Part shown: positions 1-24,000 of the stretch, one piece after another
Layout of the letters: each line of letters opens with the position of its first letter
How positions within the stretch are numbered: the stretch's first letter is position 1
Assembly: GCA_017614995.1 (NCBI GenBank)
Contig: JAGAAX010000028.1
Location: 4,641-28,640 of the forward strand
Reading direction: 5' to 3'
Source: Spirochaetaceae bacterium
GTDB lineage: Bacteria; Spirochaetota; Spirochaetia; Treponematales; Treponemataceae
DNA length: 24,000 nucleotides
Translations under genes and position numbers: made by a program
The notes under the pieces: generated by a model
Databases searched by the model: none
Told to the model about the DNA's origin: nothing
Seen by the model: the letters and a program-made list of their open reading frames with translations, nothing else

Positions 1-168
1 ATGATTTTTTCCATAGTGCATGGCTGTGATACAAAAGCCAGCTCCAAAATCCAGAATCTTAAGCCGTTTCTCGTTTTGGAATTTCAGCTGATTAAAGATT
101 ACATCGTAGAAAATCTTGCCCCAAGGCTGCTCTACCATTTTCCGATAGTTTTCAATTGGTGTTGACAT
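1..168 (-). CDS. Class I SAM-dependent methyltransferase, N-terminal fragment (gene runs off the left edge)
   Basis: Edge-truncated, so absent from the ORF track. Reverse complement of 168..1 reads without stops as MSTPIENYRKMVEQPWGKIFYDVIFNQLKFQNEKRLKILDFGAGFCITAMHYGKNH, with an LDFGAG AdoMet-binding motif I. AAGGGAG (176..182, minus) lies 8 nt upstream of the ATG at 168. Confidence 0.6.
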   Translation of the reverse strand, partial: MSTPIENYRKMVEQPWGKIFYDVIFNQLKFQNEKRLKILDFGAGFCITAMHYGKNH

Positions 169-181
169 TTTTTAACTCCCT

Positions 182-646
182 TTATAACAGCTTAGCAAGT
201 TCTTTGAGCAATTGCTGCTTCATCTTTTTCAGTTCTTCTTCGCCGGGTCTTTCAGAATTTGCGTACATTTTTTCCATCGGATACCACCATACCGGACCTT
301 TCCCTTTATTGCCGTACTCTCCAAGATCTCCGGCTTTCCGGGGAAACAGGTGCCAGTGGATATGAGCGCCACCTTTACCGTTGCCAAGACATTCATAATT
401 CATCTTTTCAGCACCGAAAGCATTTTTTACAGCCTGAGCTACAACCGTCATTTCCTCAAGATGCTTTGCTCTGACAGCCGGCTCCAGATCGAATAGCTCA
501 ACAGCATGATCCTTATAGATGAACAGCGTATAGCCCTTAAAATGCTGAAAGTCTCCGATTACAACATATCCGGTTTCCAGTTCTTTTACGAAGTAAGGAT
601 TTGTACCGTCCTTGATCATCTGAATTCTTTCGCAAACACCGCACAT
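182..646 (-). CDS. HIT (histidine triad) family nucleotide hydrolase/transferase
   Basis: The ORF contains the histidine triad HIHWHLFPR (HxHxHxx) and an N-terminal CxxC (MCGVCERI) typical of HIT proteins. I prefer the ATG at 646; the track's 664 start is a GTG overlapping the upstream gene. Confidence 0.85.
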   Translation of the reverse strand: MCGVCERIQMIKDGTNPYFVKELETGYVVIGDFQHFKGYTLFIYKDHAVELFDLEPAVRAKHLEEMTVVAQAVKNAFGAEKMNYECLGNGKGGAHIHWHLFPRKAGDLGEYGNKGKGPVWWYPMEKMYANSERPGEEELKKMKQQLLKELAKLL

Positions 647-657
647 TTTCTGCCTAT

Positions 658-1080
658 TTACCACACTGCTTTTTCGCCGGTTACTTTTTCACCAAGCCAG
701 CTTGCGTTGTATTCAACAAAGCACTTTGTATACGGCAAATCCTTGTATTTTTCCTGATGTTTCAGAATAGGATAAATTACGCTTCCCCAGCCAACAGAAA
801 CGATTCCAACAAAAGCGTACAAAGGGCCAAGAACAAGCGACTGAATTGTGTGGCCGTACTCGTGTACTCTGGCTCCTGTAAAATAATCGCCCTCGTTGTT
901 TGGAACGAAAATGAAAGGACCGAGACTCAAGCCTGCCCAGCGGTCATTCCATTGTGTTTGAATTGCACATCTGTAGAACTTATGCGGCTTATTGATATGG
1001 ATTAAGAAAAACAACAAGCCGATGAGTGTCTGTCCTAATCCCCAGGTACATTGAATTAATAAATAAATGATTCTTTTCAT
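658..1080 (-). CDS. Small integral membrane protein with an HExxH motif (possible membrane metallopeptidase-like protein)
   Basis: Hydrophobic segments are WGLGQTLIGLLFFLI and LVLGPLYAFVGIVSVGW, and the motif is ARVHEYGHTIQ. I start at the internal ATG 1080 (MKRIIYLL...). The 19 extra codons of the track ORF run into an intergenic inverted repeat. Family not recognised. Confidence 0.55.
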   Translation of the reverse strand: MKRIIYLLIQCTWGLGQTLIGLLFFLIHINKPHKFYRCAIQTQWNDRWAGLSLGPFIFVPNNEGDYFTGARVHEYGHTIQSLVLGPLYAFVGIVSVGWGSVIYPILKHQEKYKDLPYTKCFVEYNASWLGEKVTGEKAVW

Positions 1081-1109
1081 GGTTTTAGTATAAGTTATGA
1101 TTGCTGAAT

Positions 1110-1165
1110 CTGCAATGTGCAAAAAGGTAAGATGCAAAAACTAAAGGGTGAAATGCACATTGCAG
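1110..1165. repeat. Perfect 12-bp inverted repeat (CTGCAATGTGCA / TGCACATTGCAG) with a 32-nt loop
   Basis: The arms at 1110..1121 and 1154..1165 are exact reverse complements. The repeat lies in the 89-bp gap between the GNAT stop (1170) and the membrane-protein start (1080). Confidence 0.7.
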
Positions 1166-1169
1166 CCAG

Positions 1170-1751
1170 TTACTTCAATTTCTTCATTTTTACAGGGTAG
1201 CCGTTGCCCAGCAGGCGCATCAAAGAAAACTTCTCGCGTTTTTCAACAACAAAGCCGTTTTTCTCGTACAGCTTTATAGCCGGCAGGTTCTTTGAAAAAA
1301 CGTGGACATAAAAAGTGTTATAGCCTTTTTGCGCGAAAGCATGATTCAGAAGCGCCGAACCCACTCCTTTGCGCCGCGTTTCACCGCTTGTTACCAGAAC
1401 GTCAATATAAAGTTCATCTGCTGATTCTACGACGGGCTTTTGAAAGATGCTGTTCATCTGGTTACTGATCATTTTGCCGCGCATATTTCCAAAGTATTTT
1501 ACGCAAGGTTCCAGCCTGAAATTCAGCGGGCGCACTTCGTTTGTCGCGATTCCGATTAAGCCAAGGACTTTTTCGCCTTCAACGTAACACCTGAAAAGCT
1601 CAGGATCAAAGATTTCGGCTAAAAGGCTTCGGATTAATGCGCCGTCTTTTGAAAACGTCATCATGTGCCCGAAGCCTTCCATAAAAAGTTCGACAGCTTG
1701 TTTTCTCTGGTTTTCGTTAAGCTTGCTGTAATTTACAATTGTATATTCCAT
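1170..1751 (-). CDS. GNAT family N-acetyltransferase
   Basis: 193 aa with acetyl-CoA motif A (SGETRRKGVGSALLNHA) followed by AIKLYEKNGF. The start lies 1 nt after the upstream stop (TAA-T-ATG). Confidence 0.85.
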   Translation of the reverse strand: MEYTIVNYSKLNENQRKQAVELFMEGFGHMMTFSKDGALIRSLLAEIFDPELFRCYVEGEKVLGLIGIATNEVRPLNFRLEPCVKYFGNMRGKMISNQMNSIFQKPVVESADELYIDVLVTSGETRRKGVGSALLNHAFAQKGYNTFYVHVFSKNLPAIKLYEKNGFVVEKREKFSLMRLLGNGYPVKMKKLK

Positions 1752-1752
1752 A

Positions 1753-2664
1753 TTATTTTCCCCATATTGTCCAGTGCCAGCCTTTTCCGTAGCCGATTTT
1801 CTTGTAAAACGGATCTTCGCCGCCGGTCATGTGGGTTGCGCCGAGAGGTTTAAGCGTGCGGTAATGCTTTGTAAGAGCAGCAGCGGCCAAGCCACGTTTA
1901 CGGTGGTCCGGGTGAGTGCAAAGCGGTTCCATATAAGCAAGGTGATTTTGAGGAACCCACCACATGCCAGAGAAACACACATATTCTTCATTTTCATCTG
2001 CTATGATGATATTGTATTCTGGTGTTTCATGTGGGGAAGGCGAGATGAAAGAACCCCAGCCACTTTTATGCGATTTTGCGGGTGTCCATTCCAGAGAATC
2101 ATCATATTTGTCCCAGTCTTTAAACTCACCACGCTCGCCATGACCAAATCCATACCAGCAGAGCTTTGAACATTTTACGATATCAATATCCTTTTGCTCC
2201 ACAAAATGATAGCCCGCAGGCAGTTCGTAATTCAGTTCATTTTGAAAATCAAAAATCATGTCTTCATATTCATAAACCTGTTTGAAGCCACGCTTTGCTG
2301 TAACTTCCTTTAAGAATTGCTGACCATCAGAAAAAACAAACTGCTGCTCGCCGCCAAAGTGGGGCATAGTGCTGATTGCATAATCAATCAATTCTTCAGC
2401 AAGAAACTCATAACCCTTGCGAACATTGAAATAAATGTCGGTCACCGGTGCTTCGTAATAAACAAAGGCAACAACCTTATCGCCATCGAACCAGAATCTG
2501 TTCAAAAACGAATATGACGAATCCATCCAAGAAGAACGGAGCGCATATTCAAAAAACGGAGCCGGCCGTCCACTGGCATTTTTCCAGTCGTAAGTGTCTA
2601 CAAGAAAATCCCATACGAGATTTATATCTGATAATATTTGAAATTGTTTTGTTGTAATGTTCAT
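1753..2664 (-). CDS. GNAT-domain protein (C-terminal acetyltransferase fold, uncharacterised N-terminal half)
   Basis: 303 aa. The C-terminal region LCTHPDHRKRGLAAAALTKH...FYKKIGY matches GNAT motif A/B. GAGGA lies 5 nt upstream of the ATG at 2664. Confidence 0.75.
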   Translation of the reverse strand: MNITTKQFQILSDINLVWDFLVDTYDWKNASGRPAPFFEYALRSSWMDSSYSFLNRFWFDGDKVVAFVYYEAPVTDIYFNVRKGYEFLAEELIDYAISTMPHFGGEQQFVFSDGQQFLKEVTAKRGFKQVYEYEDMIFDFQNELNYELPAGYHFVEQKDIDIVKCSKLCWYGFGHGERGEFKDWDKYDDSLEWTPAKSHKSGWGSFISPSPHETPEYNIIIADENEEYVCFSGMWWVPQNHLAYMEPLCTHPDHRKRGLAAAALTKHYRTLKPLGATHMTGGEDPFYKKIGYGKGWHWTIWGK

Positions 2665-2681
2665 AATCTTCCTCTTGAGGT

Positions 2682-2740
2682 GTCATTCCGAATTTATTTC
2701 GGAATCCTAATTATAGATCCTGAAACAAGTTCAGGATGAC
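2682..2740. repeat. Head-out doublet of GTCATT-hairpin (REP-like) repeats
   Basis: 2682..2706 is GTCA-TTCCGAA-tttat-TTCGGAA-TC. 2716..2740, read on the minus strand, is GTCA-TCCTGAA-cttgt-TTCAGGA-TC. The spacer is 9 nt. Confidence 0.85.
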
Positions 2741-2749
2741 GGTTATTTA

Positions 2750-3553
2750 TTAAAATAGTTCATACAGCAAAATGTAATATTTGATTTTATCCCAGTCAGG
2801 TTTGATGCCAAGAGCATCAAATAATAACTCGGCCTTAAAATCAGAATAAATCTTTTTGCCCCAGGTTCCGTCTGCGTTGTGTTTAAGGCTTCGATAGCAG
2901 AGTGCAATGTCCAGCCATTTGTCGCCAGCACCAGTATCACCAAGGTCAATGAAACCGCCAGGCTTGTTGCCATCTATAAAAATATTTGGCAAACAACAAT
3001 CTCCGTGAGACAAAACCGGCTCATATGTCGGGCGGTTTGCTTCCAGCCATTCAAGCAATTCCACAGGATTTTCAAAACCAGCAGGACCAAAGGTTTCTGG
3101 CTCAGCGTCATCCACATCTATAAGATTGTTTTCAACACGATATCTTGCTTCTTTAAGCTTATCTTCAAGCGTTATTTTGCGAGGGCAGTCAGAAATATCT
3201 ACACTCCACAAAAGCTTAAGAGCCTCGGCAAGATGTTGGCAAAGCTCATTTGGCCGTGACATATAGTAATCATCACAGCTCATAATGCCGGGAACCTTAC
3301 TCATAAGAAGGTATTGAAGACCAGTTGCTTCATCCTTTTCATAAGCAATAACTTTTGGAACCGGAATCTTTCCTTCCAGCCAGCGCATCACCTTTACAGT
3401 TTCATCATTTTTCGTAGAAGCTTTTTCTGTCTTGAGCACACAGTCATCAAACATCAGCACCTTTGCCTGCGACTTTCCGATATCATCAGACGTGTAATTT
3501 TTGCCCAAGACAAGTGCTTTGATTTTTTTCGGCAGATTAAAATCTTCAATCAT
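2750..3553 (-). CDS. aph(3'): Aminoglycoside 3'-phosphotransferase family kinase, APH(3')
   Basis: 267 aa with the Brenner/catalytic motif SHGDCCLPNIF, the activation motif GFIDLGDTGAGDKWLDIALCYRS, and C-terminal tail LGIKPDWDKIKYYILLYELF. From memory, that tail is almost identical to the APH(3')-IIIa tail (LGIKPDWEKIKYYILLDELF). Confidence 0.9.
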   Translation of the reverse strand: MIEDFNLPKKIKALVLGKNYTSDDIGKSQAKVLMFDDCVLKTEKASTKNDETVKVMRWLEGKIPVPKVIAYEKDEATGLQYLLMSKVPGIMSCDDYYMSRPNELCQHLAEALKLLWSVDISDCPRKITLEDKLKEARYRVENNLIDVDDAEPETFGPAGFENPVELLEWLEANRPTYEPVLSHGDCCLPNIFIDGNKPGGFIDLGDTGAGDKWLDIALCYRSLKHNADGTWGKKIYSDFKAELLFDALGIKPDWDKIKYYILLYELF

Positions 3554-3562
3554 AATTAGTCC

Positions 3563-4246
3563 TTAAGAAAAAGACATCAAGTCATCAAGCGTATCTGCTG
3601 TATCTACAGGAACCCAGTGACCTTCCATGCAAATCTCCGGATTAAGCGATTTGATTTTAGCTTCGAGTTTCTTGCACTTTTCCTTGTCTTTGATTCCTGT
3701 CATAAAATCATCGCAAGTGGAGTCTCCCATGAAAAGCACTTTGTCTTCAGCCACATATACAAGTGTAGAATCCTCAGTGTGCGGAGCCTCACTTTCAACA
3801 ATTCGAACTGTGCAGCCGCCAAGGTCAAGTGTCATTTCGCCGGAAAACAGCATGTCTGCCAAAGAGACAACCACTTTTTTGCCATCTGCGTATTCTTTTC
3901 TGATGCTTTCATCAAGAGCAAGAAATTCGCTTGTGCCGTTTGCTTCAATTTTTCGCCTGCATTCAACGAGGTGCTTGTTTGTCCTTTCATTTGCAAGACA
4001 TAAGCCGTTTACAGCGTGCATACCAAAAGTGTGATCCCAGTGCCAGTGGGTAAGCACAGTAAGCGAGGGCAGTGGCAGACGTGCTTTCTCTAAAAGAGCG
4101 TAAAATTCTTTTACATGAGATGCAGAATGTCCTGCATCTATAGCTAAGCTCCAGTTTTTGCCTTTTACATAACCAAGGTTCGGACGGTCTCTTTCAGATT
4201 CAAACGGCATGTACCAGATATGTTCAGATAATTTTTTAAGTTCCAT
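3563..4246 (-). CDS. MBL-fold metallo-hydrolase
   Basis: Metal-binding motif LTHWHWDHTFG (HxHxDH), later MGDS and EGHW. Preferred start is the ATG at 4246, with GGAG 6 nt upstream. An alternative ATG at 4258 overlaps the upstream stop (TAATG). The track start at 4300 overlaps the upstream gene. Confidence 0.85.
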   Translation of the reverse strand: MELKKLSEHIWYMPFESERDRPNLGYVKGKNWSLAIDAGHSASHVKEFYALLEKARLPLPSLTVLTHWHWDHTFGMHAVNGLCLANERTNKHLVECRRKIEANGTSEFLALDESIRKEYADGKKVVVSLADMLFSGEMTLDLGGCTVRIVESEAPHTEDSTLVYVAEDKVLFMGDSTCDDFMTGIKDKEKCKKLEAKIKSLNPEICMEGHWVPVDTADTLDDLMSFS

Positions 4247-4257
4247 TTTTTTCTCCA

Positions 4258-4707
4258 TTAGTTGCCAAAATATTTGGAAAAAGCCACATTTGTCGTACAC
4301 TCAACAAATCCGTTTTTCTTATAAAAATGATAAGCCGGAACATTCGAGTCTGTCAGCAAAAAAATCTGCTTTAGCCCAAGTTCTTTAATTGCTTTTTCAA
4401 TTTCAGCAATAAAGAAAGAGCCTGCACCTGAGCCCTGCCGCTCGGTCTTTATACAGAATTCGTTGATGATATATTCTGTTCCCGAATACCAGTGCTTTAT
4501 ATACCCCAGAGCAATTCCAATGAGCTCATCATCATCGTACAAACCGTAAGTCAAAGAATAGCCCTGACCGACAAGGTCATTTATGTACATATCAAGCTGG
4601 TTTTTGTCCGACCAGTCATCATTCCAGGGTTCTTTTGTAAAGACGCCGGTAAATACGCTTGTAATAGCTTCTTTATCTTCTATATAGAGTCTTTTTAGTT
4701 TAAGCAT
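4258..4707 (-). CDS. GNAT family N-acetyltransferase
   Basis: 149 aa with FCIKTERQGSGAGSFFIAEIEKA (motif A) and AYHFYKKNGF (motif B). Confidence 0.85.
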   Translation of the reverse strand: MLKLKRLYIEDKEAITSVFTGVFTKEPWNDDWSDKNQLDMYINDLVGQGYSLTYGLYDDDELIGIALGYIKHWYSGTEYIINEFCIKTERQGSGAGSFFIAEIEKAIKELGLKQIFLLTDSNVPAYHFYKKNGFVECTTNVAFSKYFGN

Positions 4708-4726
4708 TTTCTTCTCCCGTTAAACC

Positions 4727-5377
4727 TTACGCTTCCGCTTTAAGCGTATAAGTATGATCCCAGTTTTTGAGCACTTCTACTTTTGAAAAGCCGGCTGCCA
4801 GCAATGCCTCTTTTTCATGCTCAACAGTCAGCGGTGTATCATAGTGATAGAACTCACCGTCGGGCAGATTCTGCTCTTTTCGCAAACGGAGCAGTTCCTG
4901 CCTCCGGGCGGTTTCTTCTTCTTCAGTCATTGCAAAATAATCTGTCAGAATGAAATAACCGCCGCTTTTCAAGGCAGCCTTTAGTTTGGTGTAAAGCGGA
5001 ATCTTTTCTTCTTTTGTGAAATGATGCAGTGATTCAACCGACACAGCCGCGTCAAACAGAGCCTCGCCGAAAGGCACTTCAAAGTATGAGCCCAAAATCA
5101 GAGTAATATCTTTGCCGCTGAATTTCTTTTTCAGTGCATTGAGCATACCGGCTGCAAGATCTATGCCGGTTACCTTTGCTTCCGGATTCAGGGCAAAGAA
5201 CTCGTCAAGCTCAAGCCCTGTGCCGCAGCCTAAATCCAAAATCTTAGCGCCGGTTTCTTTAGGCAGACACCCTGCCGTAAACGGATAAAACTCCTGTGCA
5301 AAGTCTATAGTATTAAGCTGATGCTCTTCGTAGCCTTCCGTACGGGCATCAAAAAAATCTCCCATTTTTTCTAGCAT
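4727..5377 (-). CDS. Class I SAM-dependent methyltransferase
   Basis: 216 aa with motif I KILDLGCGTGLE, an acidic post-I residue (TGIDLA), and a Rossmann-type layout. Confidence 0.85.
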   Translation of the reverse strand: MLEKMGDFFDARTEGYEEHQLNTIDFAQEFYPFTAGCLPKETGAKILDLGCGTGLELDEFFALNPEAKVTGIDLAAGMLNALKKKFSGKDITLILGSYFEVPFGEALFDAAVSVESLHHFTKEEKIPLYTKLKAALKSGGYFILTDYFAMTEEEETARRQELLRLRKEQNLPDGEFYHYDTPLTVEHEKEALLAAGFSKVEVLKNWDHTYTLKAEA

Positions 5378-5401
5378 TTTCTTTTTTTCCTTTATTAAGT
5401 T

Positions 5402-6103
5402 TTACAAACAATATACAGCGTATTCTGACAAAGCTTTAAAACCATGACTTTTTGCCAGATTTGCAGATACCGGGTTCTGCGCGTCCCAATGCATTGTCAG
5501 CTTCTTTTTGCAGCACTGACGCATAACTTCAGCGGTGCAGTGGTCTGCAAGCCCGCGTTTCTGATGTTCAGGTTCTGTAGAAATATCAAGCTCTACATGG
5601 CCGTTATAAGTCAGAAAACTTGAAGCTGCTGCAACAACCTTTCCGCCGTAAAGTACCGCAGCGCCAACGCCTGTTTTTGAAAAATCCTGAAAATCTCTGT
5701 AGTTTTTTCCATGATCAAAAGGATGTGCTTCAAAAACCGCTTGCGTAAACGGAGTTATGCTGTAGCCTTCAGGCAACGGCTTTAACTGCTTTTGTGATTC
5801 ACTGCAAAGCGGCGACATAAGTTCCCGGCGGAAAGCAATTTGAATGTGCAGAGCTTTGATAAAGCTTTCCCATTCAGTGCTCATGCATACAAGCCAGTTT
5901 GCATAAAACAGTTCCTGATGTTCTTCAAAAAAACGCCTGTCCGGTTTTCCGCATAAATATGTGAATAAAGCTTTGCAGACGCAGCCTTCAGAATAAGAGA
6001 AAACAGACCCGAACTGTCCTGCTTTGCAGGCACTTAATAAGAGCGGCTCTTCTGTGAGAATTCCGCTGCTATTTTTATTCCAGATTTCAAATTTGTTTTC
6101 CAT
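5402..6103 (-). CDS. GNAT-like acetyltransferase (C-terminal GNAT fold)
   Basis: 233 aa. The C-terminal ISTEPEHQKRGLADHCTAEVMRQC...NLAKSHGF resembles GNAT motif A/B. The N-terminal half is not recognised. Confidence 0.65.
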   Translation of the reverse strand: MENKFEIWNKNSSGILTEEPLLLSACKAGQFGSVFSYSEGCVCKALFTYLCGKPDRRFFEEHQELFYANWLVCMSTEWESFIKALHIQIAFRRELMSPLCSESQKQLKPLPEGYSITPFTQAVFEAHPFDHGKNYRDFQDFSKTGVGAAVLYGGKVVAAASSFLTYNGHVELDISTEPEHQKRGLADHCTAEVMRQCCKKKLTMHWDAQNPVSANLAKSHGFKALSEYAVYCL

Positions 6104-6128
6104 ATTCTTTCCTTAGTTAAGCGTCTTG

Positions 6129-6752
6129 TCAGATAATTAAGCTGTTAATCTCGTTCTGCAAATTTGCAAGAAATTTTCCTGCATGAGCGCCGTCCATCTG
6201 CGTATGATGAAATTGAAACGACAGCATCAGATAATAGTGGAAAAGCTTTTTTGTGTAGCGTCCCCAAATCAGAAACGGATTATTGAAATCACTGTGCATA
6301 CCCACTGCGCCGTCAATTTCTGTATCAACAATTGCTGATGTACCGATGACCATGCAGACAGCAGATAAATCTCTGTCTGTGCAATTTTCAGCAGCTTCAG
6401 CAGTATATTTCAGATATTCCTGATTGAAGGTCACTAAATCATTTGAGAACATAATATCACAGGAATTAACTTCACCGTTTTTGTTCTTTACAATTGTATT
6501 CACCGCAATTTTATCGTACTGAATCAATTTGTCACCGACTGGAAGAATGAAAAACTCTTTTACGCAAAAAGCAGCTTTTCCAATGCAGTAATCAAGAAGC
6601 ATGTTGAACTTCAGCTTTTTCTTTCTGCTGATTTTTACAAGATTTGTGATATCAAGCTTCTTAAAAAATGTTACCATCGGATTCGGTGCTTTCAGCCAAA
6701 GTTTGTATGCCGCAGCTCTTGTTGTTTCTTCTGGTTGTATTTCTTTTGCCAT
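6129..6752 (-). CDS. cat: Chloramphenicol O-acetyltransferase family (type A CAT-like)
   Basis: 207 aa, the size of classical CATs. Catalytic signature SFQFHHTQMDGAHAGKF (HHxxxDG). The start overlaps the upstream stop as TAATG. Confidence 0.8.
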   Translation of the reverse strand: MAKEIQPEETTRAAAYKLWLKAPNPMVTFFKKLDITNLVKISRKKKLKFNMLLDYCIGKAAFCVKEFFILPVGDKLIQYDKIAVNTIVKNKNGEVNSCDIMFSNDLVTFNQEYLKYTAEAAENCTDRDLSAVCMVIGTSAIVDTEIDGAVGMHSDFNNPFLIWGRYTKKLFHYYLMLSFQFHHTQMDGAHAGKFLANLQNEINSLII

Positions 6753-7606
6753 TATCCAATCCTTTCTGAAAGCAGATTCTTAATAACCTTGGTTATTTTT
6801 GATCCGTCTTTTGCTTTGTGGTTCCAGTCAAATTGAACATCACTTCCGGCTGAGGGTTTTTCTGTTATGTTGTCACCAAGGCGGCACGGAATAAGAAGCT
6901 CCCAATAGCGCACCATATACACGTCATCTTTTACAGATTCCACAACCCCGAGATGTTCTTTAAAAATCTGCATAAAGCCTTCCTGAACCTTTACTTTGCG
7001 GTAAGACGGAAATTCTCTGCTGATTTTTTCGAGCGCGCCTTGGTCTGAAATCTTGGCAAAATCTGCGCTTTCTACAAAATGCCCCTTGAATGAAGCAAAA
7101 TCATCATTTAGCGGAAAGCACATATACGCGTCGTAGCTGTTGCCTTCGCCGTCAGTTATGCCGAAGTCTGCACAGCGTTTAAAGCCAAACTTAGGGTAAT
7201 AGTCTGGTTCTCCGGCAAGAATTATTCCGGCAATTCCGGCGTTTTTGGCAAGCTGTATAGTTTCACGGAGCAAAGCACCGCCTATGTCATTTCCTTCTAG
7301 GGTTGGTTCAACCGCCAGCGGCCCGAGCATTGCAACTTCTTTTTTGCGGGTGTCGGCTTTACCGTCAGTGTCCGGGGCGTCTGTAATCCAGGCTTTTGTG
7401 TAATAAACAGCTCCGGCAATTTTCCCGTCAACTTCGGCAATACGGCTTATTTCAGGCAGATAGTCTGCCGAAGCTCTTATGACTCTGAGCATATTGTGCT
7501 CAACACAGCCCGGAAAATACTTGTTCCAGAAGCTCCGCATGGTCATTAATTCGGTCTTTTTATAGTCATCAGGCCGCTCCGGTCTGATAATCAAGTTTTT
7601 AAGCAT
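6752..7606 (-). CDS. GNAT family N-acetyltransferase (YhbS-like core with C-terminal extension)
   Basis: 284 aa with LGPLAVEPTLEGNDIGGALLRETIQLAKNAGIAGIILAGEPDYYPKFGFK, characteristic of the predicted-acetyltransferase YhbS-like group. First gene of the co-directional array. Confidence 0.8.
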   Translation of the reverse strand: MLKNLIIRPERPDDYKKTELMTMRSFWNKYFPGCVEHNMLRVIRASADYLPEISRIAEVDGKIAGAVYYTKAWITDAPDTDGKADTRKKEVAMLGPLAVEPTLEGNDIGGALLRETIQLAKNAGIAGIILAGEPDYYPKFGFKRCADFGITDGEGNSYDAYMCFPLNDDFASFKGHFVESADFAKISDQGALEKISREFPSYRKVKVQEGFMQIFKEHLGVVESVKDDVYMVRYWELLIPCRLGDNITEKPSAGSDVQFDWNHKAKDGSKITKVIKNLLSERIG

Positions 7607-7767
7607 TTTTTTAGCCCTTATAAATTGCCCGCCGCATTCTTGGTTTGCTAAAAGCCGTTTTCCGCGGCGGATTTATCCATTATATTTTTGTGTGCCGTCT
7701 GCTGTAAATAAAGAATTAGTTTAAAAGCTTATTGTCAGGCTTCAATCTATTGATGATAACCGGTACA

Positions 7768-7776
7768 ATCATAACA
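7768..7776 (-). promoter_or_regulatory. Candidate extended -10 promoter (TGtTATGAT) for the 12-gene array
   Basis: The minus strand reads tgttatgat about 160 nt upstream of the first start codon (7606). No good -35 is seen. Confidence 0.3.
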
Positions 7777-7921
7777 CATTATTCAATTGAATGAGCTAAT
7801 AATTCGTGCAATTTCAAATTTTTAGCTTATCTTGTTCCCAATACACCCTAAATATGATATTCTGAAGCCTGTAAGCCCGAACTTGCTTCGGGTTTGATTC
7901 AATTAAAACAAGGAACTTACA

Positions 7922-10150
7922 ATGAAACTCTGGGAAACTGGCGCAATTTACAAAAACGGAAAACTTACTGCCGCTGATGCACCTTCTGCTGACGGCGCAA
8001 AAAAAACTTTGGCTTATTCTATTTTGCAGAAACACAATACGAGCGGCGACGAATCAAAATTAAAGATTAAATTCGACAAAATTACTTCGCACGATATTAC
8101 TTATGTCGGTATTATTCAGACGGCGCGCGCCTCTGGCTTGGAAAAGTTTCCTATTCCTTATGTGCTTACAAACTGCCACAACTCGCTCTGCGCTGTCGGC
8201 GGTACAATCAACGAAGACGACCACATGTTCGGTTTGACATGTGCCCAGAAATACGGCGGAATCTATGTTCCGCCACATCAGGCTGTAATTCATCAGTTTG
8301 CGCGCGAAATGCTCGCAGAATGCGGCGCAATGATTTTGGGTTCAGACAGCCACACACGCTACGGCGCGCTCGGCACTATGGCAATCGGCGAGGGCGGCGG
8401 CGAGCTTGCAAAGCAGCTTTTGGGCAAGACTTATGACGTAAACTATCCGGGCATTGTCGCAATTTATCTGACAGGTTCGCCTGTTCCGGGTGTAGGCCCG
8501 CAGGACGTTGCGCTTGCAATCATCAAAGAAGTTTTTGCAAGCGGTTTTGTTAAAAACAAGGTAATGGAATTTATCGGCCCGGGCGTCGCAAATCTCTCGG
8601 CTGACTTCCGCATTGGTATTGATGTTATGACAACCGAAACAACCTGTCTTTCTTCAATTTGGGAAACAGACGCCAAAATCGAAGAATGGTACGCAATTCA
8701 TGGACGCCCACAGGCTTATAAAGAGATTAAGCCGCAGGACGGCGCATATTACGACGGCGCAATCGAAATCGACTTGAGCGAAATCCGCCCGATGATTGCA
8801 ATGCCGTTCCACCCAAGCTGTGCATATACTATAGAAGAAGTCAACAAAAATCTTATGGATATTCTTGATGAAACAGAAAAACGCGCAAAAGTTTCATTCG
8901 GCGATAAGGTAAACTTCTCTCTTAAAAACAAAGTGATTGACGGAAAGCTTTATGTAGATCAGGGTGTAATCGCAGGCTGCGCCGGCGGCGGCTACGAAAA
9001 TATCTGCGCGGCTGCTGATATTCTTAAAGGCAAAGATTCCGGCAACGGAAAATTCCTGCTTAATGTTTATCCCGCTTCAATGCCTGTCTACAAGGCTCTT
9101 ATGGAAAACGGTGCGTTCAGCGCATTAATCGGCGCCGGCGCAATTGTAAAGACTGCTTTCTGCGGTCCATGCTTCGGTGCAGGCGACACACCTGCAAACG
9201 GCGCTTTCTCAATCCGCCACTCAACAAGAAACTTCCCGAACCGCGAAGGCTCAAAGATTCAGAACGGTCAGATTTCAAGCGTTGCCCTTATGGACGCACG
9301 CTCAATTGCAGCAACAGCCGCAAACAAGGGCTTTCTTACAGCCGCAACAGAATTTGAGCCAGAATTCTCTGGCAAGAAATACTACTTTGACAAGTCAATC
9401 TACGAAAAGCGTGTCTACGACTCAAAAGGCCTTGCTCACCCTGAAGTTGAAATTCAGTTCGGCCCTAACATCAAAGACTGGCCTGAGCAGAAAGCCCTTG
9501 CCGATGATCTCTTAATCAAAGTTGTAAGCGAGATTCATGATCCGGTAACTACAACTGACGAGCTTATTCCGTCTGGCGAAACTTCATCGTTCCGCTCTAA
9601 TCCGCTCGGTCTTGCAGAATTCACTTTGAGCCGCAAAGACCCTGCTTATGTCGGACGCGCCAAAGCTGTACGCGACCTTACAGACGAAGTTAAGGCTGAA
9701 ATCAAGAACGCTGTCGCCGCCTTGAGCAAAAAAGACGCGGAACTCGGCAAGCGCGCAGAAAAAGCAGGCACCGGCTCAACAATTTTTGCCGTAAAACCAG
9801 GCGACGGCTCTGCCCGCGAACAGGCTGCTTCATGCCAGCGCGTTCTCGGTGCTTCGGCTAATATCGCCAACGAATATGCGACAAAACGCTACCGCTCGAA
9901 CCTGATTAACTGGGGTATGCTTCCGTTCATCTACAAAGACGGCGACAAGAATCTGCCTTTTGCGAACGGCGACTATGTGTTTATTCCGGGCGTAAAGAAA
10001 ATGGTGCAGGACAAGCTTCCGTCTATAAAGGCTTATGCTGTCAAGGCGGGTGGTGCGGTCAACGAGTTTGAGCTTTCAATCGGCGACCTTACCGACGACG
10101 AGCGCAAAATCATCCTTGCCGGCTGTTTGATAAATTTCTACAGAGATTAG
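7922..10150 (+). CDS. Aconitase-family Fe-S hydro-lyase (putative aconitate hydratase)
   Basis: 742 aa with aconitase signatures GSDSHT, AGCAGGG, FCGPCFGAG and HSTRNFPNREGS, plus a C-terminal swivel-like domain. AAGGA lies upstream of the ATG. Confidence 0.85.
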   Translation: MKLWETGAIYKNGKLTAADAPSADGAKKTLAYSILQKHNTSGDESKLKIKFDKITSHDITYVGIIQTARASGLEKFPIPYVLTNCHNSLCAVGGTINEDDHMFGLTCAQKYGGIYVPPHQAVIHQFAREMLAECGAMILGSDSHTRYGALGTMAIGEGGGELAKQLLGKTYDVNYPGIVAIYLTGSPVPGVGPQDVALAIIKEVFASGFVKNKVMEFIGPGVANLSADFRIGIDVMTTETTCLSSIWETDAKIEEWYAIHGRPQAYKEIKPQDGAYYDGAIEIDLSEIRPMIAMPFHPSCAYTIEEVNKNLMDILDETEKRAKVSFGDKVNFSLKNKVIDGKLYVDQGVIAGCAGGGYENICAAADILKGKDSGNGKFLLNVYPASMPVYKALMENGAFSALIGAGAIVKTAFCGPCFGAGDTPANGAFSIRHSTRNFPNREGSKIQNGQISSVALMDARSIAATAANKGFLTAATEFEPEFSGKKYYFDKSIYEKRVYDSKGLAHPEVEIQFGPNIKDWPEQKALADDLLIKVVSEIHDPVTTTDELIPSGETSSFRSNPLGLAEFTLSRKDPAYVGRAKAVRDLTDEVKAEIKNAVAALSKKDAELGKRAEKAGTGSTIFAVKPGDGSAREQAASCQRVLGASANIANEYATKRYRSNLINWGMLPFIYKDGDKNLPFANGDYVFIPGVKKMVQDKLPSIKAYAVKAGGAVNEFELSIGDLTDDERKIILAGCLINFYRD

Positions 10151-10160
10151 ATAATAAACT

Positions 10161-10316
10161 GTCATTGCGAGCGCAGCGAAGCAATCTCGGGTTTGCGACT
10201 AGGCTGGTTCTACGGAATTAGCTAAATCGGCAAACCCTGCCAATTTACCTTCGCGTAAATTGGTAAAGACTTACACATGTGCAGATTGCCACGTCGCTTT
10301 GCTCCTCGCAATTGAC
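10161..10316. repeat. Composite 156-bp mosaic element bounded by inverted GTCATTGCGAG...GCAATC arms
   Basis: The left arm at 10161..10186 is gtcattgcgagcgcagcgaagcaatc. The right arm at 10284..10316 reads gtcaattgcgaggagcaaagcgacgtggcaatc on the minus strand. The interior carries the GGGTTTGCG / TGGTTC / GGCAAACCCTG-hairpin modules. Confidence 0.8.
10229..10270 (+). repeat. GGCAAACCCTG-hairpin module, copy 1
   Basis: ggcaaaccctg-CCAATTTAC-cttcgc-GTAAATTGG-taaagac. Confidence 0.8.
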
Positions 10317-10333
10317 GTATAAATGGGAGAAAA

Positions 10334-11635
10334 ATGAAAAAAGTGAACAAAATCGAAAAAACGCTCGGCATTTTTATGTTGGCTTCGGCTGTAATTTTCG
10401 GCAGTTGTACAAAAGCAAAGCCGACAGCCGAAAACACAAAAACAGCAGAAGCACAGCCAGCCCAGACAGGACAGGTTGAAGCGGTTTCAGAAAATCAGCC
10501 GGAAAACGTCTCGCCTTCAATGGAAAAATTTGCCAAACAGCGCGAAGGTCTTTACGAAAAAGGCGGCATCGCTTTGTATGAAGCCGGTGAGATTTATGAT
10601 GTACCTAAAGAAATTGAAAAACAGTCTGTCAGAATCTTTGGTGTTGAAGGTGATTACTTTCCGCCGGATGAACCTTATAAAGATATTTTAATAACATTCA
10701 TTATTGAAGATACTAATCTTCATGTTATGCTTCCTACAGCTGTTTATGAAAAAACGCCTGAATTATATATTGAAGCAGAGCATGACGGCAAAACCTTTAT
10801 TTGCAAAGACAAAAAACCTCTAAACTTTAATGAAGAAAAAAACGCAGGTTTAATAGGCTATCATGCTTCTGTTTATTTTGAGAACCGCAATATCTGTTCA
10901 AAAAGCGATGAATGGAAATTCCGTCTTAGAGATTGTCAGAATGACGAACTTGTTGCCGAACAGACACTGACAAGAAAAGCTCTTTCATGCGGGTATGTTG
11001 TTTATTCAGAAGAATACGAAAATCCGTTTGTGCTAAATGAAAACCGCGGTATTAAACCTAATACAAAGTATCATTTGATTTATAGGGGAAAAGGCGGTTC
11101 TTTTCCAGATGAGGGAACTATGGCTGTTTTTTCTTACGGTTATCATACAGATGGAAAACTGCTTTATGTTCCTTTTCTTGGGGTTAAAACAAAAACTGAT
11201 ATAGACGGCATTTGTTCTTTTGATTTTTCAATAAGAGAGCCCGGACAGTATAAGCTTGATTTTTACGATGTTCCGTCTGGAAAAATAACATATACGTCAT
11301 TTTTTGATTTTATTCATGTTTCAAACTTAGGCGAAATTGAATATATAGAAAATGCAGGTACAGAATGGAAGGTGAATTCGCCTGAAGGTCTTAGGCTTAG
11401 AGATTCGCCATGGGGCGAAAAAGTCGGGCTTCTGCAGGACGGAACTGAATTAATTCAGACAGAAAATGCGCATTATCCGTTCTATGATTTTATTGACGGT
11501 CATCATGGCTTTTGGATTCCAGTACGGCAGAAAAATCCGCCTGAAACTTCTGATGTTCAGGAAAAGCCTAAAATTTTCTGCGCCAGCGGTGAAGAAACTG
11601 ACGGCTGGGTATTTTCCGGCTTTTTGACAAAATAA
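10334..11635 (+). CDS. Lipoprotein with C-terminal SH3b-like domain, function unknown
   Basis: The N-terminus MKKVNKIEKTLGIFMLASAVIFGSC has a lipobox-type cysteine. The C-terminal WKVNSPEGLRLRDSPWGEKVGLLQDGTEL resembles bacterial SH3 domains. GGGAG lies 4-5 nt upstream of the ATG. Confidence 0.7.
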   Translation: MKKVNKIEKTLGIFMLASAVIFGSCTKAKPTAENTKTAEAQPAQTGQVEAVSENQPENVSPSMEKFAKQREGLYEKGGIALYEAGEIYDVPKEIEKQSVRIFGVEGDYFPPDEPYKDILITFIIEDTNLHVMLPTAVYEKTPELYIEAEHDGKTFICKDKKPLNFNEEKNAGLIGYHASVYFENRNICSKSDEWKFRLRDCQNDELVAEQTLTRKALSCGYVVYSEEYENPFVLNENRGIKPNTKYHLIYRGKGGSFPDEGTMAVFSYGYHTDGKLLYVPFLGVKTKTDIDGICSFDFSIREPGQYKLDFYDVPSGKITYTSFFDFIHVSNLGEIEYIENAGTEWKVNSPEGLRLRDSPWGEKVGLLQDGTELIQTENAHYPFYDFIDGHHGFWIPVRQKNPPETSDVQEKPKIFCASGEETDGWVFSGFLTK

Positions 11636-11748
11636 CAACTCCGGTAGATTCTTGTTGATGTATATTGCTATAGATTGCAGTTTTTCTGGCGGAAAGTAGT
11701 GAATTGCGGACGCGGACTGCCTCATGGCTTGCCATTAGAGCAGGACGT

Positions 11749-11771
11749 CGGACGCAAGTAACGGATTTCCG
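11749..11771 (-). repeat. 23-nt repeat, inverted copy of 19666..19688
   Basis: cggacgcaagtaacggatttccg is the exact reverse complement of cggaaatccgttacttgcgtccg at 19666..19688. Confidence 0.9.
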
Positions 11772-11806
11772 ACAGGCAAAATCACATTCTAAAAGTTGAA
11801 AATATG

Positions 11807-11815
11807 TGATATAAT
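11807..11815 (+). promoter_or_regulatory. Candidate extended -10 promoter (TGaTATAAT) for udp
   Basis: Perfect TATAAT at 11810..11815, preceded by TG at 11807..11808. It would place the hairpin doublet at 11854..11928 in the udp 5' UTR. Confidence 0.45.
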
Positions 11816-11853
11816 ACGCAAAGCTTGCATTGTCGCTGACGTGTCGAGAGTGT

Positions 11854-11928
11854 GTCATTGTCGGGCATGACCCGACAATCTTCGCTAGACAAATCGGGTA
11901 AGATTCCCTGGTCAAGCCAGGGAATGAC
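11854..11928. repeat. Head-out doublet of GTCATT-hairpin repeats
   Basis: 11854..11880 is GTCA-TTGTCGGG-catga-CCCGACAA-TC. 11902..11928, read on the minus strand, is GTCA-TTCCCTGG-cttga-CCAGGGAA-TC. The spacer is 21 nt. Confidence 0.85.
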
Positions 11929-11947
11929 AGTTCAAAAGGAGATTGAA

Positions 11948-12727
11948 ATGGTAGACTACACAGAAGGTTCTGGAAAACAGTATCACACAGGGGTTGGACC
12001 TGCTGATATAGGAAAATATGTGATAATGCCGGGCGACCCGAAGCGGTGCGCTAAGATTGCGGAGCATTTTGAGAACGCGCACCTTGTTGCAGATGTGCGC
12101 GAATATGTTACATACACTGGAACTTTGGAAGGCGTTCCTGTAAGCGTTACTTCAACTGGAATAGGCGGTCCGTCTGCGGCAATTGCGATTGACGAGCTTG
12201 CAAAATGCGGCGCGCATACGTTTATCCGCGTTGGCACTTGCGGCGGTATGCAGGAAGACGTAATGGGCGGCGACATTGTAATTGCTACTGGTGCTGTCCG
12301 CATGGAAGGCACAAGCCGCGAATTTGCGCCAATCGAATATCCGGCAGTTGCAGACTTAGACTGTGTAAATGCGCTCCGCGATGCAGCAAGGGCGTTGAAA
12401 GCGCCGCACCACACAGGCGTTGTTCAGTGCAAAGACTCATTCTTTGGGCAGCATGAGCCGGAGATTATGCCGGTAAGTTACGAGCTTGAAAACAAGTGGC
12501 AGGCGTGGCTAAGAATGGGCTGTCTTGCTTCAGAAATGGAAAGCGCGGCTTTATTTATTGCCGGTCAGTTTTTGCGCGTGCGTGTAGGTTCGTGCTTTTT
12601 GGTTGTTGCAAACCAGGAGCGCGCCAAAAAGGGGCTGCCGAACAAACAGGCACACGACACAGAGCTTGCAATCACAGTCGGTGTAGAAGCCCTGCGCCGT
12701 CTTATCATTCAAGACAAAAACAAATAA
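11948..12727 (+). CDS. udp: Uridine phosphorylase (PNP/UDP family 1)
   Basis: Collinear with E. coli Udp as I recall it: [32 protein letters not shown] (E. coli FAPLEFPAVADFEC) and EMESAALF. The start is set at ATG 11948 with AGGAG at 11937..11941. The track's upstream extension is translated repeat DNA. Confidence 0.9.
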
Positions 12728-12738
12728 AAGACGCAATA

Positions 12739-13194
12739 ATGATTGAACAAATAACAGACAGCACACAAAAACAAAAAATTGCACGCACTGTGCTTGAGAA
12801 GCTGACCGTCTGGTTTGAAAATCCAGAAGGGCGTGAGCATTTGATTGCTGACAGTGGCGGTCAGATTATGCTTGCTGACATTGAGAACAATGAACCGTAC
12901 GGTTTTATCTGTCTTAAAGAAACTGGAAAAGACACAGTTGAAATTGCTGTTTTAGGCGTGCTGTCTGAATATCACCGCAAAGGTATAGGGCGCGCTCTAT
13001 GTGAAGCCGCAAAAAAAATTGCCGCCGCTTCCGGATATTCATTTATGCAGGTAAAAACAGTCAAGTTAGGCATGTACGAATGCTACGACAAGACAAACCT
13101 GTTCTACCGCAGTCTGGGCTTTAAAGAATTTGAAGTTATGCCGGAACTTTGGGACGAGCTAAACCCATGCCAGATTTACGTAATGGCATTGTGA
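12739..13194 (+). CDS. GNAT family N-acetyltransferase
   Basis: From ATG 12739 (MIEQITDS...), with VLGVLSEYHRKGIGRALCEAAKKIA (motif A) and FYRSLGFKE. The track's longer ORF (from 12496) overlaps udp out of frame. Confidence 0.8.
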   Translation: MIEQITDSTQKQKIARTVLEKLTVWFENPEGREHLIADSGGQIMLADIENNEPYGFICLKETGKDTVEIAVLGVLSEYHRKGIGRALCEAAKKIAAASGYSFMQVKTVKLGMYECYDKTNLFYRSLGFKEFEVMPELWDELNPCQIYVMAL

Positions 13195-13210
13195 AGTGCC
13201 GCTGAAAAAT

Positions 13211-13286
13211 GTCATTCTCGGGCTTGACCCGAGAATCTCTAAAACTTCATCTTCTTGTAGATTGCCGTGTCACGCACGGCAATGAC
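13211..13286. repeat. Head-out doublet of GTCATT-hairpin repeats
   Basis: 13211..13237 is GTCA-TTCTCGGG-cttga-CCCGAGAA-TC. 13260..13286, read on the minus strand, is GTCA-TTGCCGTG-cgtga-CACGGCAA-TC. The spacer is 22 nt. The doublet lies between convergent gene ends. Confidence 0.85.
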
Positions 13287-13323
13287 ACAAAAGAGGACTT
13301 TTCCCGTCATTTTTGTAGCAGGT

Positions 13324-13779
13324 TTACGCCTGTTTCTTTAAGCTTTCATTGATTGATTCTGTTTCTTTTCTGTAATAAATGGTAAAACTTATCCACATTA
13401 TTACATAAATTATGATGAAAATAACAAACCATATAATTGTGCTTCTTGTTGTGTGAGGAAACCAGCCGCATAAAAAGCCGGAAATATACATTACAACCGA
13501 AGTAATGACAAAATGAAGCACTGTCTGTGCAAGAAGGCTCCAGTTGTCAAGCTCAAAAATAACTGTAGATGAAGCAAATGTTATTCCAATTATTCCGAAC
13601 AGAAAGTACTGAATGATAACAGCAGCCATTTCTGTATTTGTGTGTGTACTAAGATAAGCAGAAATAGGGTAGAAATTTCCGTTACCTGCTAAAAGTGACT
13701 CAAAAATCAGAATTGTTTCACCAATAAATACACCGATCATAAATCCTAAAGATGCTCTTTTAATTATTTCTTTCAACAT
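13324..13779 (-). CDS. Small 4-TM membrane protein (DUF3021-like) partnered with the LytTR regulator
   Basis: 151 aa with four hydrophobic helices and a WSLLAQTVLHF motif I associate with DUF3021 proteins. AGGAG lies 7 nt upstream of the ATG. It starts 10 nt after the LytTR gene stop. Confidence 0.7.
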   Translation of the reverse strand: MLKEIIKRASLGFMIGVFIGETILIFESLLAGNGNFYPISAYLSTHTNTEMAAVIIQYFLFGIIGITFASSTVIFELDNWSLLAQTVLHFVITSVVMYISGFLCGWFPHTTRSTIIWFVIFIIIYVIMWISFTIYYRKETESINESLKKQA

Positions 13780-13789
13780 AGTATTACTC

Positions 13790-14260
13790 CTAATTGCGAA
13801 CCATATTAAGCTGGTTCTTAATCTTTGTCATATATCTTCTTGAAACTATTGCAGTTTTTCCGTCTGTAAAGTTTATGCGGACAACACCTGTTATTGACAT
13901 GTCCAGTGCAGTTACTTTTGAAAAATTTGCAATATCCGTATTTGAAATTCTTATGAAGTCTGTCCAGCCGCAGCTTTCGGCAAGCTGTTCAAATTCATAG
14001 AGCCTCATTTTCAAAAGCAGTGTTTCTTTTTCAGTTTCAACATAAACTTTTTTGTTCATGCTGTAGATTCTGAAAATATCGCCCTGCCTGACTTGAATGC
14101 AGTAATCGCCGTCCCAGCCGGAAATTACCGCCATTCTGCCGGTTTCGTCCATTCTGCGGATTTTCTCGGCGACCGCGGTAATACCGGAGGTTTCGGTTTC
14201 TGCGTGAATGACACAGAAAGGCTTTCCGCATTTTTCGATTTTGATTTCTGTGCGCAACAA
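13790..14260 (-). CDS. Stand-alone LytTR-family DNA-binding regulator (no receiver domain)
   Basis: 156 aa. The C-terminal 95 aa match the LytTR pattern (FIRISNTDIANFSKVTALD...VRINFTDGKTAIVSRRYMTKIKNQL). TTG start with AAGGAG just upstream; the exact start is uncertain. Confidence 0.8.
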   Translation of the reverse strand: MLRTEIKIEKCGKPFCVIHAETETSGITAVAEKIRRMDETGRMAVISGWDGDYCIQVRQGDIFRIYSMNKKVYVETEKETLLLKMRLYEFEQLAESCGWTDFIRISNTDIANFSKVTALDMSITGVVRINFTDGKTAIVSRRYMTKIKNQLNMVRN

Positions 14261-14308
14261 GTTCTCCTTTTGCTAGTTTTTGCAACAGCAGGGTTTTATT
14301 ATAGATAA

Positions 14309-14336
14309 ACTATAACTTGAATCTCCCTGATTGCAA
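14309..14336 (-). promoter_or_regulatory. Candidate sigma70-type promoter of the LytTR operon
   Basis: The minus strand reads TTGCAA (14336..14331), a 16-nt spacer, then TATAGT (14314..14309). It lies about 50 nt upstream of the TTG start. Confidence 0.4.
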
Positions 14337-14375
14337 AGCCAGTATAGCAGGCTTGATTTTGCAGGTACTTTTCCC

Positions 14376-14408
14376 CGCGACAAGTGGCTGATTATCGCGA
14401 TAACTGGC
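14376..14408. promoter_or_regulatory. Imperfect 13-bp direct repeat, 20-bp period, in the divergent control region (candidate regulator binding site)
   Basis: CGCGACAAGTGGC (14376..14388) and CGCGATAACTGGC (14396..14408) match at 11 of 13 positions. The second copy overlaps the palindrome TTATCGCGATAA (14392..14403). Confidence 0.35.
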
Positions 14409-14458
14409 GTTTCAGGTCTTTTTTTTTAGCATGAATTATGATATAGCTTTTATAAAGC

Positions 14459-16054
14459 ATGAAAAGAAACTTTAATTTAAGCATAAGCCTGCAAATTTCG
14501 ATTTTTCTCATAATTGTTGCATTTATTCCGGTTGCAATTACGATGGCGCTTGAAACTTATGAGAAGCAGCAGCTTTTGATGATGGAAAGTTCAAACGTCC
14601 AGCAGGGGCGTCTTGTTTCTGCGGCTCTTGCAACAAATGAATCAGAGACAATCGATAAGGATTTTGCAATTGCTTTTCTTAAGAACATGAACGGCAGGTT
14701 TGATTGCCGCATCCGCATTCTTGACAAAAACGGAATGATGGTTGCCGATTCAAGTTCTGTTTCAGAAAATATTGCGGAGACTTCAGCTTCTGTTTCAAAG
14801 CGGACGGAATCAAGCCAATATGAGCTTTTAAAATCGCCGGAGCAGTCTTTTATTTACCGTTTGTTTTCTTTTCCTATCCGTATATATAGAAAGTATTTAA
14901 GAGAGCCGGTAGTTCCTTATGAAACTGCTGATTTTTATGCGAATAAGTCAGTTTTTGACGGCGATGAAATCAAATCTGCTTTAGACGGAAAATACGGAGC
15001 TGTTACAAGAATTTCTTCCGGCGGGCAGGTGAGTGTTACGCTTTATTCGGCAATTCCTGTTATTAAGAACGAAAAAATCTGCGGCGTTGTTCTTGTGAAC
15101 AGATCGACTTACAAAATTCTTCAGAATCTGTACGAGCTGCGCCTTGATTTGGGCAAAATCTTTTTGCGCTCGTTAATCGTTGTAATTTTGATTGCAGTTT
15201 TTCTTGCTTTCAGAATCTCGTATCCGCTTAGAAAGCTTGCAAGGCAGGCGGCGGAATGTGCGGATAAAAAGGGCAGAATCTTTTTTACAGATTTTACCGG
15301 CAAAAAACGCCACGATGAAATCGGTGAGCTTTCAAGAGCTTTTACCTCGCTTATAGACCGCCTGAACCGGCGCATAAAATTCAGCCAGGCTTTTTCTTCA
15401 GATATTGCGCACGAATTCAAGAATCCGCTTACGGCAATTAGAACTTCGGCAGAGCTGCTTGGAAGCAGTGATTTGTCTGAAAATGAAAAAACTGAGCTTG
15501 CTTCTGCAATTGTTGATGAAGTCTCTCATTTGCAGACTTTGCTAAACGGCGTGCGGAACATTTCAAAAATTGATGCCGGAATAATCGAAGAGGAGCATAC
15601 AAGCGTTCCGGTGAACAGTTGTGCAAAGCATATAATTGAACGGCTGAAAAACAAATATCCGTCTGTGAATATTGAGTTTTCTTCAAATAAAGATGAGATA
15701 AATCTTCCATTGCCGCAGGATTATTTTGACAGAGTTGCGGAAAATCTTATTGACAATGCAATGAGTTTCGGCTCAAAAGTTTTTGTTTCATCGGTTTTAG
15801 AGGGCGGCAGGTTTTGTTTTGCTGTTGAAGATAACGGCAGAGGCGTAAACAGTGAGCAGCTTTCAAAGATTTTTGAGCGTTTTTATTCTGAACGCAGCGA
15901 AAACCACAATGATTTTTCGCACACAGGGCTTGGGCTTTCAATTGTAAGAGCAATAGCAGATTCTCTTGAAGGCGAGATTTGTGTTTCAGCAAGCGAAAAA
16001 CTCGGCGGTGCGAAGTTCTGTTTTGCAATTCCTATAAAAATTCCCATAAAATAA
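14459..16054 (+). CDS. Two-component sensor histidine kinase, CreC-like
   Basis: 531 aa with an N-terminal TM helix, an extracytoplasmic domain, a second TM helix and a HAMP-like linker. H-box is FSSDIAHEFKNPLTAI; N/G boxes are LIDNAMSF, VEDNGRGV and GLGLSIV. The sensor segment ALDGKYGAVTRISSGG...ICGVVLVNRS and IFERFYS parallel E. coli CreC as I recall it. Confidence 0.9.
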   Translation: MKRNFNLSISLQISIFLIIVAFIPVAITMALETYEKQQLLMMESSNVQQGRLVSAALATNESETIDKDFAIAFLKNMNGRFDCRIRILDKNGMMVADSSSVSENIAETSASVSKRTESSQYELLKSPEQSFIYRLFSFPIRIYRKYLREPVVPYETADFYANKSVFDGDEIKSALDGKYGAVTRISSGGQVSVTLYSAIPVIKNEKICGVVLVNRSTYKILQNLYELRLDLGKIFLRSLIVVILIAVFLAFRISYPLRKLARQAAECADKKGRIFFTDFTGKKRHDEIGELSRAFTSLIDRLNRRIKFSQAFSSDIAHEFKNPLTAIRTSAELLGSSDLSENEKTELASAIVDEVSHLQTLLNGVRNISKIDAGIIEEEHTSVPVNSCAKHIIERLKNKYPSVNIEFSSNKDEINLPLPQDYFDRVAENLIDNAMSFGSKVFVSSVLEGGRFCFAVEDNGRGVNSEQLSKIFERFYSERSENHNDFSHTGLGLSIVRAIADSLEGEICVSASEKLGGAKFCFAIPIKIPIK

Positions 16055-16151
16055 CACATTTCCGCCATAATTCTGACACATTTAATAAATAAGATTCTCT
16101 TATAGAAAATCAACGCAGACAAAAAAATTATGATTTTCAGGAGATTTTATT

Positions 16152-17417
16152 ATGAAAAACAAGAACATTGTTTCAAAATTGGTTTTTATTGGCGCAGTAA
16201 TTCTGGTGCTGCTTGTGGCAAATGTTGTAATCGGTTCAAAAATAACAGACCGCAAAAACGTTTATGAAGGTGCTGTTGCAGACATCAATTCTTCTGCCGG
16301 CGGAACATTCAATTCTGAAGGTTTTGCAATTGAAATACCGTATGAAGTTTATAACACAAATTATCTTGGCGAGCGCACCACAAAACAGAAAGACGGCGTT
16401 TACCGCATTTACCCTGAATCTGTAGATTATGAATGTAGTTTCAGTTCAGAAAAACGCACTTTGGGCATATATTCTTCGCCGGTTTTTACAGGGCTTTTGA
16501 ATGTTAATGCCAGTTTCAAAAATGTGACACTTCCGCAGAATACACCGTCTACTATTTATTACACTGAAAAGGCTTATTTAATCTATAAGATTTCTGACAG
16601 AAATATCATGGAAAGACCTGTTTTTAATGTGAATAAAACTGAAAACGAAACTTATTACAAAAATAATGGAATATGCTGCAATCTTGCCAATTATGTAGTC
16701 AAGCCGATAAGCGAATACAAAATTTCAGCTTCTTTTAAAATAAGAGGCGCAGAAAACATGAACTTTTGGCTTAATTCATCAAGCACAACGCTTGCTATAA
16801 ATGGCGACTGGGCTTCGCCCGGCTTTACTGGCTATTCATACCTGCCTGATGAACGCACTTTGAGTGAAGACGGTTTTTCTGCTGTATGGAATATTCCGTT
16901 TGACGCAGGTGACGGCAGTCACAGCATCGGTTTTAATTTTATTCAGCCGGTTAATCTTTATATGAAGCTACAGCGGGCAAATACTTATGCGTTTTTGTTT
17001 ATAATTGTTCCGTTCATTGTGCTTTTCATGTTTGAAATTTTTGCTTCTATAAATCTTCATCCGGTGAACTATCTGCTTAGCGGTGCGGCAAGTGTGCTTT
17101 TCTTTCTGCTGCTGCTTTCACTTTCAGAGCATATATCTTTTATTTCTTCATACATAATTGGTGCAATTGCTTCTGGTGTTCTTGTCTCGCTTTATACGGC
17201 GCTGATTACAAAGAAGTATAAGCTCGGTGCGGTTATGGCTGGCATTTTCGTAATCCTTTACGGTTATCTGCTCGGCTGCCTTCAGTCAGAAGACTATGCG
17301 CTTCTTATGGGCTCAATCTTTGCCTTTGTTGTTCTTGCCGTAATCATGTTTATGACGAGCAAAATCGACTGGTCAAACTTGAAAAAAATGGAACATGCTG
17401 ATTTAATTGAATCATGA
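16152..17417 (+). CDS. creD: Cell envelope integrity / inner membrane protein CreD
   Basis: 421 aa with an N-terminal TM helix, a large extracytoplasmic part, and a C-terminal multi-TM block. That block carries the CreD-typical YAFLFIIVPF...LHPVNYLLSGAASVLFFLLLLSLSEHISF. AGGAG lies 8 nt upstream of the ATG. Confidence 0.9.
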   Translation: MKNKNIVSKLVFIGAVILVLLVANVVIGSKITDRKNVYEGAVADINSSAGGTFNSEGFAIEIPYEVYNTNYLGERTTKQKDGVYRIYPESVDYECSFSSEKRTLGIYSSPVFTGLLNVNASFKNVTLPQNTPSTIYYTEKAYLIYKISDRNIMERPVFNVNKTENETYYKNNGICCNLANYVVKPISEYKISASFKIRGAENMNFWLNSSSTTLAINGDWASPGFTGYSYLPDERTLSEDGFSAVWNIPFDAGDGSHSIGFNFIQPVNLYMKLQRANTYAFLFIIVPFIVLFMFEIFASINLHPVNYLLSGAASVLFFLLLLSLSEHISFISSYIIGAIASGVLVSLYTALITKKYKLGAVMAGIFVILYGYLLGCLQSEDYALLMGSIFAFVVLAVIMFMTSKIDWSNLKKMEHADLIES

Positions 17418-18130
17418 CTGTTGCTTTAGTAGATGACGAAAAAAATGTCCGTCTTGCAGTCCGCACAGCACTTACCAAAGATGGTTTTGATGTAATTGAA
17501 TTTGCAGACGGACAGCAGGCTTTTGATTATGCAAGCAGAGACAATTCCAAAATGACGGTGCTTCCAGATATTTTTGTTCTGGATATTATGATGCCGGTGA
17601 TGGACGGAATTACTCTGCTTAGAAAGCTCCGCGAATCAGGCATAAAAACGCCTGTTATTTTTCTTACAAGCCGCGATGAGGAATTTGACAAGATTCTTGG
17701 GCTTGAACTTGGTGCAGATGATTATCTTTGCAAGCCTTTTTCTATAAAGGAACTTATCGCAAGAATTCATGTGATTTTAAGGCGCTGTAATGCTTCTGGT
17801 TCTGTGGGAGCTGCGCCTTCTAAGATATTGAAATCAAACGGCATTGAGCTTAATCTGCTTTCTTATACCGCAAAAATCTGCGGAAAAGATGTTGAGCTAA
17901 CTGTAACGGAATTCAGAATCTTGCAAAGTTTTATTGAGCATAAGAACGAGGTTCTTTCGCGGGAGCAGCTTATCGAAATTGCGTATCCGCAGGACACCTA
18001 TCTGAATGACAGGGCAGTGGACTGCCACATAAAGCGCCTGAGAAAGAAGATCCCGGAAAACTGCATAGAAACAATCTACGGCCTCGGCTACAAATATACC
18101 GGGTTTGCGCTTGGGCTTAATCTACAATAA
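17414..18130 (+). CDS. OmpR/PhoB-family response regulator
   Basis: Receiver domain (VDDE...LDIMMPVMDG...LTSRDEE...GADDYLCKPF) plus a winged-helix output (LTVTEFRILQSF...VDCHIKRLRKK...GLGYKY). The start overlaps the creD stop (ATGA). Confidence 0.9.
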   Translation: MTVALVDDEKNVRLAVRTALTKDGFDVIEFADGQQAFDYASRDNSKMTVLPDIFVLDIMMPVMDGITLLRKLRESGIKTPVIFLTSRDEEFDKILGLELGADDYLCKPFSIKELIARIHVILRRCNASGSVGAAPSKILKSNGIELNLLSYTAKICGKDVELTVTEFRILQSFIEHKNEVLSREQLIEIAYPQDTYLNDRAVDCHIKRLRKKIPENCIETIYGLGYKYTGFALGLNLQ

Positions 18131-18140
18131 ATGTTGGTTC

Positions 18141-18183
18141 GGCAAACCCTGCCAATTTGCATTTCATGCAAATTGGTAAAGAC
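18141..18183 (+). repeat. GGCAAACCCTG-hairpin module, copy 2
   Basis: ggcaaaccctg-CCAATTTGCA-tttca-TGCAAATTGG-taaagac. Confidence 0.8.
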
Positions 18184-18247
18184 TGGCACTATACGCTGAA
18201 AAGTACCGAATGTCATTGCCCGGCAGGTGTACAGACGCGCGCACTTC

Positions 18248-18332
18248 GTCATTGCGAGGAGCACAGCGATGAAGCAATCTGCTCCTAAAGGTTGTGCACA
18301 TCGTTGGATTGCTTCGCTTCGCTCGCAATGAC
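18248..18332. repeat. Head-out doublet of GTCATTGCGAG...GCAATC arms
   Basis: 18248..18279 is gtcattgcgaggagcacagcgatgaagcaatc. 18307..18332 reads gtcattgcgagcgaagcgaagcaatc on the minus strand. Confidence 0.85.
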
Positions 18333-18341
18333 GAGGGGCGC

Positions 18342-18373
18342 AAAAAAAAGCCTGCTCGAAATGAACAGGCTTT
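18342..18373 (-). terminator. Rho-independent terminator of luxS
   Basis: The minus strand reads AAAGCCTGttcatttcgaGCAGGCTTTTTTTTG, a stem AGCCTG/CAGGCT (extendable) followed by U8. It lies 28 nt after the luxS stop. Confidence 0.8.
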
Positions 18374-18400
18374 AGGTTTGGTATAGAATTGCGCGCTTCT

Positions 18401-18913
18401 TTATGAATCAAAGAACTTGCCTTTTTCTGTGTCAAGGCGCTCGGCTTTCGGATATTCGTAGCATGGCGAAGTCTTCAAAATTTCAGCATATTTTGCGGCT
18501 TCGTAGCGTGCATAATGAATGTTGTGCATGAGGTAGTTTCCGCAGTTTACTGCATCTGTGCCAGGCACTTTCTCGTTGAAGTTTGCGGCATATTCAAAAG
18601 CTTCAATCATAAGCTTGCCGATTACTTCGCATGGCTGCTGGTCTTTGATGATGAGATAGAAGCCTGTAAGGCAGCCCATCGGTCCCCAGTAGATAATGCT
18701 GTCTTTCCACTGTGCGTTGTTGCGGAGGTATGTAGCAATAATATGCTCAAGTGTATGCATTGCCGCAACATCAACGCAAGGCTCAATGTTCGGTTTTTTC
18801 ATGCGGATATCATAAGTTGTGATTTTGCTGCCGTTAAGAACATCTGTTCTTGAGATGTAAACGCCCGGCAGAAGGCGCGAATGGTCAACTGAAAAGCTTG
18901 GAATCAAATCCAT
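18401..18913 (-). CDS. luxS: S-ribosylhomocysteine lyase LuxS
   Basis: 170 aa with FSVDH, the metal-binding motif MHTLEHIIATYLR, and GPMGCLTGFY. AGGAG lies 6 nt upstream of the ATG. Confidence 0.95.
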   Translation of the reverse strand: MDLIPSFSVDHSRLLPGVYISRTDVLNGSKITTYDIRMKKPNIEPCVDVAAMHTLEHIIATYLRNNAQWKDSIIYWGPMGCLTGFYLIIKDQQPCEVIGKLMIEAFEYAANFNEKVPGTDAVNCGNYLMHNIHYARYEAAKYAEILKTSPCYEYPKAERLDTEKGKFFDS

Positions 18914-18935
18914 AATAATCTCCTATATGAAAAGC

Positions 18936-18944
18936 AGTATAACA
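18936..18944 (-). promoter_or_regulatory. Candidate extended -10 promoter (TGtTATACT) for luxS
   Basis: The minus strand reads tgttatact, between the upstream terminator hairpin and the luxS SD. Confidence 0.35.
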
Positions 18945-18960
18945 AGTTATTGTAATAAAT

Positions 18961-18997
18961 AAAAGCCCTGTAATGTGTGCATATTTGCAGGGCTTTT
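18961..18997 (-). terminator. Rho-independent terminator after the P-loop kinase gene
   Basis: 10-bp stem AAAAGCCCTG/CAGGGCTTTT with a 17-nt loop. On the minus strand it is followed by a U-rich stretch (uuuuauuuauu). It starts 6 nt after the stop at 19003. Confidence 0.6.
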
Positions 18998-19002
18998 ATA
19001 GA

Positions 19003-19617
19003 TTATGTTTGGCCTGATGCTTTATCATTGTCGGGCGTGACCCGACAATCTCTCGTATAATGACAGGCTGGTGCACATGCGCGCGCTTGTTGCAAGATAT
19101 GGTCTGCCATTTTGTCGGCATCAAACATGAAAGTGTTTGAAATTTCAAGATTTGGAATATCGAATTTTTTGCAGTCATCTTTGAATTCTTTGCTGCACAA
19201 AATGAGACGCTCCAAATCAAGTTCTTCGGGCATACGCTTTTCGATTGCACTTGCTTTGTCAGCAACAAGGTCAAAATGTTCTCGCAGATATTCTTCGCTC
19301 ATTGTTATGAATGTGCAGTAAATTTTTGAAAGATAATCCTGTGTAAAGCTTTCTTTCCATTCACCCGGAATGTAGCAGCCTTCTATAATGAGATTCTGGT
19401 TGTTTTCAATTGCGGTTTTAATAATCTCCGCGGCGAACGGCCACAAAAAGTAGCGCATTTCGTAGTCGTCTTCTACGGTCAGCTCTGTGCGCTTTGTGCG
19501 GATAAAACCCATTTTCAGGTGGTCAAGGCTCATATACGGAAAGCCTGTGCGTTCAAGCAGCTTTTGCGACACAAGTGTTTTCCCCACATGGCTCGACCCG
19601 CCGATTAAAATAATCAT
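19003..19617 (-). CDS. P-loop NTPase/kinase (2-phosphoglycerate-kinase-like AAA ATPase)
   Basis: Walker A motif MIILIGGSSHVGKT and the DHLKMGFIR motif seen in small P-loop kinases annotated as 2-phosphoglycerate kinase-like. The last ~20 codons are translated from a hairpin repeat (19024..19050), so the true C-terminus is uncertain. Confidence 0.7.
   Translation of the reverse strand: MIILIGGSSHVGKTLVSQKLLERTGFPYMSLDHLKMGFIRTKRTELTVEDDYEMRYFLWPFAAEIIKTAIENNQNLIIEGCYIPGEWKESFTQDYLSKIYCTFITMSEEYLREHFDLVADKASAIEKRMPEELDLERLILCSKEFKDDCKKFDIPNLEISNTFMFDADKMADHILQQARACAPACHYTRDCRVTPDNDKASGQT
19024..19050 (+). repeat. Single GTCATT-type hairpin repeat (aTCA variant) inside the 3' end of the kinase ORF
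   Basis: aTCA-TTGTCGGG-cgtga-CCCGACAA-TC. The stem is identical to the copy at 11854. Confidence 0.8.
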
Positions 19618-19665
19618 AGTTGGTTCTCGGTAAATCCTTTAGTAATTGAGCAGTAACTTTTCTGG

Positions 19666-19688
19666 CGGAAATCCGTTACTTGCGTCCG
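19666..19688 (+). repeat. 23-nt repeat, partner of 11749..11771
   Basis: cggaaatccgttacttgcgtccg, preceded by ttttctggcggaaa (19658..19671). That 14-mer also occurs as a direct copy at 11682..11695. Confidence 0.9.
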
Positions 19689-19779
19689 TCTCACTGCTCG
19701 CGTGGGATAATTGGTGGTTAGACTCGCTTCGCTCGCTCCCCGGGTTTGCGTTTGGTCTAATCAATGAATAAGCTTATGT

Positions 19780-19823
19780 GGCAAACCCTGCTAGTTTTCA
19801 CTTTGTGAAAACTAGTGTAGGTC
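19780..19823 (+). repeat. GGCAAACCCTG-hairpin module, copy 3 (different stem)
   Basis: ggcaaaccctg-CTAGTTTTCAC-tttg-TGAAAACTAG-tgtaggtc. Confidence 0.75.
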
Positions 19824-19843
19824 TGTGCAAAGCACGCGCCTTT

Positions 19844-19890
19844 GTCATTGCGAAAATCGGTCACTGAGCGGAGTCGAAGTGACCGATTTT
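19844..19890 (+). repeat. GTCATTGCG-led hairpin with a 12-bp stem
   Basis: gtcattgcg-AAAATCGGTCAC-tgagcggagtcgaa-GTGACCGATTTT, with stems at 19853..19864 and 19879..19890. Confidence 0.75.
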
Positions 19891-19925
19891 TCATTTTATT
19901 GTGGCTTCGACTACGCTCAGCCACC

Positions 19926-19953
19926 GCACCCTTTGCGCACCAGTTACCAGTTT
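19926..19953 (+). repeat. 28-nt direct repeat, copy 1 (contains tandem ACCAGTT ACCAGTT)
   Basis: gcaccctttgcgcaccagttaccagttt matches 20144..20171 at 26 of 28 positions. Confidence 0.85.
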
Positions 19954-20143
19954 GTCTTTTCGCAACAGCTTTATCTTCTGTTAAGGTTTATTCTGCGAAA
20001 AGCGCCGCTTTTTCCTGCGTAAAAACCGGCAGCTTGTGTATCAACTACAAAAGTTGCCGGTGTACAATATCTTTCAAGTTTTGCGAAGCAAAACTTGCAG
20101 CGGTGCGCCAGATAAAGCTTATTATTTGGATTAAGCTTAATGC

Positions 20144-20171
20144 GCACCCGTTGTGCACCAGTTACCAGTTT
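20144..20171 (+). repeat. 28-nt direct repeat, copy 2
   Basis: gcacccgttgtgcaccagttaccagttt. Confidence 0.85.
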
Positions 20172-20239
20172 TGCGAAGCAAAAGTGGGCCGTTTTGCCAG
20201 ATAATTCTAACTCTGTAGATTAATCCAAAGGCAAAACGC

Positions 20240-21216
20240 CTACATAATTGTATTCATAACCGCTGCGAAGGCTTTGACTTGGTCGAGCTTTTCTTCGTCG
20301 TTGATGATGATGCGGTGGGCTTTCTTCTGAATTGCAGCCGGGCTTAAGCCGTTTGCTGTGTCTGCGTCAAGGTATTCTATGAGAAGCTCTTCTGCATATT
20401 CTGCTTCTGATTCATCAAATTGAACTTCTGTTATGTAGACGCTGCCTTTTTTAGTTGATTTGACGGCAACTGCTTCTTCATCGTCAAGCTCAATTTCTTC
20501 TTCTTCGTCAGCATCTTCGGCATCTTCAGCTTCGCTGTCTTCTTCATCGGCGTCTGCCGCTGCCACAGCTTCGGCTTTTTCTTCTGTTCCGTCTGTTTCA
20601 AATTTGCAGTTAAGATAAGCGTTCTCAAAAGCTGTTTCTGTTACCAAGTTGCATTTCTTTGCGAACGGATTATATTGCAGCTTAATCTGAATTTCGTTGT
20701 CTTTGTACAAATCAAGTTCAGACTTGTATATACAGGCGTCAATTTCGGCTTTAGAAAGGTCTTTTTTGCCTTTGTTAAACTGAATAGAAATTTTGGTGAT
20801 TTCAACAGTGTTGTTTTTGGAGGCTGCTGCCTTTTTGCGCATTGTCTTTTCATCACCTGTTTTATTCTCGTTTCTACAGGCTTCTCTTTTTATGCCAAAA
20901 GATGCTATATCTTTGCTTGCAATCTGCTTTTTGTAAAGCTGCTTGTGGTTTTCATCATAAACGATGTAATCAAAAGTTATCTTTTTGATTGGCTGGTCGC
21001 TGATGTTGGTAAAACTGATTGTTGTCGTATCTTTATAAATAGCAGAACTGCCGCCTTTTCTAGAAACCAGACCAGCTTCTGTCACATAATTGATAACAAT
21101 TGGTGTGGAATAATCTGCAAAAGCTTCTTTTAAAATGTCCTGTTCAGAGGCTGCGAATAAAGCCCCCCCCCCGCAATCATAAGACACATTGCGAGGATGC
21201 GAAATTTCTTGTTCAT
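20240..21216 (-). CDS. Secreted acidic protein of unknown function, out of frame at a G10 tract (candidate phase-variable gene)
   Basis: ATG 21216, with AGGAG 6 nt upstream, encodes MNKKFRILAMCLMIAGGG, a signal-peptide-like start. It runs into G10 (21163..21172) and stops at 21130..21132. The 315-aa ORF (20240..21187) is in another frame and has only a GTG start without an SD. A tract of 11 or 8 G fuses the two frames. The protein has a D/E-rich stretch (ADADEEDSEAEDAEDADEEEEIELDDEE). Confidence 0.7.
21163..21172 (-). repeat. Homopolymeric G10 tract (C10 on the plus strand) in the signal-peptide coding region
   Basis: Ten consecutive C at 21163..21172. I noticed no other G/C homopolymer of 8 or more in the window. 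Confidence 0.95.
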
Positions 21217-21250
21217 AAACTTCTCCTATGTTTAAGTGAAACTAAAGAAA

Positions 21251-21278
21251 AGTATATCACGTTTCGGCTGTTTGTAAA
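21251..21278 (-). promoter_or_regulatory. Candidate promoter of the poly-G gene
   Basis: The minus strand reads TTTACA (21278..21273), a 16-nt spacer, then TATACT (21256..21251). It lies about 35 nt upstream of ATG 21216. Confidence 0.35.
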
Positions 21279-21309
21279 TTAAAAAATCTTTAAAATCTGC
21301 AAAATATGC

Positions 21310-21412
21310 AAAAAAACAAGAGCCTGCTCCCGGCGGATTCTGTTCCGGAAATTAATTCACAGCTTTGCTGTTCATGCAATTTCCGTCACAGACTCCGCCT
21401 GCGCAGGCTCTT
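21310..21412 (-). terminator. Long three-segment hairpin plus U7, probable terminator of the GH3 gene
   Basis: Paired segments are 21318..21327 with 21403..21412 (10 bp perfect), 21332..21337 with 21394..21399 (6 bp), and 21346..21353 with 21378..21385 (8 bp). On the minus strand the hairpin is followed by G + T7. Confidence 0.6.
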
Positions 21413-21454
21413 GGATGTGCACATTTGTGCAGTTTCAAATTTTTTTCTGCAAGT

Positions 21455-24000
21455 TTAGAACATTACGCTGTTGTTGATTGTCTTTGTCAGCTTAAAGCGG
21501 ATGTCTTTCAGTTCAAGTCCGCTTTGAGCAAAGAAGAATTTAATCAGCGTATATTTTGAGGCAATCATTATTTCTTTTGAGATTGACTGCGATTCGTAGT
21601 TTGTGCCGTTCCATGTAAAGCTTCCTACTGCTATGCCGTTGCACGAAAGGTGCACAGGTAACTGTGCTACGCCGCCTTGAAGCGGTTTGGCTGTAATTGT
21701 CGTTTCGTAAAATCCGGGTCTTGTTGCGTTTAAGGCAATAGAGAACGTTCCGCCGCGCGTTACTTTTACTTTTGACAGGTCAACCGTAACTTCGCTGTCA
21801 ATATCAAAATATTCAATGTCTGTCTGCTCGTCCTCTGGTTTTGCAGCCCTGTTGATAATCTTTACAGGAATATTTGTATTTGTAAGCCGCTTCTGAGCGC
21901 GCGAGTGCATGAGGAAATGCAGAATGTTTTCGGCACATCTTAAAAGCTCAGCTCTGTCAAGAGTTCCGTCTTTAAGGCTTGCTTCTGTATTGTCGTTGTG
22001 AATGTTCTGCTCGCTGTCAGGGCAGACCATGTAGATGTCGTTCTGCGCCCTTACCATCGCCGCAAAGTTGGTTTTGTTCGGCTTTTCGCCCTCGTCGTTA
22101 AGGCTTGCCCACCAGTCTGTCATTACAATGCCGGTAAAGCCCCATTCATGTCTTAGAATTTTGGTAACAAGGTCATAGTTTGAGCCTGTCCAAATGCCGT
22201 TGAGCGCGCCGTAAGTTGTCATTACTACGTCTGCCTGTGCTTTTTTTACGGCAATTTCAAAACCTTTAAGGTAAATCTCTCTAAGCGCGCGTCCGCTTAT
22301 TACAGAATCTACAACTAGACGGCCGTATTCCTGGTTGTTGCCGCAGAAATGCTTGAGCGAGCCTGTAACGCCTGCGCTGTGCAGTCCTCTGATTACAGCA
22401 GAGGCACATTCGCCGGTGAGAAGCGGGTCTTCTGAAAAATATTCAAAGTTTCTTCCATTAAGCGGATTTCTGTGAATGTTCATTCCTGGCCCGAGCAGAA
22501 TTTCGATATTGTTTGCTACCATTTCAAGACCGGTAAATTGATATAGCTTTGTAATCAATTCGGTGTTGAATGTGCTTGCAATCATGGTGCCATTCGGCAG
22601 GCTGAATGCACTTGCACCGCTGTCAAGGCGCAGACCTGACGGGCCGTCTGTACAGCAGCCGCACGGTATGCCTTTTGCCAGAAGCGACTTTGAAACGCCG
22701 CCAAAAGCTGCTGCCGTTCCCGGCGTAACTTTGGGGCTGCCCATGCCTTCGCCGCGCACAATTTTGATTAAATCCTTATCTGTTAATTGGGCAAGAAAAT
22801 CGGGCATTGTAATTTTGCCGTCAAGAACGCCCTGTAATGGAATTATTTCACCTGTTTTTGCAGGCTGTGTCTGCGGATAGAACATTTTGACCATATCAAG
22901 GTCTTTGGCGCGGCGGTTTTTCTGCTCCGGTTTAGCTGCCTGAATATGTTCCATGGACATTTCAAGCCTGCCGTTTTTCTCAACAAGTTTGAAACGGTCA
23001 AAAGCGCGGGTAGGCTGGGCATAGCCGCCTAAGCGTTCCGTAACAATTGTTTCTGGAATATCGATTGAACCGGCTTCTATACATTCTCTTACAGAAGAAC
23101 CTGCCAAGAATTTGTAAGTTCCTTTTTCAATTACATAGCAGTTTCTGTTGCCGGTTAAGTTGGTGTCATCAAAAGACGCAATTTCGTTTAATGGAATTTC
23201 AAATTCAAGTGTTTCAGACTCTGCCGGTGCAAGCTCTTTTGTTTTGGCAAAGGCTGCAAGAACACGCGCCGGTTTTCCCAAAAGTCCCTGCGGCTGTTCC
23301 ACGTAAATCTGAACAACCTGCTTTGAGGCAGTTTTGCCGGTGTTTGTCACTTTTACATTAAAGCGCGCCGCCGGCACTGAAAGAATTGATTCGGCATTTT
23401 TCAGCACTGCGGAAACAGCTTTTGTTGTTGTCTTGAAATTTTCAGGCTTTATAGAAAATTCCGTATAAGAAAGACCGTAGCCAAAGGGGTAGCGCACCTT
23501 GTCTTTTGCCACTGTCTCAAAATAGCGGTAGCCGACATAGATATCTTCTGAATAGAAGTTGCGCTCTTTGTTGCCAAAATACTTAGAAGATGGATAGTCT
23601 TCTATATTATAGGCGATTGTGTCAGTCAGGCGGCCGGAAGGAGAAGCCTTTCCTGTGAGAATGTCTGCGACACCGTAGCCGCCGACCATTCCGCCCTGCC
23701 ATGCAAGAAGCACTGCGTCAGGTTTTGCTGTGTCTATAAAAGATGAATCTATGATGTTGCCGGTGTTCAGTACAACTGTAAATGACTTGAACGCCGCGCG
23801 CACATTCTTAAGGAGATTTTCTTCTTCTTCAGAAAGACGCCATGAGCCGGGCTCGTCTTTGTTGTCTTTGTCTTCTCCGGCTAGACGCCCAATAATTACA
23901 AGAGCGGCATCACTTTGAGAAGCTATATGCGCAACAAATTCTTTTGTAAGCGGCATTTCTTTCTGGCTCCATGGGTCATTTCCCCAGCCGATGCCTTCTT
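21455..24000 (-). CDS. Glycoside hydrolase family 3 (beta-glucosidase/xylosidase-like), permuted domain order, 5' end beyond the window
   Basis: GH3 C-domain motifs come first (AVLLAWQGGMVGGYGVADILTGKASPSGRL, PFGYGLSYTEF), followed by an Fn3-like segment. The catalytic-domain motifs come later (GRNFEYFSEDP, KHFCGNNQE, WGFTGIVMTDWW). The frame stays open upstream of the track's ATG 23956 up to base 24000. Confidence 0.85.
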   Translation of the reverse strand, partial: EGIGWGNDPWSQKEMPLTKEFVAHIASQSDAALVIIGRLAGEDKDNKDEPGSWRLSEEEENLLKNVRAAFKSFTVVLNTGNIIDSSFIDTAKPDAVLLAWQGGMVGGYGVADILTGKASPSGRLTDTIAYNIEDYPSSKYFGNKERNFYSEDIYVGYRYFETVAKDKVRYPFGYGLSYTEFSIKPENFKTTTKAVSAVLKNAESILSVPAARFNVKVTNTGKTASKQVVQIYVEQPQGLLGKPARVLAAFAKTKELAPAESETLEFEIPLNEIASFDDTNLTGNRNCYVIEKGTYKFLAGSSVRECIEAGSIDIPETIVTERLGGYAQPTRAFDRFKLVEKNGRLEMSMEHIQAAKPEQKNRRAKDLDMVKMFYPQTQPAKTGEIIPLQGVLDGKITMPDFLAQLTDKDLIKIVRGEGMGSPKVTPGTAAAFGGVSKSLLAKGIPCGCCTDGPSGLRLDSGASAFSLPNGTMIASTFNTELITKLYQFTGLEMVANNIEILLGPGMNIHRNPLNGRNFEYFSEDPLLTGECASAVIRGLHSAGVTGSLKHFCGNNQEYGRLVVDSVISGRALREIYLKGFEIAVKKAQADVVMTTYGALNGIWTGSNYDLVTKILRHEWGFTGIVMTDWWASLNDEGEKPNKTNFAAMVRAQNDIYMVCPDSEQNIHNDNTEASLKDGTLDRAELLRCAENILHFLMHSRAQKRLTNTNIPVKIINRAAKPEDEQTDIEYFDIDSEVTVDLSKVKVTRGGTFSIALNATRPGFYETTITAKPLQGGVAQLPVHLSCNGIAVGSFTWNGTNYESQSISKEIMIASKYTLIKFFFAQSGLELKDIRFKLTKTINNSVMF

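Follow-up and report, generated by a model that had tools for sequence, protein, structure and literature searches.

The minus-strand genes that occupy positions 1 to 7606 of the window, the 24,000-nucleotide stretch of DNA analysed here, belong to an array of at least 18 same-strand genes in a rumen or gut Treponema. It is an accessory patchwork that is rapidly remodelled and in which a few pairs of genes recur, and not a fixed multi-enzyme system: sister species differ in the single genes that they carry, one of them (G006) has no array at all beside its aconitase gene, and the synonymous divergence of the array genes forms a mosaic. We interpret it, with a probability of about 0.6, as a chromosomal accessory locus of rumen-type Treponema that has grown by accretion behind an anchoring promoter. 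Genes acquired one by one, all for cytoplasmic enzymes that modify small molecules, would be lined up in tandem with a separate ribosome-binding site for each, and would be transcribed in common from a conserved σ70-type promoter beside the aconitase gene, probably with two or three more starts at the larger gaps. The acyl-, methyl- and phosphotransferases, together with the MBL, HIT, NUDIX, HAD and α/β hydrolases, most likely act independently, each on a substrate of its own; combined, they would enable the cell to modify or hydrolyse a wide range of xenobiotics, antibiotics or damaged metabolites, and would not be the steps of one pathway.

The anatomy of the array agrees in its core with the original prediction. 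The gene map confirms that the row running from 7606 down to base 1 is co-directional, and the predicted junctions are all present: TAATG overlaps at 6752 (GNAT284 and the CAT-like gene) and 4258 (GNAT149 and the MBL gene), and TAA-T-ATG at 1751-1753. Only two larger gaps occur, of 85 nt (2665-2749) and 89 nt (1081-1169), each with a hairpin as had been proposed; the remaining gaps measure 9-25 nt and each carries a Shine-Dalgarno-like stretch. On its upstream side the array adjoins the aconitase gene. On the other it runs past the left edge of the window through six further same-strand genes (contig C3:1-4808), which encode MTase240, an α/β hydrolase, an RrnaAD-like methyltransferase, a HAD protein, a NUDIX protein and an APH-like kinase; its downstream end is cut by the contig end, and the gene count is a lower bound. 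The 18-gene run, with intergenic distances of -35 to 115 nt, is the longest of the ~1370 tight same-strand runs in this 3.05-Mb genome. Pfam and NCBIfam assign to the twelve genes of the window five GNATs, two SAM-dependent methyltransferases, an APH, a CAT-like protein, an MBL-fold hydrolase, a HIT protein and an HExxH protein, in agreement with the predicted families except that six GNATs had been counted. Among the array genes the same domain searches found no regulator, transporter or mobility gene, again as expected, and no integrase, transposase or IS element lies within or adjoining the array. The description of an operon-like battery of cytoplasmic small-molecule-modifying enzymes is thereby supported.

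The first array gene, on the minus strand like all that follow, encodes GNAT284 (6752-7606), an N-terminal GNAT domain (PF00583, 7e-7) with a C-terminal extension of ~140 residues; its counterparts in G001, G004 and L105 share 93-97% identity with it, and its closest PDB match is an uncharacterised acetyltransferase, 4zbg. Its stop codon is overlapped by the start of a CatA-like O-acetyltransferase of family 2 (6129-6752; NF040637, 327.8 bits, cut-off 250), which has the HHxxxDG catalytic motif, is 72-78% identical to MAG proteins of many phyla and fails the type A CAT model (NF000491, 52.9 bits, cut-off 270). There follow a 233-residue GNAT of the PF12746 family (5402-6103; 4e-38), matched in the PDB by the uncharacterised 3g3s, and MTase216 (4727-5377), a class I SAM-dependent methyltransferase of 216 residues (PF13649 and PF08241, 1e-17 to 1e-18) that passes no NCBIfam model and is 91% identical to a T. 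bryantii orthologue within the same block. GNAT149 (4258-4707; PF00583, 9e-13) is the upstream partner of an MBL-fold hydrolase (3563-4258; PF00753, 6e-7) with an HWHWDH motif, for which the PDB search found no close solved homologue and whose N-terminus has no signal peptide evident by eye. The next gene encodes an APH(3')-family aminoglycoside O-phosphotransferase (2750-3553), placed in its curated family by its score (NF033068, 240.1 bits, cut-off 205) and by its HGDxxxxN and DxG motifs. Its identity is 40.5% with APH(3')-IIIa and 78% with a T. bryantii 'kanamycin kinase', and it passes no allele-specific model; it may confer resistance to kanamycin and neomycin. Beyond it lie GNAT303 (1753-2664; PF00583, 2e-7), its partner in several genomes, and GNAT193 (1170-1751; PF00583, 2e-10), which is 98% identical in L105. 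The 140-residue HExxH membrane protein (658-1080) has an HEYGH motif and hydrophobic segments in its translation, matches no Pfam or NCBIfam family, and has orthologues of 87-96% identity in L104, L105, L107 and L112. The HIT-family protein (182-664; PF01230, 1.3e-8) carries the HxHxH motif as HIHWH and matches only uncharacterised HIT structures in the PDB; homologues of it sit in other contexts in G002, G009 and G024. The 5' part of the MTase240 gene (1-167) completes the window, and the gene continues on contig C3. Searches of solved structures with seven array proteins returned only uncharacterised (structural-genomics) or distant PDB matches.

Do these families amount to an antibiotic-inactivating system? 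It had been predicted that they would, and for APH(3') the prediction stands (240 bits, cut-off 205), but for the type A CAT and class B β-lactamase families it does not, the scores lying below the cut-offs. A dedicated battery, selected as a whole against aminoglycosides, phenicols, streptothricin, β-lactams and peptide-nucleotide antibiotics, is therefore an explanation that we regard as unlikely. It gains from an APH(3') that passes a curated AMR model, from the occurrence of NUDIX-APH and GNAT-APH fusion proteins among homologues, from the origin of the samples in livestock guts, and from related arrays that sometimes add AadA-like and PF04439 nucleotidyltransferases, PF00144 proteins and members of the glyoxalase/bleomycin-resistance family. 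Only APH(3') and the CatA-like family 2 protein, however, pass curated family cut-offs among the 18 proteins, and only APH(3') reaches a resistance-family cut-off; 16 of the 18 are generic superfamily members. Besides the CAT-like protein, which misses the type A cut-off, the MBL scores below the cut-off of every class B model (NF012229, 29.1 bits, cut-off 100; NF033088, 33.1 bits, cut-off 200) and shows no signal peptide to the eye, while MTase255, left of the window, fails the Erm model NF000499 (47.4 bits, cut-off 212), with only its SAM-binding N-terminal third aligned. For immunity of the microcin C type, the GNAT and HIT proteins offer only generic PF00583 and PF01230 matches; they pass no NCBIfam model, and their PDB neighbours are uncharacterised. 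The gene content of the array, moreover, is not conserved.

NUDIX, HAD, HIT, MBL-fold, GNAT and small methyltransferase families are the classical families of damage control, and all are present here, the HAD protein being YjjG-like (70 bits). The array might on these grounds be a housecleaning or metabolite-repair operon, directed at the cell's own damaged or non-canonical metabolites, such as nucleotides, side products of acyl-CoA and reactive intermediates, and not at foreign compounds, and its proteins, none of which has a signal peptide evident by eye, are taken as cytoplasmic. Repair enzymes are normally conserved, however, whereas the array genes are patchy even within the genus and are exchanged between lineages, and we consider a repair operon distinctly improbable.

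Comparison with relatives indicates how the array changes. The array of G004 is without the APH, MTase216 and CAT-like genes, and that of G001 has two extras, an amidohydrolase and a YitT-like insert, yet the aconitase proteins of G001, G004 and G006 are all 91-94% identical to that of the present genome (G000). The insertions and deletions fall exactly within spacers, and no shared recombination motif was seen at their junctions. An orthologue of the MBL gene is found in one of nine other genomes of the genus and in none of 60 sampled genomes of the family. DNA identity to L105 is ~96%, dropping to 77-86% across the segment from APH through the REP-like element to GNAT303, and synonymous divergence per gene (dS) ranges from 0.02 to 1.08, with neighbouring genes differing by up to 45-fold, a mosaic on the scale of single genes. 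dN/dS is 0.04-0.22 for nine of ten genes, and all compared array genes are under purifying selection. With content changing between the closest species and orthologues distributed patchily, the notion of one fixed system falls. On the accretion reading, single genes would be gained or lost at intergenic spacers, or exchanged for diverged alleles by homologous recombination with Treponema lineages that share the habitat, and REP-like hairpins would be inserted between them. An origin by duplication was rejected: apart from weak paralogues of HAD209 (39% identity) and MTase216 (31%), the array genes have none in other clusters, and arrays of the same families share almost no paralogues and were therefore not formed by duplication. 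Two gene remnants lie on contigs C10 and C23.

Conservation elsewhere follows the same pattern, in that arrays of the same flavour and short modules recur but the gene set as a whole changes. The same gene blocks are found in T. bryantii and in rumen contigs, and arrays of the same families built from different genes occur in rumen metagenomes, in G007 and on contigs C41, C34, C5, C50 and C42 of G000; L174 holds an 18-gene run with nine GNATs. Recurrence is limited to two small modules, GNAT149-MBL and APH(3')-GNAT303. Of 63 informative metagenome loci, 20 have an orthologue of GNAT149 directly upstream of MBL, and a GNAT of some kind takes this place in 31 of 65; the order APH-GNAT303 is kept in L104, L105, L107, L114 and L116. 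Short modules of this kind (GNAT149-MBL, often followed by APH(3') and GNAT303) alone stay linked for long enough to hint at functional coupling. The density of these enzyme families in the array is far above chance. Across the genome, five of them form 16 adjacent pairs, compared with 2.5 ± 1.5 in label permutations, and 10 compared with 1.9 ± 1.4 when this array is left out. The recurrence of families could also reflect only the commonest small accessory genes, and not a shared role.

This clustering bears on a further explanation, that the genes are a fortuitous pile-up at a permissive site, with neither expression nor role in common. The fluid gene content and the lack of any visible pathway logic fit such a pile-up, as do the unrelated neighbours of the CAT-like gene: 80 loci with its close homologues, from many phyla, include none with another array gene. 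We nevertheless hold it to be very unlikely, given the significant genome-wide clustering, the recurrence of the family composition in independent arrays, the overlaps of start and stop codons at some junctions, the purifying selection on the genes and the invariance of the promoter. This promoter, TTTACA-18-TATAAT (7679-7708, minus strand), is of the σ70 type, matches the consensus at 11 of 12 positions and stands upstream of GNAT284; among five arrays (G000, G001, G004, L105 and L106) its two hexamers show no change, whereas the leader downstream of them varies. No intrinsic terminator was found on the coding strand in the array spacers. A single transcription unit and internal starts are nonetheless both predictions from sequence, because promoter-like matches inside the array (18) are not in excess of those in shuffled sequence (13.8 ± 3.5).

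The original prediction had also taken the array to be AT-rich and hence of accessory origin, a point that does not survive comparison with the genome. GC is 0.409-0.412 in the array, 0.4185 in the genome and 0.412 on average in genes of 140-310 residues, and it is the aconitase gene, at 0.486, that is the outlier. A foreign composition is rejected, since both GC and GC3 lie at the genome mean. Neither the atypical composition nor the mobility genes that mark a genomic island are found, and the left border lies beyond the contig end.

Could the array consist of former integron cassettes, or be the cargo of a mobile element? The same genome has a true integron on contig C28, where intI (420 bits) is followed by attC-separated cassettes, and the presence or absence of single promoterless genes in the array is cassette-like. 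An attC consensus built from this integron finds its motif on C28, C10, C19, C9, C52 and C54, but finds no attC-like sequence on C3, the contig of the array, and an integron origin was rejected on this ground. The sole TIGR02249 match above the cut-off is at C28:36294-37559, with none adjoining the array. Most spacers, at ≤25 nt, are too short for attC, the array is oriented such that it cannot continue the cassette row of C28, the GC content is typical of the genome, and integrase, transposase and IS elements are absent in and beside the array. This explanation is already largely refuted, and we judge it extremely improbable.

Comparison with known systems places the array between several of them. 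Integron cassette arrays, including the chromosomal integrons of Treponema, likewise comprise small, mostly promoterless and functionally unrelated genes that all point the same way from a common promoter, vary gene by gene between strains, and are rich in acetyltransferases and similar enzymes. Unlike them, the present array has neither attC nor an adjacent IntI, most of its genes overlap or are ≤25 nt apart, and its turnover seems to depend on indels and homologous recombination. It shares with regions of genomic plasticity and chromosomal integration hotspots a fixed site by a conserved gene, here that for aconitase, differing gene sets in sister species and native GC; the array differs in being one tight co-directional unit of one functional flavour with a conserved promoter, and not a mixture of phage, IS and defence genes. 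Clustered resistance operons of the aadE-sat4-aphA-3 kind also line up unrelated drug-modifying enzymes, an APH(3') among them, and are co-transcribed, as we infer for the array. They are, however, short, mobile and clinically selected, with proven resistance genes, whereas 16 of 18 array proteins are generic, the APH shares only 40.5% identity with APH(3')-IIIa and no mobile element is present. In the WhiB7 regulon of mycobacteria, many GNATs, methyltransferases and phosphotransferases are reported to be deployed jointly as an intrinsic chemical defence (PMC10727445). That regulon is dispersed under a dedicated regulator, whereas the array forms one continuous stretch, among whose genes no regulator was detected.

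Our literature search turned up no account of arrays like these in Treponema. A bolder generalisation, tentative and in our view rather doubtful, is that rumen Treponema and perhaps other anaerobes possess recombinase-free 'cassette' super-operons, in which promoterless genes for small-molecule-modifying enzymes stand behind a fixed chromosomal promoter and are swapped singly among co-resident lineages by homologous recombination. Such a chemical-defence island would resemble an integron without attC or IntI and would play, in chemical defence, the part that phage-defence islands play against phages. If the arrays are co-expressed chemical-defence loci, they would constitute an unrecognised reservoir and assembly line of drug-modifying enzymes in the spirochaetes of livestock guts, one such enzyme being an APH(3') lineage widespread in rumen metagenomes, and cassette-like gene exchange would be possible without a site-specific recombinase. 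If they are only a permissive dumping site, they represent ordinary genome plasticity. Enzyme partnerships as yet uncharacterised are suggested by the recurring GNAT-MBL(-APH) module and by the fusions of NUDIX with APH.

Finally, the two larger internal gaps carry promoter- or operator-like elements. Neither in leader nor in gap sequence was a known RNA element detected; the leader fold has a z-score of -1, and the sole Rfam match is a chance miRNA (E = 0.09). Between APH(3') and GNAT303 lies a REP-like hairpin doublet (2681-2741), of which G000 and other genomes in the genus have dozens of copies, on either strand; it is missing at the corresponding junction of L105, where the gap is 14 nt. 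In the leader of the HExxH gene (1081-1169, minus strand) a 12-bp inverted repeat overlaps a promoter-like site, TTGCAG-17-TATACT, and there is no Shine-Dalgarno sequence. A related 24-nt motif is also found upstream of the α/β hydrolase gene. The 24-nt motif of the two larger gaps was rejected as a dispersed repeat, since its occurrences are confined to this array and to HExxH orthologues elsewhere. The leader accompanies the HExxH gene in L105, T. bryantii L104 and L112, and diverged forms of it are present in G004 and G005.

The row of enzyme genes that begins at position 7606 is real and non-random. As originally predicted, every gene from this point to base 1 of the window lies on the minus strand, in a series that both the ORF listing and the profile searches find to be uninterrupted. 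In order of transcription the genes encode a 284-residue GNAT acetyltransferase (GNAT284), a CatA-like acyltransferase (6129–6752), a PF12746 GNAT, a SAM methyltransferase of 216 aa (MTase216), GNAT149, an MBL-fold hydrolase (3563–4258), an APH(3') kinase (2750–3553), GNAT303, GNAT193, a HExxH membrane protein (658–1080), a HIT protein and the 5' part of a second methyltransferase, giving five GNATs in the window rather than the six first counted. The junctions are as had been described, with TAATG at 6752 and 4258, TAA-T-ATG at 1751, and hairpins in each of the two larger gaps (85 nt and 89 nt); the remaining array spacers are 9–25 nt long, every one with a Shine-Dalgarno-like stretch. The window corresponds to C3:4641-28640 of the genome. 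Beyond its left edge, six further same-strand genes (MTase240, an alpha/beta hydrolase, an RrnaAD-like methyltransferase, HAD, NUDIX and an APH-like kinase) continue to the end of contig C3, and the 18-gene array is the longest tight same-strand run that a simple ORF caller finds in the genome. The array had also been thought AT-rich; its GC content, 0.41, is equal to that of the genome (0.4185) and to that of similar-sized genes, and it is the adjoining aconitase gene, at 0.486, that is the compositional outlier. The contigs related to the array come from rumen and gut metagenomes.

The array is not a single fixed multi-enzyme system: gene content differs between species of the genus. Two loci, L105 and L106, have ~96% DNA identity and 99% aconitase identity, which makes them the same or a sister species, and both carry the same set of ten genes, in unchanged order, adjoining aconitase. 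Among other species of the genus the differences are of whole genes, with breakpoints exactly in the spacers. Genome G004 (aconitase 92% identical) is without the APH(3') gene and the REP-like element beside it, without MTase216 and without the CAT-like gene; two additional genes, for an amidohydrolase and a YitT-like membrane protein, are inserted in G001 (94%); and in G006 (91%) the site is without the array and carries another same-strand set (HD, DUF1697, methyltransferase). In a fourth genome, G007, orthologues of GNAT303 and GNAT284 are located in two other tight arrays, the former with a GNAT, an APH-like kinase and a nitroreductase, and the latter with three GNATs and a methyltransferase.

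Every compared array gene is intact, and in nine of ten genes dN/dS between this genome and L105 is 0.04–0.22; the CAT-like gene gives 0.59, from very few changes. In the same comparison dS ranges among neighbouring genes from 0.02 (CAT-like) to 1.08 (GNAT303), and DNA identity drops from ~96% to 77–86% across the APH–REP–GNAT303 region. This spread in dS, together with the local drop in identity, indicates that single genes have been replaced by diverged alleles. A remnant of MTase240 (its last 47 aa, 89% identity) at C23:3462-3599, adjoining genes that come after MTase240 in G001, is a rearrangement footprint; a remnant of the RrnaAD-like methyltransferase MTase255 (last 79 aa, 75% identity) is found at C10:3542-3778. 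The hairpin doublet at 2681–2741, in the 85-nt gap between APH(3') and GNAT303, belongs to a dispersed set of REP-like repeats: dozens of copies, in either orientation, occur in this genome and across its genus. The same junction in L105 is without the doublet. Other hairpin inserts, for which sequence kinship to the doublet is not implied, occur in the GNAT284 leader of G001 (an acquired insertion of ~130 nt) and possibly in the 120-nt GNAT149–MBL gap of L105.

Upstream of GNAT284 is a sigma-70-type site, TTTACA-18-TATAAT (7708–7679, minus strand), which matches the consensus at 11/12 positions; its two hexamers are unchanged across five related arrays, with a variable leader downstream. We conclude, with a probability of about 0.6, that the row is best read as an accretion array anchored at a promoter, made up of accessory enzymes that would act independently, in which genes are turned over singly and a few modules are retained. 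No terminator-like site was found on the coding strand in any array spacer, and no known RNA family is present. The 89-nt leader of the HExxH gene (1081–1169), which accompanies this gene in other genomes, contains a 12-bp inverted repeat that overlaps the promoter-like site TTGCAG-17-TATACT. Only ~8 nt separate the -10 element from the ATG, and the leader is without a Shine-Dalgarno sequence, so that the mRNA may be leaderless. A 24-nt motif, TTACCTTTTTG-C/A-ACATTGCAGAT, is common to the two larger internal gaps (window 1081–1169 and L001:4010-4085); 5' of the HExxH gene it makes up the 12-bp inverted repeat, and a related motif occurs 5' of the alpha/beta hydrolase gene. The HExxH leader may thus hold a regulated start site inside the array, possibly leaderless and under operator control, and, judged from such signals, three or four transcription units appear as plausible for the array as a single transcript.

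Some modules recur. Treponema bryantii, a cultivable species, retains the block MTase216-(GNAT)-GNAT149-MBL-APH-GNAT303 within a different long array, and further contigs retain GNAT149-MBL-APH or APH-GNAT303. We surveyed 80 metagenome loci with MBL orthologues. A GNAT149 orthologue is directly 5' of MBL in 20/63 informative loci, and any GNAT is the upstream neighbour in 31/65; downstream, the neighbour is a SAM methyltransferase in 11/61 and APH in 9/61, and 108 of 126 directly adjoining genes share the strand of MBL. Among these contigs, L174 carries 18 co-directional genes, nine of them GNATs. At larger distances the array genes are sporadic: MBL was found in one of nine other genomes of the genus and in none of 60 sampled from the family, and APH in six of these 60. 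Homologues 72–78% identical to the CatA-like family 2 protein occur in MAGs labelled Clostridia, Synergistes, Bacteroidales, Planctomycetes, Alphaproteobacteria, Elusimicrobia, Akkermansia and Treponema; the protein is highly conserved and widely transferred, and none of 80 such loci (L024–L103) contains a second array gene. An RsgA-like GTPase gene (341 aa; 238 aa in L111), absent from the window, precedes the enzyme array in the related Treponema contigs L104, L109, L110 and L111.

Only two array proteins score above the thresholds of curated family models: APH(3') (240 bits, threshold 205; 40.5% identity to APH(3')-IIIa) and the CatA-like family 2 protein. A 'kanamycin kinase' of T. bryantii is 78% identical to the array APH. 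That the array is a battery of antibiotic-inactivating enzymes is unlikely, since it holds a single recognisable resistance gene and what else favours this proposal is resemblance at the family level. Matches to solved structures are to uncharacterised or distant entries. The curated type A CAT model failed for the CatA-like protein, as did all class B beta-lactamase models for MBL, in which visual inspection shows no evident signal peptide, and the Erm model for MTase255. The order NUDIX then APH-family kinase occurs twice in the genome (C3:135-1647 and C41:65264-66631), and the APH homologues include NUDIX-APH(3') fusions of 424–434 aa from other gut bacteria (P0044, P0049, P0087 and others) and one GNAT-APH fusion; the fusions and the repeated gene order hint at a functional, as yet uncharacterised, enzyme partnership.

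The accretion array that we favour has smaller counterparts in the same genome, on contigs C41, C34, C5, C50, C42 and C9, and almost no paralogues are common to different arrays. GNAT, Methyltransf_11, APH, NUDIX and HAD genes are significantly clustered in the genome, also with this array excluded. The genome contains a chromosomal integron as well, outside the window at C28:36294-42042 (integrase TIGR02249, intI 420 bits), in which intI is followed by same-strand cassettes with attC separators of ~65 nt, continuing off the contig end. Its attC motif was not found on the array contig, C3; additional attC copies are present on C10, C19, C9, C52 and C54.

Follow-up and report, generated by a model that had tools for sequence, protein, structure and literature searches.

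CGTC-tagged hairpin repeats in a Treponema-like spirochaete and their likeness to the targets of Ssn-family nucleases

Described tagged-hairpin repeats

Repeats of the CGTC-tagged REP superfamily (Di Nocera, De Gregorio & Rocco 2013, BMC Genomics 14:522; PMC3733652) carry an unpaired CGTC tag, with TGTC or CCTC as allowed variants, directly 5' of a palindrome whose 8-9-bp stem opens with A-T and T-A pairs and encloses a loop of 4-5 nt; a short unpaired 3' tail follows, with C as its first base and CCA as its consensus. Dimers dominate, often as heterodimers, inverted and with spacers of about 20-100 bp. The repeats are intergenic, between co-directional or convergent genes, with some copies at gene 3' ends, and they have been recorded in the Spirochaetes, in Turneriella parva. 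RPE-4 and RPE-6 (Rickettsia palindromic elements) are counted as members by the same authors (PMC3733652).

The NTS/SRM (Ssn-related motif) hairpins belong within this superfamily, and they come with SsnA, a GIY-YIG nuclease specific for ssDNA (Chenal et al. 2025, Nat Commun 16:2388; PMC11893778). Neisseria dRS3 is grouped with them here among the nearest known systems. SsnA acts on single-stranded DNA only and on one strand only; cutting requires GTC, binding requires the C after the palindrome, and the loop is dispensable. NTS-bearing DNA transforms Neisseria less, a role that has been demonstrated for the Ssn system (PMC11893778).

REP/BIME elements and REPINs of E. coli and Pseudomonas are likewise tagged ssDNA hairpins that come as inverted pairs; the repeats flank a single-copy gene for the enzyme, and non-autonomous derivatives exist. 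They differ in their GTAG (GT[AG]G) tag and in their enzyme, a transposase of the HUH/Y1 class able both to cut and to rejoin, and REPIN halves pair with each other, whereas the halves of the doublets described here do not.

Copies in the window and their arrangement

Direct reading of the window (the whole 24,000-nt stretch of DNA analysed) gave 11 tagged hairpins and one truncated copy. Seven are of a short type, with a 5-nt loop on a 9-bp stem (9/5, five copies) or an 8-bp stem (8/5, two copies). The other four are of a long-loop type, GTCATTGCGAG..GCAATC, with a 5-bp foot ATTGC/GCAAT and a structured insert, and the three formats lie side by side:

Doublet 1, left half: 2682..2706, plus strand, 8/5, tGTC-ATTCCGAA-tttat-TTCGGAAT-CCT; ssDNA fold -6.6 kcal/mol, z -4.4
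Doublet 1, right half: 2716..2740, minus strand, 8/5, cGTC-ATCCTGAA-cttgt-TTCAGGAT-CTA; 9-nt spacer
Doublet 2, left half: 10161..10186, plus strand, long-loop, tGTC-ATTGC-GA-[GC GCA GC]-GAA-GCAAT-CTC
Doublet 2, right half: 10284..10316, minus strand, long-loop, decayed, GTCAATTGCG..GTGGCAATC; reads cGTCAATTGCGAGGAGCAAAGCGACGTGGCAATC
Doublet 3, left half: 11854..11880, plus strand, 9/5, tGTC-ATTGTCGGG-catga-CCCGACAAT-CTT; ssDNA fold -9.6 kcal/mol, z -5.0
Doublet 3, right half: 11902..11928, minus strand, 9/5, tGTC-ATTCCCTGG-cttga-CCAGGGAAT-CTT; 21-nt spacer
Doublet 4, left half: 13211..13237, plus strand, 9/5, tGTC-ATTCTCGGG-cttga-CCCGAGAAT-CTC
Doublet 4, right half: 13260..13286, minus strand, 9/5, tGTC-ATTGCCGTG-cgtga-CACGGCAAT-CTA; 22-nt spacer; between convergent genes
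Remnant of the short type, 5' half without the 3' arm: 18213..18230, plus strand, GTCATTGCCCGGCAGG
Doublet 5, left half: 18248..18279, plus strand, long-loop, 32-nt form, cGTC-ATTGC-GAGGAGCACAGCGATGAA-GCAAT-CTG
Doublet 5, right half: 18307..18332, minus strand, long-loop, 26-nt form, cGTC-ATTGC-GA-[GC GAA GC]-GAA-GCAAT-CCA; 27-nt spacer; between convergent genes
Single copy with mutated tag, ATC for GTC (TATC): 19024..19050, plus strand, 9/5
Truncated or hybrid copy: 19845..19890, plus strand, tag and ATTGCGA only, fused to a different 13-bp hairpin

A sequence-only reading of the same DNA had proposed a hairpin-repeat family of at least 12 copies sharing one frame. The family is real: six perfect hairpins, defined by a GTC tag, a stem of 8 or more, a loop of 3-7 and a C next, occur in the window, where 100 dinucleotide shuffles average 0.02, and GTCATT-N(10-40)-AATC matches nine times against 2.19, with none of 100 shuffles reaching nine. 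The tagged hairpins number 11; the copy at 19845 is truncated or hybrid and not a complete member. Its 13-bp hairpin carries the module GGTCACTGAGCGGAGTCGAAGTGACC, which was found again in related genomes.

As that reading had also described, all five doublets have the plus copy on the left and the minus copy on the right, with the GTC tags facing outward, and their halves are not complementary. Every doublet is a heterodimer with unlike halves (for example GTCGGG vs CCCTGG), and the spacers of doublets 1 to 5 measure 9, ~97, 21, 22 and 27 nt, those of doublets 3 and 4 being nearly equal, as had been noticed. Head-out order was also found in 14 of 20 adjacent pairs in 433 kb of Treponema-like DNA and, among the matches listed, in 34 of 51 adjacent pairs in viral contigs; the outward geometry is common to Neisseria, Azospirillum and Rhizobium.

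Each window copy has its place between genes that are co-directional or convergent, or downstream of such genes; the window's two divergent promoter regions hold none. Doublet 1 occupies the whole 85-bp gap between the minus-strand genes GNAT (1753-2664) and APH (2750-3553). The copy at 19024..19050 lies within the 3' end of the ORF at 19003-19617 (minus strand) and codes for its last residues (..RDCRVTPDND..), a parallel to RPE-4 and RPE-6, whose copies can be within coding sequence; this C-terminal case aside, the window has no in-frame mid-gene insertion. A family C repeat begins directly 3' of the tail of 10161..10186 (AATCTC followed by GGGTTTGCG), which recalls the Neisseria intergenic mosaic elements, where repeats are interleaved with other families, although the companion repeats of the Rickettsia and Neisseria elements differ from those of the window and are lineage-specific. 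In L204, too, a remnant like 18213..18230 precedes a long-type copy on its upstream side.

Conserved frame and covarying stems

For the analysis of pairing, 26 distinct copies, taken from related spirochaete DNA as well as from the window, were aligned (alignment A2); they were chosen by tag, loop and tail only and blind to pairing. The stem cells were paired in 92.7% of cases, six of the nine stem pairs varied on both sides, and 39 compensatory cells were counted, where shuffles gave 11.9 (0/500) and slid controls 3-7. The earlier proposal of selection for structure, with compensatory stem changes, is borne out, although arm-to-arm copying can also make a DNA palindrome covary without selection.

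The invariant columns of A2 are G2 T3 C4 A5 T6 ... T27 C28. The conserved flanks had been given as GTCATT/AATC; conserved flanks there are, but the frame is corrected to [C/T]GTC-A..T-C with the tag unpaired. The tag reads [C/T]GTC in 10 complete window copies and GTC in all 26 copies of A2. All seven short copies have A-T and T-A as the first pairs of the stem and a 5-nt loop. In the 3' tail the C after the palindrome is invariant and T[T/C/A] follows it in most copies, with CCT at 2706 and CCA at 18307.

Judged by sequence and anatomy, the window hairpins are members of the already described CGTC-tagged REP superfamily and not a new kind of element. Tag, 8- or 9-bp stem, 5-nt loop, tail C, inverted heterodimers and gene context are alike; the tail differs in part, with CT[T/C/A] in most window copies instead of CCA, and the host is new, as the published host list holds no Treponema-like gut or rumen spirochaete. 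The comparison with REP/BIME elements rather than MITEs made in the sequence-only reading was right as to the REP-like character, but the relatives are this superfamily and not the GTAG REPs of RAYTs or the REPINs.

The same reading had described four copies as ATTGC stems with long loops. These are not loops: above the 5-bp foot come an internal loop, GA//GAA, and an apical mini-hairpin, which is variable and covaries. Under standard DNA energy parameters the long-loop copies have z about 0, that is, no significant stability. The variant is widespread: viral contigs hold it in at least 120 stretches of DNA, and it is also carried by plasmids of alphaproteobacteria, cyanobacteria and Halomonas. 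The CGTC-tagged REP paper touches on such variation only briefly, noting for a few species "loops of different length".

The state of the copies bears on whether they are relics, decaying since the nuclease was lost from the lineage and without present activity. Such a history would suit the decayed or truncated copies (10284-10316, 18213-18230, 19845-19890) as well as the copy at 19024 with its ATC tag, three other sampled contigs of the population differ from the window by only 0-1 mismatch (99.98-100% identity), and Di Nocera et al. (PMC3733652) proposed that CGTC families are possibly heading for extinction. Most copies, however, are perfect hairpins with intact tags, 23 of the 26 blind-picked copies have at most one stem mismatch, and unconstrained decay would not keep the many distinct stem variants with their compensatory changes. 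We consider it unlikely that the copies are mere relics.

A candidate nuclease partner and the alternatives

The window hairpins are, in our judgement, probably CGTC-tagged REPs/SRMs that act as DNA, not RNA, and putative targets of an Ssn-family GIY-YIG nuclease. The Neisseria NTS, CGTCATTCCCGCGMAVGCGGGAATCYRG (PMC11893778), can be set against the window copy at 11902..11928, tGTCATTCCCTGGCTTGACCAGGGAATCTT: the frame CGTCAT-palindrome-ATC-Y is alike, and the positions conserved in the window are those critical for SsnA. The published SRM pattern, HGTCWYN(0-2)YYVSBRHN(0-5)WNVSBRGN(0-2)RNCYNB, hand-built from 29 genomes, matches the window once, at 13210-13240 (copy 13211..13237), against 0.05 in shuffles; the other 11 of the 12 copies miss it through stem composition, not frame.

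The formats seen here occur beside ssn genes elsewhere. In Rhizobium, the hairpins on either side of ssn read CGTC-ATCCCAGGG-cttga-CCCTGGGAT-CCA, plus copy upstream and minus copy downstream with tags outward, in the 9-bp/CTTGA format of the window; versions with the cttga loop also occur in Sphingobium and N. aromaticivorans. The Planktothrix gene is flanked by tGTC-ATTCT-GAGTGAAACGAA-GAAT-C, which is the long-loop design. Outward tags around ssn genes have the geometry of the window doublets, and the window elements are, like those at ssn genes, directional and probably active at the DNA level. Rhizobium doublets retain sub-terminal sequences of the ssn cassette, and in at least this genome doublets are internally deleted, MITE-like derivatives of an SRM-ssn-SRM cassette. 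An HMM search found no ssn homologue in the window, ~31 kb of source contig or 410 kb of related spirochaete fragments, where ~0.15 genes were expected by chance, which makes the result uninformative rather than negative, although it could also be counted towards loss of the nuclease; an ssn homologue is absent from ~19% of SRM-rich genomes (Chenal et al., PMC11893778).

We propose that the strand 5'-[C/T]GTC-hairpin-C would fold once single-stranded, that a small single-domain Ssn-family GIY-YIG nuclease (cd10448) would bind it, and that the bound enzyme would cut the ssDNA on the 5' side of the tag, at a distance of a few nucleotides. What is conserved, namely the GTC tag, the A-T/T-A stem foot and the C after the palindrome, are the positions that mutagenesis showed to be important for SsnA cleavage and binding, while the remaining stem and the loop would drift with pairing kept, hence the covariation. 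The outward-tagged doublets share the geometry of the SRM-ssn-SRM cassette. The window spirochaete would, we infer, encode an Ssn acting on these copies. Against this explanation counts, as regards the spread of copies, that a GIY-YIG nuclease cuts and does no joining.

Joining is a property of the RAYT (IS200/IS605-type Y1) transposases, which would mobilise the hairpins if these were a classical REP/BIME or REPIN. The broad design is the same (tagged hairpin, inverted dimers, intergenic sites, high copy number), and many CGTC-bearing species have RAYT genes. The window tag, however, is [C/T]GTC (GTC-A) and not GTAG, Di Nocera et al. (PMC3733652) found neither a RAYT association nor any case of CGTC repeats on the flanks of a tyrosine transposase gene, and the hairpin formats seen here flank ssn genes, not RAYTs; non-complementary doublet halves cannot form the long REPIN hairpin. 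A Y1_Tnp domain occurs in none of the window genes, in agreement with the earlier statement that the window holds no transposase. This origin is highly improbable, and the earlier suggestion of a RAYT as mobiliser is probably wrong: RAYT is the partner of GTAG REPs, and the shown partner of a CGTC-type hairpin is the GIY-YIG ssDNA nuclease Ssn (PMC11893778).

It is also quite improbable that the copies are mainly RNA elements, kept for a role in termination, in stabilising mRNA 3' ends or in processing. Their position relative to genes and promoters would suit such a role, the short-type hairpins are stable, and transcription of many CGTC repeats has been argued by Di Nocera et al. (PMC3733652). 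Yet one half of a doublet is always antisense, no Rfam family matched, and SsnA does not bind the RNA form (PMC11893778). A T-run follows none of the window copies, whose tails read CTTC, CTTA, CTCT, CTAC and similar, and they do not have the make-up of intrinsic terminators (GC-rich hairpin plus T-run). LuxS is served by a separate canonical terminator at 18347-18373, next after doublet 5. Single copies in viral contigs, among the matches listed, run in the direction of the flanking genes in 27 cases and opposite in 26, a random orientation that agrees with an element working as DNA.

For the Ssn-targeted hairpins, the consequence could be selfish spread or, as in Neisseria, ssDNA restriction of incoming DNA. 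In related phages filled and empty sites both occur, and among the matches listed in viral contigs no form is commoner than the exact sequence of 18307..18332.

Hairpin copies, stem covariation and family identity

Direct reading of the copies bore out the hairpin positions proposed by the sequence-only reading. Seven copies are short, five with a 9-bp stem and a 5-nt loop (CTTGA, CGTGA or CATGA) and two with an 8-bp stem and a 5-nt loop, and four are of a long type of the form GTCATTGCGAG...GCAATC. The copy placed at 19845 has the tag and half a foot of the family, but the rest is an unrelated hairpin module. The five doublets (2682-2740, 10161-10316, 11854-11928, 13211-13286 and 18248-18332), whose spacers measure 9, ~97, 21, 22 and 27 nt, all have their GTC tags outward as claimed, and the halves of each differ. 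The excess over shuffled sequence is likewise large: six perfect hairpins in the window combine a GTC tag, a stem of 8 bp or more and a C right behind it, where shuffles give 0.02; of all perfect hairpins in the window with stems this long, half belong to the family. Every copy lies between genes that are co-directional or convergent, except that at 19024-19050, which encodes the final residues of ORF 19003-19617.

Covariation was assessed on copies from the window and 410 kb of related spirochaete DNA, picked by tag, loop and tail only; pairing was left out as a criterion to keep the test non-circular. No more than one stem mismatch was present in 23 of 26 distinct sequences, 92.7% of the cells in the 26-copy alignment were paired, and both sides change in six of the nine stem pairs. 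Thirty-nine compensatory cells were observed against 11.9 in shuffles (0 of 500 shuffles attained 39), and sliding the pairing register by 1-3 columns as a control gave 3-7. Stem covariation is strong, as had been proposed. The columns that never vary are GTC, the A-T pair that opens the stem, some loop positions and the T-C that closes the 3′ side.

These properties identify the repeats as CGTC-tagged REPs, also called Ssn-related motifs (SRMs). Di Nocera, De Gregorio and Rocco 2013 (PMC3733652) split REPs into GTAG-tagged and CGTC-tagged superfamilies. The latter frequently has TGTC as its tag; its stems measure 8 or 9 bp and nearly always open with A-T and T-A, its loops have 4 or 5 nt (more in a few species), and its tail is short. 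Dimers predominate in one geometry, often as heterodimers; the group spans five phyla, Spirochaetes among them, includes Neisseria dRS3 and Rickettsia RPE-4/-6, and is reported to have no associated transposase. Chenal et al. 2025 (PMC11893778) described the Neisseria hairpin NTS (CGTCATTCCCGCGMAVGCGGGAATCYRG) and related SRM hairpins flanking genes for SsnA, a 94-aa, single-domain GIY-YIG nuclease (cd10448). SsnA binds the hairpin as single-stranded DNA only, on the tagged strand only, and cuts a few nucleotides upstream of it; cutting depends most on the three bases before the palindrome and binding on the C after it, and the loop is replaceable (PMC11893778). The conserved and variable parts of the window copies match this pattern exactly.

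The observation of hairpin repeats is therefore confirmed, and the REP-like reading was right in spirit, but the family and its likely partner were already known. The suggestion of a RAYT transposase pointed to the wrong enzyme, as hairpins of the window formats flank ssn genes in other genomes. The published degenerate SRM pattern, hand-built from 29 genomes, fits only one window copy; the others miss it on stem composition and keep the frame. Modestly new are the Treponema-like host, the coexistence of three hairpin formats (9-bp stem, 8-bp stem and long-loop), the interleaving with repeats specific to spirochaetes, the filled and empty sites in phages and, for the long-loop format, both its anatomy and its very wide distribution. 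Three formats in one genome would imply a tolerant nuclease or several paralogues. In annotation, such hairpins should be labeled CGTC-REP/SRM, and not terminators, RAYT-REPs or novel RNAs. Literature searches for the hairpin DNA strings or encoded peptides (VIASEAKQS, LDCFVA and others) returned nothing relevant.

Hairpins around ssn genes in other genomes

An Ssn-type protein from a viral contig, used as query, retrieved thousands of ~99-aa PF01541 proteins, with homologs on large plasmids and mislabeled chromosomes and the N. gonorrhoeae ortholog included. The following hairpins flank ssn genes.

Rhizobium sp. CIAT894: CGTC-ATCCCAGGG-cttga-CCCTGGGAT-CCA, plus strand 24 nt upstream and minus strand 35 nt downstream
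Sphingobium and N. aromaticivorans: cttga-loop versions
Azospirillum and Neisseria: 8-bp/4-nt versions
Planktothrix: tGTC-ATTCT-GAGTGAAACGAA-GAAT-CTCT, long-loop design

The Rhizobium and Planktothrix flanks indicate that both window formats border ssn genes elsewhere, with the tags facing outward as they do in the window doublets. In Rhizobium (plasmid NZ_CP020952.1, 585410-587679), positions 952-1887 of the locus hold an SRM-ssn-SRM cassette followed by two doublets, both of which retain the sub-terminal sequences of the cassette with the ssn ORF replaced by ~25 nt. At least there, the doublets are MITE-like deletion derivatives of the ssn cassette. The REPIN analogy of the sequence-only reading holds in that the Rhizobium doublets derive from an enzyme cassette, and fails in that the enzyme differs. 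Planktothrix agardhii plasmid p1 (NZ_LR882964.1, 17859-20113) carries ssn with tandem long-loop hairpins, between an MmeI-type restriction-modification gene on one side and DISARM drmA on the other, which is a defense-island context.

To look for an ssn gene of the host itself, phmmer was run with an Ssn consensus and then an HMM built from eight real Ssn sequences was applied; neither gave a spirochaetal match. No ssn was found in the window, in ~31 kb of its contig or in fragments of related spirochaetes totaling 410 kb, a result of little weight when about one gene per genome of a few Mb is expected. Protein-database searches for Ssn gave only Sphingomonadales-like top hits, and neither NCBIfam nor PADLOC gave a family specific for it. 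That the hairpins spread by way of a nuclease that only cuts is something we infer, as do the published accounts.

The long-loop format and viral contigs

The four window copies of the long type had been read as an ATTGC stem with a long loop. In viral contigs, GTCATTGCGAG-N(6-24)-GAAGCAATC occurs in at least 120 stretches with at least 177 exact copies. The design is a 5-bp foot (ATTGC/GCAAT), then GA in the 5′ arm and GAA in the 3′ arm, which enclose an apical hairpin closed by G-C pairs and free in both sequence and length (for example GCGNAGC, GCCGAAGGC, GGGCTTGCCC, GGCTGACTTCGTCAGCC or GTCCCGATTTATCGGGAC). Among the matches listed, 99 distinct inserts have a mean of 2.55 closing pairs, against 0.42 in shuffled inserts; they are therefore structured elements with an internal loop and an apical hairpin rather than open loops. 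With standard DNA energy parameters the long-loop copies fold weakly (z ~0). By inspection, neither a K-turn (bulge position) nor a hammerhead-like GA..GAA core (CUGAUGA core) fits the long type, and its orientation relative to genes is random. The format, widespread yet missed by the published SRM pattern, also occurs on plasmids of Methylosinus, Methylocystis, Novosphingobium, Methylobacterium, Aulosira and Halomonas.

The IMG/VR viral contigs L004-L123, many of which have portal and capsid genes, commonly carry long-loop hairpins, and some of these apparently lie inside coding sequence. Among the matches listed, 34 of 51 adjacent pairs have their tags outward; spacers are most often 23 nt long, and the unit runs on as AATCCAG...CTGGATT. 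Single copies among the matches listed point the same way as the flanking genes in 27 cases and the opposite way in 26, which speaks against an RNA function on the sense strand. Clustering of ORFs less than 300 bp from copies at the 120 viral loci listed, in search of a neighboring mobilizer, gave only phage structural proteins.

Among related phages, a site that holds a single copy or a doublet in one may lack it in another, which indicates that the elements are gained or lost over short evolutionary distances; examples of this and other arrangements are contigs L006, L039, L064 versus L121, and L011 versus L013. Neither PMC3733652 nor PMC11893778 treats phage genomes as carriers. The gain and loss in phages, together with the finding that doublets can arise by deletion from ssn cassettes, bears on how CGTC repeats spread. 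We regard as rather improbable the broader proposal that the long-loop variant (GTC, ATTGC foot, GA//GAA and free apical hairpin) forms a separate SRM class that is mobile at present, has an Ssn specificity peculiar to it and is spreading between phyla and into phage genomes. If it were true, SRM-ssn-SRM would be a transposon that can carry cargo (the spirochaete family C repeat, for instance), with head-out doublets as its non-autonomous, MITE-like form. Ssn would then be more than a restriction-like factor, and no GIY-YIG nuclease before it would have been shown to drive a mobile element of the REP-like kind.

Genomic setting and associated repeats

The window is a piece of bacterial chromosome with ~42% G+C, and the same sequence lies within a 65.8-kb metagenome contig (ENA ERZ27256937); other contigs from the same population are 99.98-100% identical to it and hold no strain-polymorphism information. 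Its gene content is ordinary: a GNAT/APH/CAT/MBL run, aconitase, a predicted lipoprotein, a purine-nucleoside phosphorylase-type gene, a two-component system with CreD, LuxS and a GH3 glycosidase. There is no tRNA in the window. Rfam gave no family at gathering score in the window and 12 loci with canonical units, and an E-value scan gave only chance miRNA/sRNA matches.

182-7606, minus strand, cluster of 11 tightly packed small genes, mostly drug-modification-type enzymes
10187-10270, 18099-18185 and 19740-19820, copies of family C, a ~85-nt repeat

The cluster, whose members include five GNATs, APH, a CAT-like protein, an MBL-fold protein, a methyltransferase and HIT, looks like a resistance or detoxification cluster. 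We rejected an integron cassette array with attC sites because the packing, with gaps mostly of 0-33 nt, leaves attC sites no space and R′′/R′ cores are absent.

Family C consists of CGGGTTTGCG, a semi-conserved stretch of 29-31 nt, GGCAAACCC-TGC and a second hairpin whose stem covaries (CCAATTT.., CTAGTTTTC.., CAAGTTTTGC..). Genome and metagenome scans found it at 29 and 38 loci, respectively, almost only in Treponema-like spirochaete DNA; the genome-collection matches (Spirochaetales Spiro_07, Spirochaetaceae RUG14308, a Treponema sp. and one other) are nearly all spirochaete MAGs, and it is from this distribution that a Treponema-like spirochaete is deduced as the host. It frequently adjoins an SRM directly, either between doublet halves at a tail junction (AATCTC/GGGTTYGC, window 10186/10187 and L144) or after the tag (AATGAC/GGGTTTGC, in L134, L145 and L204).

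The gene at 10334-11635, with hairpin doublets on both sides, encodes a 433-aa protein with a lipoprotein-type N-terminus (..LASAVIFGSC..) and without a Pfam match; the arrangement is reminiscent of Neisseria NTS repeats clustering around surface-protein genes. The 120-codon ORF 19842-20204 (plus strand) starts inside the truncated hairpin copy and continues through repeat DNA. Its translation is low-complexity and matches no family, and it is probably not a gene; this ORF and the tail of ORF 19003-19617 should be treated as repeat-derived. The palindromic module GGTCACTGAGCGnAGTCGAAGTGACC, at 19859-19884, recurs in L128, L143, L146 and L209 and, with a loop similar to the GAGCG.AG.CGAA loop of long-type hairpins, may be a further relative of the same superfamily. 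Finally, an inverted repeat at 11682-11775 and 19658-19699 (TTTTCTGGCGGAAA..GTAACGGATTTCCG..) has a 38-nt stretch that is 87% complementary, and a similar stretch is found in L146.

Follow-up and report, generated by a model that had tools for sequence, protein, structure and literature searches.

Simple-sequence contingency loci are textbook features of host-adapted pathogens such as Neisseria, Haemophilus, Campylobacter, Helicobacter and Treponema pallidum. In the pilC genes of Neisseria, the G tract reportedly lies within the signal-peptide part of the coding region, as Jonsson et al. are said to have described in 1991. The locus analysed during this work belongs to a Spirochaetaceae bacterium and was found in a window of 24,000 nt, by which we mean the whole stretch of DNA under analysis. 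It resembles pilC1/pilC2 in combining a poly-G tract at the 5' end of a coding sequence, a length that shifts the reading frame and a surface or secreted protein that would be turned ON or OFF. It differs by an unrelated protein and phylum, and by the nature of the evidence, since clonal switching was demonstrated experimentally in Neisseria while the variation seen here is between samples only. Among these genes, pilC1 is classified as a long-tract contingency gene (PMC5231331).

The closest case described in spirochaetes is that of T. pallidum, which is traditionally assigned to the Spirochaetaceae, the family to which the window's organism is also annotated. In this species, 24 of the 46 poly-G/C tracts of at least 8 nt vary among clonal isolates and A/T tracts are constant, six of the 22 poly-G/C variations among clones fall within predicted genes (among them a 5'-end frameshift in TP0969 with 9 versus 8 G), and intragenic G/C runs of 8–11 differ between isolates with N-terminal or internal frameshifts as a consequence (PMC10013896). 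The intragenic tracts of TP0969, TP0127, TP0135 and mcp1 behave as the one reported here, with variable G/C runs and stable A/T runs. The settings differ: T. pallidum is a pathogen with dozens of tracts genome-wide and its genes are non-homologous, whereas our locus comes from a rumen/gut commensal with a single tract in the roughly 150 kb sampled. Variable poly-G is also tied to putative envelope protein genes in T. pallidum (tprE/G/J, tp0126 and tprL; PMC7864442), and the initial annotation had pointed to tpr as a parallel. This comparison stands in so far as variable poly-G tracts occur near envelope genes, but it does not extend to the mode of action. Indeed, the tpr, tp0126 and tprL tracts are located upstream of or within the promoter and alter transcription via spacing (PMC7864442), whereas here the promoter occupies 21278..21251, the tract begins 42 nt downstream of the ATG and it is the frame that is affected. 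Because tpr tracts sit in promoters, the tpr analogy is loose and the TP0969-type intragenic tracts are a better parallel.

Intragenic G/C tracts of ~8–13 nt with ON and OFF lengths in surface genes are likewise known from the phasomes of Campylobacter, Helicobacter and Neisseria, where tracts are also occasionally locked by interruption (PMC6321876, PMC2823697, PMC5084427). Those genomes contain tens of loci, many of them encoding glycosyltransferases or restriction-modification enzymes, while a single orphan secreted protein is concerned here. The mechanism itself is not new, and intragenic poly-G frameshifts are already documented in T. pallidum. In the searchable literature, we found no description of a locus of this type from rumen spirochaetes. 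The present locus offers a clean case with several alleles from an uncultured commensal lineage, to which the swapping of signal-peptide modules is added.

The tract, its reading frames and the encoded protein

The anatomy of the locus and its frame arithmetic are directly established from the window (Table 1). Every detail given in the initial annotation, i.e. the Shine-Dalgarno sequence, the 6-nt spacer, the ATG at 21216, the G10 tract and the stop after 28 codons, was found on the minus strand. The frame opened by this ATG codes for MNKKFRILAMCLMIA and enters the tract after codon 15. As had been stated, the long ORF (20240..21187, minus strand, 315 codons) is read in another frame and starts with a GTG that lacks a Shine-Dalgarno sequence, its N-terminus being MSYDCGGG. 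When tract lengths of 7 to 15 G were generated in silico, 8, 11 and 14 G yielded proteins of 324, 325 and 326 aa beginning with MNKKFRILAMCLMIAGG(G)(G)ALFAASEQ, which agrees with the initial proposal that 8 or 11 G would join the two frames into a protein of about 325 aa. Tracts of 7, 10 and 13 G yielded 27–29 aa, and those of 9, 12 and 15 G yielded 23–25 aa.

Table 1. Features of the tract gene, in coordinates of the window
Feature	Position	Strand	Details
Sigma-70-type promoter-like element, TTTACA-16 nt-TATACT with TG extended -10	21251..21278	-	10/12 matches, TG present
Shine-Dalgarno sequence AGGAG	21223..21227	-	6 nt ahead of the ATG
Start codon ATG of the secreted protein	21214..21216	-	Full-length relatives begin here with MNKKF/MNKRF
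28-codon frame in the G10 (OFF) state	21130..21216	-	Reads MNKKFRILAMCLMIAGGGLYSQPLNRTF, then TAA 21132..21130
G10 homopolymer (C10 on the plus strand)	21163..21172	-	nt +45..+54 of the ORF, hydrophobic core of the predicted signal peptide
Rest of the gene, in frame with 8, 11 or 14 G	20240..21163	-	Predicted signal-peptide end ALFA/ASEQ, ~303-residue mature protein and TAG
Beta-sandwich (Ig-like) domain predicted with confidence, repaired-protein residues 35-160	20738..21115	-	AlphaFold2 pLDDT about 70-89
Acidic low-complexity linker, residues 211-248	20474..20587	-	23/38 D/E; pLDDT <35; length varies among relatives

This uninterrupted homopolymer, placed inside the ORF near its 5' end (G10 in the window, G7–G13 in relatives), is the sole G or C run of at least 6 nt in the 24-kb window, whose G+C content is 42.8%. 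About 0.001–0.004 runs of ten G/C would be expected there by chance, and the tract is thus far beyond chance for the window. It stands alone in a larger sample as well, with no other G/C run of at least 7 nt in 153 kb of related contigs. Since no other tract-bearing gene is present in the ~150 kb sampled, these data bring no evidence for a 'phasome'.

The signals required for expression are well preserved. Both promoter hexamers are kept in every allele with a tract, whether ON or OFF, and also in loci L012 and L018, while the motif TAGGAGA is invariant across 13 of the 13 distinct aligned alleles; promoter, Shine-Dalgarno sequence and ATG are all conserved in OFF alleles. The tract gene looks monocistronic, as the upstream gene coding for a GH3 glycosidase has its own terminator-like hairpin at its end. 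Regarding public annotation, MBO4438986.1 starts the tract gene at the GTG without Shine-Dalgarno sequence at 21187 (315 aa) and in MBR4824714.1 a G12 allele is started at an internal GTG (282 aa); neither of them is flagged as a pseudogene or as frameshifted. With such spurious GTG starts, the frameshift goes unseen and so does the signal peptide.

A search of 5.8 billion clusters gave 18 cluster-level relatives of the repaired protein, and a full scan with an HMM across 1.84 billion representatives returned only 8 proteins, all unannotated. Named members of the family are all recorded as 'MAG: hypothetical protein [Spirochaetaceae bacterium]'; one of the genome hits is the rumen MAG RUG14308. 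That the protein belongs to no recognisable family, as initially noted, was confirmed by the lack of any significant match in Pfam and of any match in NCBIfam; the Pfam entry DUF5780 was discarded at 10.6 bits (E = 0.7), below its gathering threshold of 28.2 bits. The post-tract portion is ~70–97% identical to full-length relatives. All of these relatives, members retrieved only by profile search included, carry an n-h-c signal peptide ending with ..FA and followed by D/E/Q/A/T. Judged from these sequence features, the upstream ATG is the true start and export appears to be a family trait, with a probable Sec-type cleavage at ...ALFA/ASEQ. A lipoprotein reading was rejected because the PROSITE PS51257-type lipobox expression fails for the repaired, tract-free and clade-B forms; this rule asks for [AGS] at position -1 before the cysteine, and spirochaetal lipoboxes are looser. 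Tract-free alleles carry LMLC.

The long D/E-rich segment mentioned in the initial annotation corresponds to the acidic linker of Table 1, and AlphaFold2 confidence is low for this linker and for the C-terminal part. Foldseek comparison with the PDB gave only generic Ig-like matches (IrmA 5ek5, ApaG and DUF1425) with a TM of about 0.5 or lower. The best reading of the product is a secreted, lineage-restricted beta-sandwich/acidic protein of rumen Spirochaetaceae.

Tract length across related strains

Twenty-five related loci (L numbers) were fetched as DNA and their tract lengths were read from the assembled consensus sequences. The G10 allele of the window strain is present in three other contigs, L022, L023 and L024, the first being 100% identical to the window over 13.8 kb and the second showing 1 mismatch in 6.7 kb. 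One of these G10 contigs was assembled with MEGAHIT, L023 is a scaffold of another study and L024 a Logan assembly; together they represent at least two independent samples and two studies. This recurrence rules out a one-off assembly error and answers the initial concern that G10 might be a slip for G11.

A second strain of the window's species (about 97% ANI) exhibits G13 in L001 and G12 in L004, L005 and L025. Over 11.2 kb, L001 and L004 share 99.955% identity; apart from 4 mismatches they differ by one 1-nt gap, which is the tract itself. The G12 of L025 versus the G13 of L001 is another length difference within this strain. Between the window and L001, there are 0 substitutions from -60 to +250 for about 3% difference elsewhere. 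Such invariant flanks between the G10 and G13 strains imply that the tract changes much faster than its surroundings. Control A/T runs of 7–9 nt are constant in these strains, apart from one A7/A6 exception, and tract length thus differs between near-identical strains more than these runs do. The exception is an intergenic A7 at 16121..16127, between sensor-kinase and creD-like genes, which is A6 in L001 and L025.

At the same site, the sister clade (58–65% protein identity) carries a G7 tract in L003 and L013–L016 that is in frame (ON) owing to a downstream sequence shorter by 2 nt. Its product begins with MNKRFCIIA[IM]C[LI]MIAGGLFATSEQ. This allele was directly observed in five fetched contigs from at least 4 samples, and two more G7 alleles were deduced from protein N-termini. 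In the same clade, L002 has an out-of-frame G8, so that ON and OFF lengths coexist at the family level, and L006–L011 have an interrupted and out-of-frame G3TG4 (GGGTGGGG) in at least 6 samples. The tract is therefore not of fixed length among strains: the window's species shows G10, G12 and G13, the sister clade G7, G8 and G3TG4. This is what the initial annotation had anticipated. The N-termini of cluster members tell the same lengths apart: MSYDCGGG(G) corresponds to G10/G13, MRGGG to G12, MRGG to G8 and MGLF to the interrupted allele.

The G3TG4 allele (L006:2535-2620, also in L007–L011) is accompanied by an identical 304-aa downstream ORF in samples from several studies. It is presumably non-slipping and apparently represents a 'locked-OFF' clone that has spread. 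The wide distribution of this OFF allele suggests that some settings do not require the protein.

The tract is missing from most family members, and tract-free alleles read TGCGCGGCG at its site; GTDB genomes and JGI metagenomes provided 5 loci only, all tract-free. Within the window's species, no ON tract allele was found among 3 lengths (G10, G12 and G13) and 4 distinct alleles, and the search of the 5.8 billion clusters with the repaired protein would have caught any ON allele in that collection. Three OFF lengths would arise by chance with a probability of (2/3)^3 = 0.30, and the missing ON allele is compatible with chance and equally with gene loss.

A candidate switch and its alternatives

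Slipped-strand translational phase variation is probably the best explanation for these observations, with the window's strain in the OFF state. The phase variation initially proposed as a candidate is supported by the length polymorphism, by the G7 ON allele of the sister clade and by the in-frame signal peptides of relatives. The gene would form a simple-sequence contingency locus in which the poly-G tract gains or loses G by slipped-strand mispairing at replication. Promoter and Shine-Dalgarno sequence would drive translation from the ATG at 21216 and tract length would set the frame. With 8, 11 or 14 G, ribosomes would read through to a precursor of 324–326 aa composed of the signal peptide, the beta-sandwich domain, the acidic linker and a helical C-terminal part; any other length would lead to a stop after 23–29 codons and no exported protein. 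For the G10 of the window, the insertion of one G or the deletion of two would restore the ON state. The OFF alleles call for opposite shifts (G10 and G13 versus G12), which fits random slippage and not a programmed shift. We infer slippage as the cause, together with its reversibility, the switching rate, export and any adaptive value, which might lie in varying an antigen or adhesin that is secreted or displayed at the surface in the rumen/gut. A well-documented poly-G switch on a secreted orphan protein would suggest that these uncultured rumen/gut commensals, too, face fluctuating selection on an exposed protein, for which phage, host immunoglobulin and competitors are candidate selective agents.

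The gene itself appears otherwise functional. Its mature-region ORF is intact in 22 of 22 copies, with no second frameshift or stop, and none of the 17 OFF copies harbours a second lesion. The two OFF strains differ by 13.5 synonymous versus 8.5 non-synonymous changes (dS 0.078, omega 0.15), an excess of synonymous changes that departs from neutrality with p about 1e-5, and omega is about 0.25 family-wide; this sign of purifying selection has to be read with the mosaic history of the gene as a caveat. Lesion-free copies, an omega of 0.15 and a conserved promoter and Shine-Dalgarno sequence do not correspond to a plain pseudogene, unless it is a very recent one.

The tract gene is a recombination mosaic. 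L012 belongs to clade A throughout (95–100% identity to the window) except for nt 0..95 (L012:172-270), which are 95–98% identical to the tract-free group C. In the same vein, L021 (337-430 and the region upstream of it) combines a group-C promoter with a clade-B body, and L002 has a 3' end of group C. These three mosaics imply that tract-bearing and tract-free signal-peptide modules, equivalent to 21120..21216 of the window, have been exchanged between lineages. The substitutions between the window and L001 in the tract gene sit in its 3' two-thirds, so the signal of purifying selection may in part be older than the present OFF state. Given the mosaic structure, with a 3' region that possibly diverged ahead of the arrival of the shared 5' module, the omega argument loses weight, and dN/dS was downgraded as a proof of selection during the OFF state. 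A control at two levels could be imagined from this exchange, although we consider it quite improbable: fast poly-G slippage would toggle expression, and short-patch recombination between rumen spirochaete lineages living together would swap a signal-peptide module of ~100 nt, either switchable (tract-bearing) or constitutive (tract-free). The expression of one secreted protein could then be evolvable or fixed, depending on the population's choice of module. It is likewise improbable, though conceivable, that long tracts (10–13 G) are partly decoded by transcriptional slippage and that 'OFF' alleles are leaky.

The main rival to phase variation is a mutational hotspot without switch function, in which a tract born by chance from a GC-rich patch has inactivated a dispensable gene, now recently dead and on its way to loss, with a neutral drift of tract length. 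We regard this scenario as unlikely, but the lack of an ON allele in the window's own species, the spread of the locked-OFF allele and the mostly tract-free relatives make it a real competitor. All clade-A tract alleles are OFF, G3TG4 is common, the majority of relatives manage without a tract, the comparison of L002 with L006 shows 3 non-synonymous changes but 0 synonymous ones, and the omega evidence may be older than the inactivation. Against it, the tract has been retained uninterrupted and even lengthened (from 7 to 13) in three lineages with a mature-region dS of 0.26–0.9, the in-frame G7 of L003 and L013–L016 occurs in at least 4 samples, and OFF copies combine an absence of second lesions (0/17) with an untouched promoter and Shine-Dalgarno sequence and an omega of 0.15 between strains.

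Expression despite the DNA frame is a second alternative, with RNA polymerase stuttering or ribosomal frameshifting on GGG GGG and a tract that would set the expression level instead of being an ON/OFF switch. It would account for ORFs that stay intact and under selection with every allele out of frame, and for the free drift among 10, 12 and 13 G. Well-documented transcriptional slippage in bacteria takes place at A/T runs, which counts against this explanation. In addition, recoding would have to proceed by -1 for G10 and G13 but by +1 for G12, and a conserved slippery heptamer or a stimulatory structure is absent; no Rfam match was obtained around the tract at E <0.6. A recoding site is expected to have a fixed shift direction and a conserved slippery sequence, and neither is seen here. 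The in-frame G7 and the tract-free relatives need no recoding, and G3TG4 would not be rescued by it. Opposite shifts and the lack of a conserved slippery site thus make a rescue by slippage very unlikely. The least probable explanation is a sequencing or assembly artefact hiding a tract that is truly in frame, e.g. with 11 G. Long poly-G is indeed error-prone and the lengths come from consensus assemblies. However, G10 was recovered in three further contigs by different assemblers (at least two samples, two studies) and G12 in three assemblies (L004, L005 and L025), while the 7, 8 and G3TG4 alleles are short enough for reliable reading and A/T runs are stable. At such tracts, >90% of Illumina reads agree in clonal T. 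pallidum (PMC10013896). This concordance of independent assemblies makes an artefact very unlikely, and slipped-strand phase variation is the reading that we retain as the most likely.

Surrounding genes and spacers

The tract gene is embedded in a conserved synteny composed of the GH3 gene, the tract gene, a small ORF, luxS and a two-component system with creD. The GH3 glycosidase (21455..24000, minus strand) runs off the edge of the window and is 947 aa long in L001. Its domain order is permuted, with the GH3 C-terminal domain followed by an Fn3-like domain and the GH3 N-terminal domain. An in-frame stop suspected near its 5' end was rejected, as the ORF simply leaves the window.

Downstream of the tract gene, the spacer 19618..20239 consists of 620 nt that are ORF-free and contain short dispersed repeats, i.e. 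a 29-nt pair with 93% identity and a 22-nt pair with 91% identity including the palindrome TTTTGCGAAGCAAAA. This spacer has no match in Rfam and does not align between the window strain and the second strain. The small gene near it differs too, encoding a P-loop-like protein of 204 aa in the window versus 175 aa in L001. On the other side of the tract gene, L001 possesses ~450 nt of extra intergenic DNA (L001:9292-9742) between the GH3 gene and the tract-gene promoter, which the window lacks between 21446 and 21454. This extra DNA contains an 82-nt direct repeat with 89% identity.
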